Part shown: positions 1 to 64,000 of the stretch, one piece after another | How the letters are laid out: the number at the start of each line of letters is the position of its first letter | Position numbering within the stretch: position 1 is the first letter of the stretch | Assembly (NCBI GenBank): GCA_963707665.1 | Contig: CAVPQU010000020.1 | Coordinates: 7,615 to 71,614 of the forward strand | Length of the DNA stretch: 64,000 nucleotides | Direction: 5' to 3' | Origin: an uncultured beta proteobacterium | GTDB lineage: Bacteria > Pseudomonadota > Gammaproteobacteria > Burkholderiales > Burkholderiaceae_D | Position numbers and translations under genes: made by a program | The notes under the pieces: model-generated | Told to the model about the DNA's origin: nothing | The model's database searches: none | Seen by the model: only the letters and a program-made list of their open reading frames with translations

Positions 1-488
1 ACCAGCGGTTTTGCGCCAGCACCGAAATCCTCGCCAAACTGATATCGAACGCGCCGCGCGCGGTGTCCCTGAAACAGATCGAAGAATGTACCGGCCGCCC
101 CGCCGCCGAGTTGGAACCGCTCTGCACCGACCTCGAGCGCGCCGGTTTGCTGCGCCGGCCGGATCGCCAGCAAGACAGCTGGACGCTGGCTTGCCGCGCG
201 GCCGATGCCACGCTGGAAGACGTGTTTCGCAGCGCGATCGGCGTGCGCGCCGAACCGGCGCGGAGCGCCGCGCGCGAGTCTGCCCATGCGGAAGTCGAAT
301 TGCTGATGATGCAGGTAACGATGGCGATCAACCAGAGCGTGTTGCGCCATTTGCGCCAGTTCCCGCTGGATCGGCTGAAGTCGCGCGCCAACGCCTGGCC
401 GGTGTCCAATGCAGCACAACGCTCGCCGGCGCGCGGGCTGCGTTATCCGGACGCGTCCGATTACGGCCTGGCGCGCGCCGGGTTTTGA
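1..488 (+). CDS. Rrf2-family (IscR/BadM-like) transcriptional regulator, C-terminal part; 5' end lies outside the window
   Basis: The frame stays open from base 3. The wHTH-like segment ...VSLKQIEECTGRPAAELEPLCTDLERAGLLRR... followed by ATLEDVFRS matches the Rrf2 layout. The listed ORF 63..488 simply starts at an internal GTG. Confidence 0.5.
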   Translation, partial: QRFCASTEILAKLISNAPRAVSLKQIEECTGRPAAELEPLCTDLERAGLLRRPDRQQDSWTLACRAADATLEDVFRSAIGVRAEPARSAARESAHAEVELLMMQVTMAINQSVLRHLRQFPLDRLKSRANAWPVSNAAQRSPARGLRYPDASDYGLARAGF

Positions 489-575
489 AGCAGGCGGTAA
501 CCGGCGCCATCGTCAGGCGTGCCGGCCGCGCCGGGACGTGCGCCTGCATCTCCGGCAAGACTCTTATCCGATAAC

Positions 576-635
576 ATACTCCTCGTATCGAACTTAATTT
601 GCGGCTGCCAAATGGTAGTTTAGGCAATATACCCA
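576..635 (+). repeat. Bipartite ATACYCC box pair, copy a (box starts 53 bp apart)
   Basis: ATACTCC at 576-582 and ATACCCA at 629-635. AAAT sits at +35..38 and TTT at +44..46 of the unit. Intergenic, between the Rrf2 gene and the zinc-ribbon gene. Confidence 0.8.
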
Positions 636-871
636 CCCATTTATGCTCAGTCCTGCGCTGTTGGTGAGCATGCATCTTGCCAGCCGCACGTCGCCACGTA
701 CGGAGGGCGCGCAGTCGATTTTTCCTGAATCGCCCTATTCCCTGGCAGTGTGTGAGTGTGTGCAAAAAAAGCATGCTTTCGAACAACTATTGCTAGAATG
801 CCACTTTTGCAAAACCCGGCACTTCGTTGAAGTCCGGCTGTAACCGCTGGTCCACTTGGGAGACGCACCCG

Positions 872-1729
872 ATGAAGTGTTCAAGTTGCCATGCCGAGAA
901 TGACGACGGCGCCAAATTCTGCCGGGCCTGCGGCCAAGCGCTCGCGCCACCGCCAGCGGCCGAGCCGACCGTTGCCTGCCGTTATTGCCACGCGCTGAAT
1001 AAACCGGGGGCGCGCTTTTGCATCAGCTGCGGCCAGCTGATGCCGGCCCCGCTCGCGGCGACAGCTGCGCCGATGGCGGCGGAACCGTTTGCCATGGCCG
1101 ATCTAGCCGCAGGCACGGCGCAGCCGGCCGCTGGCCAGCGCCGCACCGGCCTGGCGCTGATCATCGGTATCCTGCTGCTGGCACTGATCGCGGCCGCCGC
1201 CTACTGGATGGTGGAGCGGCAGGGCGCTTCCGGCGCCGCGTCCAGCGAGGTGCAGCTGGAAACGCAGGCGAGCGACTCCGAGCCGGTCGCGGCCCAAACA
1301 TTGGAGCCCGAGGCCGGGCTTGAGCCGGAAGCACCGGCGCCCGCCGCCGGGGCCGCGCCCGAACCCGCTGCGCCGCCGCAGCCGGACGTGCCAGCGGCCG
1401 GCGCTGCTGCACCCGCCAAGGCAGCGGCCGCCGAGAAGAAAAAACCGACCAAAACCGAACGGCAGGCGCCGCGCGTCAAAAGCTACGACGAAGAAAATTA
1501 TCCGCAGCCGAGCGGCCCGGACCGCACAGCGAAAGCGCCGGCGCGGGCGGCATCTGCGGGCTGGTATGTCGAACTGAAAGCCGAACTGCAGCGCTGCGCC
1601 AGCGGCGGCAACTTCATCAGCCGCGCGGTGTGCAGCGAAAAAGCCAAATTCCGTTTTTGCGGCGCCGGCAATCATTGGGGCGAAGTGCCGGAATGCATCA
1701 AATCCAATGACGGATCAAACAGTTACTAA
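872..1729 (+). CDS. Double zinc-ribbon membrane-anchored protein with an Ala/Pro-rich linker and a Cys-rich C-terminal domain
   Basis: Two CxxC...CxxC ribbons (MKCSSCHAEN..FCRACG and CRYCHALN..FCISCG), one TM helix (GLALIIGILLLALIAAAAYW), a long A/P/E low-complexity stretch, and a C-terminal WYVELKAEL..C..VCSEKAKFRFCG..WGEVPEC. Start taken at ATG 872 inside ORF 827..1729. Confidence 0.7.
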   Translation: MKCSSCHAENDDGAKFCRACGQALAPPPAAEPTVACRYCHALNKPGARFCISCGQLMPAPLAATAAPMAAEPFAMADLAAGTAQPAAGQRRTGLALIIGILLLALIAAAAYWMVERQGASGAASSEVQLETQASDSEPVAAQTLEPEAGLEPEAPAPAAGAAPEPAAPPQPDVPAAGAAAPAKAAAAEKKKPTKTERQAPRVKSYDEENYPQPSGPDRTAKAPARAASAGWYVELKAELQRCASGGNFISRAVCSEKAKFRFCGAGNHWGEVPECIKSNDGSNSY

Positions 1730-1747
1730 CTAACGGAGACCGCAGCC

Positions 1748-2911
1748 ATGAATACAACGACATCCCTCAAGGCCGGTTCATCCTGGAGCCTGCTGCGTCT
1801 GGGCGAAGCCTGGCGCAATAAAGCCGGTCTCTGCACGCTCCTGGTGAGTTTCGTCAGCGCGGCGGTGCTGACCGCTGCCGGCACCGCCAGCGGCGTGTTC
1901 GCGATTGCCGCGCTGCTCGGCCTTTTGGCCTTCGTGATCCTGATCCTGGGTGTCAATGCGGCCGGCATCCAGTTCATGGAACAGGCCACCGGACGGCCGG
2001 TCAGCGGCGTGGCGGCGGCCTTCCTGGCCAGCCCGATGGTCGCCTTGCGGGCGCTGGGGCTGGGCATCCTGCTGTTCCTGCTGATGCTGGTGTTTACCGC
2101 CCTGGCGGCGCTGGTGCTGTTCGTTTGCAAGATTCCGGTCGCCGGCGCGCTGCTGTACGCGCTGGCGCTGCCGATACTGGTGTTTGCCGCGGCCCTGGCA
2201 TTCCTCGGCCTGTACGTGGCCAGCAGCCTGGCGGCGCCGGCGTTGTGGGAGGGTCACAGCCTGAAGAGCGCGCTGTCGCAATTGTGGGCGATCGCCACGC
2301 AACGGCCGATGGAAGCCTTCCTGAACCTGATGCTGCTGGTGCTGGCCGCGACCCTGATCAGCCTGCTGGTTTTCGGCTTCCTCGGAGCCGGCGCCAGCAT
2401 GATCGGTGGGCTGTCGGCAGCGATCCTGGGCAGCGACCTGATGTTTGGTTTTGGCGCCATGTTCAGCCGCGGTGGCGGCGGCAGTGGCTTGGTCACCGCC
2501 GCCATGTTCGGCGCCGGCATCGTGATGGCCGTTGCGGTCGCCTTGTACATGGCGATGTTCATGCTGGGACTGGCGCTGACTTATCTCAAGGTGAGCGACG
2601 GCATCGACCTCGCGGCGGCACAGCAGGCGATGGATGCGGCTCTCGCCAAAACCCGTGAACGGGCGCAACAGATGGCGGAGGAGGCCAAGCGCCGCGGCGA
2701 GGAGGCGCGTGTTGCAGCCCAGCAGCGGCTGGAGCAGATGCGTGCCCAGAATGCTGCTGCTGCTGCTGCGTCGGTGGCCGACGTTCCGCTACCCGATCCG
2801 GCCGTTTCACCGCCAGCGCTCACGGCCGCGGCGCTCACTTGCCCGGGTTGTGATGCCGGGGTGCAGGCGAGCGACGCCTTCTGCGGCAATTGCGGGCATC
2901 AGCTGGCGTAG
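1748..2911 (+). CDS. Polytopic membrane protein with a C-terminal coiled-coil and zinc ribbon
   Basis: Multiple hydrophobic helices, a charged coiled segment (RERAQQMAEEAKRRGEEARVAAQQRLEQMRAQ), and terminal CPGCDAGV..FCGNCGHQL. GGAGA RBS 7 nt upstream. Lies 18 bp after the previous gene. Confidence 0.7.
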   Translation: MNTTTSLKAGSSWSLLRLGEAWRNKAGLCTLLVSFVSAAVLTAAGTASGVFAIAALLGLLAFVILILGVNAAGIQFMEQATGRPVSGVAAAFLASPMVALRALGLGILLFLLMLVFTALAALVLFVCKIPVAGALLYALALPILVFAAALAFLGLYVASSLAAPALWEGHSLKSALSQLWAIATQRPMEAFLNLMLLVLAATLISLLVFGFLGAGASMIGGLSAAILGSDLMFGFGAMFSRGGGGSGLVTAAMFGAGIVMAVAVALYMAMFMLGLALTYLKVSDGIDLAAAQQAMDAALAKTRERAQQMAEEAKRRGEEARVAAQQRLEQMRAQNAAAAAASVADVPLPDPAVSPPALTAAALTCPGCDAGVQASDAFCGNCGHQLA

Positions 2912-3004
2912 TCGAGCCGGTCACGTTCCGCGGCTGGAAAAGCTGCGTTATGATGGGCCGACGCCGGACCCGCGCCGATACCAAATGCGCGGGCCGGCAG
3001 TCAA

Positions 3005-3029
3005 ATGGGGCAGCAGCCCCATTTTTTTC
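3005..3029 (+). terminator. Rho-independent terminator after the zinc-ribbon gene pair
   Basis: ATGGGGC-agca-GCCCCAT stem followed by TTTTTT. Confidence 0.6.
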
Positions 3030-3064
3030 GCGTTGCGGCCAGCGCCGCGACGGGCGGCAAGAGG

Positions 3065-3280
3065 ATGCAGAAGATGATGGAAGAACGGCTGGTCGAGATC
3101 GAAATCAAGTTGACGCGGCAGGAAGATTTACTGGAAACCCTGAACCAGATGGTGTATTCGCAGCAAAAAAAGATCGATGAACTGCAGGCGCTGTGCGCGG
3201 CGCTCGCCGCGCACGTCGGCAATCGCAGCGACGACGGCAGTGAACGCCGCTTGCCGGACGAGCGCCCGCCGCACTACTGA
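3065..3280 (+). CDS. slyX: SlyX family protein
   Basis: MQKMMEERLVEIEIKLTRQEDLLETLNQMVYSQQKKIDELQ is a typical SlyX coiled coil. Start moved to ATG 3065 because the longer ORF overlaps the upstream terminator. Confidence 0.75.
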   Translation: MQKMMEERLVEIEIKLTRQEDLLETLNQMVYSQQKKIDELQALCAALAAHVGNRSDDGSERRLPDERPPHY

Positions 3281-3807
3281 AGGCCAAGCGCCACGGTGCT
3301 GCCCGGCGCACCGGCCTGGGCCTGGCGATAGAGCAGCAGGATGCGCGCCATCCGGCCGATGAAAATCCCGCTGAAGGACCCATACAGGGCGCAGACGCCG
3401 GCCACGAACGGCATCTGCTGCGCGTAGGCCGGCTGCAGCGCCAGCAGCACGCCGACTGCATACTTGGTCAGGAAGATCCCCATCATCAGCAGCATCGGCT
3501 GCCAGCTGCCGTACAGGACGACGCTGCCGTGCTGCGGCTGGGCCGCCACGCTGTTGCGGTCGAACAGCAGCCAGGCAGCGGCGCCGCCGATGGCAAAGCA
3601 CAGTAGCCAGAGCGGTGCCGTGACGGCGCTCAGGCCGAACGCTGCCACCGTGCTCTGGACCGACAGCACCAGCATCACCAGCGGCATGATCAGGGTCTTG
3701 CGCAGCGCCACGCTGCGGTCGGTACTGGCCAAGAGGCCACGGTAGATCAGGAAAGCCAGCAGCGCCCAGACCCATAGCGGCGTATTGACGATGATTTGTT
3801 GCAGCAT
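3274..3807 (-). CDS. Small integral membrane protein (possibly DUF6622-type)
   Basis: MLQQIIVNTPLWVWALLAFLIYRGL... with 4-5 predicted TM helices. GGAGG RBS before ATG 3807. Confidence 0.6.
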   Translation of the reverse strand: MLQQIIVNTPLWVWALLAFLIYRGLLASTDRSVALRKTLIMPLVMLVLSVQSTVAAFGLSAVTAPLWLLCFAIGGAAAWLLFDRNSVAAQPQHGSVVLYGSWQPMLLMMGIFLTKYAVGVLLALQPAYAQQMPFVAGVCALYGSFSGIFIGRMARILLLYRQAQAGAPGSTVALGLQ

Positions 3808-4073
3808 GATGCCTCCAGTCGAAAAGTATTCCGGCACACCGGTGTGGACCGGGAATGGGTACTCATGCTGCCGCCAACGGCGGGCGCCGCCAAGCGCCGT
3901 GCGACGAAACGCAGTCGGCAGGGTGTGAAACGCGCCAGACGGCGATGAATGGCGGCCACCAGGCAGCCGTCAGCCGCAAGCCAGGGCGGCGCTGCTAAAC
4001 TGTGGCGATGGCCAGCCGGCCACCGTCGGCGGCCCGGAAAGCCACGCCTCACTCATGGACAGAAAGGCCCATC

Positions 4074-4349
4074 ATGACCACCGACAACCTGAAGCAGTCG
4101 CTGAAGAACCTGCACGCGCGGCTGGCAACAACTGCCGACGCCGATCCCGAGTTGCGGGCTCTGCTGCAGACGCTGGAAAACGATATCCAGACCTTGCTGG
4201 CAGGCGAGCAAACGGGCGGGACAGCGCCGGAGCAGAGCCGCCTGTTGCAGCAGGCGCAAGCCCTCTCGGCCAAGTTCGCGGTGCGCCACCCGCACATGGA
4301 GCCGGCACTGCGCGAACTGGCCGATATCCTCGCCCGCATGGGAATTTGA
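4074..4349 (+). CDS. DUF4404 family protein
   Basis: MTTDNLKQSLKNLHARL...DPELRALLQTLENDIQTLL...RHPHMEPALRELADILARMGI matches the DUF4404 pattern as I remember it. Confidence 0.6.
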   Translation: MTTDNLKQSLKNLHARLATTADADPELRALLQTLENDIQTLLAGEQTGGTAPEQSRLLQQAQALSAKFAVRHPHMEPALRELADILARMGI

Positions 4350-4401
4350 TGCAGCGCCGGCGTGCCCCGCCCTGCCCAACGCCGACAACAGGAAAAAATA
4401 T

Positions 4402-5253
4402 ATGAGTCAATCCGATTTCACCAACATGGCGCTGTTTTGCGACTTCGAAAACATTGCGCTCGGCGTGCGCGACGCCCGCTATGCGCAATTCGATATCCGC
4501 AAGGTGCTGGAGCGGCTGCTGCTGAAAGGCAGCATCGTAGTCAAGAAAGCGTATTGCGACTGGGAGCGCTACAAGGACTTCAAGAGCACGATGCACGAAG
4601 CTGCGTTCGAGCTGATCGAGATTCCGCACCTGCGGCAGTCGGGCAAGAATTCGGCCGACATCCGTATGGTGGTCGACGCGCTCGACCTCTGCTACACCAA
4701 GTCGCACGTCGACGCCTTCGTCATCATCAGCGGCGACTCGGATTTTTCGCCGCTGGTATCCAAGCTGCGCGAGAACAACAAGTACGTGATCGGCATCGGC
4801 GTCAAGGATTCGACCTCCGACCTCCTGGCCGCCAATTGCGACGAATTCATCTTCTACGACGACCTGGTGCGCGAGCAGGAAGCGAAGCGCAGGCGCGCCG
4901 AGAAGAAGGCGCCGGTCAAGGCCGCCGCCAGCGGCAGCGCGAAAAAGCCGGCCGCCAAAAAAGCCGGGGAGAAAGGCGAGGAGCGGGGCGACGAAGACCG
5001 CCACCAGGAAGCGCTCGACTTCCTGATCGAAACCATCGAAGCGCTGATCGCCGAACGCGGCGAGGACAAGATCTGGTATTCGATGATCAAGCCCACCATG
5101 CAGCGTCGCCGGCCCGGCTTCACCGAATCCAGCTACGGCTACCGCTCGTTCCGGGAACTGCTGGAAGACGCCCAAAAGCGCCATCTGCTGACCATGGTGC
5201 GCGACGACAAGGCGGGGCAGTACACGATGCGCTTGCCGGCCGGCGACGACTGA
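4402..5253 (+). CDS. NYN-domain (LabA-like) ribonuclease-fold protein with a C-terminal OST-HTH/LOTUS domain
   Basis: N-terminal ALFCDFENI...GKNSADIRMVVDALD...FVIISGDSDFSPLVSKLRE is a NYN/PIN-like acidic motif set. A K/A/E-rich linker follows. C-terminal ...WYSMIKPTMQRRRPGFTESSYGYRSFRELLEDA resembles LOTUS. Confidence 0.75.
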   Translation: MSQSDFTNMALFCDFENIALGVRDARYAQFDIRKVLERLLLKGSIVVKKAYCDWERYKDFKSTMHEAAFELIEIPHLRQSGKNSADIRMVVDALDLCYTKSHVDAFVIISGDSDFSPLVSKLRENNKYVIGIGVKDSTSDLLAANCDEFIFYDDLVREQEAKRRRAEKKAPVKAAASGSAKKPAAKKAGEKGEERGDEDRHQEALDFLIETIEALIAERGEDKIWYSMIKPTMQRRRPGFTESSYGYRSFRELLEDAQKRHLLTMVRDDKAGQYTMRLPAGDD

Positions 5254-5330
5254 CCGGGCCCCAGGCGGCCGCCTGTTTACCGGGCCAGCGCCATCTGTAC
5301 CGAACCGCGGCGTAGCGTTCCGCTTGGCGT

Positions 5331-6509
5331 TCAGTGCAGCGGCCGGCCCAATGCCACGCTCTCCCAGATCGCCACCACCATCAGGATGGCGGTGGTGAGC
5401 ACGCTCAACGCCAGCGCCGGCAACAGGTGGGCGAGCGCCGGCGGCAGCAGCGCGCACAACATCAGCAGGCCGCCCAGATGCGACAGCGGCGGCCGCGGGC
5501 GGTCGTTGGTCACCCACTTGAACAGTGCCGTGCCCAGCAGGTAGAGCATCGGCCCGCCGACGATGGCGGCGATGTCGGCGTTGGCTACCGCTTCAGGATG
5601 CACCAATGCCAGATCGTCGGCGACCGCGCAGACGATGATGCCGCCGACGATCAGCGCATGCAGGTAGGTGTAGGCCAGGCGCGCGTGGCGCCCTGGATCG
5701 CGGGAGTGCGCGATGCGGTCGTGCGCGCGCTCGGCGCCGGTATCGAAATAGATCCACCACATTGCCATGCAGCCGAGCAGCGCCGCCAGAAACGCCAGCT
5801 CGGTGTCGGGATTCCATTCCGAGCCGGCGAAGGTGCTGCCGGTCACCAGCAGCGACTCCCCCAGCGCGATGATCACGAACAGCCCGCAGCGTTCGGCCAG
5901 GTGATCGGCGTCCACATTCCAGTCGGTGCTGCTGGAGCGCCCGAGGCCCGGCACCCAGAAGTACAGCGCCGGCGAGGCGAATTCCAGCAGCAGCGCCAGC
6001 GCCCACCAGGTGACGCGCCCATTGCCCGTCGCCAGGCCGCCGTTGATCCAGAAAACACCCGACAGGCCGAGCCATACCAGGATGCGCTGAAAATTGCGCA
6101 CGAGATTCCGTTCTTCGCCGCGCGCCGCCCACAGGAAGAACAGCGTACGGCCGATCTGCATGAACACATAGGCGCCGGCAAACACCAGGCCGCTGGCGGT
6201 AAACGCGCCGGGAATCGAGACCGACATCAGCAGCCCGGCCAGCATCAGCACGAACAGGCAGAGCCGAACCGGGATGCGGTCGGGGTCCAGCCAATTGGTC
6301 ACCCAGGAGGTGTATATCCATACCCACCACACGGCCAGCAGCAGTAGCGTGCCTTCCAGCGCGCCACGGAAGGTCAGCTGCACCAGCAACGTGTGCGACA
6401 GCCGCGTGATCGCGAACACGAACACCAGATCGAAAAACAGTTCGATCATGGTGACCTTGCCGCTGGCCGGCTGCTCGCGCTGGCGCAGCAGCGAAGGGGC
6501 TTTTTTCAT
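5331..6509 (-). CDS. Low-temperature-requirement protein A (LtrA) family membrane protein
   Basis: VTMIELFFDLVFVFAITRLSH N-terminal signature and about 10 TM helices. Confidence 0.8.
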   Translation of the reverse strand: MKKAPSLLRQREQPASGKVTMIELFFDLVFVFAITRLSHTLLVQLTFRGALEGTLLLLAVWWVWIYTSWVTNWLDPDRIPVRLCLFVLMLAGLLMSVSIPGAFTASGLVFAGAYVFMQIGRTLFFLWAARGEERNLVRNFQRILVWLGLSGVFWINGGLATGNGRVTWWALALLLEFASPALYFWVPGLGRSSSTDWNVDADHLAERCGLFVIIALGESLLVTGSTFAGSEWNPDTELAFLAALLGCMAMWWIYFDTGAERAHDRIAHSRDPGRHARLAYTYLHALIVGGIIVCAVADDLALVHPEAVANADIAAIVGGPMLYLLGTALFKWVTNDRPRPPLSHLGGLLMLCALLPPALAHLLPALALSVLTTAILMVVAIWESVALGRPLH

Positions 6510-6614
6510 CGCGAACCCCGGCAGTCCGGCGCGCCGACATCCCGCTGCGCCGCCGCTATCGCATCCGTGCGCGCTGGCGACGTTCGCATCGAGGAGACCA
6601 TGCGGGCTGTGCTG

Positions 6615-7598
6615 TCACGGCACCAGCAGCTGCCACGGCCGCGCCTGGCGCCACGGCTCTACCCACTCCGGCGGCAGCACCAGGCAGAAGGCGCCGATAT
6701 CGGCCACCAGCGCGCCCAGCGCCGGCGATTGCACCGTCACGCCCTGCGTCAGATGCGGGAAGCGGCTATCGATTTCGCCTTGCACCAGCGGCGCCAGCCA
6801 GGCGGCGTGGTGGCTCCAGATGCCGCCGCCGACCACGATGCGGCGCAAATCGAGCGCCGCCACCAGGTTGTACAGCGCCCGTCCGAAGCGGCGCGCCGCC
6901 TGCGTGACCAGCGCCAGGTCGGCAGCGTCGCCGCGCGCCGCGCCGGCGAACAGTTGCTGCGCCGATTTGCCGCAGCGCAGCTCCAGGTTGCGGCCGCCGA
7001 CCAGCGCTTCCAGGTCGCCGCGATTGCCGCAACCGCAGAGTGCGTCCGACTGCTCGCTGATCAGCATGTGGCCGGCGTGGCCGGCATTGCCGCGCTTGCC
7101 GCGCAGCACGTGGCCATCGACGCACAGGCCGAAGCCGATGCCGGTGCTCCAGGTGACGTAGGCGCAGTCCGGCTCGTCTTGCAGCGCGCCAAAGCTGCGT
7201 TCGGCGATCAGCGCGGCGACGCCGTCGTTGGCGATGGTCACCGTGGCGAAGTGTTCGCGCAGCACCTGCTCCAGCGGGATCGAGCGCCAGTCGTTGGGCA
7301 GGCCGCGCGCGCCGCTGCCGCCGCACAGGTTTGGTGCCGCCACTTCCAGGCCGCGCGTGCCGTACACGAACGGGCCGCAGCTGGAAACGCCGAGCTGCCG
7401 CAGCGCGGCCGGCGCGATGCCCGCCTGGCGGCAGACCGCGTGCAGCAGCGCGACCGCCTGCTCGGCGACGGCGCGTTCGCTGCCGGCCTTGACGGTGGGT
7501 TGGCTGAGGCGCGCCAGCGGGCCGGAGGCGCTGGCGATGCTGGCGGCGATTTTGGTGCCGCCGATGTCAAGGGCGCCGATGCAGGGGGAATTGGTCAT
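6615..7598 (-). CDS. ROK family sugar kinase
   Basis: IGALDIGGTKIAA ATP-binding motif and the ROK zinc motif GHMLI...CGCGNRGDLEAL. Start taken at ATG 7598 (MTNSPC...). Confidence 0.8.
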   Translation of the reverse strand: MTNSPCIGALDIGGTKIAASIASASGPLARLSQPTVKAGSERAVAEQAVALLHAVCRQAGIAPAALRQLGVSSCGPFVYGTRGLEVAAPNLCGGSGARGLPNDWRSIPLEQVLREHFATVTIANDGVAALIAERSFGALQDEPDCAYVTWSTGIGFGLCVDGHVLRGKRGNAGHAGHMLISEQSDALCGCGNRGDLEALVGGRNLELRCGKSAQQLFAGAARGDAADLALVTQAARRFGRALYNLVAALDLRRIVVGGGIWSHHAAWLAPLVQGEIDSRFPHLTQGVTVQSPALGALVADIGAFCLVLPPEWVEPWRQARPWQLLVP

Positions 7599-7628
7599 GG
7601 GGTCGCGGATGAAGTCTGGATGCGAAAT

Positions 7629-7688
7629 ATACTCCAGTGGTTTATGTCGATTGGCGCGCTTGAAATGGTCGTTTTTACAATATACTCC
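7629..7688 (+). repeat. Bipartite ATACYCC box pair, copy b
   Basis: ATACTCC at 7629-7635 and ATACTCC at 7682-7688. AAATGG at +35..40. Lies between the GH15 stop and the ROK start, both on the minus strand. Confidence 0.85.
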
Positions 7689-7943
7689 GCTATTTTTTCC
7701 TTGTCGCAATCGAATGTCGAATCCGGCTTGGCGCTTGCGGGCGATTCGTCAAGACGCGGCCGCTCGCCGCCGTGGCGCAGACGTCGATCTCGCGCTACAA
7801 GCACAAAGGCATGGCAAAAAAACCGGCATACCCGTGTGCGGCCATCAATGCCTGAAGCAGGGCGAATCGGGAAAGCCGCACCTGCTTGCAACCGCCAACG
7901 GCGATAGAGTCCGGTTTGGTGTTCTTGCGGCCGGCGCCGCGCT

Positions 7944-9767
7944 TCAATACGCCTCATCCCATGCAATGCTGAGCCGGGCCGCGCATTGCAGCAAGCCGAC
8001 CATGCTGTAGGTCTGCGGGAAATTGCCCCACTGCTCGCCGGTATCCGGCACCACGTCTTCGGCCAGCAGACCCAGGTGGTTGCGGCGCGCCAAAACGCCT
8101 TCGAACAGTTGGCGCGCGCGTTCGGTGTCGCCGATCTGTGCCAGGGCCTGGATCCACCACAGCGTGCAGACCAGGAACGCGGTTTCGGGGCGGCCGAAAT
8201 CGTCTTCCTCGTCGTAGCGCAGCAGGAAATCGCCGCGCCGCAGATATTTTTCGGTGGCGCGCACGGTGCCGGCGAAGCGCGGGTCGTTGGGCGCCAGGAA
8301 GTGGATTTCCGCCATCAGCAGCAGGCTGGCGTCCAGGTGCTCGCCATGGAAGGTCGAGACGAAACTGCCGAGCTGCGGATTCCAGGCGGCGTCGCAAATT
8401 TCCTGGTGAATGCTGGCGTGCGTGCGCTTCCCATTTTTCTGCGTGCTGCGGCAGGCCCAGCTGGCGCGCGATGCTGTTCAGACGGTCGCAGGCGGCCCAG
8501 CACATGACGCTGGAAAAGGTGTGCACCCGGCGCGCGCCGCGCAATTCCCAGATGCCGGCGTCCGGCACGTTGTAGTTCAGCACCGCCTGCTCGCCCAGCC
8601 GCTCCAGATCCTCGAACAGCCGGCGGTCCGCCGGCCGCTCCAGCCGCATGTCGAAAAAGGCATGCGTGCCGGCCAGGATGGCCGAGCCGAACACATCGTT
8701 TTGCACCTGGCAATAGGCCAGGTTGCCGATGCGCACCGGCCCCATGCCGCGATAGCCGGCCAGCGCCGGCATTTCGTGCTCTTCCAGCGCTGCCTCGCGC
8801 CGAATGCCGTACACCGGCTGCAGCGGCGCATCGCGGGTGTCGGCGATCACGTTCAGGATGTATTGCAGGTAGCGCTCCATCGTACCGGTCGCGCCCAGGC
8901 GGTTCAAGGCGTTCACCACGAAGTAGGCGTCGCGCAGCCAGCAGTAGCGGTAATCCCAGTTGCGGCCGCTGTGCGGCGCTTCCGGAATCGAGGTGGTGAC
9001 GGCGGCGATCACGGCGCCGGTATCGTCGAAGGCATTCAGCTTCAGCGTGATGGCGGCGCGGATCGTCACGTCCTGCCATTCGAACGGCAGCGCCAGGTTG
9101 CGTACCCAGCGGTGCCAGTAGAGTTGCGTCTTTTCATAGAACGAGCGGCCAATCTCGGCCGGCGAGCCATCGACCGGTTCATCCGGCCCCATCAGCAGCG
9201 TGATGCTGCCGCGCAGGTAAAACGGCCGCTCGTCGCTGATCGCCGAGATCGAGGCATCGGTGGTCAGTCGCATCGCATGGGCCGAACCGACATAGGAAAT
9301 ATGGTGCGTGCCATAGTGCGTGCTGGCCGCCGTTTCGCCATAGCGGATCGCTGGGCGCGTGTGCAGCGCGATGCGCGGCCGACCGGCGCTGCAGCGAATC
9401 AGGCGTATCAGCATGGCTGGCGCGAAGGTGCGGCCGTAATGATAGAAGCGCGGCGCGAAATCGATGACTTCGATCGCGTTGCCGGCGCTATCGGCAAAGC
9501 GGCTGCACAGGATCGCGGTGTTTTTCTCGTAATGCTGATCCACCAGCAGCGCGTCGTCGAACTGCAGGCCGATCACGCCCCATCCCGGGGCCGCCCGGCC
9601 CCGGCTTCCGCCTCCGGCCGCTTGGGCTGCAGCAGCGCACAGCAGATCGGGTCGCTGTCGAAGTACGGATAACACCACCAGACGATGTTGGCGTTGCGGT
9701 CGATCAGCGCGCTGGTGCGGGAATTGCCGATCAGGCCAAGGTCAAGCGTTTGATCCGGAGTCTGCAT
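7944..9767 (-). pseudogene. Glycoside hydrolase family 15 (glucoamylase/trehalase-like), split over three frames
   Basis: N-terminus LDLGLIGNSRTSALID..IVWWCYPYFDSDP is in ORF 9573..9767. The core NWDYRYCWLRDAYF... is in ORF 7954..9678. The C-terminus ...LLRYDEEDDFGRPETAFLVCTLWWIQAL... is in ORF 7944..8315. Frame switches fall near 9595 and 8415. Confidence 0.8.
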
Positions 9768-10072
9768 GTCATTCCTTTAAAAGCGCCGGTGGGCGAAGCA
9801 GGCGCGACCTCAATGTGATCGCCAAACTGGCAAATAAATCCGCCCGGGCGCCAGCCACGCGCGCGACGCCGCGCCGCGCCGGGTCGGTAAAATGGCGTTT
9901 TGCCGAGCCGGCAAGCTGTTGCCAGGCGCCATCCTGCACGTGCCGGATCGGGCTCTGTCGTAGTTGAGCTGTTGCAAGCCATTCCATGTGGTTGCCGCAT
10001 GCTTTTGGCGGCAACGCATGCATTTCCGCCTTTGCGGAGGCGACAGCGCCCTCATTCGCTACTATTTGCCTC

Positions 10073-11236
10073 ATGAACATTGAAGCCCGTCGCATCGCGC
10101 ATCTGGACATGGATGCCTTCTATGCATCCGTCGAACTTCTGCGCTATCCAGAATTACGTGGCTTGCCGGTTGTCATCGGTGGTCGTTCAATGCACCGGCC
10201 CACGGTTCAAGCCGATGGCAGTCGACACTTCTCAAGGCTGCGTGATTACTCCGGGCGGGGCGTCGTGACGACATCGACTTACGAAGCGCGCGCCCTTGGC
10301 GTTTTCTCTGCCATGGGGGTCATGAAGGCGGCGCAGCTGGCGCCCGACGCCATTCTCCTGCCGGCGGATTTCGACGCCTATCGCCATTATTCAAAGCTGT
10401 TCAAAAGTGCAGCCGCCAGCATCGCGCCGCATATCGAAGACCGCGGCATCGATGAGATTTATCTCGATCTGAGTGAGCAAGCGGACGAGACGGGTTTGCT
10501 TGCCTTGCGCATCAAACAAGCGGTGCGAGCGGCCACCGGTCTTTCCTGCTCGATCGGCGTGGCGCCCAATAAGCTGCTGGCAAAAATCTGCTCGGACCTG
10601 GAAAAGCCCGATGGAATGACCGTTTTGAACCATGCCGATATACCAAGTCGGATCTGGCCGCTGGCTGTTCGGAAAATCAATGGGATCGGCCCCAAAGCGA
10701 ACCAGAAACTGGCTACGCTTGGTATCCGGACAGTGGGGGAACTCGCCCGAGCAGAGCCCGGTTTACTCCAGGCTCATTTCGGTCGAAGCTATGCCAGCTG
10801 GCTTCACAACGCCGCTCAGGGCATCGATGAGCGGCCGGTAATAACCAGTTCGGAGCCGAAGTCGATCAGTCGCGAGACGACCTTTGAGCGGGACCTTCAC
10901 GCACGTCATGACCGTGAAACCTTGTCTGGCATCTTTACCGCATTATGTACGCGAGTGGCAGAAGACCTGCGCCGCAAGGGATATGTTGGCCGCACGATCG
11001 GCATCAAGCTGCGCTACGCAGATTTCCGCACCCTGACGCGCGACGTCACGCTACCTGCTCCTACCGCCGATGCAGCAAGCATCCGTCGGGCTGCCGGCGA
11101 GTGTCTGCGCCGGGTTCCTCTGGAGCAGAGACTGAGGCTGCTCGGTGTGCGGGCCAGCGCTCTGTCGCCAACCGCGGCGTCGCATGGTGACGATCATTTA
11201 TCGCAAGGAGAGTTGCTCTTCACAGAATCTTGGTGA
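10073..11236 (+). CDS. dinB: DNA polymerase IV
   Basis: MNIEARRIAHLDMDAFYASVELLRYPELRGLPVVIGG is a Y-family polymerase signature. Confidence 0.9.
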   Translation: MNIEARRIAHLDMDAFYASVELLRYPELRGLPVVIGGRSMHRPTVQADGSRHFSRLRDYSGRGVVTTSTYEARALGVFSAMGVMKAAQLAPDAILLPADFDAYRHYSKLFKSAAASIAPHIEDRGIDEIYLDLSEQADETGLLALRIKQAVRAATGLSCSIGVAPNKLLAKICSDLEKPDGMTVLNHADIPSRIWPLAVRKINGIGPKANQKLATLGIRTVGELARAEPGLLQAHFGRSYASWLHNAAQGIDERPVITSSEPKSISRETTFERDLHARHDRETLSGIFTALCTRVAEDLRRKGYVGRTIGIKLRYADFRTLTRDVTLPAPTADAASIRRAAGECLRRVPLEQRLRLLGVRASALSPTAASHGDDHLSQGELLFTESW

Positions 11237-11486
11237 CGGCCAGTGGCGGCACCAACTGCGTGCCGTGCTGCTTGTCTTCCTCAAACGCCCTCCACCAGCA
11301 CTGGAGAATAAAAAAATCCGCGGCTTGCATGGAGATCGAATCAGGCCCTTACGCTAGCATCCGCACCGATGACTCACGCTGCCATTGTCGTGTCTTGGCG
11401 GCAGCGATAACAAGGCGGTCGGCAAGCAAGGCGATCGGCAAGCACGGCGACGGCGTGTAGAATGGCCCCTTTTTTGCGCGCTCGCC

Positions 11487-12389
11487 ATGTGGTTCAAAAA
11501 CCTGCAGATTTACCGTCTTCCCGCCCCCTGGGCGATGTCCCCTGATCAACTCGAAAGCTGCCTGGCGCCGCATGCCTTCGCGCCGTGCAACAGCGGCGAC
11601 ATGCAAAGCCTGGGGTGGAGTTCGCCGCGCGAAAATGAGCAGCTGGTGCATACCGTCAACCGCCAGATGCTGCTCATGCTCGGCACCGAAAAGAAGCTGT
11701 TGCCGGCTTCCGTCATCAACCAGGTCTGCAAGGCGCGCGCCGCCGAGATCGAAGAGCAGCAAGGCTTCAAGCCGGGCCGCAAGCAGATGAAGGAGCTCAA
11801 GGAACAGGTCGCCGAAGAATTGTTGCCGCGCGCGTTTTCGATCCGGCGCGACACCCGGGTCTGGATCGATCCGGTCCATGGCTGGCTGGTGGTGGACAGC
11901 TCCAGCCCGGCGAAAGCGGATGAAATCCTGAAACTCTTGCTGAAAGCGGTCGATCCCCTGCCGGTCACCAACCTGCGGGTCGCGCGTTCGCCGCAGGCGG
12001 CCATGACCGACTGGCTGGCCGCGGATGAAGCGCCGCGCGGATTCAGCATCGACCAGGACACCGAACTGCGCGCCTCCGGCGACAGCAAGGCCACGGTGCG
12101 CTATGCCAGGCAGGCGCCGGAAGCCGATGACCTGCGGCGCCACATCGCGGCCGGCAAGCAATGCACGCGGCTGGCGCTGACCTGGAATGACCGCATTTCC
12201 TTCGTGCTGACGGAATCGCTGGCCTTGAAGCGCATCGCACCGCTCGACGTGCTCAAGGAAAACGCCGACAGCGTGGCGGCCGGCGCCGATGAGCGTTTCG
12301 ATGGCGACATGCAGTTGATGACCGGCGAATTGAGCCAGATGCTGGACGCGCTGGTGCAGGCGCTGGGCGGAGAAGCCGCCCCGACTTGA
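11487..12389 (+). CDS. rdgC: Recombination-associated protein RdgC
   Basis: [15 protein letters not shown]... about 300 aa, a typical RdgC N-terminus. Confidence 0.85.
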
Positions 12390-12573
12390 GCCGGACCGAG
12401 TCGCGCCGCTTGCACTGTTGGATTGAACTTTCAACAAGCATGCCCCTCCATTAGAGACTCCCGCGACGTTCTGTTTGCTTGTGGAATCTTTTAGCGAACA
12501 GCAGCGCGGCGGGCCGCCCGGCCTCGGCGTCCGATCGTGGCCGGCGGGTCATCCATCTCAAAAGGAGCGAACA

Positions 12574-12915
12574 ATGACACTACGCGAAATGATCGGCGCC
12601 TCGGCGCTGGCCTTGCTGGCAAGCACTGCCTACGCTCAAAATCAGGACAGCAGTTCATCCACCATGACGAATCCGGGTCAGGCGCAAACGGCGCCGCCTG
12701 CCAGCGCCACCATGCCGGCACCGGCGACCACTTCCAACGATCCCTACGTGAAAAAGCGGATGGAAGACAAGGCCGCCAAGAAGCAATACAAGGCCGAGAA
12801 AAAGGCTGCCAAATCCGACTATAAACAGGAGAAAAAGCAAGCCAAGGCCAAGCTCAAGCAAGACCTGTCGGCCCAGCCGGCGCCGTCCGGCGAAACGGAT
12901 CAACCGGGCAAATAG
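12574..12915 (+). CDS. Secreted Lys/Ala-rich small protein (hypothetical)
   Basis: Signal peptide MTLREMIGASALALLASTAYAQ followed by KKQYKAEKKAAKSDYKQEKKQAKAKLKQ repeats. AAGGAG RBS. Confidence 0.55.
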   Translation: MTLREMIGASALALLASTAYAQNQDSSSSTMTNPGQAQTAPPASATMPAPATTSNDPYVKKRMEDKAAKKQYKAEKKAAKSDYKQEKKQAKAKLKQDLSAQPAPSGETDQPGK

Positions 12916-12989
12916 AGCCTGGCCCCGGCCACCGCAGGCACCGGCCAATAAACGGCGCTTGCGGTCCGGCCACCGGGTGGCACTACGCT

Positions 12990-13460
12990 TCACTGCCAGC
13001 GTTCGATTTCAGCCAGCACGGCCTTCAGCATCTGATTGACATCCGCTTGCGCCATCGCCGGACCGGCGATGGGCGGCACAAAGAAATCCGGTTGCATGCT
13101 GGCGCGATAGCGGATGCGGGTGCCATCGCAGTGGTTTTCGCGGGCGGGCGCCAAACTCCAGCGCGCCGTATAGCGCTGCATGTTGCCCGAGATGCGGCTG
13201 ACGTCGATCGCTGAAAACGGCTGCTCGGTGACGCGCAACACCATGTGGATTTCCCGCCGGACGAACAGGAACCCGCCGCTGCCATATTGTTCCACCACAA
13301 CTTCGTGGGCGTGGCGCGACAGTACCGTGGACGAGATCAGGTTCGGCACGAATTCGGCCAGGCGGTCGTAGTCGGTCAGCACCTGCCATACCCGCCGCGG
13401 CGTGGCGCAGGCAAATCCTTCGGCGTCGACTTCAATTCCCTCGTCGTGATCGGCAGGCAT
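12990..13460 (-). CDS. SRPBCC (START/polyketide cyclase-like) family protein
   Basis: ...ATPRRVWQVLTDYDRLAEFVPNLISS... is typical of the SRPBCC fold. Start taken at ATG 13460. Confidence 0.6.
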   Translation of the reverse strand: MPADHDEGIEVDAEGFACATPRRVWQVLTDYDRLAEFVPNLISSTVLSRHAHEVVVEQYGSGGFLFVRREIHMVLRVTEQPFSAIDVSRISGNMQRYTARWSLAPARENHCDGTRIRYRASMQPDFFVPPIAGPAMAQADVNQMLKAVLAEIERWQ

Positions 13461-13616
13461 GCATCTTCTCCACCAGGCGGTCCGCGCGGCATCCACCCTG
13501 TGTGGCGGACCGATACGAGCCGCAACTGAGCAATGGCGCCGGGCTTGCAAGATCACAGGCAGCCGACACCACACGCTATCCATGGCGGTTTGCCTCGCAC
13601 CGCCTAGCCGCGTCGG

Positions 13617-13676
13617 ATACTCGGCATGCCATGGGTCAATATCGGATACAAACGGGACGTTTTTCAAACATACTCC
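13617..13676 (+). repeat. Bipartite ATACYCC box pair, copy c
   Basis: ATACTCG at 13617-13623 and ATACTCC at 13670-13676. T-run at +44..48. Lies in the divergent intergenic region between the SRPBCC and DUF3311 genes. Confidence 0.75.
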
Positions 13677-14011
13677 ACGTCTTCCAGAAGTGCCAGCGAT
13701 GCAGTGACAATCTTTGCGAGATGCTTGAGGCGATGGCTGTCGTACGCCGATCATTCGGGCTCGGTCGCAGCAGATTGTCGAACAGGTTTGTGCACTCTCA
13801 AAAGCGATTTAATCCAGCAAAAAACACCATCCCAAATCGGCGGCTCGATGCTGGCCGGTCCGCAAACAATACGCAGCGCGCTTGATTTACATTCAAGAAA
13901 ACCGGATTGAATTTGCGCCTGCCATAGTCCAACGCAAACAGGTGTCGTCGTCGTTTATGTCATGTCGCCGCTGCCATCTGGCTGCTGTTTTGACATGGCA
14001 AGGAGATTGGC

Positions 14012-14191
14012 ATGTGGACCTTGCTGTTGCTGCCGTTCATCGGCTTGTTGTGGCTGCCGTTCTATAACCACGAGTTGCCGTCCCTGTTTGGCTTTCCCTT
14101 CTTCTACTGGTACCAGCTGGCGTGGGTGCCGATCACTTCGCTGCTGATCTGGATCGTATATCGCCACGGCAAACGTCGGGGAGTCGAATGA
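14012..14191 (+). CDS. DUF3311 small membrane protein (partner of the sodium:solute symporter)
   Basis: 59-aa ORF, below the track cutoff: MWTLLLLPFIGLLWLPFYNHELPSLFGFPFFYWYQLAWVPITSLLIWIVYRHGKRRGVE. Its stop overlaps the symporter start (ATGA). Confidence 0.7.
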   Translation: MWTLLLLPFIGLLWLPFYNHELPSLFGFPFFYWYQLAWVPITSLLIWIVYRHGKRRGVE

Positions 14192-15704
14192 TGACCACTC
14201 AAATCAACTGGATTGCGCTGGGCGTCTTCGTCTTCTTCTTCGCGCTGGTGACGGTGATGGGCTTTGCCGCCTCGCGCTGGCAACGGGGCGGCACCGCACA
14301 AGGGCGCGCACCTGGACGAATGGGGCCTGGGCGGCCGCAATTTCGGCACCTGGATCACCTGGTTCCTGGTCGGCGGCGATTTCTATACCGCGTACACCGT
14401 GATCGCGGTGCCGGCGCTGGTCTACGCGGTCGGCGCCTATGGCTTCTTCGCGTTGCCGTACACGATCATCGTCTATCCGATCGTGTTCATGATCATGCCG
14501 AAACTGTGGCATGCGGCGCATCGGGCCGGGCACGTGACGGCCGGCGACGTGGTGTATGGCCGCTATGGTTCGCGCACCGCTGGAATTCGCGGTCGCGCTG
14601 ACCGGCGTGTTCGCGACCATGCCGTACATCGCGCTGCAGCTGGTCGGCATGGAAGTGGTGATCAAGGCGCTCGGCCTGACGGGCGAGCTGCCGCTGGCGG
14701 CGGCGTTCGTGATCCTGGCGCTGTACACCTATTCGGCCGGGCTGCGGGCGCCGGCGCTGATCGCCTTCGTCAAGGACCTGATGATCTACATCGTGGTGCT
14801 GGTGGCGGTGGTGCTGGTGCCGCTGAAGCTGGGCGGCTATGGCGCGGTGTTCGCATCGGCGAATGAAGCGTTCGCCGCCAAGGGCGGCGCCACCGGGCTC
14901 TACCTGCAGCCGCAGCAGATCCTGCCGTTCGCCACCCTGGCGCTCGGTTCGGCACTGGCCGCGTTCATGTATCCGCATACGCTGACCGGCATCTTTGCCG
15001 CCAAAAGCGCCGATACGATCCGCAAGAACGCGGTGTTCCTGCCGGCCTACACCGTGCTGCTGGGCTTGATCGCGCTGCTCGGCTTCATGGGCTATGCCGC
15101 CAAGGTCGACATCAAGAACAACAACGACGTGGTGCCGGCGCTGTTCAATGCGCTGTTCCCGAGCTGGTTCAGCGGCTTCGCGTTTGCCGCGATCGCGATC
15201 GGCGCGCTGGTGCCGGCGGCGGTCATGTCGATCGGCGCTTCCAACCTGTTTACGCGCAACTTCTGGAAGCCTTACGTGAATCCGGCAATCACCCCGGCCG
15301 GCGAACAGAAGGTGGCCAAGATCGTCTCGCTGGTGGTCAAGCTCGGCGCCCTGGTCTTCATCCTGTTCTTGCCGACTCAGTACGCCATCAACCTGCAATT
15401 GCTCGGCGGCGTGTGGATCCTGCAAACCTTCCCGGCGGTGGTGTTCGGCCTGTTCTTCCACTGGTTCCGGGCCCCGGCCTTGCTGGCCGGCTGGGCCGTC
15501 GGCATGGCCAGCGGCAGCTGGCTGGCCTTTACCGATGGCATCAAACCGGTGCACACGCTAGTGCTCGGCGGCGCCAGCTATACGATGTATACCGGCTTGC
15601 TGGCACTGGTGCTGAACGTCGCAGTGGCCGTGGTGCTGCAACTGGTGCTGGGCGAGCGCGGGACGCAAAGGCCAGTGCCGCTGGCCGACGAAGCGGTGCG
15701 CTGA
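14188..15704 (+). pseudogene. Sodium:solute symporter (SSS) family transporter, split over three frames
   Basis: MMTTQINWIALGVFVFFFALVT.. is in frame 1. ..HLDEWGLGGRNFGTWITWFLVGGDFYTAYT.. is in frame 2. ..LEFAVALTGVFATMPYIALQLVGM... through to the end is in frame 3. Switches fall near 14303 and 14577. Confidence 0.8.
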
Positions 15705-15981
15705 GGCCCTGCCGCGGCCGTACCGGCTGCGCTTTCTTTCGTAGAGCGCCAGGCGTCTCTTTCCCGGATGCCTGACGCAGCGGCAGCCAGTCCGATGGCC
15801 TCGATGCAGCGCGGCAAAAGCAGATGCTAGCTGCCTGCGCCGGGAACACAATCCGCCCGCTTCAAATCCAAATCAAAAGTTGCTTGTTGTATTTCACCGA
15901 TGTTTGACACGAATGCCGCCGTGCTGTGCACGAATGCCGGGATTAAACATAGCCGGGCGGCCGATTCGAATAGGAGCCGTG

Positions 15982-16701
<720 letters not shown>

Positions 16702-16705
<4 letters not shown>

Positions 16706-17688
16706 ATCCGTTCGCCTACCGCCGCCCGGCGAATGTCGACGAGGCGCTGCGCCTGGCGCAGGAACCGGGCGCGATGTTCATCGGCGGCGGCACCAATCTG
16801 CTCGACCTCGTCAAGGGCGGCGTCGCCGTGCCGCAAAGCCTGATCGACGTCAGCCGGCTGCCGCTGGCCGAGATCGTCGAACTGCCCGACGGCGGCGTGC
16901 GCATCGGTGCCCTGGCGCGCAACAGCGATACCGCCAACCATACGCTGATCCGCACGCGCTATCCCTTGCTGTCGCAGGCCTTGCTGGCGGGCGCCTCGCC
17001 GCAGCTGCGCAACATGGCCACGGTCGGCGGCAATCTGCTGCAACGCACGCGCTGCTATTATTTTTACGATACGGGATTCGACCGCTGCAACAAGCGCCTG
17101 CCCGGTTCCGGCTGCGCCGCGCGCGACGGCTATAACCGCATCCATGCGGTGCTCGGCGCCAGCGACGCCTGCATCGCCACCAATCCGTCCGACATGAATG
17201 TGGCGCTGGCGGCGCTGGGTGCCGTGGTGCGCGTGCGCGGCGCCGGCGGCGAGCGGGCGATCGCGATCGGCGACTTCCACCGGCTGCCGGGCGATGCGCC
17301 GCAGCGCGATACCACCCTGGAGCGCGGCGAGCTGATTACGGCCGTCGATCTGCCGCGCTCGCCGTTTGCCGAGCATGCGTATTACCTGAAGGTGCGCGAT
17401 CGCGCCAGCTATGCCTTCGCGCTGGTATCGGTGGCGGCGGCGCTCGATCTGCGTGACGGCGTGGTGCGCAATGCCGCGCTGGCGCTGGGCGGCGTCGCGC
17501 ACAAGCCGTGGCGCCTGCCGCAGGCCGAAGCCGCACTGGTGGGGCAGCCGCTGGCGCCGCCGGCGATGCAGGCCGCCGCCGACGCGCTGCTGCAGGGCGC
17601 GCGGCCTTACCAGCACAACGGCTTCAAGGTGAACCTGGCGCGGCGCGCCATCGTACGTGCGCTCGGCATGGCGGGAGGAATCGCATGA
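16702..17688 (+). CDS. PaoB-like FAD-binding subunit (xanthine dehydrogenase family)
   Basis: [38 protein letters not shown] is a CO dehydrogenase flavoprotein-type N-terminus. Confidence 0.8.
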
Positions 17689-19892
17689 AAAGCGTCGGCG
17701 CGCCGCTGGACCGCATCGACGGCCCCTTGAAGGTCTGCGGCGCCGCGCGCTACAGCGCCGAATTCGCGCTGCCGCGCATGGCGCATGCGGTGCTGGTGCA
17801 AAGCACGGTGCCGAACGGACGGATCGCGCGGCTCGACACCGGGGCGGCGGAACGCTCGCCCGGCGTCGTCGCCGTGCTCACGCACAAGAACGCCATGCGG
17901 CTGCCGCAAGGCGGCAAGGGGGCGGAGCAGCCGCCGCAGGGGCGCGTGTTGTCGCTGCTGCAGGACGACCAGGTGCATTACAACGGCCAGCCGGTGGCCG
18001 TGGTGGTGGCCGATACGCTGGAGCAGGCGCTGGGCGCTGCGGCCATGGTCCGCGTCGAGTATCAGCGCACTGCCGCCGCGCTCGATTTCGACGCCGCCAA
18101 GCCGCGCGCCTATTCGCCGGGCAAGGTGCTGGACATGGATGCCGATTCGCGCCATGGCGATCTGCAGGCCGGCCTGGCGCAGGCGGCGGTGCGCAAGACG
18201 CTGACCTATACGACGCCGATGCAGCATCATAATCCGATGGAGCCGCACGCCACGCTCGCCGCCTGGGACGGCAGCCGGCTGACCTTGCACGATTCGACGC
18301 AGCATGTGGCCGGCGTGCAAAAAACACTCGCCGAAATCTTCGGGATTCCCCAGGACCACGTGCGCGTGCTCTGCCCTTATGTGGGCGGCGGCTTCGGCGG
18401 CAAGGGCTCGGCCTGGTCGCATGTGGCGCTGGCCGCGCTGGCGGCGCGCCAGTGCGGCCAGCCGGTGCGGCTGGTGCTGCAGCGGCCGCAGCTGTTCGGC
18501 CCGGTGGGTGGCCGGCCGCGCACCGAACAGACGGTGACGCTCGGCTGCACGCCCGACGGTCGCTTCACGGCGGTGGAGCACAGGGTCATATCCAATACCT
18601 CGGTCATCGAGGACTGGACCGAATCGTCGGCGATGGTCACGCGCATGCTGTATGCCTGCCCGAATATCGCCACCTCGCATCGGCTGGTCAAGCTGAATGT
18701 CGGCACGCCGACTTTCCAGCGCGCGCCGGGCGAGGCCACCGGCAGTTTCGCGCTGGAGAGCGCGCTGGACGAACTCGCCTATGAAACCGGCATCGACCCG
18801 ATTGCGCTGCGCCTGCGCAATTACGCCGAACGCGACCCCGAGCGCGACCTGCCGTTTTCCAGCAAGGCGCTGCGCGAGTGTTATCGCGTCGGCGCCGAGC
18901 GCTTCGGCTGGCAGCGGCGCACTCCGCAGCCGCGCTCGATGCAGCAGGGGCAATGGCTGATCGGCATGGGCATGGCCAGCGCGACCCGCCCGGCCAAGCG
19001 CAGCCCGGCAGCGGCGCGCGTGCGCTTGCTGGCGGACGGCCAGGCGCTGGTGCAGTCGAGCACCGAGGACCTGGGCACCGGCACCTACACGGTCATGACG
19101 CAGATCGCCGCCGACGCGCTCGGCTATGCGCCCGCACAAATCCGCTTCGAGCTGGGCGATACCGATCTGCCGGAAGCGCCGATCGCCGCCGGCTCGATGA
19201 CGGTGGAAAGCGTGGGCGCGGCGATCCACGAGGCCTGCCTGGACGTGCGCCGGCGCCTGATCGAACTGGCGCGCGCCGATGCGCGCTCGCCGCTGGCGGG
19301 CGCGGCCGCCGACGGCATCGTGATCGACCACGGCTGGCTGCGGCTGGCATCGGACCGCGAGCGCGGCGAGCCGGCCGCCGCGCTGCTCGCGCGCCACGGC
19401 GGTGCGCTCGAAGCGCGCGTCGACAGCAAGCCCGGCGGCGAAGTCGGGCAATACTCGATGCACACCTTCGGCGCGGTCTTTGCCGAAGTGCACGTCGACC
19501 GCGATCTCGGCGTGATCCGCGTGCCGCGCGTGGTCGGCGCCTACGGCGTCGGCCAACTGATCAACGCCAAAACCGCGCACAGCCAGCTGATGGGCGGCAT
19601 CGTATGGGGCATCAGCCTGGCGCTGTTCGAGGAATCCGTGCTCGATCCGCACACCGGGCGTTTCGTCAACGCCAACCTGGCGGAATACCACGTGCCGGTG
19701 AACGCCGATATCGGCACCATCGACATCACGGTGGTGCCCGAACAGGATGCGCAGGTGAACGCGCTCGGCGCCAAGGGCATCGGCGAAGTGTCCACCACCG
19801 GCGTCGCCGCCGCCATCGCGAATGCGGTGTATCACGCCACCGGACGCCGCGTGCGCGACCTGCCGATCACGCTCGACAAGCTCCTGGCTTGA
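17685..19892 (+). CDS. PaoC-like molybdopterin-binding subunit (xanthine dehydrogenase family)
   Basis: [27 protein letters not shown]..., about 735 aa. ATGA overlap with the FAD subunit. Confidence 0.85.
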
Positions 19893-20063
19893 GCCGGCAG
19901 CATCAGCCGGGACTGCGCGATTGACGTCGAGCCGGTGTCTGGCATAGGCTCACGAAGCGCTTCCCGCCTTTGTGTCGTCGCGCTGTTGCGCGACTGCCTG
20001 CCAGTCCGCGAGCCGATGTGCCATGGTAGCGTAGCGCCAAATAATATTATTCAGGAGACCGCC

Positions 20064-20591
20064 ATGAAAACCCTCGTCGATCAGCTTGCCCAATACGCCG
20101 CCTACCATCGGGACCGGCGCAACATCGCCACCCACCTGGTCGGGATTCCGATGATCGTGTTTGCGATCACGGTGCTGCTGTCGCGCCCGGCCTTCGAACT
20201 GGGCGGCATCGTGCTGACGCCGGCGACGCTGGCGGTGGTGGTGACCGTGCTCTATTACTTCCGGCTGGATCTGCGCTACGGCGCCGTGATGGCGATTCTG
20301 ATGGGGCTGGCCTTGTGGGGCGCACAGGCGGTGGCGGCCGCGCCGACCGCGACCTGGCTTTACGCCGGCATCGGCTTGTTCGTGCTCGGCTGGATCCTGC
20401 AATTCATCGGCCACGCCTGGGAAGGCAAGAAGCCGGCCTTCGTCGACGACCTGATCGGCCTGATCATCGGGCCGCTGTTCGTGGTGGCCGAAGTCGGCTT
20501 CCTGCTCGGCCTCGGCAACGCGGTGCGCGCGGAGATCGAGCGCCGCGTGGGGCCGACGCACGGCCAACGCACGGCGTCGATGGGCGGGTAA
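20064..20591 (+). CDS. DUF962 (Mpo1-like) membrane protein
   Basis: MKTLVDQLAQYAAYHRDRRNIATHLVGIPMIVFA...QFIGHAWEGKKPAFVDDL is characteristic of the family. Confidence 0.7.
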   Translation: MKTLVDQLAQYAAYHRDRRNIATHLVGIPMIVFAITVLLSRPAFELGGIVLTPATLAVVVTVLYYFRLDLRYGAVMAILMGLALWGAQAVAAAPTATWLYAGIGLFVLGWILQFIGHAWEGKKPAFVDDLIGLIIGPLFVVAEVGFLLGLGNAVRAEIERRVGPTHGQRTASMGG

Positions 20592-20654
20592 TAAACGCAC
20601 TGTTGAACGGCGCCCGAACTCACGCCGCACCTGCCGCCTGAGCTCGGGCGCATA

Positions 20655-20714
20655 TACTCCTGATACTTGCACCTAATTCCAGACTTAAAATAACAGATTT
20701 GGCAACATACCCCA
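20655..20714 (+). repeat. Bipartite ATACYCC box pair, copy d
   Basis: ATACTCC at 20655-20661 and ATACCCC at 20708-20714. AAAT at +35..38. Lies between the DUF962 gene and fadH. Confidence 0.85.
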
Positions 20715-20829
20715 TGTCTAAGGGCGTAGCCCATCGCATGCGGCAGCCGTTCCCCCAGCATCCCTTCTGGCACGCCGGTCACAAGGCATTTTAGAGTATT
20801 GCCCAAGGACATTTTCAGCCACTCGGTGA

Positions 20830-22943
<2,114 letters not shown>

Positions 22944-23125
22944 CCGGGTGAGTTGTTGCTGATAGGACAGGTTTTGCCAGGCAAATCGGCCGGGAGTGGC
23001 CGCGCGATGGTTTCGGTGCAAGTTTGAAAATGCCGAACAGGACGTGAAATTGGCCCAAGCTCCGCGCAAGGTGCGGCGCGCTGGCGGTGTTACCATCGCC
23101 CCACCCTTGTCTCGAGTCCCTCGCC

Positions 23126-23611
23126 ATGCACGCCAGAGTCGCCCTTTTACTTGCCGTTGCCGTCCTCGCCGCCTGTTCCAGCGTGCCGCTCGAAAGCACC
23201 GCGCCAGCGCCGCGCGGCGCCGAAGCGGGCTGGGTCGACAGCACGACGAGCATGCATTCGACGGCCGCCTCGCTGGCTGGCTACAAACACGATCTGGCCC
23301 ACTGGATTGCGCGGTCCAATCCGGGCCAGGTGTTTGCCGGCCGGCCGCAAGCCTTGTTGCGCTCGGTGGTGGTGGTCAAGTATCAGGTCGATGCCAACGG
23401 CCGCTTGCTGCGCAGTACCATCTTGCGCTCCAACCGTGATCAGGCAACGGAGAGTACCGCGTTGACGACGCTGCGCCGGGCGGCACCGTTCCCCAAGCCG
23501 GCGGCGCACTTGCTGCGCCACGGCCAGGTCGAAGTCCTGGAAACCTGGCTTTTCAACAACGACGGCCGTTTCCAGCTGCGCACGATTGCCGAGCCGCAAA
23601 TGGACCAATAG
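23126..23611 (+). CDS. Lipoprotein with a TonB C-terminal-like domain
   Basis: Lipobox LLAVAVLAAC. The C-terminal ..VVVVKYQVDANGRLLRSTILRSNRDQATESTALTTLRRAAPFPKP resembles the TonB_C fold. Confidence 0.55.
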   Translation: MHARVALLLAVAVLAACSSVPLESTAPAPRGAEAGWVDSTTSMHSTAASLAGYKHDLAHWIARSNPGQVFAGRPQALLRSVVVVKYQVDANGRLLRSTILRSNRDQATESTALTTLRRAAPFPKPAAHLLRHGQVEVLETWLFNNDGRFQLRTIAEPQMDQ

Positions 23612-23843
23612 GCGCCGCTGGCGCCAACTGACAGCTGCCACCGATCGGATTTTTGCAGAAACTGCCTGGCGTGCGCGGACCAATGGGCTGGCTTGCTTCC
23701 GCTGCGTTTCTCGCCTACCATCAGGGCAGACTCAATGCGTCAGTTCGACCGCATTTCACCCAAATACCGATTCCCCCTCTGGCCGCCCATCACGCGACGC
23801 CGACCGCGCGGGATCGGCCCATTGCTCATGATTGGAAACACCG

Positions 23844-24254
23844 ATGGATAACCGCCCCGGCATCATCATTTCGAGTTTCGACCTGGAACGGCTGGAACAT
23901 TTACTGGAATCCGACAAGTACCGCAACTTGCCGGGGATCGATGCGCTGCAAAGCGAAATCGATCGTGCCACGATTGTGGCGCCGGAAGACGTGCCGGCGA
24001 ATGTCATTACGATGAACTCCTCGGTGAAGTTCATCGATGATGCCACCGGCACCGAATACCGCCTGTCGCTGGTGTATCCGGGACAGACCGATGTGCCGGA
24101 TGCGGTCTCGGTGCTGGCGCCGGTCGGCAGCGCGTTGCTTGGGCTGTCGATCGGCCAGTCGATTTCCTGGCAGGCGCCGGGCGGCCGCGAACTGCGTCTG
24201 CGCGTGCTCGACGTCACCTATCAGCCGGAAGCCAGCGGCGAGTTTAACCGCTAA
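23844..24254 (+). CDS. rnk: Nucleoside diphosphate kinase regulator (GreA/GreB-family Rnk)
   Basis: MDNRPGIIISSFDLERLEHLLES...VITMNSSVKFIDDATGTEYRLSLVYPG..VSVLAPVGSALLG is typical of Rnk. Confidence 0.8.
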   Translation: MDNRPGIIISSFDLERLEHLLESDKYRNLPGIDALQSEIDRATIVAPEDVPANVITMNSSVKFIDDATGTEYRLSLVYPGQTDVPDAVSVLAPVGSALLGLSIGQSISWQAPGGRELRLRVLDVTYQPEASGEFNR

Positions 24255-24269
24255 AGCGCGCCGGCCGGC

Positions 24270-25040
24270 ATGAATGCCAGCTGGGTGGCAACCAATGCGG
24301 CGGCCGCGCTGTTGCTGCCACCGCTCAATCTGCTCCTGGTCGCCGGTTTCGGCTTGCTGCTGCGCCGGCGCTGGCCGCGCGCCGGCCGAACGCTGATCAT
24401 CGGCGCTGTGGCACTGCTGCTGGTGTTGTGCACCAACGCCGGTTCCTTGTTGCTGGTGGCGCCACTGGAACGCCTGGCGTCGCCGCTGACGGTGGCCGAC
24501 GTGCCGGCGGCGCAAGCCATCGTGGTGCTGGGCGGTGGTCGCATCGGCGCCGCGCCGGAATATGGCGGGCACGATATCCCCAGTTTGCCGACGCTGGCGC
24601 GCCTGCGCTATGCCGCCCATCTGCAGCGTGCCAGCGGGCTACCGCTGCTGGTGTCCGGCGGCAGTCCGGATGGCGCCGCCGACTCGGAAGCGGTGTTGAT
24701 GGCGCGCAGCTTGCGCGAGGATTTCGCGGTGCCGGTGCGCTGGCTGGAACAGGGTTCCGACAATACCGCCGAAAATGCCCGCTACGCCGCGCAGCAGTTG
24801 CACGGCGATGGCATCCGCCGCGTCCTGCTGGTGACCGACGCCATGCACATGCCTCGTTCGCAGGCGATTTTTTCCCGCTATGGGCTGCAGGTAGTGGCGG
24901 CGCCGACCGTGTTTTTCAGTCGCCAGCGCCTGACCCCGATCGATTTTTTCCCGGGCGGCGACGGCTTGCGGCGCTCGCATTACGCCTTGCACGAATGGAT
25001 CGGGCTGCTGTGGTATCGGCTGCGGCACGGTGCTGCCTGA
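24270..25040 (+). CDS. YdcF/ElyC (DUF218) family protein
   Basis: IVVLGGG...LLVSGG...SDNTAENARYAA...VLLVTDAMHMPRS motifs. Confidence 0.75.
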   Translation: MNASWVATNAAAALLLPPLNLLLVAGFGLLLRRRWPRAGRTLIIGAVALLLVLCTNAGSLLLVAPLERLASPLTVADVPAAQAIVVLGGGRIGAAPEYGGHDIPSLPTLARLRYAAHLQRASGLPLLVSGGSPDGAADSEAVLMARSLREDFAVPVRWLEQGSDNTAENARYAAQQLHGDGIRRVLLVTDAMHMPRSQAIFSRYGLQVVAAPTVFFSRQRLTPIDFFPGGDGLRRSHYALHEWIGLLWYRLRHGAA

Positions 25041-25089
25041 AGCGTCGGCACCAAAGCCCACGGCGCGTGGTCGAATCCCAAACGCCAGT

Positions 25090-25133
25090 GGAAAGGATGT
25101 TCCATGAAATCGGAAAGGATGTTCCATGAAGTC
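25090..25133 (+). repeat. Tandem 22-bp duplication spanning the RBS and start codon of the downstream flavoprotein gene
   Basis: GGAAAGGATGTTCCATGAAATC followed by GGAAAGGATGTTCCATGAAGTC (21/22 identical). The second ATG (25126) opens the long ORF. The first (25104) opens only an 11-codon ORF. Confidence 0.9.
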
Positions 25134-26565
25134 GCTTGAAGTGGATGTGGCGGTGATCGGCGCCGGCACTGCCGGCCTGGCCGCCTCGCGCGCCGCGCGC
25201 TCGCATGGCCAGCGGGTGCTGCTGATCGAAGGCGGCGTGTACGGCACCACCTGCGCCCGGGTCGGCTGCATGCCGAGCAAGCTGCTGATCGCCGCCGCCG
25301 AGGCGGCGCACACGGTGGCGGGTGCGGCCCGCTTTGGCGTGCACGCCGGGCCGCCGCGCATCGACGGCCGCGCCGTGATGGCGCGCGTGCAGGCCGAGCG
25401 CGACCGTTTTGTCGGCTTCGTGCTGGATGGGGTCGAGCAGATTCCGCCAACCGAGCGGCTGCGCGGACAGGCCCGCTTTCTGGATGCGCAGCGCCTGCAG
25501 GTCGATGCGCATACCGTCGTCGAGGCCGGGCGGGTGGTGATCGCCACCGGCTCCAGTCCGGTGCTGCCGGAACAATTCAAGGCGATCGGCGCGCTGGCGC
25601 AAACCAGCGATGATATTTTCGAGTGGCCCGACTTGCCGCGCTCGGTGGCGGTGATCGGCACTGGCATCATCGGCCTGGAGTTGGGGCAGGCGCTGCATCG
25701 GCTGGGGGTGCGGGTGGCCTTGTTCGGGCGCCGGCGGCTGGCGCAATTGAGCGACCCGGTGGTGCAGGAAGTGGCGCTGCGCTGCCTTGGCGCGGAGCTG
25801 GATTTGCGGCTGAATGCCGAAGTGATCGAGGCGCGGCGCGATGGCGCAGAAGTCGTGCTGAGTTCGCGCGATGCCGGCGGCGCCGTACGCAGCGAACGCT
25901 ACGATGTCGTGTTATGCGCCACCGGGCGCGCGCCAAACGTCGGCGGTCTCGGTCTTGAACGGGCCGGCATCGAGCTGGACCGGCGCGGCGTGCCGTTGTT
26001 CGATCCGGCCACCATGCGCTGCGGCGCCAGCACCATCTTCATCGCCGGCGATGCCAGCAACGAGCGGCCCTTGCTGCACGAAGCCGCTGATCAGGGCCGC
26101 ATTGCCGGCGACAATGCTGGCGCCTATCCGCACAGCCGTCCAGGGCGGCGCCACGAGCCGCTGGGGATCGTCTTTTCCGATCCGCAAATCGCCAGCGTCG
26201 GGCGCAGTTGGCAAAGTCTGAAGGAGAACCGCGCGGAACAGTTCGCGGTGGGCCAGGTGTCGTTTGAAAACCAGGGTCGCAGCCGCGTCATGCTGCAAAA
26301 CCAGGGCGTGCTGCGGCTGTACGGCGAATATGGCTCGGACCGCTTCCTCGGCGCCGAAATGATCGCGCCGCGCGCCGAACATCTGGCGCACCTGCTGGCT
26401 TGGGCCTGCCAGAGCCGGATGACGGTGGCGCAGATGCGCGGCATGCCGTTTTACCACCCGGTGATCGAGGAAGGCGTGCGCACTGCGCTGCGCAATTTGC
26501 AGGAACAGCTGGCGCATGGCTTGCCCGCCATCGAACACTGCGCCGACTGCACGCCCGGCATGTAG
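25126..26565 (+). CDS. Dihydrolipoyl dehydrogenase-family FAD-dependent pyridine nucleotide-disulfide oxidoreductase
   Basis: VAVIGAGTAGLAA FAD fold, redox-active GTTCARVGCMPSK, and a second dinucleotide fold VAVIGTGIIGLELG. Confidence 0.8.
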   Translation: MKSLEVDVAVIGAGTAGLAASRAARSHGQRVLLIEGGVYGTTCARVGCMPSKLLIAAAEAAHTVAGAARFGVHAGPPRIDGRAVMARVQAERDRFVGFVLDGVEQIPPTERLRGQARFLDAQRLQVDAHTVVEAGRVVIATGSSPVLPEQFKAIGALAQTSDDIFEWPDLPRSVAVIGTGIIGLELGQALHRLGVRVALFGRRRLAQLSDPVVQEVALRCLGAELDLRLNAEVIEARRDGAEVVLSSRDAGGAVRSERYDVVLCATGRAPNVGGLGLERAGIELDRRGVPLFDPATMRCGASTIFIAGDASNERPLLHEAADQGRIAGDNAGAYPHSRPGRRHEPLGIVFSDPQIASVGRSWQSLKENRAEQFAVGQVSFENQGRSRVMLQNQGVLRLYGEYGSDRFLGAEMIAPRAEHLAHLLAWACQSRMTVAQMRGMPFYHPVIEEGVRTALRNLQEQLAHGLPAIEHCADCTPGM

Positions 26566-26579
26566 CGTGCGCGCTGCCG

Positions 26580-26744
26580 CTATTTTTTATTGAGCATGCC
26601 GAATATCAGCGACACCACGAAGATCACCACGAAAATCCAGAACAGCACCTTGGCGATTTCGGTGGCGCCGGCGGCGATGCCGCCAAAACCGAAAATGCCG
26701 GCGATGATGGCGATGATAAAAAAGATGACGGCATAACGGAGCAT
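26580..26744 (-). CDS. DUF1328 (YtjA/UPF0391) small membrane protein
   Basis: [61 protein letters not shown]. Confidence 0.85.
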
Positions 26745-26937
26745 ATTGATCTCCTTCGATGTCGATAACGGTATTGGGTTTAATATCGCTAGCAGCCACC
26801 TTACCGGAAGCCCGAGCCGCATGATTGATCGGCAACAACCTCCCGGCGCACTTCGGCGCGCCGGCGAACTTTAAAATACTGGTGTTGCCCCTTGTTCCGC
26901 CGTCAGACGGCCTGCATTTTTACAGGAGAAAAGCGCG

Positions 26938-27240
26938 ATGTTGACCCCCAATCTGAAAACCACCCGCAATGACATGAGATCGCTCGTGCGCGACGCCCAG
27001 GAGTTGTTCCGCGAAGCCGCTTCTGCCACTGGCGAAAAAGCCGAAACCCTGCGCAGCAAGGGCTTGACCCTGCTCGATACGGCGCTGACCAGGGCGCAGG
27101 ACGTGCAGTCCGCCGCCGTCGACACAAGTAAGGAACTGGTTTCCACGGCGGACGATTACGTGCAGGAAAATCCGTGGCGCGCAGTCGCCATCTCGGCCGG
27201 AATCGGCTTGCTGATCGGGGTCATCATCGGCCGCAAATAG
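26938..27240 (+). CDS. DUF883 (ElaB/YqjD/YgaM) family membrane-anchored stress protein
   Basis: C-terminal DDYVQENPWRAVAISAGIGLLIGVIIGRK signature. Confidence 0.85.
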   Translation: MLTPNLKTTRNDMRSLVRDAQELFREAASATGEKAETLRSKGLTLLDTALTRAQDVQSAAVDTSKELVSTADDYVQENPWRAVAISAGIGLLIGVIIGRK

Positions 27241-27357
27241 CCGATCGCTGCGCACAGGCCCTGCGTCGCCGCACGGGTGCCGGATTGATATTGCAATTTG
27301 AGAACTTTCCGGTCCCCGCTACGGTCGAAACGTGTTTCACGTCTACAGGGACCCTTG

Positions 27358-28038
27358 ATGCGTACGCAAATCATTCTTTCCATGCTGGCCGCCACGGTGG
27401 CGATTAGCGGTTGTGCCGACATGTCGCCGACTCAGCGCGGCACCGCGACCGGTGCCGGCGTCGGCGCCGGTCTGGGCGCCATCCTGGGAGCCGCCACTGG
27501 CGGCGGCGGTGGCGGGCGCACGGCGACCGGTGCGGTGCTGGGTGGCGCCGCCGGCGCGGTGGTCGGCAACATCTGGTCGAACAAGATGGAGAACCAGAAA
27601 CGCACCATGGAGCAGGCCACCCAAGGCACCGGCGTCCAGGTCAGCCAAACCGCCGACAACCGGCTGAAGCTGGATATTCCGAGCGATATTTCGTTTGACA
27701 CCGGGCGTGCCGATATCCAGCCGAATTTCCGTCCGATCCTGGATCGCTTCGCCACCACCCTGGCCGATAATCCGTATACGGTGATCACCATCATCGGCCA
27801 CACCGACAGCACCGGCAGCGATGCCGTCAACGATCCGCTATCGCTGAATCGCGCCGCTCGTACGCGCGATTACCTGAGTGGTCGCGGCGTCGCTGCCGCT
27901 CGCTTCCGAGTCGAAGGGCGTGGCTCGCACGAACCGCTGGTGGCCAACGACAGTGCCGCCAACCGCGCCAAAAACCGCCGCGTCGAAATTTTCGTCGCCG
28001 AGCAGCAATCGACGGCGCAGGGCGTGCCGCAAAGGTAG
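27358..28038 (+). CDS. OmpA-family lipoprotein with a glycine-zipper segment
   Basis: Lipobox AISGC, glycine zipper GAGVGAGLGAILGAATGGGGGG, and OmpA_C motifs GHTDSTGSDAVNDPLSLNRA...NRRVEIFV. Confidence 0.85.
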   Translation: MRTQIILSMLAATVAISGCADMSPTQRGTATGAGVGAGLGAILGAATGGGGGGRTATGAVLGGAAGAVVGNIWSNKMENQKRTMEQATQGTGVQVSQTADNRLKLDIPSDISFDTGRADIQPNFRPILDRFATTLADNPYTVITIIGHTDSTGSDAVNDPLSLNRAARTRDYLSGRGVAAARFRVEGRGSHEPLVANDSAANRAKNRRVEIFVAEQQSTAQGVPQR

Positions 28039-28111
28039 GCGCGCACAAGCCACGAGAGCGGTACGAACAACAGGCCTGCCCCCTTGAGCGGGGCGGCTTG
28101 GCCTCAGATGG

Positions 28112-28171
28112 ATACTCCATGAGTGCACATCTGTTTTCGCTGAGATAAACTGCGTCTTACCCACATACTCT
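28112..28171 (+). repeat. Bipartite ATACYCC box pair, copy h
   Basis: ATACTCC at 28112-28118 and ATACTCT at 28165-28171. Lies between the convergent ompA-like and cytochrome c genes. An extra lone ATACTCA sits at 28246. Confidence 0.75.
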
Positions 28172-28442
28172 GCCATTGTTGGTTATGCGAAGCATGCTGT
28201 GGAGCAAATTCCTGTCGTGCATGCCGAGCCCTATGGCACCCCTGCATACTCAGCGCGATATGCCGATGCAACTGTTAAACGCGACAGAGGTATGTCGAGG
28301 CTGGCTGCTACCAAATCCGTTCGCTATTCACTACTGATCTGCTGGTCGTTCCGGTGGCAGTAGGGCGCAACCCGGTATCGTGCGCCGGCTTGCCTTTGCA
28401 CGGTCGACGAGGGTCGGCGACTAGACACGTCACGTATCAAGG

Positions 28443-28482
28443 CAAAATAAAAAAAGCCGCAAACCCTGGCGGGCGCGGCTTT
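28443..28482 (-). terminator. Rho-independent terminator of the cytochrome c gene
   Basis: On the minus strand, an AAGCCGC...GCGGCTT stem is followed by TTTTTTTATTTT. Confidence 0.7.
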
Positions 28483-28534
28483 GATCGGAACCATCCACAG
28501 CAGGCTGCAGATGGCGCGGCAGCGATGTGCCGAT

Positions 28535-29407
28535 TTATTTCACGGCTGCGATCATATACGCGACAGCGGCCTTGACGTCGTCATCGGATGCTTGCGCACC
28601 GCCCTTGGGCGGCATCATTCCAGTCTTGCCCTGGAAGCCCTTGATCGCATGTTCGTCCAGGGTTGCGACGCCCTGTTTGAGCCGATCTGCCCAGGCTGCC
28701 TTGTCGCCGAATTTCGGTGCGCCGGCGATGCCAGCGGTATGGCACGCCATGCACACGCTGTCATACAATTTTTTGCCGACATCGCTGGCTGCCGGTGCGG
28801 CCGCTGCGACGGGCGCGGCGGCAGTCGGTGCTGCCGCAGCCGGAGCCGCCGGCGCTGCTGCGGGCGCCTCGGCAGCCGGTGCGGCTGGTTTGGCGGCCGG
28901 GACTTCCGGTTCCTTGAATTTGCCACCGGACTGGTTCGCCATGTAGACCACCGCGCGCGCGACTTCCACATCATCCAGATCGGGATTGCCGCCCTTGGCC
29001 GGCATCGCGTTCAGGCCGTGCAAGGCATAGCCCAGCACGGTGTCGTAGCCGGCCGCGAGCCGCGCCGACCAGGCAGCGGCGTCGCCCAGCTTCGGTGCGC
29101 CGGCGGCGCCGGTGCCGTGACAGGCGACACAGGTCGTCTTGTATACCTGTTCGCCGGTTTGCAGCTGTTTCGGGGCATTCACGTCTTTCAAGGTGAAGCC
29201 CACGTCGGCGACCGGCTGAATGCGTGCCTCGATGGCCGCTGGAGTCTGCGCTTCCGAGCCGGCGCCGACCTTGGGTCCGTTCGATGCATATTCGACCAGC
29301 AGGGCGATACAGATGATCGGCACCAGAAACCCGGCGATGACCGCGGCAATCAGCTGTTTCGGAGTTCTGATGCCGGACTGGTGTTCTTCTTTGTGTGCGT
29401 CACTCAT
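28535..29407 (-). CDS. Membrane-anchored dihaem c-type cytochrome (cytochrome c5 family)
   Basis: N-terminal TM anchor, two CxxCH sites (CVACH, CMACH) each followed by ...MP(A/P)KGG, separated by an Ala/Pro-rich linker. Confidence 0.85.
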   Translation of the reverse strand: MSDAHKEEHQSGIRTPKQLIAAVIAGFLVPIICIALLVEYASNGPKVGAGSEAQTPAAIEARIQPVADVGFTLKDVNAPKQLQTGEQVYKTTCVACHGTGAAGAPKLGDAAAWSARLAAGYDTVLGYALHGLNAMPAKGGNPDLDDVEVARAVVYMANQSGGKFKEPEVPAAKPAAPAAEAPAAAPAAPAAAAPTAAAPVAAAAPAASDVGKKLYDSVCMACHTAGIAGAPKFGDKAAWADRLKQGVATLDEHAIKGFQGKTGMMPPKGGAQASDDDVKAAVAYMIAAVK

Positions 29408-29604
29408 GATTCCCTCGGTGCAATTGTAGAAATTGGTGAATAGGTGCGCAGGCCTGGCAATGGGACCGGTAATCTGGCAGCACGATATCTCGCCAAACTT
29501 TCGATTATAGACGTAACGATTGCTATTTGGAACGGAAAGCCCACGCTTTGCATGGACGCGGCTGCCGAAAACCGTTATCCTTCACGCCTGCTCGGCATTC
29601 CCGT

Positions 29605-29680
29605 GCGGCTGTAGCTCAGTGGATAGAGTATTGGCCTCCGAAGCCAAGGGTCGTGGGTTCGATCCCCGCCAGCCGCACCA
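29605..29680 (+). tRNA. tRNA-Arg (anticodon CCG)
   Basis: GCGGCTG/CAGCCGC acceptor stem, AGCTCAGTGGATAGAGT D arm, anticodon loop CT-CCG-AA, GGTTCGATCCC T arm, and encoded CCA. Confidence 0.9.
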
Positions 29681-29913
29681 ATCAAATCAAGACTCTCCGC
29701 ACAGCCTCAGTAGTCATCTATCTCAAGCTCGATTGTTGTCCAAAATCTGTCGAAATGACAGTTTTGGAGCAGCAGAGTCGTGCTGAGATTCACGCCGCTA
29801 GTTGCGCGCATCCAAGTCGTGCCGCTAGTCCCGATCGCCGCACGCGGGTAGCGCTAATCCGCCCGGCACGTGCAAGCGATGCCTATGTTTTCCTTCGCTG
29901 ATTGCGTCGATGC

Positions 29914-30663
29914 CTATTCAGGGGCGACCACGCCGGCCAGGATCGAAAGCGGCCAGCGCATCCTGTGGCGACGGGCAGGATCGCCCCAGGCTGCCAGCAA
30001 GCCGGCACGATAGCTGGCCAGCGGATCGGCGCCGGTTTGCTGGCGATAGGCGGCCACCGCCGACCAGCTGTCGAAATAACCCAGCAGTTGCGCCAGGTTC
30101 CAATCGGCCTGATGGGTGATGACGGGGGCTTCGATGGGTCGGAACGGGAACGGGATGTTACGGTAGCCGGTTTCCACGTGGCGCCGTGCGCTCGGCCAAT
30201 AGCTGCCCAGTGTTTCGTGATACAGACGGTCGATCAAGGCATCCAGCGCCGGGGTAATGTGCAGCAGATTGTAGGTGACGGCGACCAGCGCCGCGCCGGG
30301 GCGGGCGACGCGCCGGACTTCCTGGTAAAACCGGGCGTGGTCAAACCAGTGGATCGCCTGCCCGACAAAAATCAGATCGACTGAACGCGGGGCCAGTGTC
30401 GACTGCTCGGCCGGCTCGCAGCGATAGTCGACATTGGCAGCAGCAACAGCCAACTCGAGTTGCTGCCGGCTCACATCAGTCGCGATCACGTGCTCGAAGC
30501 GCTGCGCCAGGCTCGCGCTGGCCTGGCCGTTGCCGCAGCCGCAATCCCAGGCCAGTCGGGTGGCCGGCACGATGCTTGTCAGCCACTCGAACAGTGGCGC
30601 CGGGTAGCCCGGTCGAAAATCCTTATAGGCCGCCGCTTGTGCGGAAAAATAATCCGATGTCAT
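29914..30663 (-). CDS. Class I SAM-dependent methyltransferase
   Basis: LAWDCGCGNGQAS (motif I), VDLIFVGQAIHWFD, and ARPGAALVAVTY. Confidence 0.8.
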   Translation of the reverse strand: MTSDYFSAQAAAYKDFRPGYPAPLFEWLTSIVPATRLAWDCGCGNGQASASLAQRFEHVIATDVSRQQLELAVAAANVDYRCEPAEQSTLAPRSVDLIFVGQAIHWFDHARFYQEVRRVARPGAALVAVTYNLLHITPALDALIDRLYHETLGSYWPSARRHVETGYRNIPFPFRPIEAPVITHQADWNLAQLLGYFDSWSAVAAYRQQTGADPLASYRAGLLAAWGDPARRHRMRWPLSILAGVVAPE

Positions 30664-30879
30664 CGTCTTTACTACTTCCGTTAGCCGTTAGGACGCGTTG
30701 CCCAGCCGATCCGCCGCACCAGGCGCATGGCCGGCCAGCGCCATTATTTACATGAGGAAACAGACTGTCCCGCTGCGGTAAAAATTGTGCCGCCACGGTG
30801 CGCTCACGTAACATAATGCTAAGGCATGGTAGTCAATTGCTGTCTGCATTTCCCATCTTTCTTTTTTACGGGGGACCAT

Positions 30880-31290
30880 ATGAGCATGATGAGCGAGTTT
30901 AAAGAGTTTGCGATGAAGGGCAGCGTGATGGATCTCGCGGTCGGCGTCATCATTGGCGGCGCCTTCGGCAAGATCGTCGATTCACTGGTCGGCGACGTGA
31001 TCATGCCGGTGGTCAGCAAGATCTTCGGCGGGCTGGATTTCAGCAATTATTTCGTGCCGCTGGCCGGTCAGACCGCGAACACCCTGGCGGAAGCAAAAAA
31101 AGCGGGCGCGGTGCTGGCCTACGGTAACTTCATTACGATCGCGCTCAATTTCATCATCCTGGCGTTCATCATCTTCATCATGGTCAAGCAGATGAACCGG
31201 CTGAAGAAAAATGTGCCGGCCGCGGCACCGGCACCGACACCGGAAGACGTGCTGCTGCTGCGCCAGATTCGCGACAGCCTGCGCAAATGA
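30880..31290 (+). CDS. mscL: Large-conductance mechanosensitive channel
   Basis: [45 protein letters not shown]... Confidence 0.9.
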
Positions 31291-31360
31291 AATGGCGGCG
31301 ACTGGCAGGGTGCGCCCGACGGTGGCGGGCTTGAAGAGCGCGCCCAACGATGAGGGTGCG

Positions 31361-32453
31361 ATGGCAAGCGGCCTCGACCGGCGCCGCTTCCTGCGCCGTT
31401 CCGGCCAGCTCGGCGTAGCGGCACTCTTGCCTGGCGTCGGCGCCGCGGCGGCCACGCCACCAGCAAGCGCGCGGCGACTCTCATCAGGGCGCGATGGCGG
31501 TCCCGGCCTTGCCGGCCGGCGGCACGATCGCCGTGCTGGCACCGGCATCGCCCGCCGTGGACAAGCTGGAAGCTGCCGCCAGTTGGCTGCGTGGGCGCGG
31601 CTTCGTGCCGCGCCTGTTACCCGGTGCCAGCGTGCGCAGTGGCGATTACCTGGCCGGCAGCGATAGCGCGCGCCTGGCTGATCTGCATGCGGCGTTCGCC
31701 GATCCCGCTGTCGATGCGATTTTTTGCCTGCGCGGCGGCTATGGCAGTGCGCGCCTGCTGGACCGCATCGACTTCACTCTGCTGCGCCAGCATCCCAAGC
31801 CGTTTGTCGGCTACAGCGACATCACCGCGCTGCTGCTGGCAATCACGCGTTTCGCCGGCTTTGTCACCTTTCACGGGCCGATGCTGGTCTCCGATTTGTT
31901 GATGGGCAGGCATGCGCACGCGCCGACCGAAGCAGCGTTGTGGGAATTGTTGCAGGGGCGGCGAGGCGCCGGCCAATGGCTGTCGCCGGCGCCGGAAACC
32001 GTACTGGAAACCATCACCGGTGGCAGCGCACAAGGCAGGCTGGTCGGTGGCAACCTGGCGACGATCGGCTCGACCCTGGGCACGCCGTATGAAATCGATC
32101 TGGACAACGCCATCCTGTTTATCGAAGACGTCGGCGAAACGCCGCAAAAAATCGATCGCCTGCTGACGCAGTTGCGGCTGGCCGGCAAGCTGGCGCAGTT
32201 GCGTGGCGTACTGATTGGCGATTTTTCGGAAATCGACGATCCGCGCGCCACCAACGATCATGGCGCTGCCAATCGCGAACGCCTGCGCCAGGTCTGGCGC
32301 GACTTGCTGCAGCCGCTGGCGATCCCGATCCTGGCCGGTTGGCCGAGCGGCCATTGCGAGCCGAATCTGACCTTGCCAATCGGCGCTGCGGTGCGACTCG
32401 ACGCCGGTCGGCAACGACTGTGGCTGGAACAGGATGTGGTGCAAGCCGCCTGA
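31361..32453 (+). pseudogene. ldcA: LD-carboxypeptidase (peptidase S66) whose Tat signal peptide is out of frame with the catalytic body
   Basis: MASGLDRRRFLRRSGQLGVAALLPGVGAAAA (ATG 31361) reads in one frame. The S66 body (TIAVLAPASP...FCLRGGYGSARLL...FVGYSDITALL) reads from 31494 in another. The switch falls at about 31465-31493. Confidence 0.65.
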
Positions 32454-32764
32454 AACCTTGGCCTGATTGTTGCCAAATTATTATCGATCAAGAAGGTTTT
32501 AGCGTTAGACTGCGCGGTTGTTGTTAAACAATGTTAAATAACTGGCAAGCATGTCTATTCGGCTTTCTATCCCGACTTGCTCGTATAAAATGGCCGACAG
32601 AAGAATAAATCTGATATGAGACAGGGGAGTTGGTAGATAGGCACGCGATGATTCCCGAGTGCCATTTGCTCACCATCTTCCCGTGAGAAGCCCTCGAGAT
32701 TGCAACGCCATACCGCCTTGATTTGCCATGCCCACAAGGCGATTGCGGCTGATGCGACACAACC

Positions 32765-33829
32765 ATGAGCAAGGAGCACCAGGGCGCGATGCAGTCGTTG
32801 CTCAATCATCTCGTTGAAATTACCGGTCATCGCGACCATAACCTGCTCGATATCTCGGTCATTTCGGCCTTGCAGGAGCTGGTCGGTGCGAGGCAGGCGC
32901 GCACCCTCGAGATTTTCAAGTTCCGCGACCAGCTGTATATCCGGCCGCGCGTCTGGCTGCAGGACGGCAAGATCGTCACCAGCGAGGAAATGCTGGAGGC
33001 CGAGCAGCCGGGCGACCCGCTGACCGAGTATCCCTTGCTGCTGTCAGCCATCGAACAGCGCTTGCACAGTGTCGAACAGCCGGCAGACGATGGCTCGCAC
33101 CTGTTATGGCTGCCGCTCTGGCTCAACGACAAGATCAGCGGCTGCCTGGAGATCCGTAGCGCCGCGCCGCTGTCCGATGAGGCACGCAGCATGATGGAAG
33201 GCATTCTGCGCGTCTATCGCAATTTCCAGAATTTGCTGGATTACAGTGAACGCGATTCGCTGACCGGACTGCTGAACCGCAAGACCTTCGACGAGAATTT
33301 TTCGCGCATGGTGTCGTGTTCGGCGCCGAAGCAGCCGGTGCCGGCACGTGGCCCGGATCGGCGCCTGCACGTCGAACACAAGGAACAATGGCTGGCGGTC
33401 ATCGACATCGATCACTTCAAGCGCGTCAACGACCGTTTCGGCCACCTGTACGGCGACGAAGTGCTGCTGCTGATCGCCAACCTGCTGCGTAGTTCGTTTC
33501 GCACCCAGGACCGCATCTTCCGCTTTGGCGGTGAGGAATTCGTGGTGCTGCTGCGCTCCACCACGCTGGCCGATGCGCGCAATATCTTCAGCCGCTTTCG
33601 CGCCAACGTCGAGAACTACCCGTTTCCGCAAGTCGGCCGGGTCACGGTCAGCATCGGCTTCGCCAACATTTCGCTGCAAACCCCGGTAGTGATCCTGGGG
33701 CACGCCGATCAGGCGCTCTACTATGCCAAGATGCACGGCCGCAACCAGGTCTGCCATTACGACGAACTGGTCGCCAACGGCGAACTGCAATCCCAGGTTT
33801 CGAACCACAACGACGTTGAATTTTTTTGA
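32765..33829 (+). CDS. Diguanylate cyclase (GGDEF) with an N-terminal sensor domain (GAF-like?)
   Basis: RDSLTGLLNRKTF...AVIDIDHFKRVNDRFGHLYGDEVL...FRFGGEEFVVLL. Confidence 0.85.
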   Translation: MSKEHQGAMQSLLNHLVEITGHRDHNLLDISVISALQELVGARQARTLEIFKFRDQLYIRPRVWLQDGKIVTSEEMLEAEQPGDPLTEYPLLLSAIEQRLHSVEQPADDGSHLLWLPLWLNDKISGCLEIRSAAPLSDEARSMMEGILRVYRNFQNLLDYSERDSLTGLLNRKTFDENFSRMVSCSAPKQPVPARGPDRRLHVEHKEQWLAVIDIDHFKRVNDRFGHLYGDEVLLLIANLLRSSFRTQDRIFRFGGEEFVVLLRSTTLADARNIFSRFRANVENYPFPQVGRVTVSIGFANISLQTPVVILGHADQALYYAKMHGRNQVCHYDELVANGELQSQVSNHNDVEFF

Positions 33830-33915
33830 GCGTCGCCCCAGTATTTCTCCCCAGTGCCTCATGCCAGAGTAGCGACGGCACTTGCCGCGCATTCGATCAG
33901 CTGTGTGACAAGCGA

Positions 33916-33975
33916 ATACTCCATGCATGGAGGGCTACTGTCTCAGGTAAAATATGCATCTGTGCAGCATACCCC
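33916..33975 (+). repeat. Bipartite ATACYCC box pair, copy g
   Basis: ATACTCC at 33916-33922 and ATACCCC at 33969-33975. AAAT at +35..38. Lies between the GGDEF gene and rarD. Confidence 0.85.
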
Positions 33976-34222
33976 TATAAAACCCTTTTTTGCAAAGGAT
34001 GACACAGGTATCGCAGTGACTTGCCGGCGCGGCTTTCGGACGGGCGCGGAATTGGGCTTGCAGCGCCATGCATCAGCAATAGTCTCGCTGGCTCCAAAGC
34101 CAATTACTGCGATAATCGCCGACCTCATAAAAAATTTGTCCCGGCTTCAGGGCTGTCACAAACAATCGCCACCACACTGCCTGGCTGCCAGCCGGCAGCC
34201 ACTCTTTCACGATCGAACCGTC

Positions 34223-35113
34223 ATGCAAACTGGCATGCTTTACGCCGCCCTGGCCTACATCATGTGGGGCGTGTTTCCGCTGTATTTCAAAGCGCTGCAG
34301 GCGATTCCCTCGTTCGAGATCCTGGTGCACCGGATGCTGTGGTCGCTGGTGTTCGTGCTGATCGTGCTGGCGCTGCGCCGGCAATGGGCCTGGCTGCGCG
34401 ACGTGCTGCACCGGCCGCGCGTGCTGGCGGCATTCACCGCCAGCGCGCTACTGCTGGCGGCCAACTGGCTGCTGTACATCTGGGCCGTCAACAATGACCG
34501 CGTGGTCGACGCCAGTCTCGGCTATTTCATGAATCCGCTGGTCAACATCGTGCTCGGCCTGGTGCTGCTGAAGGAACGGCTGCGTCCGGTGCAATGGGCG
34601 GCGGTGGCGCTGGCCGCTGCCGGCGTCGCCTGGCTGACCTGGCAAGCCGGCCATCCGCCCTGGACCAGTCTGGCGCTGGCCGCCAGTTTCGGCGCCTATG
34701 GCCTGCTGCGCAAGATCGCCCCGCTCGGGCCGCTGGAGGGATTGTCGCTGGAAGCGCTGCTGCTGTTTCCGCTCGCCTTCGGCTATCTGCTGTACCTGAG
34801 CCTGGCCGGCCATAATTCCTTTTTCGCGGTGGCGCCGGTGACGCAATGGCTGCTGGTGGCGGCCGGGCCGATCACGGCGATCCCGCTGCTGCTGTTCGCC
34901 GCCGGCGCGCGCCGCATCCCGATGTCGCTTTTGGGATTGCTGCAATACCTGAGCCCGAGCCTGCAGCTGCTGCTCGGCGTCTGGCTGTACCACGAGCCGT
35001 TCGACAGTGTCCGCCTGGTCGGCTTCGCGCTGATCTGGTCCGGGCTGGCGCTGTATTCGGTGGAAGGCTTGTGGCGCGGCTTCAAGAGCCGCGTGCCGGG
35101 CGCCGCCGCCTGA
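34223..35113 (+). CDS. rarD: EamA-family transporter RarD
   Basis: MQTGMLYAALAYIMWGVFPLYFKAL..., 10 TM helices. Start taken at ATG 34223 within the longer ORF. Confidence 0.8.
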   Translation: MQTGMLYAALAYIMWGVFPLYFKALQAIPSFEILVHRMLWSLVFVLIVLALRRQWAWLRDVLHRPRVLAAFTASALLLAANWLLYIWAVNNDRVVDASLGYFMNPLVNIVLGLVLLKERLRPVQWAAVALAAAGVAWLTWQAGHPPWTSLALAASFGAYGLLRKIAPLGPLEGLSLEALLLFPLAFGYLLYLSLAGHNSFFAVAPVTQWLLVAAGPITAIPLLLFAAGARRIPMSLLGLLQYLSPSLQLLLGVWLYHEPFDSVRLVGFALIWSGLALYSVEGLWRGFKSRVPGAAA

Positions 35114-35122
35114 GGCCCGGCG

Positions 35123-36994
35123 TCAGATCGTCACCTGGGTTCCCAGTTCGATCACCCGATTGAACGGCACCTGGTAGTAATCGGCGGCGCCGCGCGCATT
35201 GCGCGACATGGTGATGAACAGCCGTTCGCGCCATGGTGCCATGCCCTCGCCGGGATACGCCAGCACCGTCTGGCGCGCGATGAAGTAGGAAGTCTCCATG
35301 GTTTCGCATTGCAGCTCGGGCGGCGCCAGCTCCAGCGCCTTCGGGATATTCGGCTCATCCTTGAAGCCGTAATACACGTCGAACTGGTAACAACCATGAC
35401 CCAGCGGCCGCACGCGCAGTCGCTCGCTGCGCTCCACCCACGGGATGTCGCGGATATGCACGGTCAGGAACACCACGCGCTCGTGCAGCACTTTGTTGTG
35501 CGCCAGGTTGTGCAGCATCGCGTGCGGCACGCCGTCGGTCTCGCCGCGCAGGAAAATCGCCGTGCCGGGCACCCGCACCGGCGGCGCGACGAACAGCGCC
35601 CGCAGGAAATCCTCGAGCGGCACCGCGTCCTTGCGCAGATTGTCGAATACCATCGCGCGACCGCGCTTCCAGGTCAGCATCACGATGAACAGCAGCAGGC
35701 CGAGCAGCAGCGGGAACCAGCCGCCGTGCAGGACCTTCAACAGGTTGGCGGAGAAAAAGGCCACGTCGATCACCAGGAAGAAACCGGTGGTGGCGATGCA
35801 CAGCAGCAGGTTGTATTTCCAGCCGTAGCGCACCACGAAGAAGGTCAGCACGGTGGTCACCAGCATGGTGCCGGTGACCGCGATGCCGTAGGCCGCCGCC
35901 AGATGGGACGAGGAGCCGAAGCCGATCACCGCCAGCAGCACCGCCGACAGCTGCAGCCAGTTCACCAGCGGCATGTAGATCTGGCCGATTTCGGACGCTG
36001 ACGTGTGCTCGACGCGCATGCGCGGCAGGAAGCCCAGCGCGATCGCCTGCTTGGTCATCGAGAAGGTGCCGGAAATCGTCGCCTGTGAAGCGATCACGGT
36101 GGCTGCGGTCGACAGCAGCACCAGCGGATAAATGCTCCAGTCGCCCAGCTGCTGGTAAAACGGATTGCCGATGGCGGCCGGGTTCTTGAGCAGCAGCGCG
36201 CCCTGGCCCAGATAGTTCAATGCCAGTGCCGGGAATGCCACCAGAAACCACGCCACGCGGATCGGCCTCGGCCCGAAGTGGCCGACGTCGGCGTACAGCG
36301 CCTCGGCGCCGGTGAACGCCAGCACCACCGCGCCCAGCGCGATGAAGGCCAGCATCCGATTCTGGTACAGGAACGACAGCGCGTGCCATGGGTTCAGCGC
36401 CGCCAGGATTTGCGGCGTCTGCCAGATATTGACCAGCCCCATCGCCGCCAGGCTGGCGAACCACAGCGTCATCACCGGCCCGAACCATTTGCCGATGCCG
36501 GCCGTGCCTCTGGCCTGGAGGCTGTACAGCGCGATCAGCACCGCCACCGTCAGCGGCACCACGTAGGGCGTCAGCGCCGGCGTGGCGATTTCCAGCCCCT
36601 CGACGGCCGACAGCACCGAAATCGCCGGCGTGATCACGCTATCGCCGTAAAACAGCGTGGCACCGGCCAGGCCCAGCAGCATCAGCGGCGCATACACGCG
36701 CGAGTTCCTGCCCATCGACGACAGCGCCAGCGCCGTCAAGGCCATGATGCCGCCCTCGCCGTGGTTATCGGCGCGCAGGATCAGCGTGACATACTTGAGG
36801 GACACCACAATGGTCAGTCCCCACACGATCAGCGACACCACTCCCAACAGGTTGGCAGTGTTGAACGCCAGCCCGTGCTCCGTGGCGAACACTTCCTTCA
36901 TCGTGTACAGGGGGCTGGTGCCGATATCGCCGTAGACGATACCGATCGCGGCCAGCGTCAAGGCGGTCAAGCCGCTTTTTTGGGCGGTGGACAA
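35123..36994 (-). CDS. kup: KUP/HAK/KT potassium uptake protein
   Basis: LTLAAIGIVYGDIGTSPLYTMKEVF signature. I place the start at in-frame TTG 36994 (623 aa, normal Kup length). The ATG at 37147 would add 51 non-Kup residues and leave only 29 bp to the divergent ettA. Confidence 0.8.
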   Translation of the reverse strand: MSTAQKSGLTALTLAAIGIVYGDIGTSPLYTMKEVFATEHGLAFNTANLLGVVSLIVWGLTIVVSLKYVTLILRADNHGEGGIMALTALALSSMGRNSRVYAPLMLLGLAGATLFYGDSVITPAISVLSAVEGLEIATPALTPYVVPLTVAVLIALYSLQARGTAGIGKWFGPVMTLWFASLAAMGLVNIWQTPQILAALNPWHALSFLYQNRMLAFIALGAVVLAFTGAEALYADVGHFGPRPIRVAWFLVAFPALALNYLGQGALLLKNPAAIGNPFYQQLGDWSIYPLVLLSTAATVIASQATISGTFSMTKQAIALGFLPRMRVEHTSASEIGQIYMPLVNWLQLSAVLLAVIGFGSSSHLAAAYGIAVTGTMLVTTVLTFFVVRYGWKYNLLLCIATTGFFLVIDVAFFSANLLKVLHGGWFPLLLGLLLFIVMLTWKRGRAMVFDNLRKDAVPLEDFLRALFVAPPVRVPGTAIFLRGETDGVPHAMLHNLAHNKVLHERVVFLTVHIRDIPWVERSERLRVRPLGHGCYQFDVYYGFKDEPNIPKALELAPPELQCETMETSYFIARQTVLAYPGEGMAPWRERLFITMSRNARGAADYYQVPFNRVIELGTQVTI

Positions 36995-37176
36995 GGCTGG
37001 ATGAATGAGCTGTCGAGCATTGCACGCTAAGGCAGCGATGCCGGAAAAGCAAGAAAATCTGCAGGGCGACCCGATTGGGATCAATTGGCGCCGAGCCGGG
37101 AGCGCGCTCGCCCCACTCGCGCTGGCATCGGTTATCCTTGGGTTCATTTTTCACTAGCGTCAACGCTCACATTCCT

Positions 37177-38844
37177 ATGGCCAATTACGTCTACACCATG
37201 AACCGCGTCGGCAAGATCGTGCCGCCCAAGCGGCAGATCCTGAAGGACATTTCCTTGTCATTTTTTCCGGGCGCCAAGATTGGCGTCCTCGGCCTGAACG
37301 GCTCCGGCAAATCGACGCTGCTGAAGATCATGGCCGGCATCGATACCGACATCCAGGGCGAAGCGGTGCCGATGCCGGGCTTGAGCATCGGCTATCTGCC
37401 ACAGGAGCCGCAACTCGATCCGGAGCAAACGGTGCGCCAGGCGGTCGAATCCGGCCTGGGCGAAGCCTTCGAAGCGCAAGCCAAGCTGGACGCGGTGTAC
37501 GCCGCCTACGCTGAAGAAGACGCCGACTTCGACGCGTTGGCCGCCGAACAGGCTCGCCTCGAAGACATCCTGGCGACCGCCGGCGACGGCAACTTGGATC
37601 TGCAACTGGAAATGGCGGCCGATGCGTTGCGCCTGCCGCCGTGGGACGCCAAGATCGGCGTGCTCTCGGGCGGCGAAAAGCGCCGCGTCGCGCTGTGCCG
37701 CCTGTTGCTGTCCAAGCCCGACATGCTGCTGCTGGACGAGCCGACCAACCACCTGGACGCCGAATCGGTCGAATGGCTGGAGCAGTTCCTGCTGCGCTTC
37801 CCCGGCACCGTGGTTGGCATCACCCATGACCGCTACTTCCTCGACAATGCCGCCGAATGGATCCTGGAACTCGACCGCGGCCACGGCATTCCATGGAAAG
37901 GCAATTACAGTTCCTGGCTGGAACAGAAGGGTAACCGCCTGAAGCAGGAAGAGGCAACCGAGTCCTCGCGCCAGAAAACCATCGCCAAGGAACTCGAATG
38001 GGTGCGCCAAAATCCGAAGGGCCGCCAGGCCAAGAGCAAGGCGCGGCTGGCCCGCTTCAACGAGCTGTCCGAACACGAATACCAAAAGCGCAACGAGACC
38101 CAGGAAATTTTCATTCCAGTCGCCGAGCGGCTCGGCAATGACGTGATCGAATTCAAGAATGTGTCGAAAGCCTTCGGCGACCGGCTGCTGATCGACGACC
38201 TCAGCTTCGTGGTGCCGGCCGGCGCGATCGTCGGCATCATCGGCCCCAACGGTGCCGGCAAATCGACCTTGTTCAAGATGATCACCGGCAAAGAGCAGCC
38301 GGACAGCGGCGAAGTCGCGATTGGCCAGACCGCGCAGGTGTCGATCGTCGACCAAAGCCGCGATTCGCTGTCCGACGCCAAGACCGTATTTGAAGACGTT
38401 TGTGGCGGCAACGACCTGATCACCGTCGGCCGCTTCGAAATGCCGTCGCGCGCCTATCTGGGCCGCTTCAATTTCAAAGGCGGCGACCAGCAAAAAGTGG
38501 TCGGCAATCTGTCTGGCGGTGAACGCGGCCGGCTGCATCTGGCGAAAACCCTGATGCAGGGCGGTAACGTGCTGCTGCTCGATGAACCGTCCAACGACCT
38601 CGACGTCGAAACCCTGCGCGCGCTGGAAGATGCCTTGCTCGAATTCGCCGGCAGCGTGATGGTGATTTCCCATGACCGCTGGTTCCTGGACCGGATCGCG
38701 ACCCACATCCTGGCGGCCGAAGGCGATTCGAAATGGACCTTCTTCGACGGCAACTATCAGGAATACGAAGCCGACAAGAAGAAGCGCCTGGGCGAAGAAG
38801 GGGCGAAACCGAAGCGGATTCGCTACAAGCCGATTTCGCGCTGA
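37177..38844 (+). CDS. ettA: Energy-dependent translational throttle protein EttA (ABC-F)
   Basis: MANYVYTMNRVGKIVPPKRQILKDISLSFFPGAKIGVLGLNGSGKSTLL and a second cassette GPNGAGKSTLF. Two LSGGE signatures. Confidence 0.9.
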   Translation: MANYVYTMNRVGKIVPPKRQILKDISLSFFPGAKIGVLGLNGSGKSTLLKIMAGIDTDIQGEAVPMPGLSIGYLPQEPQLDPEQTVRQAVESGLGEAFEAQAKLDAVYAAYAEEDADFDALAAEQARLEDILATAGDGNLDLQLEMAADALRLPPWDAKIGVLSGGEKRRVALCRLLLSKPDMLLLDEPTNHLDAESVEWLEQFLLRFPGTVVGITHDRYFLDNAAEWILELDRGHGIPWKGNYSSWLEQKGNRLKQEEATESSRQKTIAKELEWVRQNPKGRQAKSKARLARFNELSEHEYQKRNETQEIFIPVAERLGNDVIEFKNVSKAFGDRLLIDDLSFVVPAGAIVGIIGPNGAGKSTLFKMITGKEQPDSGEVAIGQTAQVSIVDQSRDSLSDAKTVFEDVCGGNDLITVGRFEMPSRAYLGRFNFKGGDQQKVVGNLSGGERGRLHLAKTLMQGGNVLLLDEPSNDLDVETLRALEDALLEFAGSVMVISHDRWFLDRIATHILAAEGDSKWTFFDGNYQEYEADKKKRLGEEGAKPKRIRYKPISR

Positions 38845-38875
38845 CCCCAGGCTGTTCGCCTCTGGTGACTACGGC

Positions 38876-38912
38876 GGGCGGCGTGTTCGATGCCGCCCTT
38901 CCATCTTTTTCC
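38876..38912 (+). terminator. Probable rho-independent terminator after ettA
   Basis: GGGCGGC-9 nt-GCCGCCC stem followed by TTCCATCTTTTT. Confidence 0.5.
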
Positions 38913-39052
38913 GCATTTTGTTGAGCTTGCTCAACTCGGCTCGCGTCGCATAAATCGCCACTACTCTTTGCCATCATCGACGGCTATATTGAAACGACAT
39001 ATAGAACGACGGAGGAGACGTGTCCACGATCGTCTTTTACCGGAGATGTGCC

Positions 39053-39238
39053 ATGAAATACGCCTTACTCTTCTGCGCCACCGTACTGCTGTCTGCCTGT
39101 TCCAGCATGGGGCATTGGGGCAGCAGCGAACCCAGCAGCATGAACAGCAGCGGTTCCAGCGGGATGCGCAACGATAGCTCCAACGACAATTCAAGGTATC
39201 CGCACATACCCCAGCCCGGGGATACGTATTACCCTTGA
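39053..39238 (+). CDS. Small Ser-rich lipoprotein (hypothetical)
   Basis: MKYALLFCATVLLSAC lipobox. Confidence 0.5.
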   Translation: MKYALLFCATVLLSACSSMGHWGSSEPSSMNSSGSSGMRNDSSNDNSRYPHIPQPGDTYYP

Positions 39239-39556
39239 TTGATCATGCTCGCCGTAGATTTTATCCGCGACGATTCCAGTCGCGCATGCCAGTCCGGCTC
39301 TAATCGAATTGCGGCGCGGGTCGCTCCGGCACTTCACTTGCACGGGTCGGGCTAGAAGTGAAATGAACGACCCAGCAGTTTGCGCTTGCCTGTCTTGGTG
39401 GCAGTGCTGGCACGCAATGTGCAAACAATGGTTTTGTCCGACGTACGGCCTTGGCGGCCCTGTCGGCTGCGCCGTTTACAATAAGGTTTCCTGCCTGCCA
39501 CCTTGCACATCGCCGGCCCACCGATACCGCGCTTGCTTCTGAATGGAGTGTCACGC

Positions 39557-40399
39557 TTGACCGACCCGGCCCACCCGCATCCGATACCTGTCACTTTCAA
39601 TCTGATCGGTCCCGGCCGCTTGGGCCAAACTCTGGCCCGGCTCTGGCACGATGCCGGCCTGATCACGCTGGCCGGAGTGCTGGGCCGGACTGCGGTGCGC
39701 ACCGAAGCCGCTCTGCGTTTCATGGGCAGCGGCCAGGCGCGCGACTGGAACACGCTGGCGCGCGCCCAGTTGACTCTATTGGCAACACCGGACGACATGT
39801 TGCCGGCAGTGGTCAGCGCCTTGGCGGCCAGTGACGCGATCGGCCCCGGCACGGTGGTGTTTCACTGCAGCGGTGCGCTGTCCAGTGCGGTGCTGGAACC
39901 CTTGCGGGCGCGCGGGGCATTGCTGGCCAGCGTCCATCCACTGAAGTCGTTTGCCGACCCGCAACGAGCCATCCACGATTTTGCCGGCACCTGGTGCGCC
40001 TGCGAAGGCGAGGCGGCGGCGCTGGCGACAATTGCTCCCCTGTTCGATGCCATCGGCGGTCGCCGTTTCATGCTGAACGCGGAGCACAAGCTGCTGTACC
40101 ATGCTGGCGCGGTGCTGGCCTGCAATCATCTGGTGGCGCTGATGGAAGGCGCGTTGCGCTGCATGGAACAGGCTGGTGTGCCGCGCGCGACGGCGTGGCC
40201 GGCGCTGCGGCCGCTGATCGATGGCACGCTGGCCAATCTCGATGCCGGCAGCACCAGTAGCGCGTTGACCGGCCCGGTTGCACGTGGCGACCTGGCCACC
40301 ATACGGCGGGAAATCGAGGCGACGGCGCAAGTCGATGGCCTGGTCTGCGAGACCTATCGCGTCCTGTCGCAGCTGGCGGCCGAGCTGACTCACACATAA
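39557..40399 (+). CDS. Rossmann-like / DUF2520 domain protein (start uncertain: 39503, 39548 or 39557)
   Basis: FNLIGPGRLGQTLARLW dinucleotide fold and C-terminal ...LTGPVARGDLATIRREIEA, typical of DUF2520. TTG 39557 has GGAG 8 nt upstream. Confidence 0.6.
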   Translation: MTDPAHPHPIPVTFNLIGPGRLGQTLARLWHDAGLITLAGVLGRTAVRTEAALRFMGSGQARDWNTLARAQLTLLATPDDMLPAVVSALAASDAIGPGTVVFHCSGALSSAVLEPLRARGALLASVHPLKSFADPQRAIHDFAGTWCACEGEAAALATIAPLFDAIGGRRFMLNAEHKLLYHAGAVLACNHLVALMEGALRCMEQAGVPRATAWPALRPLIDGTLANLDAGSTSSALTGPVARGDLATIRREIEATAQVDGLVCETYRVLSQLAAELTHT

Positions 40400-40513
40400 A
40401 ATTAAAATATAGAGGCGCCAGTTGCGCGCGGCCCTGAATCTCGGGTAACGTGCGGCCACGATCCGGCTCCTTGCAGGCGGATCGTTCCATCAACAATAAA
40501 CAGGGGGCAAGAC

Positions 40514-40858
40514 ATGACATTCGTGGATGCTGTGAAAACCTGCTTTACCAAGTACGCCGATTTCAACGGCCGTGCCGCACGCTCGGAGTACTGGTGGTAC
40601 ACGCTGTTTATCATCATCGCCAGCCTACTGTTGTCGAAGGTCAGCGACACCGTATCCTTGCTGTTCGGGCTGGCGACATTGCTGCCGTCGATCGCGGTGG
40701 CGGCACGCCGCCTGCACGACACCAATCGCAGCGGCTGGCTGCAACTGATCGCGCTGATCCCGATTCTGGGTTGGCTGGTATTGCTGTATTTCCTGGTGCA
40801 GGAAGCGCAGGAACCGAATCGTTTCGGCACCGCACCCGTGCTGGAGGCAACACCCTAA
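40514..40858 (+). CDS. DUF805 family membrane protein
   Basis: FNGRAARSEYWWYTLF...AVAARRLHDTNRSGW signature. Confidence 0.85.
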   Translation: MTFVDAVKTCFTKYADFNGRAARSEYWWYTLFIIIASLLLSKVSDTVSLLFGLATLLPSIAVAARRLHDTNRSGWLQLIALIPILGWLVLLYFLVQEAQEPNRFGTAPVLEATP

Positions 40859-40978
40859 TCCGGTGGCCTGTCTGACGCCGTGCCGCTGGCGGCATGGCGT
40901 CAGATGCCGTCAGTTGTTTTTGCCGCTGCGTCGATGCCGGCATTCGCCGCATCTCCTTTCTTCTCCGTTTGCCTGCCA

Positions 40979-42121
40979 ATGATCTTGCGCCAGCGTCTGC
41001 AAGTGGCCGCATTGCCGGCGCTATTCCTGCTGCTGGGCCTGGCCTACGCCAGTTGGGCCGCGCGCATTCCGGCACTGCGCGACGCGCTGGCGCTGGGGCC
41101 GGCGCAACTCGGGCTGGTGCTGCTGGGTGGCGGCATTGGCGCGGTTGCCTCGTTTCCGCTGGCGGCGTGGCTGGTGGCGCATGCCGGCGCACGCGGCGCC
41201 GCCTGGCGTGCCGGGCTGGCACTGCTGCTGACGCTGCCGTGTCTGGCGCTGGCCCCGAGCATGGCGCTGCTGACGGCGCTGATGTTCGTGCTGGGTGCGG
41301 CATCCAGCTGCTTCGATGTCGCCATCAACGGCCTCGCTGCCGAGGCAGAAAAAACCGCCGGCCGTTCGATCATGTCCTTGCTGCATGCCTGGTTCTGTGT
41401 CGGCACCTTATCCGGCGCGCTGCTGGCGGGTGCGTTGGCGGCATTGGGGCTGGCGCCGCAGGCGCATTTGAGCCTGGTCGCGTTGTTGCTGGCGCTGCCG
41501 CTGTGGCTGGCCTGGCGCGTGCTGCCCAACGATCGTCCGCAGCATCGGCCGACGGTCGCCGCTGCCGGCCGCAGCTGGCTGAGCCTGCCGCATGGGCCGC
41601 TGCTGGCGCTCGGCATCATCGGCTTTTGCGGCGCCATTACGGAAGGCGCGATTGCCGAATGGAGCGGCCTGTTCATGAAGGACCACCTGGCGGTTGGCGA
41701 CGGCATGGCGCCGATGGCGTTTGCCGCCTTTACCGGCACCATGCTGGTGGCACGGCTGGGAGCCGATCGGCTCAAGGACCGCTTCAGCGCGCGTCGCGTG
41801 GTGATGCTGGGTTCACTGCTGGCCGCGCTGGGCATCTTCATTGCGCTGCTGGCGCCGGCGCTCGGCCTGAGCTTGTTCGGCTTTGCGCTGGCCGGCGGCG
41901 GCGTGGCCGCGGTGTTTCCATTCGTGTTCAGCGCCGCCGGACGCCACGGTGCGCTGGCGCTGGCAGGCGTGGCCACCATGAGCTACAGCGGCGGCCTGCT
42001 CGGTCCGCCCTGGATCGGCTTCCTGGCGCACAGCTTCGGCTTGCAGGCGGCGCTGATGTTCGTCGGCTTGCTAAGCCTGGTGGTGGCGGTAGCAGCCAGC
42101 CGCAGTCGCCTGCTGCGCTGA
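40979..42121 (+). CDS. MFS transporter
   Basis: About 12 hydrophobic helices over 380 aa, typical MFS architecture. Start chosen at ATG 40979. Confidence 0.65.
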   Translation: MILRQRLQVAALPALFLLLGLAYASWAARIPALRDALALGPAQLGLVLLGGGIGAVASFPLAAWLVAHAGARGAAWRAGLALLLTLPCLALAPSMALLTALMFVLGAASSCFDVAINGLAAEAEKTAGRSIMSLLHAWFCVGTLSGALLAGALAALGLAPQAHLSLVALLLALPLWLAWRVLPNDRPQHRPTVAAAGRSWLSLPHGPLLALGIIGFCGAITEGAIAEWSGLFMKDHLAVGDGMAPMAFAAFTGTMLVARLGADRLKDRFSARRVVMLGSLLAALGIFIALLAPALGLSLFGFALAGGGVAAVFPFVFSAAGRHGALALAGVATMSYSGGLLGPPWIGFLAHSFGLQAALMFVGLLSLVVAVAASRSRLLR

Positions 42122-42324
42122 CCGTAACTCGCGAGGGGCGCGGATTGATGCAAGGGAATGTAACGGCATCAAACACAAGTAATTGAATTGATTGGGATTT
42201 ATTCCTCCCTTGTTACATTGGGGCACGAAGTTTTACGTTACGGGCCGCGCGCCTGGGGCATGATGGAACTGTCGATTGCCGCCGGATAAAACCCATCCGC
42301 GGCTTGATTTTCAGGAGAATCCAT

Positions 42325-42741
42325 ATGACCCACAGCAAGCCATTCCATCCGCGTCGTTTACTGCTGGTTGCCGCCGTTCTGCTGGGCGCAGCGGCAGCAG
42401 TCCCGACCTATGCTGCGCCGCCGCCGTGGGCGCCGGCACATGGCCAGCGCGCCAAACAGGTACAGCAATACCGCTACGTGTATTACCCGGCGCAGCGGGT
42501 GTATTACGCGCCGGCCAGCCACACGTGGTTCTGGATGAGCGGCAACAACTGGCGCTTCGGCGCCAACCTGCCGACGCAATACCGTGGCTATGCTGCTTCC
42601 GGTGGCGTGCCTGTGGTGTTGCGTTCCAGCCGGCCATATGTTGAGCATGTGTATGTGGAACAGAATTACGGCCGGCCGTGGCGCGAGAAGCACCGCAAAC
42701 ACAAAAAGGACAAGCACTCGCACCACCACCACAGGCATTAG
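42325..42741 (+). CDS. Secreted hypothetical protein with a Lys/His-rich tail
   Basis: Signal peptide ...LLLVAAVLLGAAAAVPTYAAP, aromatic-rich core, and C-terminal KHRKHKKDKHSHHHHRH. AGGAGA RBS. Confidence 0.55.
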   Translation: MTHSKPFHPRRLLLVAAVLLGAAAAVPTYAAPPPWAPAHGQRAKQVQQYRYVYYPAQRVYYAPASHTWFWMSGNNWRFGANLPTQYRGYAASGGVPVVLRSSRPYVEHVYVEQNYGRPWREKHRKHKKDKHSHHHHRH

Positions 42742-42861
42742 GATCGATAGCACGACCCGATCGCGGCGCGCATGGTGATCGCGATGGATGCGCCGGGGCG
42801 GCGCATCCAGTCGTGTTCGGGTTTATGCTAACGGCTGGCCGAACACGAGAAAAATTTTGCA

Positions 42862-43626
42862 ATGACTGGGGTGCTGACGACATCGCAAATCGAGCAATTT
42901 GCGCAACAGGGTTATCTGATTGTGCGCGGTATGGCCACGCCTGACGCGTGCGCCACCATGCGCGCGATCGCCGGCGAGCATCTGCGCGATGCGGTGGCGC
43001 CGCTGGAATATGAAGCCCAGGTCGGGTACGCCGGCGCTCCGGCCTCGCTCGATGCCCCGGGCGGGCGCACGGCGCGCCGCCTGCGCAATGCCTGGCAGCG
43101 GCACGCCTGTTTCCGTGCCTGGGGCGAGGATGCCGCGCTGGTCGGCACGGTGCGGCAATTGCTGGGCGAAGCGCCCTGCTTGACGCTGGCGCACCACAAT
43201 TGCGTGATGACCAAGCATCCGGATTTCGGCACCGCCACCGGCTGGCACCGCGACATCCGCTACTGGTCGTTTGCACGCTCCGAACTGATTTCGGTCTGGC
43301 TGGCGCTGGGACCGGAGCAGGCAAGCAACGGCGGCCTGAAATTCATTCCCGGCTCGCACCGGCTGCAAATCGGCCGTGAACGACTCGATGATCTGGATTT
43401 TCTGCGCCCCGAACTGGCGCAAAACCAGGCGTTGTTTGCGCAGCACGTGGCACCCGTATTGCAGGCGGGCGACGTCGTGTTTTTCCATAGTGGCCTGTTC
43501 CATGCCGCCGGCAGGAACGACAGCGACGCCGTCAAGCTGTCGCTGGTGTTCGCCTATCGCGGCGCGAGCAACCCAGCGCAAGCCGGCAGCAGGTCGGCGG
43601 CAGCCGGCGAGGTCTGCTTCGACTAA
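42862..43626 (+). CDS. Phytanoyl-CoA dioxygenase (PhyH) family Fe(II)/2-oxoglutarate oxygenase
   Basis: LTTSQIEQFAQQGYLIV..., TGWHRDIRYW (HxD) and FHSGLFHAAGRN. Confidence 0.75.
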   Translation: MTGVLTTSQIEQFAQQGYLIVRGMATPDACATMRAIAGEHLRDAVAPLEYEAQVGYAGAPASLDAPGGRTARRLRNAWQRHACFRAWGEDAALVGTVRQLLGEAPCLTLAHHNCVMTKHPDFGTATGWHRDIRYWSFARSELISVWLALGPEQASNGGLKFIPGSHRLQIGRERLDDLDFLRPELAQNQALFAQHVAPVLQAGDVVFFHSGLFHAAGRNDSDAVKLSLVFAYRGASNPAQAGSRSAAAGEVCFD

Positions 43627-43650
43627 GCGCCGCTACCCTTTGCAGGGCAT

Positions 43651-43710
43651 ATACTCCACTTATGGGCGGCCAATTTCGAGCGATAAATCTGGGTTTAAAC
43701 GACATACCCA
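43651..43710 (+). repeat. Bipartite ATACYCC box pair, copy e
   Basis: ATACTCC at 43651-43657 and ATACCCA at 43704-43710. AAAT at +35..38 and TTT at +44..46. Lies in the 132-bp gap between convergent genes. Confidence 0.85.
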
Positions 43711-43758
43711 TGGTTTAACCCTGAGAGAGCGCGTGGCGGCCGGCCCCAAGCCGGTCTT

Positions 43759-44217
43759 TCAAGGTTTCAGTTCGGCCTTTTGCACCGGTACGCGAAAGCC
43801 GATCACCAGCCGGTTCCAGCCATTGATGGCGACCACCGCAAAACTGAGTTCAGCGATTTCGGCCTCGGAAAAATGCGGCTGCAAGGCTTCGAACAAGTGA
43901 TCCGGCGCATGGCTGCGCGAGATGTCGGTCAGCGCTTCGGCCCAGGCCAGCGCCGCCTGTTCACGGGCGCTGAAAAACGTGGTTTCGCGCCAGACCAGCA
44001 CGCTGTTGATGCGCTGTAAATCTTCGCCCTCCGCCAGCAGCGCGCGGGTGTGCATGTCGATGCAAAAAGCGCAGCCATTGATTTGCGAGGCACGCAGGAA
44101 AACCATTTCCAGCAATTTTTTGCCGAGGCTGGACGACGCCAGCGAAGCGCTCAGCTCGCGCAAGGCTTGAAACTGTTTGGGAGCCAGGGTGGAATAGGAA
44201 AGCCGCAAAGTGGACAT
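43759..44217 (-). CDS. Carboxymuconolactone decarboxylase (AhpD-like) family protein
   Basis: LRASQINGCAFCIDMH contains the CxxC motif typical of the AhpD/CMD fold. Confidence 0.8.
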   Translation of the reverse strand: MSTLRLSYSTLAPKQFQALRELSASLASSSLGKKLLEMVFLRASQINGCAFCIDMHTRALLAEGEDLQRINSVLVWRETTFFSAREQAALAWAEALTDISRSHAPDHLFEALQPHFSEAEIAELSFAVVAINGWNRLVIGFRVPVQKAELKP

Positions 44218-44256
44218 CAAAATTCCTTTCAATCAGATGAGATGAGTACTGCAAGT

Positions 44257-44943
44257 TCAGGCATGGAACTGGCGCAGGCCATCCAGGTCGAGAATCGTGA
44301 TGCCGCCATAGTCGACTTTCAGCAAGCCGGCTTTTTCCAGCAGCTGCAGCGCCTGGTTGGCACGCTGGCGCGACGTGCCGCACAGATAGCCGATCTCTTC
44401 CTGTGAAATTTGCAACTCGCGGCCGCTGGCCGGGTTCAGGTAGGGATTGAAGAGTGCCGCCAGGCAGCAGGCGACCCGTGCATCCGGCTCCAGCATGCGG
44501 TCGTATTCGACCACCGAAATGAAAAAAGCCAGCCGCTCGTTCAATTGGCGCAGCAAAAAATGGTTGAAGCTGATGCTGTTGTCGAGCAGCCATTGAAAGG
44601 TGGCGCGCGGCATGAAGCCGACCCGGCTTTCGCGCAAGGCCACCACGTCGTATTTGAACGGGTCGGTCTTCAACAGCGAGCCTTCGCCAAACCAGCCGCC
44701 GGCGAGCAAGCCGGTAAATGTCACGGTCTTGCCGGCCGGCGAAACGCTGCTCATTTTCAGCAAGCCTTCATCGACGCCGATCCAGTGTTCGACCGGCTCG
44801 CCCTTGCGCACCACGTAGGCGCCGGCCGGTACCGTGCGCTGCACCAGTTCTGCTTCGACCCGGGCCAGTTGATCCGGATTCAGCGAGCGTGCCCAGATGC
44901 TCTTGTCGAGCATGTCTTGAATTGAAGTTTTGGATGCGCTCAT
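44257..44943 (-). CDS. Crp/Fnr family transcriptional regulator
   Basis: cNMP-binding-like N-terminus (..GWFGEGSLL..) and C-terminal HTH (ISQEEIGYLCGTSRQRANQALQLLEKAGLL). Confidence 0.8.
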   Translation of the reverse strand: MSASKTSIQDMLDKSIWARSLNPDQLARVEAELVQRTVPAGAYVVRKGEPVEHWIGVDEGLLKMSSVSPAGKTVTFTGLLAGGWFGEGSLLKTDPFKYDVVALRESRVGFMPRATFQWLLDNSISFNHFLLRQLNERLAFFISVVEYDRMLEPDARVACCLAALFNPYLNPASGRELQISQEEIGYLCGTSRQRANQALQLLEKAGLLKVDYGGITILDLDGLRQFHA

Positions 44944-45116
44944 GGTGCGATGCAATATCGAAAATCGGCAAATTGTCCTTCAAATGACATCTATGGCAGA
45001 TGACAGCGATTACTATCATCGCATAAACGCGCCAGGCGCCTGCACACAGCAGGCAGCCTCGGCCAGCCGCACGACCGGCGCTGGCGACGGAACACCGTTA
45101 CCAATTACAAGAGGGC

Positions 45117-47090
45117 ATGATGGCGGAGACCACACACGCTTCGGAGTCGGAGACATTCCCCCGGCTGCTGTTGCAACATGCGCGGGTGCGCCCGCATAAG
45201 CCGGCCTTTCGCGAAAAGGACCTGGGCATCTGGCAAACCGCCGACTGGGCGCAGGTCGCGGCCGAAGTGCGCGCGCTGGCCTGCGGCCTGGCGGCGCTCG
45301 GTTTCAAGCGCGGCATGAACCTGGCGGTGGTCGGCGACAACCGGCCGCGCCTGTACTGGGCGATGGCGGCCGCGCAATGCCTGGGCGGGGTGCCGATTCC
45401 GCTGTACCAGGATGCGCCCGCGGCCGACATGGGCTATGTGCTGGATGATGCCGAAATCGACTTTGCGGTGGTCGAGGATCAGGAACAGGTCGACAAGCTG
45501 TTCGAGATCAAGGACACCATGCCGCATCTGAGCGCGCGGCTGCAACACATCATTTTCGAGGACCCGCGCGGCATGCGCCGCTACACGCAGCCGGAACTGA
45601 CTTCCTACGAAAAGGTACAGGAGCTGGGACGCGCCTACGACCGCGCCCACCCCGATTTCTTCATGAGCGAGGTCAACGCCGGCCAGCCGGACGACATCGC
45701 CATCATGCTGTATACCTCCGGCACTACCGGCAAGCCGAAAGGCGTCTGCATGGCGCATCGCGCGGTGATCGACCGCGCCCGCGCCGGCGCCGAGATGGAA
45801 GGCTTGACCGATGCCGACACCATCCTGAGCTACCTGCCGATGGCCTGGGTCGGCGATAACCTGTTCTCGTATGCGCAGGGCTTCGTCACCGGCTTCACGG
45901 TCAATTGCCCGGAATCCTCCGACACCGTGATGAACGACCTGCGCGAAATCGGCCCGACCTATTATTTCGCACCGCCGCGCGTGTTCGAAAACATGCTGAC
46001 CACGGTCATGATCCGGATGGAAGACGCCAGCGCGATCAAGCGCAAGATGTTCCATGCCTTCATGGCGGTGGCGCACAAGGTCGGTCCCGACATCCTCGAT
46101 GGCAAGCCGGTTGGCCTGTTCGACCGCGCCAGGTACGCGCTCGGCAATCTGCTGGTGTACGGGCCGCTCCGAAACGTCCTGGGCATGAGCCGCATCCGGG
46201 TCGGCTATACCGCCGGCGAGGCGATCGGGCCCGACCTGTTTTCGTTCTATCGTTCGATCGGCATCAACCTGAAGCAGTTGTACGGCTCGACCGAGGTGTG
46301 CGTGTTCGCCTGCATCCAGCCCAACGGCCAGGTCAAGGCCGATACCGTCGGCCCGCCCGCGCACGGCGTTGAAATCAAGATCAGCGACGCCGGCGAAGTG
46401 CTGATCAAGTCGCCCGGCATGTTCGCCGGCTACTACAAGCGGCCGGAGGCGACTGCCGAAGCCTTCGATGCCGATGGCTGGTACCTGACCGGCGACGCCG
46501 GCTTCTTCGATGCCGACGGCCACCTGAAGATCATCGACCGCGCCAAGGACGTCGGCAAGCTGGCTTCCGGCGCCATGTTCGCGCCCAAGTACATTGAAAA
46601 CAAGCTGAAGTTCTTCCCCTTCATCAAGGAAGCGGTGTCCTTCGGCAATGCGCGCGAGCAGTGCACCGCGTTCATCAACATCGACATCGAAGCGGTCGGC
46701 AACTGGGCCGAACGGCGCGGCATCGCCTATTCCGGCTATACCGACCTGGCGCAGCAAAAGCCGGTATACGACCTGATCGCCGAATGCGTGGAAAAGGTCA
46801 ATCTCGACCTGTCCGCTGACCCACTGCTGGCCGACTCGCAAATCCACCGCTTCCTGATCCTGCACAAGGAACTCGACCCGGACGATGATGAGCTGACCCG
46901 CACGCGCAAGGTGCGGCGCGGCTTCATCGAACAGAAGTACGCGATCCTGATCGAGGCGCTGTATGGCGGCAAGAGTTCGCAATACATCGAAACCCAGGTG
47001 AAATTCGAGGACGGGCGGCAGGGCATGGTGGCCGCCGACCTGAAGATTCGCGATACCAAGACCTTTGCCGGGCTGCGTCAGGCAGCCTGA
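45117..47090 (+). CDS. AMP-dependent acyl-CoA synthetase/ligase (long-chain-fatty-acid--CoA ligase-like)
   Basis: MLYTSGTTGKPKGV AMP-binding motif, 657 aa, heading a Liv-type ABC operon. Confidence 0.85.
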   Translation: MMAETTHASESETFPRLLLQHARVRPHKPAFREKDLGIWQTADWAQVAAEVRALACGLAALGFKRGMNLAVVGDNRPRLYWAMAAAQCLGGVPIPLYQDAPAADMGYVLDDAEIDFAVVEDQEQVDKLFEIKDTMPHLSARLQHIIFEDPRGMRRYTQPELTSYEKVQELGRAYDRAHPDFFMSEVNAGQPDDIAIMLYTSGTTGKPKGVCMAHRAVIDRARAGAEMEGLTDADTILSYLPMAWVGDNLFSYAQGFVTGFTVNCPESSDTVMNDLREIGPTYYFAPPRVFENMLTTVMIRMEDASAIKRKMFHAFMAVAHKVGPDILDGKPVGLFDRARYALGNLLVYGPLRNVLGMSRIRVGYTAGEAIGPDLFSFYRSIGINLKQLYGSTEVCVFACIQPNGQVKADTVGPPAHGVEIKISDAGEVLIKSPGMFAGYYKRPEATAEAFDADGWYLTGDAGFFDADGHLKIIDRAKDVGKLASGAMFAPKYIENKLKFFPFIKEAVSFGNAREQCTAFINIDIEAVGNWAERRGIAYSGYTDLAQQKPVYDLIAECVEKVNLDLSADPLLADSQIHRFLILHKELDPDDDELTRTRKVRRGFIEQKYAILIEALYGGKSSQYIETQVKFEDGRQGMVAADLKIRDTKTFAGLRQAA

Positions 47091-47109
47091 CCGGACACCG
47101 AGTTTTCTT

Positions 47110-47898
47110 ATGACAGACAAGCGACAAATCGGCGACGTCATCCTCGACCTGCAAAACATTTCGCTGGCATTCGGCGGCGTCAAGGCGTTGACCGACATTT
47201 CCTTCGACGTCCGCCAGCACGAGATCCGCGCCATCATCGGCCCCAACGGCGCCGGCAAGAGCTCGATGCTGAACGTGATCAACGGCGTCTATCACCCGCA
47301 GCAGGGCGGCATCGTATTTCACGGCGAAACGCGGCGCCAGATGAACCCGACCAAGGTGGCGCGGCAAGGCATCGCCCGCACCTTCCAGAACATCGCCCTG
47401 TTCAAGGGCATGACGGTGCTGGACAACATCATGACCGGGCGGAATACCAAGATGCGTTCCGGCTTCCTGGCCAATGCGCTGTGGTGGGGGCCGGCGCGCA
47501 ACGAAGAAATCGCGCACCGCAAGGTGGTGGAAGAAGTGATCGACTTCCTGGAAATCCAGCACATCCGCAAGGTGCCGGTCGGACGCCTGGCCTATGGTCT
47601 GCAAAAACGGGTCGAGCTGGCGCGTGCGCTGGCGGCCGAGCCGAGCATGCTGCTGCTGGACGAGCCGATGGCTGGCATGAACGTCGAGGAAAAGCAGGAC
47701 ATGTGCCGCTTCATCCTGGATGTGAACGACCAGTTCGGCACCACCATCGTCCTGATCGAGCACGACATGGGCGTGGTGATGGACATTTCCGACCGCGTGG
47801 TGGTGCTGGATTACGGCAAAAAAATTGGCGACGGCACGCCGGATGAAGTGATGAACAATCCCGAGGTGATCAAGGCCTACCTCGGCACCACGCACTAA
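47110..47898 (+). CDS. Branched-chain-amino-acid-type ABC transporter ATP-binding protein (LivG-like)
   Basis: GPNGAGKSS Walker A, LAYGLQKRVELARAL, and LLLDEPMAGM. Confidence 0.85.
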   Translation: MTDKRQIGDVILDLQNISLAFGGVKALTDISFDVRQHEIRAIIGPNGAGKSSMLNVINGVYHPQQGGIVFHGETRRQMNPTKVARQGIARTFQNIALFKGMTVLDNIMTGRNTKMRSGFLANALWWGPARNEEIAHRKVVEEVIDFLEIQHIRKVPVGRLAYGLQKRVELARALAAEPSMLLLDEPMAGMNVEEKQDMCRFILDVNDQFGTTIVLIEHDMGVVMDISDRVVVLDYGKKIGDGTPDEVMNNPEVIKAYLGTTH

Positions 47899-47910
47899 GG
47901 GAATCGAACC

Positions 47911-48825
47911 ATGCAATTTTTCTTCGAAGTGGCGATCAGCGGCCTGCTGTCGGGCCTGATGTACTCGCTGGTCGCGCTCGGCTTCGTGCTGATCTACAAG
48001 GCGTCCGGCGTGTTCAACTTCGCCCAGGGCGCGATGGTGTATTTCGCCGCGCTGGCGGTGGTCGGTCTGATGGACAAGGGCATGCCGATGTGGGCGGCGA
48101 TCATCGGTTCGTTCCTGGTGATGTTGGTGCTGGGACTGGCGACCGAACGTTTCGTCTTGCGCAAGCTGGTCAACCAGCCGGAAATCACGCTCTTCATGGC
48201 CACCATCGGCCTGACCTTCTTCCTCGAAGGCTTGGGACCAATGCTGTTCGGCAATGAAATCCGGCCGATCGACCTCGGCATCGTCGACGAGCCGATCATG
48301 AGCATCATGGACAGCGTCGGCATCGGCATTTCCAAGTTCGACTTGTTCGCCTCCGGCACCATCATCATGCTGGTCATCCTGCTGGCGATCTTCTTCCAGA
48401 AAACCAAGGTCGGGCGCGCGCTGCGGGCAGTGGCCGACGACCACCAGGCCGCGCTCTCGCTCGGCATTCCGCTGCAGCACATCTGGGCCATCGTCTGGGG
48501 CCTGGCCGGCTTCGTCGCGCTGGTCGCCGGCCTGTTGTGGGGCTCGCGCAACGGCGTCCAGTTCGCGCTGACCATGACCGCACTGAAGGCGCTGCCGGTC
48601 TTGATCCTGGGCGGCTTCACCTCGATCCCGGGCGCCATCGTCGGCGGCCTGATCATCGGCGCTTCGGAAAAACTGGCGGAAATCTATATTCCGCCGGTGA
48701 TGCAGGATTGGTTCGGCGGCAACTTCGGCGGCATCGAAGGCTGGTTCCCGTACGTGTTCGCGCTGCTGTTTCTGCTGGTGCGGCCGGAAGGGTTGTTTGG
48801 CGAGAAGCATATTGACCGGGTGTAG
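47911..48825 (+). CDS. Branched-chain-amino-acid-type ABC permease (LivH-like)
   Basis: MQFFFEVAISGLLSGLMYSLVALGFVLIYKASGVFNFAQGAM is a typical LivH N-terminus. Confidence 0.85.
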   Translation: MQFFFEVAISGLLSGLMYSLVALGFVLIYKASGVFNFAQGAMVYFAALAVVGLMDKGMPMWAAIIGSFLVMLVLGLATERFVLRKLVNQPEITLFMATIGLTFFLEGLGPMLFGNEIRPIDLGIVDEPIMSIMDSVGIGISKFDLFASGTIIMLVILLAIFFQKTKVGRALRAVADDHQAALSLGIPLQHIWAIVWGLAGFVALVAGLLWGSRNGVQFALTMTALKALPVLILGGFTSIPGAIVGGLIIGASEKLAEIYIPPVMQDWFGGNFGGIEGWFPYVFALLFLLVRPEGLFGEKHIDRV

Positions 48826-48880
48826 CGCCGCCGGTTTTGAAGTTGCTTTTGAATTTGATGCATCCCCGCTTGGGACGCTG

Positions 48881-48975
48881 CCGTTTGTGCGGGGCAGAAA
48901 ATGGATCAGAAACGAAACATGTCTGAGCGCAGCGAGTTGGTTTCGTTTCCCATTTTTTGTCCTGCACAAACGGGG
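48881..48975. repeat. Long imperfect palindrome (arms of about 34-38 nt, 21-nt loop)
   Basis: CCGTTTGTGCGGGGCAGAAAATGGATCAGAAACGAAAC...GTTTCGTTTCCCATTTTTTGTCCTGCACAAACGG. The arms are complementary apart from a few indels. Confidence 0.75.
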
Positions 48976-49011
48976 AGCCGAAGGCCAGCGTCTTGCGGTC
49001 GTCTTTCTTTG

Positions 49012-49043
49012 CTTACTTTCTTTGACGAAGCAAAGAAAGTAAG
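49012..49043. repeat. Perfect 13-bp-stem hairpin
   Basis: CTTACTTTCTTTG-acgaag-CAAAGAAAGTAAG. Confidence 0.85.
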
Positions 49044-49113
49044 TAGCTGCCGGGCTACCCCCGGCTAGTCACCAGAAGTGGCAATCGGATTACTTAGCTA
49101 CAAACGCCGCTGG

Positions 49114-49137
49114 GTTCCCGCCTAAACCCGCGGGAAC
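49114..49137. repeat. REP-like palindrome (GTTCCCGC...GCGGGAAC)
   Basis: GTTCCCGC-ctaaaccc-GCGGGAAC. The stem family matches the elements at 52744 and 52804. Confidence 0.75.
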
Positions 49138-49227
49138 GACAGATTAGAAAATTTGCACATAAGTGACAGTTAGCCGCAGCCAGCAAAGCTAACCAGCCAT
49201 ATAAAAGAACGCTCAGGAGACGATTCA

Positions 49228-50304
49228 ATGCTTTACCGCGAAGCCGGCCAGTTCAAGACGACCTACCTCGCCGACAGCCAGATATTCCCGATCCGGCAAG
49301 ACCGCATCGGCATGGCCATCGTGCTCGCCATCGCCTTCCTCGTCATCCCCGCTTTCGGCAGCGAATACTGGTTTTCGGCGATCCTGATCCCGTTCCTGGT
49401 GCTGGCGCTGGCCGCGCTCGGCCTGAACATCCTGACCGGCTATGCCGGCCAGCTGTCGCTCGGCACCGCCGCCTTCATGGCGGTCGGCGCCTATGCCGCC
49501 TACAACTTCCAGCTGCGCATCGAAGGTATTCCGATCCTGCTGTCGTTCATCCTGGCCGGCCTGTGCGCGGCCGGGGTTGGCGTGCTGTTCGGCTTGCCGT
49601 CGCTGCGCATCAAGGGCTTCTACCTGGCGGTGGCGACGCTGGCCGCGCAGTTCTTCGTGGTCTGGGTGCTGACCAAGTTTTCCTGGTTTTCCAACCATAG
49701 CTCGTCGGGCGTGATCAGCGCGCAGAAGGTGGAGATTTTCGGCTACCCGATCGACACGCCGATGAGCAAGTATCTGTTCGTGCTGGCCATCGTCTGCGTG
49801 ATGGCGCTGCTGGCGAAAAACCTGGTGCGCTCGAATACCGGGCGCGCCTGGATGGCGGTGCGCGACATGGACGTGGCGGCGGAAGTGATCGGCATCCCGC
49901 TGATGAAGACCAAGCTGATGGCGTTCGCGGTCAGCTCGTTTTATTGCGGCGTGGCTGGCGCCCTGTATGCGTTCTGCTATCTCGGCTCGGTGGAACCGGA
50001 CGGCTTTTCGCTCGACCTGTCGTTTCGCATCCTGTTCATGATCATCGTCGGCGGCGTCGGCAGCATCCTTGGCGCCTTCCTCGGCTCGGCCTTCATCCTG
50101 CTGGTGCCGATCCTGCTCGACAACTTCCTGCCGCCGCTGGCTGCCCTGCTGAACCTGCCGTTCACCAACGCCGACGTCTCGCATATCCAGATGATGGTGT
50201 TTGGTGCCCTGATCATCTTCTTTTTGATAGTCGAACCACACGGGTTGGCGCGCCTGTGGCAGATCACCAAGGAAAAACTGCGCCTGTGGCCGTTCCCGCA
50301 TTGA
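49228..50304 (+). CDS. Branched-chain-amino-acid-type ABC permease (LivM-like)
   Basis: 358-aa polytopic membrane protein containing GYAGQLSLGTAAFMAVGAY. Confidence 0.85.
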   Translation: MLYREAGQFKTTYLADSQIFPIRQDRIGMAIVLAIAFLVIPAFGSEYWFSAILIPFLVLALAALGLNILTGYAGQLSLGTAAFMAVGAYAAYNFQLRIEGIPILLSFILAGLCAAGVGVLFGLPSLRIKGFYLAVATLAAQFFVVWVLTKFSWFSNHSSSGVISAQKVEIFGYPIDTPMSKYLFVLAIVCVMALLAKNLVRSNTGRAWMAVRDMDVAAEVIGIPLMKTKLMAFAVSSFYCGVAGALYAFCYLGSVEPDGFSLDLSFRILFMIIVGGVGSILGAFLGSAFILLVPILLDNFLPPLAALLNLPFTNADVSHIQMMVFGALIIFFLIVEPHGLARLWQITKEKLRLWPFPH

Positions 50305-50380
50305 GATGCGCATGGACATCATTTCATCTGGTAGTAGGTCGTGTGCTGTAGCTGTTCAACGAATATAAAGGAGACATATC

Positions 50381-51704
50381 TTGAAACTGATCAAACAACT
50401 CACGCTGTCCGCCGTGGCCGCTTGCGCGCTGCTGGGAGCGGTCGGCCAGGCGCTGGCGCAAGCCAACGAGCAATTCGTCGCGCTGCCCAGCTACCGGGTC
50501 GGCCCGTACGCCGCCAACGGTACCGCCTGGTACGGCGGTTTCATTGATTACATGAACTACGTCAACCTGAAGGACGGTGGCATCAACGGCGTCAAGCTGG
50601 CCTGGGAAGAATGCGAAACCGAGTACAACAACGCCAAGGGTGTCGAGTGCTATGAACGCCTGAAAGCCAAGGATCCGGTGGCGCATGGCACCGCCTTCAA
50701 CGTGATGTCGACCGGCATTGCCTATGCGCTTGATCGACAAGTCGGTGCAGGACAAGGTGCCGCTGATGATGGCCGGCTATGGCCGTACCGACGCGGTCGA
50801 CGGCTCGGTATTCCCATGGGCCTTCCCGCTGGTGACCACCTATCAGATGCAGATTTCCGCGATCGTCAAATACCTGGCATCGAAGAACAAGGATTCGCTG
50901 GCCGGCAAGAAAATCGTCTATCTGTATCACGACTCGGCCTATGGCAAGGAACCGATCATCGCGCTGGAAGCCGAAGCGACGCTGCGCAAATTCAGCGTGG
51001 TGCAGATTCCGGTCGCGCACCCGGGCAACGAGCAGGGCGCGCAATGGCTGAAGATCCGCCAGGAAAAGCCGGATTACGTGATTTTCTGGGGTTGGGGTGT
51101 GATGAATCCGACCGCGCTGAAGGCGGCGCAAAAAGTCGGCTATCCGCGTGACCAGATCATCGGTTCCTGGTGGGCCGGTTCGGAAGAAGACACGGTACCG
51201 GCCGGTCCCGCCGCCAAGGGTTACATGAGCGCCACCTGGAACGTCGCCGGCACCACGCCGCCGGCGATCGCCGACATCGAGAAAGTGGTGTACGGCGCCG
51301 GCAAGGGCAACCTGCAGGACAAGAGCAAGGTCGGCTCGGCGCTCTACAACCGCGGCGTTTCGATCGCGATCATCACGGTGGAAGCGATCCGCAATGCGCA
51401 GGCCAAGTTCGGCAAGGGCAAGGTCATCACCGGCGAGCAGATGCGCTGGGCGCTGGAAAACCTCGACATGAACAATGCCCGCCTGAAGCAGCTCGGCGCC
51501 ACCGGCCTGCTGCCTGAAATCAAGACTTCCTGCCAGAACCACGAAGGCTCGGGCAAGGTCAAGATCCAGCAATGGGATGGCAGCAAGTGGGTCATCATTT
51601 CCGACTGGATGGAAGGCAACAAGGCGCTGATTCACCCGCTGTTCCAGGCCAACGCCGCCAAGTATGCGAAAGAAAAGGGCATTACCCCGGGCTGCCTGCA
51701 GTAA
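50381..51704 (+). pseudogene. ABC transporter substrate-binding protein (LivK-type), one frame disruption
   Basis: TTG start with AAGGAGA RBS and a signal peptide. The reading frame changes at about 50732, from ...STGIAYAL to IDKSVQDKVPLMMAGYGR.... An extra g after CTT would explain it. Confidence 0.8.
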
Positions 51705-51809
51705 TTGCTGCAACCTCGCCGTCCGTGGTGCGCGCCACGGACGGTTTTTCGGTGGCGACTGATCCCCCGCAGCCGCCACCGAAAAACCGCCATGGATAGT
51801 TTCATCGAT

Positions 51810-51870
51810 GGAGTATATGGATAAACCGGCCATTTCATGTCCGGTATCAGCCAGTTGTTATCAGGAGTAT
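51810..51870 (-). repeat. Bipartite ATACYCC box pair, copy f (minus orientation, 54-bp spacing)
   Basis: GGAGTAT at 51810-51816 and 51864-51870 on the plus strand, which is ATACTCC twice on the minus strand. The box at 51864 doubles as the GGAG Shine-Dalgarno of the next gene (ATG 51875). Confidence 0.75.
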
Positions 51871-51874
51871 ATGA

Positions 51875-52729
51875 ATGGAAGCTGGATTGTCGCGGCCCGC
51901 GCCGGCACTTTCGAGCAGCGCGGCCCAGAGCGCCGCGCTCAGCATCAACAACATCGAAGTCATTTACGACCACGTGATCCTGGTCCTGAAAGGCGTGTCG
52001 CTGCAAGTCCCGGCCGGCAAGATCGTCGCCCTGCTGGGTGCCAACGGCGCCGGCAAGAGCACGACCTTGAAAGCGGTGTCGAATCTGTTGCGCGCCGAGC
52101 GCGGCGATGTCAGCAAGGGCAATATCGAATTTCACGGCGAACGGGTCGACCAGCTGACGCCGAACGACCTGGTCAAGCGCGGCGTGATCCAGGTGATGGA
52201 AGGGCGGCACTGTTTCGCCCATTTGTCGATCGAAGACAATTTGCTGACCGGAGCCTACACGCGCCAGATCAGCCACGCCGAGGTACGTCACGAACTGGAA
52301 AAAATCTACACCTACTTCCCGCGCCTGAAGGTGCGGCGCAAGTCGCAGGCCGGCTACACCTCGGGCGGCGAACAGCAGATGTGCGCGATCGGCCGCGCGC
52401 TGATGGCGCAGCCGTCGATGGTGCTGCTGGACGAGCCGTCGATGGGGCTGGCGCCGCAATTGGTGGAAGAGATTTTCGAGATCGTCAAAAACCTGAACCA
52501 GAAAGAAAAGGTGTCGTTCCTGCTGGCCGAGCAAAACACCATGGTGGCACTGCGCTATGCCGACTTCGGCTACATCCTGGAAAACGGCCGCGTCGTGATG
52601 GAAGGTGCCGCCTCCGAACTGGCCAATAACGAAGACGTGAAAGAGTTTTACCTGGGCGTTTCCGGCGGCGACCGCAAGAGTTTTCGCGACATGAAGTTCT
52701 ATCGCCGCCGCAAGCGCTGGCTGGCCTGA
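51875..52729 (+). CDS. Branched-chain-amino-acid-type ABC transporter ATP-binding protein (LivF-like)
   Basis: GANGAGKSTT Walker A, TSGGEQQMCAIGRAL, and VLLDEPSMGLAP. Confidence 0.85.
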   Translation: MEAGLSRPAPALSSSAAQSAALSINNIEVIYDHVILVLKGVSLQVPAGKIVALLGANGAGKSTTLKAVSNLLRAERGDVSKGNIEFHGERVDQLTPNDLVKRGVIQVMEGRHCFAHLSIEDNLLTGAYTRQISHAEVRHELEKIYTYFPRLKVRRKSQAGYTSGGEQQMCAIGRALMAQPSMVLLDEPSMGLAPQLVEEIFEIVKNLNQKEKVSFLLAEQNTMVALRYADFGYILENGRVVMEGAASELANNEDVKEFYLGVSGGDRKSFRDMKFYRRRKRWLA

Positions 52730-52743
52730 CGCGGCGCTGGTCG

Positions 52744-52774
52744 TTCCCGCGTAGGCGGGAATGCATGCATTCCC
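52744..52774. repeat. REP-like element with overlapping alternative palindromes
   Basis: TTCCCGC-gtag-GCGGGAA overlapping the perfect 18-nt palindrome GGGAATGCATGCATTCCC. Confidence 0.8.
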
Positions 52775-52803
52775 CCTAGCGTCGTTCAGCGCCACGTCAC
52801 TGG

Positions 52804-52823
52804 ATCCCCGCCTGCGCGGGGAT
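52804..52823. repeat. REP-like palindrome
   Basis: ATCCCCGC-ctgc-GCGGGGAT. The antisense translation gives the familiar pseudo-peptide VIPAQAGIQ seen at REP copies in many proteobacteria. Confidence 0.8.
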
Positions 52824-52908
52824 GACAAACGAAGTTTGAAAGCGACCGCGCAATACGACAATTTCCATAGCCTCATTTTCAAAAACACTTGAACCGCTCC
52901 CCACCATC

Positions 52909-54156
52909 ATGGCCGAATTTCTCGACGCACTCGAAACCCGCGACCCGCATGTGCGCGAACGCGAGCTGATGGCACAGTTGCCGCAACTGCTGGCGCGCGC
53001 GCAGGGTGCGCCGGGATGGGCGCAGATCCTGGCCGGCGTGAATGCCGCGCAGATCGATACGCGCGCGGCGCTGGCGCAATTGCCGGTGACCCGCAAATCC
53101 GATCTGAAGGATTTGCAGCACGCCGCGATGCCGTTCGGCGGCCTGACTTCCACGCCGCCGCGCCAGCTCGGGCGCTGGTTCATGTCACCGGGACCGATCT
53201 TCGATCCGGAAGGACGCGGCGCCGACTGGTGGCGCTATGCGCGGCCGTTTTACGCGGTCGGGCTGCGCGCCGGCCACGTGATCCAGAACTGCTTTTCGTA
53301 TCACTTCACGCCGGCCGCCTTCATGGTCGAGGGTGGCGCGATGAAGCTCGGCTGTGCGGTGATTCCGGCCGGCAGCGGCCAGACCGAGATGCAGGTGCAG
53401 GCGATGGCGGCCTTGAAGCCAGACGCCTACGTCGGCACGCCGTCGTTCCTGAAGATCATCGTCGAAAAGGCGCACGAGATGGGAGCCGACATCAGCAGCC
53501 TGCGGCATGCGATCGTCGGCGCCGAAGCGCTGCCGCCGTCGCTGCGCGGCTGGCTGCAGCAACACGGCGTGCCGCACGTGGTGCAGACCTACGGTTCGGC
53601 CGACATCGGCAACATTGCGTATGAAACCGAAACCGGTGGCGCGGTCAATCCGGGGATGATCCTCGACGAAGAACTGATCCTGGAAATCGTCCGCCCCGGC
53701 ACCGGCGACCCGGTCGCGGCCGGCGAAGTCGGCGAGGTCGTGATCACTTCCTTCAATCCGGATTACCCGCTGATCCGCTTCGCTACCGGTGACTTGTCGG
53801 CCTTGCTGGAAGGGGGTTCGCCCTGCGGCCGCACCAATGTCCGGATCAAGGGCTGGATGGGACGCGCCGACCAGACCACCAAGGTGCGCGCGATGTTCGT
53901 CCATCCGTCGCAGGTGGCCGAGATCGCGCGCCGCCATCCCGAAATTCTGAAGGCGCGGCTGGTCATCAGCGGCGCCATGGGCAATGACGTGATGACGCTG
54001 CAATGCGAGGTGGAAGATCCGGCGGCGCCGTTATCCGCACCGATCGTCGATACCATCCGCGACGTCACCAAGCTGCGCGGCGAAGTGCGGCTGGTGGCAC
54101 GCGGTGTTTTGCCGAATGACGGCAAGGTGATCGAGGATGCGCGCACCTATGAATGA
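52909..54156 (+). CDS. Phenylacetate-CoA ligase (PaaK-like) family adenylate-forming enzyme
   Basis: 415 aa. N-terminal ...LAQLPVTRKSDLKDLQ and overall similarity to PaaK/F390-synthetase-like proteins that commonly close this ABC cluster (from memory). Confidence 0.7.
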   Translation: MAEFLDALETRDPHVRERELMAQLPQLLARAQGAPGWAQILAGVNAAQIDTRAALAQLPVTRKSDLKDLQHAAMPFGGLTSTPPRQLGRWFMSPGPIFDPEGRGADWWRYARPFYAVGLRAGHVIQNCFSYHFTPAAFMVEGGAMKLGCAVIPAGSGQTEMQVQAMAALKPDAYVGTPSFLKIIVEKAHEMGADISSLRHAIVGAEALPPSLRGWLQQHGVPHVVQTYGSADIGNIAYETETGGAVNPGMILDEELILEIVRPGTGDPVAAGEVGEVVITSFNPDYPLIRFATGDLSALLEGGSPCGRTNVRIKGWMGRADQTTKVRAMFVHPSQVAEIARRHPEILKARLVISGAMGNDVMTLQCEVEDPAAPLSAPIVDTIRDVTKLRGEVRLVARGVLPNDGKVIEDARTYE

Positions 54157-54344
54157 GCGGTAGCGGTTCGCCGGGTCGACGCTGGCCGCCCGTGCAAGGG
54201 TAGCCACCAGGGTTGGCATGGTATCGTCTTGACTGTCATTTCACGCGATGGCCGCTTGTTGCGCTGATCCGGGATACCCGCGCCTTGCGGTAAGCCGCGG
54301 TGGAATGCCCGCGGATGCACACAAGCCTGGACAGGAGAACAGCC

Positions 54345-55136
54345 ATGACCAAACTGACCGTCTATCACATTCCGGTGTGCCCATTCTGCCAGCGCCTGGA
54401 AATCCTGCTGACGTTGAAGGGCCGGCGCGGCGACGTCGATTTTCAGGTGATCGACATCACGCAGCCGCGCCCTGATTGGCTGCTGCAAAAGACCCGCGGC
54501 AGCACCGCGCTGCCGGTGCTGGAGACTACCGACGGCCGCATTCTGAAGGAAAGCCTGGTTATCCTGCAGTATCTGGAACAGCTATTTCCGCAGCTGCCGG
54601 TGGCCCAGGCCGACCCTTATCGGCGCGCGGTCGAAAACATGCTATGTACGCTGGAGCGGGAGTTCGGCATGCAGGGCTATCAGTACGTGATGAACCGGGA
54701 CATAAGCCGCCGCGATGCGCTGCGTGTAGCGATGCTGGCGCAGTACGCGCGACTCGATAGTTTCCTGCGGGAGCATGCGCCGGCGAAGGTTTTCCTGTTC
54801 GATTCTTTCGGTTGGGCCGAGACGGTGTTCACGCCGTTCTTCATGCGCTTCTGGTTTCTCGAATACTACGAAGAGTTCGTGCTGCCGGACGATCCGCACT
54901 ACGCTCGCGTGCGCACCTGGATCGAGGCCTGTGTTGCCCATCCAGCCGCACAGCAGGTGACGCGGGAAGAGATCGTCAAGCTGTATTACGACTATGCCCA
55001 AGGTATCGGCAACGGTGTGCTGCTACCCGGCCGCCGCAAGTCTTCGTTCGCGTTCAACCCGGCATGGCACAGCCGGCCATGGCCGCCGGCCGACAAGTAT
55101 CGCATCAGCGCCAGCGACGCCGACCTCGGGCTATAA
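54345..55136 (+). CDS. Glutathione S-transferase family protein (CPFC thioredoxin-like N-domain)
   Basis: MTKLTVYHIPVCPFCQRLEILL...LPVLETTDGRILKESLVILQYLE. Confidence 0.75.
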   Translation: MTKLTVYHIPVCPFCQRLEILLTLKGRRGDVDFQVIDITQPRPDWLLQKTRGSTALPVLETTDGRILKESLVILQYLEQLFPQLPVAQADPYRRAVENMLCTLEREFGMQGYQYVMNRDISRRDALRVAMLAQYARLDSFLREHAPAKVFLFDSFGWAETVFTPFFMRFWFLEYYEEFVLPDDPHYARVRTWIEACVAHPAAQQVTREEIVKLYYDYAQGIGNGVLLPGRRKSSFAFNPAWHSRPWPPADKYRISASDADLGL

Positions 55137-55150
55137 CGCAATCCCAGCTG

Positions 55151-55441
55151 TCACTGTTTATCCGGCTCGGGCGGCGCCGGCGTTCCCGCCTTGCTGCGCT
55201 CGCGCTCCGCATTAGCCTTCACCACTTCCTCCACGCCGCGCTCGCCGTGCATATCGGTGTCGACCAATCCATGCGTGATATCCCAATGCGCCTGCTGCAT
55301 GTCTTTGCGCGGACCACTGCTCTGACTATCGGCCGATTCATCGTGCTCGTGCGGCATGCGCGGCGCGGGCGTGCGACTGCCCGGCCGGGTGGTTTTGGTT
55401 CCATTCTTGGGTGCTGGATCCTTAGGTGCTGGATCGGCCAT
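55151..55441 (-). CDS. Hypothetical Pro/charged-rich protein
   Basis: AGGAGG RBS before ATG 55441. No family recognised. Confidence 0.45.
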   Translation of the reverse strand: MADPAPKDPAPKNGTKTTRPGSRTPAPRMPHEHDESADSQSSGPRKDMQQAHWDITHGLVDTDMHGERGVEEVVKANAERERSKAGTPAPPEPDKQ

Positions 55442-55536
55442 TAGGAATACCTCCTGCAAGACTTCCATCGGTCTCGGATAAGACCGCGTCAGGATTGGAG
55501 CCCCGGCATCCCCAAAGATTCCCGCCGCACGCCGGC

Positions 55537-55839
55537 TCAAGCGCCTTCGACGATGAACAGGCGGCCGATCGAGTTGGCCTGGCGCAAGCCCTTGGCCTTC
55601 GTATACTCGACCGAGTCATACCAGGCCTGAGCCTGCTCCAGCGACGAAAATTCGGTGATCACGGTGCGCCATTGCTCGTTATGACTATCGTCCGCGCCTT
55701 CCAGTTGGACGCGCCGGCCGCCACGCGCCAGGAAGCTGCCGCCATATTGCGCCAGGCTGGCGGTCGAGAGCGGCACGTAATTGGCATAGCCATTCGGATC
55801 GGTTACCTGGATTTCGGCTACGACGTAAGCTTTTTTCAT
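55537..55839 (-). CDS. DUF1330 domain protein
   Basis: MKKAYVVAEIQVTDPNGYANY...EFSSLEQAQAWYDSVEY. AAGGAG RBS. Confidence 0.8.
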   Translation of the reverse strand: MKKAYVVAEIQVTDPNGYANYVPLSTASLAQYGGSFLARGGRRVQLEGADDSHNEQWRTVITEFSSLEQAQAWYDSVEYTKAKGLRQANSIGRLFIVEGA

Positions 55840-55895
55840 CGGAACTCCTTTGGTTAACAGCGGGGAAAAGGACTGATCCATTTCAATGCGGGTCC

Positions 55896-56813
55896 TTAGG
55901 GCAGCCATTGCATCTCCGGCGAATTACCCATCAGGAACGCCCGGTTCGGTTCGATCGCCTCGCGCAGGTAACTCCACAACGCCGACACCCGCGCCACATG
56001 CCGGTGTTCACTGGCGGCCACCAGCCAGAACGAGCGCAGGATCCGCACCTGCTCATCCAGCACCGGCACCAGGTCGCGGCTTTGCTGGGCCAGGAAACAC
56101 GGCAGGATCGCCAGCGCCTGGCCGTTGCGCGCCGCCGTGTATTGCGCGATGACGCTGGTGCTGCGAAAACAGCGGAACGCGCCCGGCGCGATATTTTCCT
56201 CGTAGCGCAGCTTCGGGCTGAAGATCAGATCATCGACATAGCCGATCAGCGGATGCTGCGCCAGGTCCTGCTTGTCGCGGATTGGCGCATGCGTCGCCAG
56301 ATAGCCCGGCGTCGCATACAGTTTCAGCAGGTAGTCGGAGAGCTTGGCCACCACGTAGTTGCCGGTGGAAGGCCGTTCCAGCGTGACGACGACGTCGGCT
56401 TCGCGCTTGGATAAATTGACAAAGCGCGGCATCGGCAGCAGATCGACCGTGATGTGCGGATGGCGCTGGCAGAAATGCGCCAGATGCGGCGCCAGCACGA
56501 AGGTACCGAAAGCCTCGGTGGCGCCCAGCCGCACCTGGCCCGACAGCAAGCGGTTCTGGCCGCTCAATTCCTCGGTGGCGGCGTACACGGTGCTTTCGAC
56601 CTTTTCCGCATACGCCAGCAATCGATGGCCTTCCGGTGTCAGCACATAACCCTGGTTGTTGCGCTCGAACAGCTCGGTGCCGACCTGCTGCTCGAAGCGG
56701 CGCATGCGGCGCGATACCGTCGAGTGGTCGATGCCGAGCTTCTTGGCGGCATCCACCAGCCGTTCGCTGCGCGTCAGTTCCAGAAAAACCCGCAAATTAT
56801 CCCAATCCAGCAT
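55896..56813 (-). CDS. LysR family transcriptional regulator
   Basis: MLDWDNLRVFLELTRSERLVDAAKKLGIDHSTVSRRMRRFEQ HTH. Divergent from the SBP-mmsA-mmsB genes. Confidence 0.9.
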   Translation of the reverse strand: MLDWDNLRVFLELTRSERLVDAAKKLGIDHSTVSRRMRRFEQQVGTELFERNNQGYVLTPEGHRLLAYAEKVESTVYAATEELSGQNRLLSGQVRLGATEAFGTFVLAPHLAHFCQRHPHITVDLLPMPRFVNLSKREADVVVTLERPSTGNYVVAKLSDYLLKLYATPGYLATHAPIRDKQDLAQHPLIGYVDDLIFSPKLRYEENIAPGAFRCFRSTSVIAQYTAARNGQALAILPCFLAQQSRDLVPVLDEQVRILRSFWLVAASEHRHVARVSALWSYLREAIEPNRAFLMGNSPEMQWLP

Positions 56814-56848
56814 GGGTGTTTCCTTGTGCAGAAATGCAAATGGCATTG

Positions 56849-56879
56849 GCATTATTGCCTATTGAGGCGGCAATAATGC
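56849..56879. promoter_or_regulatory. Probable LysR-type operator (perfect inverted repeat) in the divergent promoter region
   Basis: GCATTATTGCC-tattgaggc-GGCAATAATGC. A TATACT -10-like hexamer lies at 56885-56890. Confidence 0.6.
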
Positions 56880-56926
56880 CCAACTATACTGGAATCCATA
56901 AAATCTTTACAACAACGGAGGAGATC

Positions 56927-58144
56927 ATGGGCACCAAAGCAGTGTTGCGTACCGCCTTGCTGGCGGCTTTGTCAGTATGGGGCGCCAGCGCCGGCGCGCA
57001 GATATCCAATGACGTCGTCAAGATCGGCATCCTGACCGACATGTCGGGGCCGTATTCCGGCATGGGTGGTGTGGGTTCGGTGGTGGCCGCCAAGATGGCG
57101 GTCGAGGATTGCCTGAAAGCCGAATGCAAGGGCATGAAAATCGACGTGCTGTCGGCCGACCACCAGAACAAGGCCGATCTGGGCGCGACCAAGGCGCGCG
57201 AATGGATCGACACCGAGCATGTGGATGCGATCGCCGACCTGACCAATTCGTCGGTCGCGCTGGCGGTGCAGAAGCTGGCCAAGGAAAAAGGCGTGGTGGC
57301 GATGTTCAGCGGCCCCGCCACCACCAAACTGACCACCGAAGAATGCTCGCCGGTCGGCTTCCACTGGATGTTCGATACCTATTCGCAGGCGGTCGGCACC
57401 GCTGCGGCACTGACCAAGCTGGGCAATAAATCCTGGTATTTCCTGACCGTCGATTATGCCTTTGGCCACTCGCTGGAAAAGGATGCCGGCGATGTCGTCA
57501 AGGATCTGGGCGGCAGCATCAGTGGCGCGGTGCGCCATCCGTTGAATGCCAGCGATCTGTCCTCGTTCCTGATCCAGGCAAAGAATTCCAAGGCGCAGGT
57601 ATTGGGGCTGGCCAATGGCGGCCAGGACACGGTGAATTCGATCAAGCAGGCGCGCGAATTCGGGATTGGCGGCAAGGACGGGATGAAGATTGCCGCGTTG
57701 CTGGTCTTTCTGACCGACGTCCATGCGCTTGGCCTGGATACGGCCCAGGGCTTGATCTACGCCGATGGCTTCTATTGGGATTTCGATGATGGTGCGCGCA
57801 ACTTCGCGCGTCGTTTCGAAGCACTGCATAAAGGCAACAAGCCGACCATGGTGCAAGGCGGCGTGTATTCCAGCGTCTACCACTACCTGAAATCGGTGGC
57901 GGCGGCGAAAAGCGATGACGGCAAGGTGGTGGCGCAAAAAATGCGCGAGTTGCCGATCAAGGACCCGATCATGCACAACGCTTCGATCCGCGCCGATGGC
58001 CGCGTGATCCACGACATGTACCTGTATCAGGTCAAGACCCCGGCCGAATCGAAGGCGCCATGGGATTACCTGAAACTGCTGGCTACGATTCCGGCTCAAA
58101 CCGCTTTCAAGCCGATGGATAAAGCCTGTCCGCTGGTCAAGTAA
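56927..58144 (+). CDS. ABC transporter substrate-binding protein (branched-chain amino acid/amide type)
   Basis: Signal peptide MGTKAVLRTALLAALSVWGASAGAQ, then VKIGILTDMSGPYSGMGG. GGAGGAG RBS. Confidence 0.85.
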   Translation: MGTKAVLRTALLAALSVWGASAGAQISNDVVKIGILTDMSGPYSGMGGVGSVVAAKMAVEDCLKAECKGMKIDVLSADHQNKADLGATKAREWIDTEHVDAIADLTNSSVALAVQKLAKEKGVVAMFSGPATTKLTTEECSPVGFHWMFDTYSQAVGTAAALTKLGNKSWYFLTVDYAFGHSLEKDAGDVVKDLGGSISGAVRHPLNASDLSSFLIQAKNSKAQVLGLANGGQDTVNSIKQAREFGIGGKDGMKIAALLVFLTDVHALGLDTAQGLIYADGFYWDFDDGARNFARRFEALHKGNKPTMVQGGVYSSVYHYLKSVAAAKSDDGKVVAQKMRELPIKDPIMHNASIRADGRVIHDMYLYQVKTPAESKAPWDYLKLLATIPAQTAFKPMDKACPLVK

Positions 58145-58154
58145 CCCCCGTCGC

Positions 58155-58190
58155 TGGCACGCGCAACTTTGCGCGCGCCGGCGTTTTTTC
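58155..58190 (+). terminator. Probable rho-independent terminator/attenuator after the SBP gene
   Basis: GGCACGCGCA-actt-TGCGCGCGCC stem (one mismatch), followed by GGCGTTTTTT. Confidence 0.5.
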
Positions 58191-58219
58191 AATTTCGTTC
58201 ACTCATCTGGAGCAAAGTC

Positions 58220-59741
58220 ATGAATCAAGTTACCGCCAACGCCACAATCCGCGAAGTCCCGATGTTTATCGGCGGCAAGCGTGTGTCGTCCACCAGCAAG
58301 CAATGGCGGGACATCATCAACCCCGCCACTCAGGAAGTCGTGGCGCGCGTGCCGCTCTGCACCCAGGAAGAAATCGATCAAGCGGTGGCGAACGCGAAGG
58401 CAGCCTATGCAACGTGGCGCGAGACGCCGCTGGTGGCGCGCATGCGCATCATGCTGCAGTTCCAGCAGCTGCTGCGCGCCAACGTTGCCAAGATCGCCGA
58501 ACTGGTCACGTTGGAACATGGCAAGACCCTGCCGGACGCGGAAGGCGAAGTCATGCGCGGCCTGGAAGTGGTCGAGCACGCCTGCTCGATCACCTCGTTG
58601 CAACTGGGTGAAATCGCCGAAAACGTCGCCAACGGGGTCGATGTGTACACCATCAACCAGCCGCTCGGGGTTGGCGCCGGCATTACCGCTTTCAACTTTC
58701 CGATCATGCTGCCGTGCTTCATGTTCCCGATCGCGGTTTCCTGCGGCAATACCTTCGTGCTGAAACCGTCCGAACAGGACCCGTCCTCCACCATGCTGCT
58801 GGTCGAACTGGCGCATCAAGCCGGCTTGCCGGACGGCGTGCTGAACGTGGTGCACGGCAGTGCCGAAGTGGTGGACCAGTTGTGCGATCACCCGGACATC
58901 AAGGCGGTCTCGTTCATCGGCTCGACCCATGTCGGCACCCACGTGTACCAGCGTGCCTCGGCCGCTGGCAAGCGTGCGCAGGCCATGATGGGTGCCAAGA
59001 ACCATTGCGTGATCATGGGTGACGCCAACAAGGGCCAGGCGATCAACCATTTGATCGGCTCCGCGTTCGGCGCCGCCGGCCAGCGCTGCATGGCCAACTC
59101 GATGCTGATCCTGGTCGGCAAGGCGCGCGAATGGCTGCCCGAAATCGTCGCCCGCTCCAAAGAACTGAAAGTGAATTCCGGCTTGCACCGCGATGCCGAC
59201 CTCGGGCCGCTGGTATCCAAAAGCCGCCAAGACCCGCGTCGAACGACTGATCGATACCGGCGTCGAGCAAGGCGCCAAGCTGGTGCTGGACGGCCGCAAC
59301 TACCAGGTCAAGGACGCACCGCACGGCAACTTCGTCGGCCCGACCATCTTTACCGGCGTCACCACCAAGATGGATATCTATTCGCAAGAAGTGTTCGGCC
59401 CGGTGCTGGGCGTGATCGAAGTCGAGACGCTGGATGAGGCGATCCAGACCATCAACAGCAATCCGAATGGCAACGGCACCGCGATCTTTACCTCGTCCGG
59501 CTGGGCCGCACGCAAGTTCCAGCACGAAATCGATGTCGGCCAGGTCGGCATCAACCTGCCGGTGCCGGTGCCGGTCGCGTTCTTCAGCTTTACCGGTTCG
59601 CGCGCCTCCAAGCTGGGCGACCTCGGCCCGAACGGCAAGCAGGCGGTGCAGTTCTGGACCCAGACCAAGACCGTCACCGCGCGCTGGTTCGAACCGGATG
59701 AAGCGCATGGCGCGGTCAACACCACCATTTCGATGAAATGA
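58220..59741 (+). pseudogene. mmsA: CoA-acylating methylmalonate-semialdehyde dehydrogenase, one frame disruption
   Basis: FNFPIM, VLKPSEQDP, catalytic GQRCMA. The frame changes at about 59219-59222 inside TCCAAAAGCC, from LGPLVSK to [19 protein letters not shown].... One extra A in the run would explain it. Confidence 0.85.
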
Positions 59742-59773
59742 CGAGCTGCCACCTTACCTACGGAGACGCATGA

Positions 59774-60673
59774 ATGAGTACGCCAAGCAACGCGGAAATC
59801 GCCTTCATCGGCCTTGGCCACATGGGCTTGCCGATGGCCCAGAATCTGGTCAAGGCCGGCTTTGCGGTCAGTGGCCATGACCTGGTGCCAGCCGCAGTGG
59901 AAAAACTGGTGGCGGCCGGCGGCAGTACCGGCGCCGACGCCATGGCGGCGGTGGCCCAGGCCAAGGTCGTGATCACGATGCTGCCGGCCAGCCGCCACGT
60001 CGAAGCCTTGTATCTGGGCGACCAGGGTATCCTGGCTCACGCCCGCCCTGGCACGCTGTTGATCGACTGCTCGACCATCGCGCCGGACAGCGCGCGCAAG
60101 GTGGCGGCCGCCGCCGCCGAACGCGGTTTCGAGATGCTGGATGCGCCGGTTTCCGGCGGCACTGCCGGCGCCGCCGCCGGCACGCTGACCTTCATGGTCG
60201 GCGGCAGCGACGCCAGTTTCGCCCGTGCCAAGTCGTATCTGGAGCGCATGGGCAAGGCGATCTTCCATGCCGGCGCTTCCGGCAGCGGGCAGACCGTCAA
60301 GGTCTGCAACAACATGCTGCTCGGAATCCAGATGATCGGCACCTGCGAAGCGATCCGGCTCGGCATCGCCAACGGCATGGACCCGAAGGTGCTGTCGGAA
60401 GTGATGAACAAGAGTTCCGGCCGCAACTGGGTGCTGGACGTGTATAACCCCTGCCCGGGCGTATCGGAAACGGCGCCGGCCAGCCGCGAGTATCAGGGCG
60501 GTTTTGGCGTCGATCTGATGCTGAAGGACCTTGGGACTCGCGGTTGAAAACGCCCAGGCGACCGGCACCACCGTCGCGCTGGGCGAACTGGCGCGCACGC
60601 TATACCAGCAGCACAGCGAATCGGGTGCCGGCGGGCTGGATTTCTCCAGCATCTTCCGCGCGCCAAAAGCTTA
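59774..60673 (+). pseudogene. mmsB: 3-hydroxyisobutyrate dehydrogenase, one frame disruption
   Basis: IAFIGLGHMGLPMAQNL. The frame changes at about 60536, from LMLKDLG to LAVENAQATGTTVALGELARTLYQQH...RAPKA* ending at 60673. An extra a in GGGACTC would explain it. Confidence 0.85.
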
Positions 60674-60959
60674 GTTTTTCTTCTGTTTCTCCCCACTGGC
60701 AGCCGGATCGTTGGCCGCCAACCCGCTGCCGACGCCGCCAGAGAGCGACGCGGCGGCAGGATTTTTTCCTCGCCTTTACCGGACCGAAATGGCAGTTACG
60801 GAGCGGCCCGCGGCCGTCGCCTGGTCTGTCCCATCGACAGGATGACTGCAGCGAGGATGCGGACTGCCGCCTCCATCTGTTCCATGCCGAAGCCGCCCAG
60901 CCGGTACCATGGAAGATGGCCGACAGCCCGCGGAATACACGGACGAGCAGGAGATTTTT

Positions 60960-61316
60960 ATGAGCGATACCAGCGGTGATTTCATTTTTACCTGCCACGC
61001 CGACCTGCCCTGGACGCCGTCCAAGTTCGCGCGCGGCGTCGAGGTGAAAAACCTCGGCAAGGCCAATGGACGAGCGATGCAGCTGGTCCGCTTCCGGCCC
61101 GGCGCCTCGTTCCCGGCGCACCTGCACACGGACGCCGAATTCCTGTTCGTGCTGGACGGCGAAGTGATCCAGAACGGCCGCCGCCTGCATGCCGGCTGCT
61201 CCACGGTCGCGCCCGCCGGCAGCCGGGACAAGGAATTTATCAGCCCATCGGGCGCCACCTTCCTGCTGGTCTATGCCTTGAGTACCAGCGAAGGATTCAC
61301 CGTCCAGACAGACTAG
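60960..61316 (+). CDS. Cupin domain protein (ChrR C-terminal-like)
   Basis: ...QLVRFRPGASFPAHLHTDAEFLFVLDGEV... is a cupin His motif. Confidence 0.65.
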   Translation: MSDTSGDFIFTCHADLPWTPSKFARGVEVKNLGKANGRAMQLVRFRPGASFPAHLHTDAEFLFVLDGEVIQNGRRLHAGCSTVAPAGSRDKEFISPSGATFLLVYALSTSEGFTVQTD

Positions 61317-61395
61317 CGCTCCGAAATTTTTGCCTGCCCGTTAAGCCTCGCAGATCGGCCGACATCGGCCTCCACTACCGAAAGATGTCCGCACC

Positions 61396-62013
61396 ATGTC
61401 CTTGTTCGCCTTCGCCATCGCCGCCGTCATCCTCGCCATCACCCCTGGCCCCGGCATTGCCTACGTCGTCGCCCGCACCGCCGCCGGCGGCCGCCCGGAA
61501 GGGCTGGCCTCGTGCTTCGGCACCGGCATCGGCGGCATGTTCCACGTCCTCGCGGCGGCGCTTGGCCTGTCGCTGATGGTCGCCCAGTCCGCCGCCGCCT
61601 TCAGCTTGGTAAAGTACCTCGGCGCCGCCTATCTGGTCTATCTGGGTATTCGTCTGCTACTGCGCCAGGATCGCGCGCTCGTGGCACCGCCAGTCGCTTC
61701 CCAAGGCGCCCGCCGCGCGCTGTTCGAAGGCATCGTCGTCGAAGCGCTGAACGTCAAGACCGCGCTGTTCTTCCTGGCGTTCCTGCCCCAGTTCGTCGCG
61801 CCGGACGCACCGCTGGTGCCGCAGCTGGCGCTGCTCGGAGGCATTTGCGTCGCGCTCAACACGCTGGTCGACGTCCTGGCTGTGTTCGCGGCGGATCGCC
61901 TGCTCAAGCCGAACGCCGCCCGCGCAGCGCGCGCCGGTCTGCTGACCAAGGCGTCGGGTGTGACCATGCTGGGGTTGGGGGCCTACTTGGCACTGGCGCG
62001 GCGGGAGGTTTGA
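61396..62013 (+). CDS. LysE/RhtB family amino-acid exporter
   Basis: MSLFAFAIAAVILAITPGPGIAYVVART..., about 6 TM helices. Confidence 0.85.
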   Translation: MSLFAFAIAAVILAITPGPGIAYVVARTAAGGRPEGLASCFGTGIGGMFHVLAAALGLSLMVAQSAAAFSLVKYLGAAYLVYLGIRLLLRQDRALVAPPVASQGARRALFEGIVVEALNVKTALFFLAFLPQFVAPDAPLVPQLALLGGICVALNTLVDVLAVFAADRLLKPNAARAARAGLLTKASGVTMLGLGAYLALARREV

Positions 62014-62306
62014 GCCGGCGTTGCGACGGAGTTGCGAAAGCGAGCAGGGAACTCGAACGTTGGTAGACTTCACTCGGTGTAACCGCAAAAGATATACAGG
62101 CGAATCATGCAGAACTAGGGCTTTCATGTTCAATAGTGAGACGGATGTGTTGGCTCATATTGGCGCGCGGCGCAGTTCGTCCAAAAACGGACATCAAACA
62201 TTGCACCACATTGCAGTCGTACAGTGTCTGTGATGTATCCTATTCGAGCAACGATAAGCAGTACGCAGCTCGTTCCGAAAGAAGCGTTTGACCTTTACGG
62301 TTCTCC

Positions 62307-62442
62307 GCCTAACTAGAAGGGAACAATATGCCGGCCATCGGTCGGAACTACTATAGGGAGAGCCATCGGGCCTGTCGTGTTCCGCGCCTATGGGACAGTT
62401 CCAAGGGTAGATGAAAATTTTGTCGTCTACTTCTAGTTGGGC
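62307..62442. repeat. 13-bp inverted repeat (1 mismatch) flanking a 110-bp segment upstream of the low-GC operon
   Basis: GCCTAACTAGAAG at 62307-62319 and CTTCTAGTTGGGC at 62430-62442. Confidence 0.8.
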
Positions 62443-62490
62443 GTACAGATAAAGTTCGAATGACGGATTTTAGAGTCAGGAGGGATTTAG

Positions 62491-62703
62491 ATGGAAGCAA
62501 TGTCGAATTGGATTATTTACAACAAAGAATGGTTGTTCTCAGGTGGCGGTATTGTGCTCGTCGCTTGGGTAGGGCGAATCCTTTTCAAGAGAATGCAGGC
62601 CTCGTCTACGCAGACTATCCGGTCGGGTGATAGCTCAAACAATGTTCAGGCAGGTCGCGACGCCTATATCGGAATTAAGAAAAAGAGCAACGATGTGGAA
62701 TAA
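62491..62703 (+). CDS. Small single-pass membrane protein (hypothetical), low-GC island
   Basis: AGGAGGG RBS. One TM helix (WLFSGGGIVLVAWVGRILF). C-terminal QTIRSGDSSNNVQAGRDAYIG motif. The stop overlaps the next ORF by 11 nt. Confidence 0.6.
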   Translation: MEAMSNWIIYNKEWLFSGGGIVLVAWVGRILFKRMQASSTQTIRSGDSSNNVQAGRDAYIGIKKKSNDVE

Positions 62704-64000
62704 GGGTAAGCAGGCAATTTCCGCAGGGGATCAGTCAACAAATGTGATCGCCGGTGGAGATGTCTATCTCAATCTTGGGGAAAATGTTCCGACGGAGCTT
62801 GTCGACCAAAAAATAGAAGAAGAACTTGAAAAACTGAAGAAGTCCCGATTCTTCGATGAGTTCGACACGACTGGATCGTCGTTGCGGCTTGGGAGACGTC
62901 TTGCAGAGGGGAATCTTTCGGGTGGGTCGGACGCAGTAAGGGGGCGGGCGTTGGCGTGGTGCGCCAGATTATTATCTCGTTCAGAGAATATCGAGAGGGG
63001 GGTAGAGTTTCTGAACTGCGCGAAAGACCTCGGAAATTTTGTAGAAGCCAGGATTGCAGAAGCATTTATTCTTTCCCAGAAGGGGGATAAGGCAGCATCA
63101 CTTAAGGCCCTTGCCGAGATCGATTCGGACGTTTCACATTCTGCTGGCTTGCTGATTGTGGCATATCATGACGGCGCCGAAGGCGCTCTAAGGTGGATGA
63201 ATGATGCGGGCTACACAGTCGGGAAGCTGGATTCGGACGGCAAGGGCTTTCTCTTAAGCCATCAGCTTCAACTCGGTCGTTGGGGCGATGTCGAGCAGAC
63301 GGCCGGTGCGCTTATCGAGGCGGACTTTGACGAGACTCCAGTTCTCCACCATTTGGCAGCTTTGGCAACGCTGTTGCCCACCGTCCCGCGGGATTTTCGC
63401 GCTATTGTTCTGACACAGGTTCCCTTTGAAGTGCGGGAATTTCCCCTAGCGTCAGATGCCGTTGCGATGGATGCGCGGCGTGCGGCTCACCAACACTTTC
63501 TCAATGCGGTTGAGGCCGCAAAGAAGTTGGCTTGTCCGGGCGCTGCGGGAACGGATGACGAGTATGCGCTTTGGCTCGAAATGCGCGACCCAGCGCAGAG
63601 CGCACACGGCAAGAACAGGTTGCAAAACAAACTTCGCGATTCAAACACCGCGCTCGGTTTCGTCCACTATGCACTTAAGTTCGGCATCAAATTGGACCTA
63701 GACGCAGTCGAACGGGATATTGAACGGAGTATCGCCATAAATGGTGGAATGACCATTGATGCTGCTATTGCTCGTTTCGCCCTTGCATTTACGCAGTCGA
63801 CTCCCGAGGAGGCGGCCAACTATATCTCCCGCTACCACAATCAACTCTCTGGCCACATCGATGCCAAACTGATGCGGCATCGTTATATCGAATTGCTTTC
63901 GCGCGCGGGTTTGATCGAGAGGGCGAACGAGGTACTCGACTGGCTGCTAGAAGAGGGAATCCCTGCTGAACAAGAAAATAGTCTCCGAAGGATTATTTCC
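62693..64000 (+). CDS. Large alpha-helical-repeat (TPR-like?) protein, N-terminal 436 codons; 3' end lies outside the window
   Basis: Absent from the ORF track because no stop is reached. ATG 62693 is open through base 64000 (1308 nt = 436 codons). The N-terminal QAISAGDQSTNVIAGGDVYLN motif matches the upstream small protein, and the rest is helix-rich. About 50% GC against about 65% in the flanks. Confidence 0.7.
   Translation, partial: MWNKGKQAISAGDQSTNVIAGGDVYLNLGENVPTELVDQKIEEELEKLKKSRFFDEFDTTGSSLRLGRRLAEGNLSGGSDAVRGRALAWCARLLSRSENIERGVEFLNCAKDLGNFVEARIAEAFILSQKGDKAASLKALAEIDSDVSHSAGLLIVAYHDGAEGALRWMNDAGYTVGKLDSDGKGFLLSHQLQLGRWGDVEQTAGALIEADFDETPVLHHLAALATLLPTVPRDFRAIVLTQVPFEVREFPLASDAVAMDARRAAHQHFLNAVEAAKKLACPGAAGTDDEYALWLEMRDPAQSAHGKNRLQNKLRDSNTALGFVHYALKFGIKLDLDAVERDIERSIAINGGMTIDAAIARFALAFTQSTPEEAANYISRYHNQLSGHIDAKLMRHRYIELLSRAGLIERANEVLDWLLEEGIPAEQENSLRRIIS

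Follow-up and report, generated by a model that had tools for sequence, protein, structure and literature searches.

A dispersed intergenic element with two direct-repeat boxes 53 bp apart and helically phased A/T patches in Burkholderiaceae

Eight copies of a two-box element in one window

Between the genes of the window (the whole 64-kb stretch of DNA analysed), which include ROK-family, GH15, cytochrome c, EamA and ABC-transporter genes, lie eight copies of an element built from two ATACYC-type boxes (Table 1). To our knowledge, this two-box intergenic element has not been described previously. A first-pass annotation of the same DNA had listed eight such sites upstream of genes, inside an operon and between convergent gene ends; all eight proved real and these contexts correct, with the boxes of copy c4 starting at 20654 and 20707 rather than at 20655 and 20708. 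The claim that the pairing is non-random also held, since the pattern ATACYC-N{47,48}-ATACYC matched eight times in the window, against 0.00 matches expected from 100 dinucleotide-preserving shuffles. When the gap was opened to 30–60 bp, the identical eight pairs and no further ones were recovered, giving a spacing histogram for the window with a single peak at 53/54 bp. Fourteen of the 24 plus-strand ATACYC hexamers in the window sit in the seven 53-bp pairs, and a profile from about 82 family members (nhmmer) found exactly eight window copies, with no degenerate extras. Copy density is about one per 7 kb, and the spacing of ~7.3 kb between copies is unusually even. In c8, box 1 read on the plus strand places GGAG 7 nt before the ABC ATPase start codon (ATG) and thereby supplies the SD of that gene.

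Table 1 Copies of the two-box element in the window, with nhmmer envelopes, box positions and neighbouring genes
Copy	Envelope	Strand	Box 1	Box 2	Box spacing	E-value	Context
c1	573..645	+	576-582 ATACTCC	629-635 ATACCCA	53 bp	2e-8	3' of + gene 63-488, before + zinc-ribbon gene starting ~827-872
c2	7625..7695	+	7629-7635	7682-7688 ATACTCC	53 bp	2e-10	Between start of − ROK-family gene (6615-7598/7709) and end of − GH15 gene (7944-)
c3	13613..13686	+	13617-13623 ATACTCG	13670-13676	53 bp	1e-9	Divergent intergenic region
c4	20650..20721	+	20654-20660	20707-20713 ATACCCC	53 bp		
c5	28111..28177	+	28112-28118	28165-28171 ATACTCT	53 bp	2e-4 (weakest copy)	Convergent ends: + gene ending 28038, − cytochrome c gene 28535-29407
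c6	33915..33981	+	33916-33922	33969-33975 ATACCCC	53 bp	7e-7	86 bp past stop of + gene 32765-33829; upstream of + EamA gene
c7	43647..43718	+	43651-43657	43704-43710 ATACCCA	53 bp	2e-10	132-bp convergent spacer: + gene end 43626, − CMD gene end 43759
c8	51806..51874	−	51870-51864	51816-51810	54 bp		Between intrinsic terminator 51718-51745 and ATG of ABC ATPase gene at 51875; ABC-transporter cluster

Anatomy and helical phasing of the family

Carrier-genome sequence was examined in 8-kb blocks, and family counts refer to copies among the matches listed; among these, at least ~85 distinct copies have the boxes and the conserved interior positions in common. Family members among the matches listed come from four MAGs of uncultured soil Burkholderiaceae, and Ottowia and Curvibacter contribute a few more, the cultured species Ottowia beijingensis and Curvibacter soli being carriers. 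The MAG relatives in this set bear the label Burkholderiaceae or beta proteobacterium, where the first-pass annotation had tentatively pointed to Oxalobacteraceae; the element family is lineage-specific. In Ottowia, the element adjoins REP-like palindromes.

The family consensus reads cAY-ATACTCC-c … TAT(21-23) … Y-CGG(25-28) … AAATGG(34-39) … TTTTTT(43-48) … AY-ATACTCC-c … WWWW(63-67), and the element is ~75–80 bp long, with two identical asymmetric boxes, A-Y-ATACTCC-c, standing as direct repeats 53 bp apart. Among copies picked without a spacing criterion, the distance was 53 bp in ten and 52, 54 and 55 bp once each. Solo ATACTCC boxes (14 in 557 kb) are rarer than chance by a hand estimate, which argues that the pair is the unit.

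The spacer, originally described as free in sequence, turned out to be constrained. In copies found by the two hexamers alone, C at offset 26 was present in 17/17 and G27 in 15/17, and TAT (21–23), AAATGG (34–39) and the T-run (43–48) form further conserved blocks; outside the two hexamers, family copies hold ~28 bits of information. The interior consensus varies by genome. Two details of the first-pass annotation stood in part: AAAT at +35..38, counted there in six of eight window copies, is in register in five and shifted by 1 in one, and cAT, said to precede box 1 often, does so in only three of the eight, while being the consensus in the rest of the family. Most copies have CAT, CAC or CAG directly before box 1 (ATG/GTG/CTG on the opposite strand).

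The alternation of AT and GC gave a Fourier peak at 10.6 bp, extending over ~80 bp and family-wide, in agreement with the ~10.5-bp A/T phasing and same-face geometry proposed from the window copies. AT peaks fall at offsets of ~0, 11, 22, 35, 45, 54 and 65, and a W-rich patch follows 6–10 bp 3' of each box. Because 53/10.6 corresponds to 5.0 turns, both boxes come to lie on the same helix face, with the invariant CG(G) midway, 2.5 turns from either box, on the opposite one. True A- or T-tracts account for just two of the A/T patches and the remaining patches are TA-rich, which suggests flexibility over intrinsic curvature.

The view that the element is neither palindromic nor REP-like was upheld: on both strands of the family alignment, RNAalifold returned a consensus energy of 0.0 with no covarying column pairs, and the number of paired bases in box-anchored hairpins (3.59 and 3.45) matched that in permuted controls (3.57 and 3.42, respectively). 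The element is the least foldable stretch of its surroundings, whose folding-energy minimum falls outside it. The element has the location of a REP (extragenic, with a 3'-end/convergent bias) and no stem-loop. In the window, the sole Rfam match at the gathering threshold was a tRNA-Arg, and at E<=10 none lay inside a copy; the closest approach was a chance minus-strand match to a miRNA precursor (51735–51795), which ends ~10 bp short of c8. An intrinsic terminator was rejected, as no hairpin lies 5' of the T-run and no terminator-like site overlaps any copy; the only such site near a copy, at 51718–51745, is separate from c8. An IHF site (RIP/RIB) was likewise rejected: the enterobacterial consensus WATCAANNNNTTR matched exactly in 0/82 copies and with one mismatch in 6/82, against 7.0 in shuffles, and one-mismatch matches showed no positional preference across the 82 copies.

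Genomic setting and orthologous loci

The intergenic enrichment that the window had suggested extended to all 79 of 79 classified copies. Convergent regions, which make up 13–15% of background regions, hold 25/79 copies (32%) and are therefore enriched, while divergent regions are depleted, with 5% of copies vs 13–17% of background. An orientation bias, raised at the same stage, did not emerge (32:18 in co-directional regions, not significant). A co-oriented gene start lies downstream of only 22/79 copies, and in 72% the box-2 side points toward the 3' end of a gene on the other strand. This intergenic, convergent-enriched and orientation-independent placement argues for action at the level of DNA.

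Three orthologous sets retain the box cores in full and the 53-bp spacing (54 bp in c8 itself) with an interior only 40–50% identical, a positive outcome for the test proposed at the first pass, which asked whether boxes and spacing outlast spacer drift in orthologous intergenic DNA. In the c4 orthologue in CAVPMM01, the boxes are identical at 10/11 and 9/10 positions and the interior at 21/42. Orthologues of c7 were found on three metagenome contigs directly 3' of the same gene, with a flanking protein 78–79% identical, and have kept box cores and 53-bp spacing with 17–19/42 interior positions identical; in this convergent spacer, the element is conserved across ~79% flanking-protein identity despite a changed downstream gene. 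The c8 orthologue in JBAUJK01 has 53-bp spacing and an identical box 1 (11/11). Copy c3 is missing at the orthologous place in CAVPMM01 (~92–94% DNA identity), where the surrounding spacer aligns too poorly for breakpoints. Retention of boxes and spacing while the interior drifts argues for purifying selection at single loci, although box conservation could stem from molecular drive, as with uptake sequences, instead of host benefit.

Possible roles and relation to known systems

Among other explanations, we consider it unlikely that the element is a selfish, non-autonomous MITE-like sequence, whose boxes would be putative transposase or recombinase sites of no benefit to the host. Such an origin fits the high information content, which multiplies by copying only, the presence of c3 in the window and its absence from CAVPMM01, the separate interior consensus of each genome and the low copy number in distant genera, and the intergenic, 3'-biased, orientation-independent spread has the look of tolerated insertions. 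Like Correia, ERIC and RUP elements, moreover, the copies are short, AT-richer than the genome and dispersed between genes, have a constant length around a less conserved interior, and show some apparent presence/absence differences among relatives. Those MITEs, however, have terminal inverted repeats, target-site duplications and usually long hairpins. Here the left terminus, CATATACTCCC, and the right terminus, whose reverse complement is GGGAGTATGTTG, form no inverted repeat, the termini being direct repeats; the best candidate target-site duplication was found in 7/82 copies (all boundaries, k=3–6), within the permutation range; and subterminal hairpins are absent. The initial judgement that the element, having no terminal inverted repeats, is not MITE-like is thus sustained. 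In addition, among the matches listed, one duplicated region is the only source of near-identical copies within a genome, and in the one case checked, the gene between paired copies is by eye 5'-nucleotidase-like and not transposase-like. Persistence of the cores and their exact spacing in orthologues, around a randomised interior, is also unlike dead neutral copies.

A promoter or tiny transcription unit, in which YATACT of box 2 (or box 1) would act as a −10 of sigma-70/sigma-S type and the A/T patches would be UP-like, seems to us improbable. TATACT and CATACT do resemble a −10, GTGAAA precedes box 2 by 15 bp, A/T patches fall at UP-subsite positions (~−42/−52 from a start after box 2) and the W-rich patch past each box lies where a start would be, and the copies with a co-oriented gene start downstream (22/79) would suit such a role. 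T−7, which like A−11 is invariant in a sigma-70 type −10 hexamer, is critical for −10 function, yet offset 57 in box 2, the base that would have to serve as T−7, is C in 4/8 window and 10/81 family copies, and this position switches between T and C in orthologues. Position −12 is mostly C, and GTGAAA is a weak −35 match at 15 bp and not 16–18, which leaves no usable −10/−35 pair of sigma-70 type. A promoter consensus scan matches isolated copies only. The family alignment shows no conservation upstream of box 1, a third of copies (25/79) sit between convergent gene ends and divergent promoter regions are depleted, all of which, together with the variable T−7, weakens the suggestion made from the window that box 1 serves as the −10 of tiny transcription units. 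A promoter would also leave unexplained the exact repeat of the box 53 bp upstream, at ~−64.

Slightly more improbable again is an RNA signal in 3' untranslated regions, with the reverse-strand boxes GGGAGUAU offering an SD- or CsrA-like GGA and box 1 followed by AUG/GUG or, in the forward sense, with the boxes as C-rich, anti-SD-like ACUCCC. The start-codon-like trinucleotide beside box 1 in most copies, the 72% of copies whose box-2 side faces an opposite-strand gene 3' end and the SD that c8 does provide for the next gene are consistent with this, but ORFs after the ATG are short, variable and of low GC3. Furthermore, the 32:18 orientation is not significant, for 28% of copies no neighbouring gene could drive transcription in that sense, and structure, covariation and Rfam matches were all absent; a fixed 53-nt distance and 10.6-bp phasing are traits that belong to the DNA double helix and not to RNA without structure.

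A DNA uptake signal, kept in place as USS/DUS are through biased uptake and recombination, is highly improbable. Pasteurellaceae USS do likewise combine a short invariant core with AT-rich patches that recur in phase with the helical turn, and the element is similarly orientation-independent, clade-specific and persistent at orthologous sites of related species. A USS, however, is one 9-bp core, dense (~1 per kb) and often within genes, whereas the element needs two cores exactly 53 bp apart with a conserved central CGG, occurs only between genes and is far sparser (about one copy in every 7 kb of the window), and its solo cores (14 in 557 kb) are not enriched.

We tentatively favour a REP-like extragenic element that forms a same-face, bipartite docking or wrapping platform for a putative protein. 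What we observe is that the family exists, with this anatomy and phasing, a bias to intergenic sites and conservation at orthologous loci; protein binding, DNA bending and a biological role are our inference. A sequence-specific protein, a dimer or higher oligomer, would touch both boxes, and the anisotropically bendable DNA between them would be sharply bent or wrapped, resulting in a fixed nucleoprotein particle at gene ends. In a U-bent duplex, the direct-repeat boxes would be two-fold related, so that a symmetric dimer could clamp both. The particle may be architectural, for example a topological or transcriptional boundary, or may dock a nucleoid protein or topoisomerase. Some copy-and-paste process is the most likely source of the element copies, because so much information cannot recur by point mutation, and purifying selection on boxes and spacing would later have kept individual copies. 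Co-evolution of a binding partner with its sites would be expected to give a genome-specific interior consensus; the interior flavours, the loss or gain of c3 and the low-copy presence in Ottowia and Curvibacter suit a mobile element equally well. It is doubtful, though conceivable, that the copies position an architectural protein that wraps or U-bends ~80 bp at the ends of transcription units, every few kb. If true, they would be hard-wired, lineage-specific boundary particles of the chromosome that insulate, for instance, supercoil domains or transcription.

The proposed platform resembles REP/BIMEs (REPIN; Enterobacteria, Pseudomonas) in being extragenic, present in many copies per genome in either orientation and persistent at some orthologous sites, and in occurring 3' of genes, in convergent spacers and within operons (c8, after a terminator in the ABC-transporter cluster). 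REPs, in contrast, are imperfect palindromes that form hairpins, usually occur as inverted pairs and are RAYT-linked, whereas the two boxes are direct repeats with no stem. Gyrase, IHF and Pol I are reported to be bound by REP/BIMEs, and a role of this kind is what we propose for the two-box element. Gyrase strong sites, GapR regions and IHF RIP/RIB BIMEs are found where transcription-driven supercoiling builds up, and ~10.5-bp periodic AT/GC patterns are typical of wrapped DNA. Unlike our element, these architectural sites are without sequence-specific direct-repeat boxes, and the element for its part is without the enterobacterial IHF consensus; what they have in common is their location at gene 3' ends and the ~10.5-bp AT/GC periodicity.

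Paired boxes and their helical phasing

The pattern ATACYC-N47/48-ATACYC matches the window eight times, compared with 0.00 matches in 100 dinucleotide-preserving shuffles, and all eight paired-box sites claimed in the first-pass annotation are present; its coordinates stand for the seven plus-strand starts and for c8, the minus-strand copy, except that the fourth plus-strand copy begins at 20654 and not at 20655. The fixed spacing that it described is likewise confirmed: with the gap widened to 30–60 bp, the window yielded the same eight pairs and no further ones, a single class at N47/48 above the shuffled count. Fourteen of the 24 plus-strand ATACYC hexamers in the window are members of the seven 53-bp pairs, and a profile HMM trained on about 82 members of the family matched exactly those eight sites, finding no decayed additional copies in the window. 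Among copies not chosen for their spacing, the boxes are 53 bp apart in ten and 52, 54 and 55 bp apart in one each. Solo ATACTCC boxes (14 in 557 kb) are fewer than chance by a hand estimate, which argues that the box pair is the unit.

Copies of the element in the window and identities at orthologous sites
Copy	Start	Strand	Box spacing (bp)	Orthologous site	Box 1	Box 2	Interior	Spacing there (bp)
c1	576	+	53
c2	7629	+	53
c3	13617	+	53
c4	20654	+	53	CAVPMM01 L108	10/11	9/10	21/42	53
c5	28112	+	53
c6	33916	+	53
c7	43651	+	53	metagenome contigs L155, L156, L157	9-10/11	6-7/10	17-19/42	53 in all
c8	51870	−	54	JBAUJK01 L098	11/11	8/10		53

Gaps between successive window copies measure 7053, 5988, 7037, 7458, 5804, 9735 and 8160 bp, an even spacing of 7.3 kb (CV 0.18; P about 1-3e-4 against random placement, post hoc), and the final 12 kb of the window carry no copy. 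Element pairs just 2.3–4.5 kb apart in blocks of the soil metagenome-assembled genome (MAG) CAVPMM01 contradict even spacing, so that an interval of ~7 kb is not a strict rule.

A consensus built from about 82–85 distinct copies reads, with offsets counted from the A of box 1 as 0, c-A-Y-ATACTCC-c (−3 to 7) on the box 1 side, c-c-T-A-T (19–23), n, Y-C-G-G-g-C-R-T (25–32), r-A-A-A-T-G-G (33–39), nnn and T-T-T-T-T-t (43–48) in the interior, and c-a-A-Y-ATACTCC-c (49–60), nn, WWWW (63–67) on the box 2 side. Most collected copies were ascertained by a search pattern that fixes four interior positions, and as a control for this we re-derived the profile from 17 copies found through the two hexamers alone. 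In this set, C26 (17/17), G27 (15/17), A−2 (13/17) and C6 (15/17) are conserved and about 28 bits of information fall outside both hexamers; the spacer is therefore not free sequence, contrary to the earlier description of it as unconserved.

An invariant CG is positioned midway between the box starts (26.5), 2.5 turns from either box. The AT/GC fraction alternates along the element, with AT peaks at about 0, 11, 22, 35, 45, 54 and 65 over a span of about 75–80 bp, and its Fourier maximum of 10.6 bp across family copies agrees with the ~10.5-bp A/T phasing first noticed by eye. At 10.6 bp per turn, 53 bp corresponds to 5.0 turns, showing that the two boxes lie on the same helical face and the conserved centre on the opposite one.

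Distribution and conservation across genomes

We scanned 185,579 species, each represented by a single genome, with a pattern stricter than ATACYC-N47/48-ATACYC. Among the 100 loci listed, 74 come from four soil MAGs, namely CAVPMM01 (labelled 'uncultured beta proteobacterium') and JBAUJK01, JBATWJ01 and DATJCV01 (labelled 'Burkholderiaceae bacterium'), while Ottowia beijingensis and Curvibacter soli contribute two each and Undibacterium arcticum one; the other 21 are singletons in unrelated phyla, as chance predicts. Carriers are mostly uncultured bacteria. The chance expectation for a 4-Mb genome of 65% GC is about 1e-4 (hand estimate), and a genome with two loci therefore exceeds what chance would give. 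A scan of this kind over viral contigs gave 54 singletons, at chance level, with E>0.5 against the family profile. Over aligned stretches the window is 92–94% identical to CAVPMM01 and 84–87% identical to JBAUJK01, placing it in a species related to both.

At one Ottowia beijingensis locus (L150, 998–1293), two copies lie 186 bp apart within a repeat unit of 110 nt (83% identical), which holds REP-like GC-rich palindromes such as GCGGGCTTGCCCGC as well; in Ottowia, the element and REPs together make up a mosaic. In CAVPMM01, contigs 16 (L125, 162–220) and 1 (L149, 4537–4595) share an identical copy together with 30 bp or more of identical flank to either side, reflecting either a duplicated region or assembly redundancy.

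At orthologous sites of c4, c7 and c8, the box cores and spacing are kept (53 bp; 54 bp in c8) while the interior drifts, as the first-pass annotation had anticipated for a functional element. The 254-aa protein encoded upstream of c7 was used to search metagenomes; of the 80 loci returned, only the three closest (78–79% protein identity) carry the element, and none of the 77 more distant ones does. In all three, the element sits directly 3' of the orthologous gene's stop codon, even with a different downstream gene, and the ATACTCC and ATACYC cores are intact. These comparisons give clear evidence of purifying selection on the boxes and spacing, not on most of the interior, with single copies kept across species. 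Copy c3 is absent from the orthologous site in CAVPMM01, where a poorly aligned spacer leaves the breakpoints undefined.

The interior consensus (offsets 7–52) is genome-specific, and leave-one-out classification was correct for 26/34, 16/20 and 14/21 copies. Its flavours are …CGGgCgT.AAATGGt..TTTTTTCAAC in CAVPMM01, …CTATGCCGGGCGtcaAcaGg… in JBAUJK/JBATWJ and …TTtCGG.cAtAAAATGG… in DATJCV, and the orthologues c4 and L108 each fit that of their own genome, pointing to co-evolution with a partner or to homogenisation of the copies. Such interiors, the scattered taxonomic distribution and the gain or loss of c3 would also suit a purely selfish MITE-like element, which would imply a transposition mechanism using direct-repeat ends. 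We consider this unlikely, as the boxes are conserved at orthologous loci and there are no TIRs, TSDs, hairpins or young copies. With termini that are direct repeats, no target duplication (the TSD/TIR search was negative) and no structure, the element is neither MITE-like nor REP-like, in agreement with the initial assessment. An ORF between two copies at one locus (L055) was considered as the gene of a 'master' element; in this one case it is 5'-nucleotidase-like by eye, not a transposase.

Placement at gene ends

Gene contexts were taken from a home-made codon-usage gene caller, spot-checked against Pfam, by which every classified copy is intergenic. Relative to the element, the upstream/downstream genes are opposite/opposite in 32 copies and same/same in 18 (both co-directional), same/opposite in 25 (convergent gene ends) and opposite/same in 4 (divergent promoters). 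As background, all intergenic regions at these loci divide by number into 72% co-directional, 15% convergent and 13% divergent, and by length convergent regions make up 13% and divergent ones 17%; the element is therefore about twofold enriched at convergent ends and about threefold depleted at divergent promoters. The 32:18 orientation bias in co-directional spacers is not significant. Several convergent spacers are just 120–150 bp long and mostly taken up by the element. GC hairpins adjoining the element are modestly commoner where that side faces the 3' end of a gene (35% vs 19%, 18% vs 9%); we rejected them as part of it, their frequencies being those that ordinary terminators would give.

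Window copies flank co-directional clusters (c3/c4 around 14012–20591, c4/c5 around 20890–28038). Within an ABC-transporter cluster, c8 follows a strong intrinsic terminator between two genes (51718–51745; 12-bp stem and TTTTT), and its box 1 supplies, on the plus strand, a GGAG 7 nt ahead of the ATG at 51875. This layout recalls REP elements in enterobacterial transporter operons, which are typically found around gene clusters and inside operons, like the window copies.

The window itself is ordinary Burkholderiales chromosomal DNA: it has no match to phage, and its plasmid matches are scattered and at gene level only. Among its genes are ROK, GH15, solute symporter, cytochrome c, EamA, CMD and ABC transporter genes, and a tRNA-Arg (anticodon CCG, 29605–29680) is the sole RNA gene detected. 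The caller left 7944–11486 largely uncalled: ORF 7944–8315 matches only the C-terminal part of Glyco_hydro_15 (Pfam), suggesting that the real GH15 gene is a 574-aa minus-strand ORF (7954–9678), and a plus-strand ORF (9986–11236) has no family assignment. Between c4 and the Oxidored_FMN gene at 20890, a non-coding block (20790–20870; TTTAGAGTATTGCCCAAGGACATTTTCAGCC…GGTGATACCCTGCTTTTTTCC) is nearly the same in CAVPMM01 (L108), although the remaining spacer has drifted; it is probably the actual operator or promoter of that gene. Terminator-like sites (hairpin and T-run) in window 1–60000 occur at the shuffled level (20 vs 17.7, 23 vs 19.0, 17 vs 19.4), so canonical intrinsic terminators seem rare in this genome.

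The box hexamer resembles a −10 element, which would make the element a promoter or a tiny transcription unit. This reading is improbable: the box 2 base that would have to be T−7 is C in 4/8 window and 10/81 family copies and switches from one orthologue to another, C also predominates at −12, the best −35-like block stands at 15 bp, and a third of the copies are placed between convergent genes. The specific proposal of a tiny unit with box 1 as −10 does not convince, given 25 convergent copies and nothing conserved upstream of box 1. True gene-start abutment is seen only in c8 and one or two other copies. A start codon/SD reading of the box 1 reverse strand (GGGAGTAT-ATG/GTG) was discarded, since the ORFs behind it are variable, 2–55 codons long and low in GC3, as was a leader peptide from the TTG after box 2 (reverse strand), which meets immediate stop codons in several copies.

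Identity and a putative architectural role

A signal in 3'-UTR RNA, SD/CsrA-like (GGGAGUAU) or anti-SD-like (ACUCCC), would fit the start-codon-like trinucleotide ahead of box 1; it is nevertheless very unlikely, as both orientations are found and phasing is a property of duplex DNA. A structured RNA or sRNA was also rejected: RNAalifold gave 0.0 kcal/mol on both strands, mutual information revealed no covarying column pair, a sliding MFE profile marks the element as the least foldable stretch of its neighbourhood, and Rfam gave no match to it even at E<=10. A small ATAC-loop-GTAT hairpin at each box is plausible by eye, yet the same in permuted controls. A DNA uptake signal, which a core with phased AT patches might recall, is hardly credible for an element that is so rare, strictly intergenic and bipartite, with no enrichment of solo cores.

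Other identities failed on sequence detail. The IHF consensus is absent from the element, and its T-run has no preceding hairpin and so is not an intrinsic terminator. We take AGTATGTTG in reverse box 2 to resemble the E. coli Ter core, CGATAAAT in c7 an H-NS nucleation motif and GTCGTTTT-CA the Tn402 end repeats; these, like the sigma-32, sigma-28 and sigma-54 consensus, misfit the family consensus in spacing or key bases. Literature searches on the box sequences and on non-palindromic intergenic repeats found nothing relevant. The element matches no known family: for each of REP, MITE, promoter, terminator, Rfam RNA, IHF element and USS, a defining feature was sought and not found; it belongs to the broad kind of dispersed extragenic repeats, with an unusual grammar and a putative function.

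The same-face boxes, opposite-face centre, 10.6-bp phasing and lack of secondary structure point to duplex DNA recognised by a protein, as do orientation independence, gene-end placement and selection on boxes and spacing. From sequence, we tentatively favour a protein-docking or wrapping architectural element at gene ends, spread by a copy mechanism, since it holds too much information for repeated origin by point mutation. A protein would contact both boxes, with the DNA between them bent or wrapped; in a U-bent duplex, two direct repeats would be related by a two-fold axis, so that a symmetric dimer could hold both. The role would likely be that of a boundary at the ends of transcription units or, alternatively, of a docking particle there for nucleoid or topology-handling proteins. 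Such an architectural role is credited to REP/BIMEs, gyrase strong sites and GapR-bound regions.

Few parts of bacterial genomes are as poorly understood as dispersed extragenic repeats (REP, BIME, MITEs), and a protein clamping these sites would represent a new sequence-specific way to organise the bacterial chromosome at gene ends. Such binding would also make the ~80-bp element a direct experimental handle; its low-copy carriers Ottowia and Curvibacter are cultured. To our knowledge, nearly all known extragenic repeat families are palindromic or have inverted termini, whereas this element combines direct-repeat boxes five helical turns apart with an opposite-face centre, and its 10.6-bp AT/GC phasing is nucleosome-like.

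Follow-up and report, generated by a model that had tools for sequence, protein, structure and literature searches.

Low-GC DNA downstream of lysE in an uncultured beta proteobacterium probably holds the 5' end of a TPR-GreA/B-C-PIN variant cassette with a motif shared by a small membrane protein and a predicted sensor

The end of the window (the whole 64,000-nucleotide stretch of DNA that was analysed) carries a complete small gene and the beginning of a large one, whose products share a 22-residue motif. With moderate confidence, we read this segment as the 5' end of a horizontally acquired three-gene cassette of ~5.9 kb, a variant of the TPR-GreA/B-C-PIN (TGP) conflict system with a predicted role in anti-phage abortive infection and a membrane protein that would be activated by motif templating. 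Gene 1 would encode a 70-aa single-pass membrane protein with a G/N/Q/S-rich 22-residue motif on its cytoplasmic side. Gene 2 would encode a large cytoplasmic sensor composed of the motif, a TPR/PPR-like solenoid and then, by homology, an HTH and two PIN nuclease domains. Gene 3, as predicted from relatives, would encode a 642-aa protein with a permuted GreA/B C-terminal domain.

The segment stands out by its base composition. The block 62001-64000 has a GC fraction of 0.518, the minimum among the 32 2-kb blocks of the window (0.58-0.70 in the rest), and the block preceding it has 0.661. In 300-nt windows the GC falls from 0.70 (61700-61999) to 0.51 (62000-62299) and then ranges from 0.46 to 0.58 up to the window end; the fall that an earlier note on this DNA had placed at the lysE stop was found there, from ~0.66 to ~0.52 directly past lysE (Table 1). 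The gap between lysE and the small gene measures 477 bp, as had been claimed, and contains mechanical ORFs only; no tRNA, no Rfam family above threshold and no convincing promoter or terminator were found in it. From ~62176 the leader shows patchy similarity to the leader of a related cassette (L067), a homology that was rated weak because the leader alone gave no match by blastn, and that was not upheld. The sole close relative found for an island-free comparison (L074, 85% nucleotide identity) is syntenic with positions 55902-60656 of the window; its synteny is lost 1.36 kb before the GC drop and thus does not fix the insertion boundaries of the cassette. A probable frameshift was observed in mmsA, within the same 64-kb window.

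Table 1. Features at the left end of the predicted cassette (positions in the window)
Feature	Position	Strand	Remarks
LysE	61396-62013		Pfam PF01810, E 5.8e-27
Left edge of foreign segment and cassette leader/promoter region	62014-62490	+	GC drop from 62014
Small putative effector gene, 70 aa	62491-62703	+	ORF; complete within window
Motif copy 1, small-protein tail	62611-62676	+	TQTIRSGDSSNNVQAGRDAYIG
Overlap of small and large ORFs, 11 nt	62693-62703	+	ATGTGGAATAA; large-ORF ATG within last small-ORF codons
Large predicted sensor gene, first 436 codons	62693-64000	+	ATG 62693; open at window edge
Motif copy 2, large-protein N-terminus	62711-62776	+	KQAISAGDQSTNVIAGGDVYLN

The cassette is horizontally mobile. 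Its GC content is 51-55% in hosts of 50%, 63% and 70% GC, and its nucleotide identity between unrelated hosts is 78-83%; this host-independent composition and this identity across unrelated hosts support the earlier claim of foreign DNA, and the proposed conflict or defence type of module is also supported. The distribution is sporadic, with members in Pseudomonadota, Desulfobacterota, Latescibacterota, Bacillota, Cyanobacteriota, Acidobacteriota and one archaeal MAG. Restriction-modification genes, a RES toxin gene, VapBC, integrases and recombinases are neighbours at other loci. In the window and in two related loci (L066 and L067) the neighbours are metabolic genes, and no mobile-element gene was found beside the cassette. 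There were no matches to the cassette in phage genomes and no nucleotide match in E. coli genomes, and only three matches were found in plasmids.

The small ORF is preceded by a ribosome-binding site (AGGAGG, 62479-62484) located 7 nt upstream of its ATG, and the description of a 70-aa single-TM protein with a strong RBS was borne out. In the AlphaFold2 model, helices span residues 2-10, 12-15 and 18-38, the last of them with confidence (pLDDT ~90), and residues 39-70 are coil, with a tail of pLDDT ~50. The layout comprises a short N-terminal helix, a TM helix (~14-38), a basic KR anchor and a C-terminal tail. The charge distribution suggests an N-out, C-in topology, which would therefore place the motif in the cytoplasm. 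In 32 homologues the residues N11, W14, F16, S17, G18, G20, Q41, I43, S45, G46, S49, N51, Q53 and G55 are invariant, and an invariant signature, NKEWLFSG.G, lies in the TM-helix region.

The small protein had no match in Pfam. A profile of the PADLOC candidate system PDC-M43 (PDC-M43A) matches the N-terminal TM-plus-motif module of the small proteins (E 6e-6 and 1e-6), a match that covers the first ~50 positions, the N-terminal quarter only, of a 203-position profile, and the large proteins have no PADLOC model. The family is extensive (at 50% identity, at least 311 clusters reach E<=1e-10 and 1629 reach E<=1e-3), and its free-standing members have 57-90 aa. The same TM-plus-motif module also stands at the start of longer proteins, where other domains follow it; Pfam detected only Band_7 and HEPN fragments in these, and they may be gene-call fusions.

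As the earlier note had described, the large ORF is free of stops to the last base of the window and overlaps the small one by 11 nt. Translational coupling is likely, because the start codon of the large ORF sits within the last codons of the small ORF. The overlap is common to 17 related loci with the same relative frame (11-17 nt in close relatives), and the small/large pair is kept in 19 loci, two of which are split in another frame. At the sequence level, a functional pair of the small and large ORFs is supported. A programmed +1 frameshift fusing both ORFs was considered and rejected, since no +1 slippery context could be recognised at the junction GAA-UAA-G; the two loci with a different frame relation also disfavour it, and an A-rich run upstream of the junction would support a -1 shift only, which is the wrong frame.

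The AlphaFold2 model of the 436 aa (pLDDT 88.3) shows a disordered tag at residues 1-27 (pLDDT <50) and all-alpha repeats at residues 34-436 (~93), a TPR/PPR-like alpha-solenoid that represents the long TPR helical-repeat region of TGP proteins. The best Foldseek matches were designed PPR proteins, IFIT5 and the LGN TPR, all of them weak (E 5e-4 to 1e-2, low TM-scores), as is usual for solenoids, and Pfam TPR families gave weak matches in homologues. The model and the Foldseek matches agree with the helix-rich, TPR-like character proposed earlier. The window fragment of the large ORF gave nothing in Pfam and NCBIfam, and the PADLOC search that the earlier note had proposed gave only an insignificant NsnC match. 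PADLOC had no model for the large proteins of the cassette, and PDB sequence searches with full-length relatives gave nothing.

Along its whole length, the 436-aa translation shares 58-78% identity with the N-terminal part of proteins of 1266-1310 aa, and by this similarity the large ORF is assigned as the N-terminal third of a ~1266-aa protein family; no locus more than 78% identical to it was found in the genome scan. Full-length relatives match PF24407 HTH_upst_double_PIN (95.8 bits, cut-off 27) and, in two stretches, PF20698 PIN-TPR-GreABC (54 bits, cut-off 27.8, in relatives that are 74-78% identical over the window part). The third gene of the relatives encodes a 642-aa protein with PF24388 Permuted_GreAB-C (40.5 bits, cut-off 27), which has a 4-nt overlap with the large gene or is fused into proteins of 1900-2240 aa. 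The HTH, PIN and GreAB-C parts are thus assigned by homology from relatives, and the window shows the tag and the TPR part. No NTPase domain (NB-ARC or NACHT) was found in the window part or in the full-length relatives.

These relatives, in which the cassette has three genes in ~5.9 kb, support the earlier proposal that most of the system lies past base 64000, and they correct that of a two-gene module. Nor does its description as uncharacterised hold in the sense of unclassifiable, since the relatives match three curated Pfam families of the TPR-GreAB-C-PIN system above cut-offs. A match to a well-characterised family had been named as evidence against the earlier view, and this applies only by half: the family proved to be catalogued, but RefSeq still labels its members 'hypothetical protein'. 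The absence of a catalytic motif stands for the in-window part and fails for full-length relatives, which have two downstream PIN nuclease domains. The large gene is interrupted by IS elements in L002 and L004, and the window gene, presumed to be intact past base 64000, could be truncated or interrupted there in the same way.

The N-terminal slot is variable within the family. Other members hold HNH/HNH_2 (about 27 of the 61 genome loci), TIR_2, DUF676 esterase or Metallophos (phosphoesterase) domains there, and the short motif occupies the same alignment position as HNH_2, TIR_2, DUF676 and Metallophos. By this alignment, the family N-terminus is a swappable effector slot, filled here by a short tag.

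The main clue to the mechanism, absent from the earlier note, is the motif common to the C-terminus of the small protein (QTIRSGDSSNNVQAGRDAYIG) and the N-terminus of the large one (QAISAGDQSTNVIAGGDVYLN). The two copies in the window are identical at 11 of 22 residues, with a Smith-Waterman score of 57 against 28.9 +/- 4.4 in shuffles, none of 2000 reaching 57. A regex of the motif matches exactly twice when the whole window is translated in six frames and twice in each related locus, and in 19 loci both partners keep its Q, G, S, N, G and D positions unchanged. Partners from the same locus are slightly more alike than cross-locus ones (11.25 vs 10.60 identities of 22, permutation p 0.011; with remote pairs added, 0 of 20000 permutations reach the observed value), a pair-specific covariation that is small and confounded by shared ancestry. 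In the motif S, G, I, N, Q and D are abundant while K, L, P and E are scarce, a composition bias like that reported for bacterial amyloid signalling sequences (bioRxiv 10.1101/2020.01.06.895854), and both copies are disordered in the AlphaFold2 monomer models.

The motif is also found with other partners. Remote homologues of the small protein lie upstream of unrelated Vpar_1526 and Abi_alpha partners, with overlaps of 1-11 nt, and the N-termini of these partners carry the same motif as the small proteins; in one locus (L070) the motif is present in three adjacent proteins. We tentatively suggest that the 70-aa protein could represent a large unnamed family of minimal executioners, each a TM helix plus a tag, that would serve at least three unrelated sensor families (TGP-like TPR/PIN, Vpar_1526 and Abi_alpha) through one beta-arch-type motif, a reading that we regard as possible rather than probable.

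The TGP conflict system was described computationally by Kaur, Iyer, Burroughs and Aravind in 2021 (PMC8195603), and on domain content the cassette is a variant of it. Both have a constant TPR, PIN and GreA/B-C core (GreA/B-C and PIN known here from relatives) behind a variable N-terminal effector or adaptor, for which HNH and TIR were named in PMC8195603 and esterase and phosphoesterase were seen in the present analysis, and both are sporadic across bacteria with rare archaeal members. Most TGP systems described in PMC8195603 are stand-alone genes that have either an EAD10 adaptor or a fused enzyme, whereas here a short non-helical motif takes the adaptor position, the effector is separately encoded and GreAB-C usually has a gene of its own.

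The closest tested analogue of the locus is Bab/Agp from E. coli ECOR25, an amyloid-signalling abortive-infection pair tested experimentally by Ibarlosa et al. (bioRxiv 10.1101/2024.11.07.622273). In that system a small membrane-targeting protein and a TGP protein carry the same amyloid motif, at the C-terminus and the N-terminus, respectively, and confer abortive-infection resistance to phage T5, which is abolished by beta-breaker mutations (bioRxiv 10.1101/2024.11.07.622273). In both cases the genes are adjacent and collinear, with the small membrane-targeting protein upstream of the TGP-class protein, and the pair lies in foreign or defence-type DNA. The small protein has an N-terminal hydrophobic helix and a ~22-residue C-terminal motif, the large protein begins with the motif of its partner followed by a TPR region, and the motif is G/N/Q-rich and disordered in the monomer. 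However, Bab has 109 aa and a Bell ('Babybell') domain of ~80 residues that sheathes the killing helix, while the small protein has 70 aa, one TM helix and no such domain in the ~38 residues before the motif. Agp (1094 aa) is TPR-GreA/B-C-PIN, whereas the sensor here is TPR-HTH-PIN-PIN, and the permuted GreAB-C is part of a 642-aa protein that is either separate or fused to its C-terminus. Unlike the experimentally tested Bab/Agp, this subfamily is known from sequence alone. The motif probably belongs to a family other than BASS11, because the few BASS11 residues that the text of the Bab/Agp paper names (I87, G88, S89, V90, Q92, D99 and N100 of Bab, and N12 of Agp) could not be threaded onto it in register.

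The pairs of Bell-domain and NLR genes with BASS1-10 motifs reported by Dyrka et al. in 2020 (bioRxiv 10.1101/2020.01.06.895854) are operationally defined by a motif of ~25 residues at the C-terminus of a membrane protein and the N-terminus of the adjacent receptor, an arrangement that is also present here, together with collinear, often overlapping genes and the same composition bias. In contrast to those pairs, neither an NB-ARC nor a NACHT NTPase is present in the receptor, a Bell domain is missing from the effector, and the hosts extend beyond multicellular Actinobacteria and Cyanobacteria. HET-S/NWD2 of Podospora anserina, a fungal amyloid-controlled cell death system, offers an analogy only: the N-terminal motif of a receptor templates the same motif on a membrane-targeting executioner, and the repeat length of ~21-22 residues and the segments bounded by Gly would fit a single rung of a beta-solenoid. 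The locus and HET-S/NWD2 are unrelated in sequence; HET-S contains a HeLo domain as well as two pseudo-repeats, and its receptor is an NLR.

By analogy with these systems, the motif probably forms an amyloid-like template between the sensor and the membrane protein. The GreA/B C-terminal domain is a module for binding to the secondary channel of RNA polymerase. In the proposed mechanism, infection would be sensed at the transcription machinery, the sensor would oligomerise and its N-terminal motifs would assemble into a beta-arch, amyloid-like nucleus. This nucleus would then template the matching motif on the membrane protein, and the clustered TM helices could permeabilise the membrane, so that the infected cell would die or stop growing. 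A bare TM helix with no sheathing Bell-type domain would need some other means of being kept harmless before activation, which counts against this mechanism.

Within the same family and the same defence role, the motif could instead be a non-amyloid docking element (e.g. beta-strand pairing), with the small protein as a constitutive anchor or partner holding the sensor at the inner membrane and the PIN nucleases as effector. Natural in-frame fusions of the TM module to the sensor (P0001, L056), which are equally compatible with the small protein as a plain membrane anchor, argue for this, as do the longer proteins with the TM-plus-motif start followed by other domains and the PIN domains of the relatives, which would be a built-in candidate effector. 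However, in other members this N-terminal position is occupied by lethal enzymes (HNH, TIR, esterase), and because of these the slot is taken as an effector slot rather than a localisation slot. The disorder of the motif in both monomer models, its composition, its Gly/Asn/Gln pattern, as in beta-arch signalling motifs, and the role of the small partner as executioner in Bab/Agp also argue against docking, which we consider unlikely. The known fusions would also suit the proposal that the two ORFs are the halves of one frameshifted gene, through pseudogenisation or an assembly error, and that the pair is artefactual; seen from the small ORF, the large one lies in the +1 frame, a 1-nt change would fuse both, and the same window has the probable mmsA frameshift. 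Nevertheless, the split recurs with the same frame, an overlap of 11-17 nt and the stop and ATG kept in 17 loci from different phyla (50-78% protein identity), two more loci are split in another frame, and free-standing proteins of 57-90 aa form at least 311 clusters with similar overlaps with other partner families, which makes a broken gene extremely improbable.

The likely translational coupling of a small, hydrophobic membrane protein to the gene downstream of it, the toxin-antitoxin genes and recombinases that adjoin some loci and the horizontal spread of the cassette could also fit an addiction or lysis module, toxin-antitoxin or holin-like, in which a small toxin is restrained by the large protein and no phage is sensed. 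We judge this improbable: 1266 aa plus 642 aa with TPR, HTH, two PIN and GreAB-C far exceed any known antitoxin, members with a fused HNH or TIR lack a separate toxin that would need neutralising, and the window, L066 and L067 have no mobile-element gene beside the cassette. The metabolic neighbours at these three loci would agree with a housekeeping or regulatory module of RNA metabolism (TPR scaffold, PIN RNase and RNA-polymerase-binding factor) unrelated to conflict, and PIN and GreA/B-C domains do occur in ordinary RNA processing and transcription factors. A housekeeping role is, however, very improbable, given the sporadic multi-phylum distribution, the near-identical cassettes in unrelated hosts, the foreign GC, the swappable lethal N-terminal domains, the repeated disruption of the gene by IS elements and the absence of the cassette from L074, which is 85% identical across the adjacent mmsAB region.

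Amyloid-type signalling has only recently been shown in one bacterial anti-phage system, Bab/Agp. Under the preferred reading of a TGP-variant cassette with a templated membrane protein, the locus suggests the same wiring with a much simpler executioner that has a single membrane helix, and with a sensor of another architecture, in which TPR-HTH-double PIN is complemented by permuted GreA/B-C on a protein of its own; the tag also links the executioner to unrelated sensors. If the possible family of minimal executioners is real, amyloid-like templating in bacterial immunity would be independent of Bell/HeLo-type domains and far more widespread and phylogenetically far broader than would be expected from Bell/NLR and Bab/Agp, and a bare TM helix would be sufficient as a death effector. 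Two peptides of ~22 residues and a 70-aa protein would constitute a small, easily synthesised test case for minimal templated activation of a membrane effector, and the locus could serve as a new TGP sensor family for studying the detection of transcription hijacking. For annotation, genes of this kind would become part of a recognisable three-gene cassette; the RefSeq label of the family members is 'hypothetical protein'.

GC content is 0.518 in the final 2-kb block of the window, against 0.661 in the preceding block and 0.58-0.70 in the other 31 blocks. With 300-nt windows, GC fell from 0.70 to 0.51 at the lysE stop codon and stayed at 0.46-0.58 to the end of the window, in agreement with the position given by the earlier note. 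The other elements it had described in this tail were also recovered, namely the noncoding gap, a small ORF with a strong ribosome binding site, its overlap with a large ORF, and the lack of a stop in the latter inside the window.

Features at the low-GC end of the window
Feature	Position	Extent and evidence
LysE-type exporter gene (lysE)	61396-62013	PF01810, E 5.8e-27
Noncoding gap between lysE and small ORF	62014-62490	477 bp
Small ORF	62491-62703	70 codons; AGGAGG upstream
Overlap of small and large ORFs		11 nt, ATGTGGAATAA
Large ORF	ATG 62693 to window edge	436 codons, no stop

The C-terminal tail of the small protein (residues 40-61, TQTIRSGDSSNNVQAGRDAYIG) and the disordered N-terminal end of the large one (residues 6-27, KQAISAGDQSTNVIAGGDVYLN) are versions of one motif. 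Local alignment of the two copies scored 57, compared with 28.9 +/- 4.4 for shuffled sequences, none of which reached 57 in 2000 trials. A regular expression for the motif matched exactly twice in the six-frame translation of the 64-kb window, both times at these copies, and exactly twice in every related locus tested. The consensus is [ST]QTIRSG[DN]xSTN[VI]QAGRDVx[IF] in the small protein and KQSIS[SA]GDxSTN[VL]IAGRD[VI]N[LF] in the large one: three short segments lie between invariant glycines, Asn, Gln and Ser are also invariant, S, G, I, N, Q and D are abundant, and P, E, L and K are almost missing. In length, composition bias and genomic arrangement the motif resembles the bacterial amyloid signalling sequences (BASS) of Dyrka et al. 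(bioRxiv 10.1101/2020.01.06.895854), which were defined by collinear, often overlapping gene pairs carrying the motif at the C-terminus of a membrane-targeting protein and the N-terminus of a receptor.

Among 32 homologues of the small protein, down to 47% identity, invariant residues were found in the membrane module (N11, W14, F16, S17, G18 and G20) and in the motif (Q41, I43, S45, G46, S49, N51, Q53 and G55), indicating strong constraint. Motifs of same-locus partners shared 11.25 of 22 identities and motifs from different loci 10.60 of 22 (permutation p 0.011), a small effect measured by a statistic that ignores shared ancestry, which fits a need for matching sequences. With remote pairs included, none of 20000 permutations attained the observed value.

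AlphaFold2 modelled the small protein, from the 32-sequence alignment, as a short helix (residues 2-10), a turn, a long confident helix (18-38, pLDDT ~90) and a low-confidence coil (39-70). The charges ahead of the long helix (E2, K12, E13) and behind it (K33, R34, R44) suggest, by the positive-inside rule, that the tail lies on the cytoplasmic side. For the 436 residues of the large protein inside the window, the mean pLDDT was 88.3, with residues 1-27 below 50 and residues 34-436 forming an unbroken stack of helical hairpins. Foldseek against the PDB returned only alpha-solenoids (designed PPR proteins, IFIT5, LGN TPR and APC/C subunits), with the weak E-values and low TM-scores usual for solenoids. 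The description of a helix-rich, TPR-like scaffold without a recognisable catalytic motif in the earlier note therefore holds for the part inside the window.

Among 5.8 billion proteins searched, 80 were homologous to the large ORF, with up to 76% identity. Over the region matching the window, Pfam annotates none of them; towards the ends, some contain HNH, esterase or HTH_upst_double_PIN domains. Scanning one genome per species yielded 61 loci in many phyla, including one archaeal MAG, in which a gene of 1266-1310 codons is followed, with a 4-nt overlap, by one of ~642 codons, or the two form a single fusion protein of 1900-2240 residues. The closest genome is that of Salinisphaera sp. PC39 (78% identity over the 436 residues). 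There, the large protein matches PF24407 HTH_upst_double_PIN at 668-737 (95.8 bits, cut-off 27) and, in two stretches, PF20698, the "PIN domain associated with the TPR-GreAB-C-PIN system" (54 bits, cut-off 27.8), while the next protein matches PF24388 "Permuted GreAB-C" (40.5 bits, cut-off 27). Since relatives match these three models above their cut-offs, the family is a variant of the TPR-GreA/B-C-PIN (TGP) system. The TGP system was defined by comparative genomics (Kaur et al., PMC8195603) as a constant TPR/GreA-B-C/PIN core preceded by one of many effectors or an adaptor domain, and was proposed to act on virus-hijacked RNA polymerase, the N-terminal effector providing suicide as a back-up.

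The effector slot of the present family varies in the same way. Its N-terminus is HNH in ~27 of the 61 loci, a DUF676 serine esterase in three, a calcineurin-like phosphoesterase in one, TIR_2 in one and other, unidentified domains in four. One locus has the TM-plus-motif module fused in frame, and 19 have a bare motif with a separate small TM-plus-motif gene ahead, as in the window; in the rest the gene is truncated or interrupted. Two N-termini without a Pfam match might be other signalling tags: an in-frame fusion in which a stretch rich in Thr, Val and Gly comes after a hydrophobic helix (L028:9635-10006), and an Asn/Gln-rich stretch, NETINHNTHNGNQSIIARNITGSTIMQYY, in Cohnella faecalis (L037:9866-10150).

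The two ORFs could also be read as one broken gene. This is countered by the frame relation of the window being kept in 17 of the 19 bare-motif loci and by the overlap, 11-17 nt in close relatives, with both stop and ATG preserved, which indicates a conserved pair; in L004 and L017 the overlap is 1 nt and the frame is a different one. In-frame fusions of the small module to the sensor occur in L056 (9728-13762), where the second motif copy is degenerate, and in the metagenomic protein P0001 (723 aa), with both copies in tandem. These natural fusions may be useful as "all-in-one" comparators.

Among 1.84 billion representative proteins, the small-protein profile matched 311 clusters with a cut-off of E<=1e-10, and 1629 when the cut-off was E<=1e-3. 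Most matches are free-standing (57-90 aa), some longer proteins start with the same module, and the N-terminal module also has a match at the beginning of PDC-M43A, a PADLOC candidate. Three remote members were examined for partners. P0268 overlaps by 1 nt a 351-aa Vpar_1526 (PF28206) protein starting MNGQVQKQESGDSSTNLQGQTINITQG (pair at L069:769-2021), and P0282 (L071, L072 and L073) overlaps by 11 nt a Vpar_1526 protein starting MSDKQTQKSGDGSVNIQARDIQLG (pair at L071:3801-5043); in L071 and L072 this pair has a Fic gene on one side and a large serine recombinase on the other. P0273 is followed by Abi_alpha (PF14337) and then Vpar_1526, so that the same tag is found on three adjacent genes (L070:389-2305), at the C-terminus of the 65-aa TM protein and at the N-termini of the 227-aa Abi_alpha and 349-aa Vpar_1526 proteins; here a single operon would combine an effector with two candidate sensors. 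Since remote members pair with motif-bearing Vpar_1526 and Abi_alpha, a single tag joins one type of membrane protein to three or more unrelated partners encoded downstream, and the small protein appears to serve as a general plug-in module.

Among systems tested experimentally, the E. coli Bab/Agp pair comes closest (bioRxiv 10.1101/2024.11.07.622273). Bab has 109 aa, a Bell-like helical domain and the C-terminal motif BASS11; both motif peptides form amyloid fibrils, on phage T5 infection the motif assembles in an Agp-dependent manner and Bab relocalises to the periphery of the cell, and protection is abolished by proline substitutions in either motif or by GreA/B-C mutations. The small protein, tested for a Bell domain, has none. 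In a comparison based on the BASS11 residues named in that paper, these do not fit the present motif in register, and the motif is probably a different one. Judging from relatives, the layout also differs, with HTH and double PIN domains here and permuted GreAB-C on a separate gene.

The locus is predicted to work like Bab/Agp, with its sensor within the broader TGP class. The anatomy, homology and conservation of the pair and the generality of the tag come directly from the loci compared; all the dynamic steps we infer by analogy. The large sensor and the GreAB-C protein would detect infection at the transcription machinery and oligomerise, the sensor tags would nucleate a beta-arch polymer, this polymer would recruit and convert the tags of the membrane protein, and the clustered transmembrane helices could then breach the membrane. 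In the main rival reading, the tag would serve for simple docking and the small protein would anchor the sensor in the membrane. The natural fusions fit this reading equally well; it explains less well the HNH, TIR or esterase domains that occupy the slot elsewhere.

The sensor subfamily is already catalogued, since Pfam models its domains, and the locus would not astonish a specialist, yet templated effector activation as proposed here would have in it a very compact experimental handle. The literature searches made here found no paper on this subfamily paired with a minimal single-helix effector via a shared tag, or on wide use of such an effector with other partners. The locus also hints that this signalling mode is far commoner than published cases imply.

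The cassette formed by these genes has a GC content of 51-55% in Salinisphaera (flanks ~70%), the window (host ~63%) and the related locus L067 (flanks ~50%), with 78-83% nucleotide identity between the three hosts. In these three loci it lies among metabolic genes, without an integrase; neighbours in other loci include NgoMIV-type restriction-modification genes, a RES toxin gene and a HEPN/DUF499 system. No match to the family was found in phage genomes or in complete E. coli genomes. It is rare on plasmids, where RefSeq names it "hypothetical protein"; the conjugative Agrobacterium fabrum plasmid pAtN33_94 (17711-24216) carries a so-named 1529-aa and 639-aa pair, 33% identical to the window part and lying between an integrase with VapBC and the gene of a type I restriction enzyme (HsdR). 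IS elements interrupt the large gene in L002 and L004, splitting the TPR part from the HTH/PIN part: two IS3-family copies in a Nitrospirales genome (L002:10322-13684) and an IS200-type Y1 transposase (L004:10126-10383).

The earlier note had proposed comparison with a cassette-free relative. In one relative (L074, 85% identical across mmsAB), synteny stops at 60656, just after mmsB, and GGDEF/EAL and two-component genes follow instead; because different genes lie past this point, the region downstream of mmsB is variable. A cupin-like ORF (60909-61316) and lysE have host-like GC and are also missing from L074, so the variable region is larger than the low-GC segment.

The ~315-bp leaders upstream of the small gene show patchy likeness between the window (62176-62490) and L067 (9692-10000), for example around window 62130-62290 in a MAFFT alignment; stand-alone blastn detected no similarity, and neither a conserved ORF nor a known RNA family turned up. 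The methylmalonate-semialdehyde dehydrogenase gene (58169-59741) appears as a pair of ORFs, 58169-59437 and 59193-59741, which overlap and lie in different frames. Because the first of them runs out in a nonsense tail rich in Arg and Pro, a frameshift of a single base near 59200 is likely, due to a pseudogene or an assembly error. In L074, too, the Aldedh gene is short, with a gap after it.
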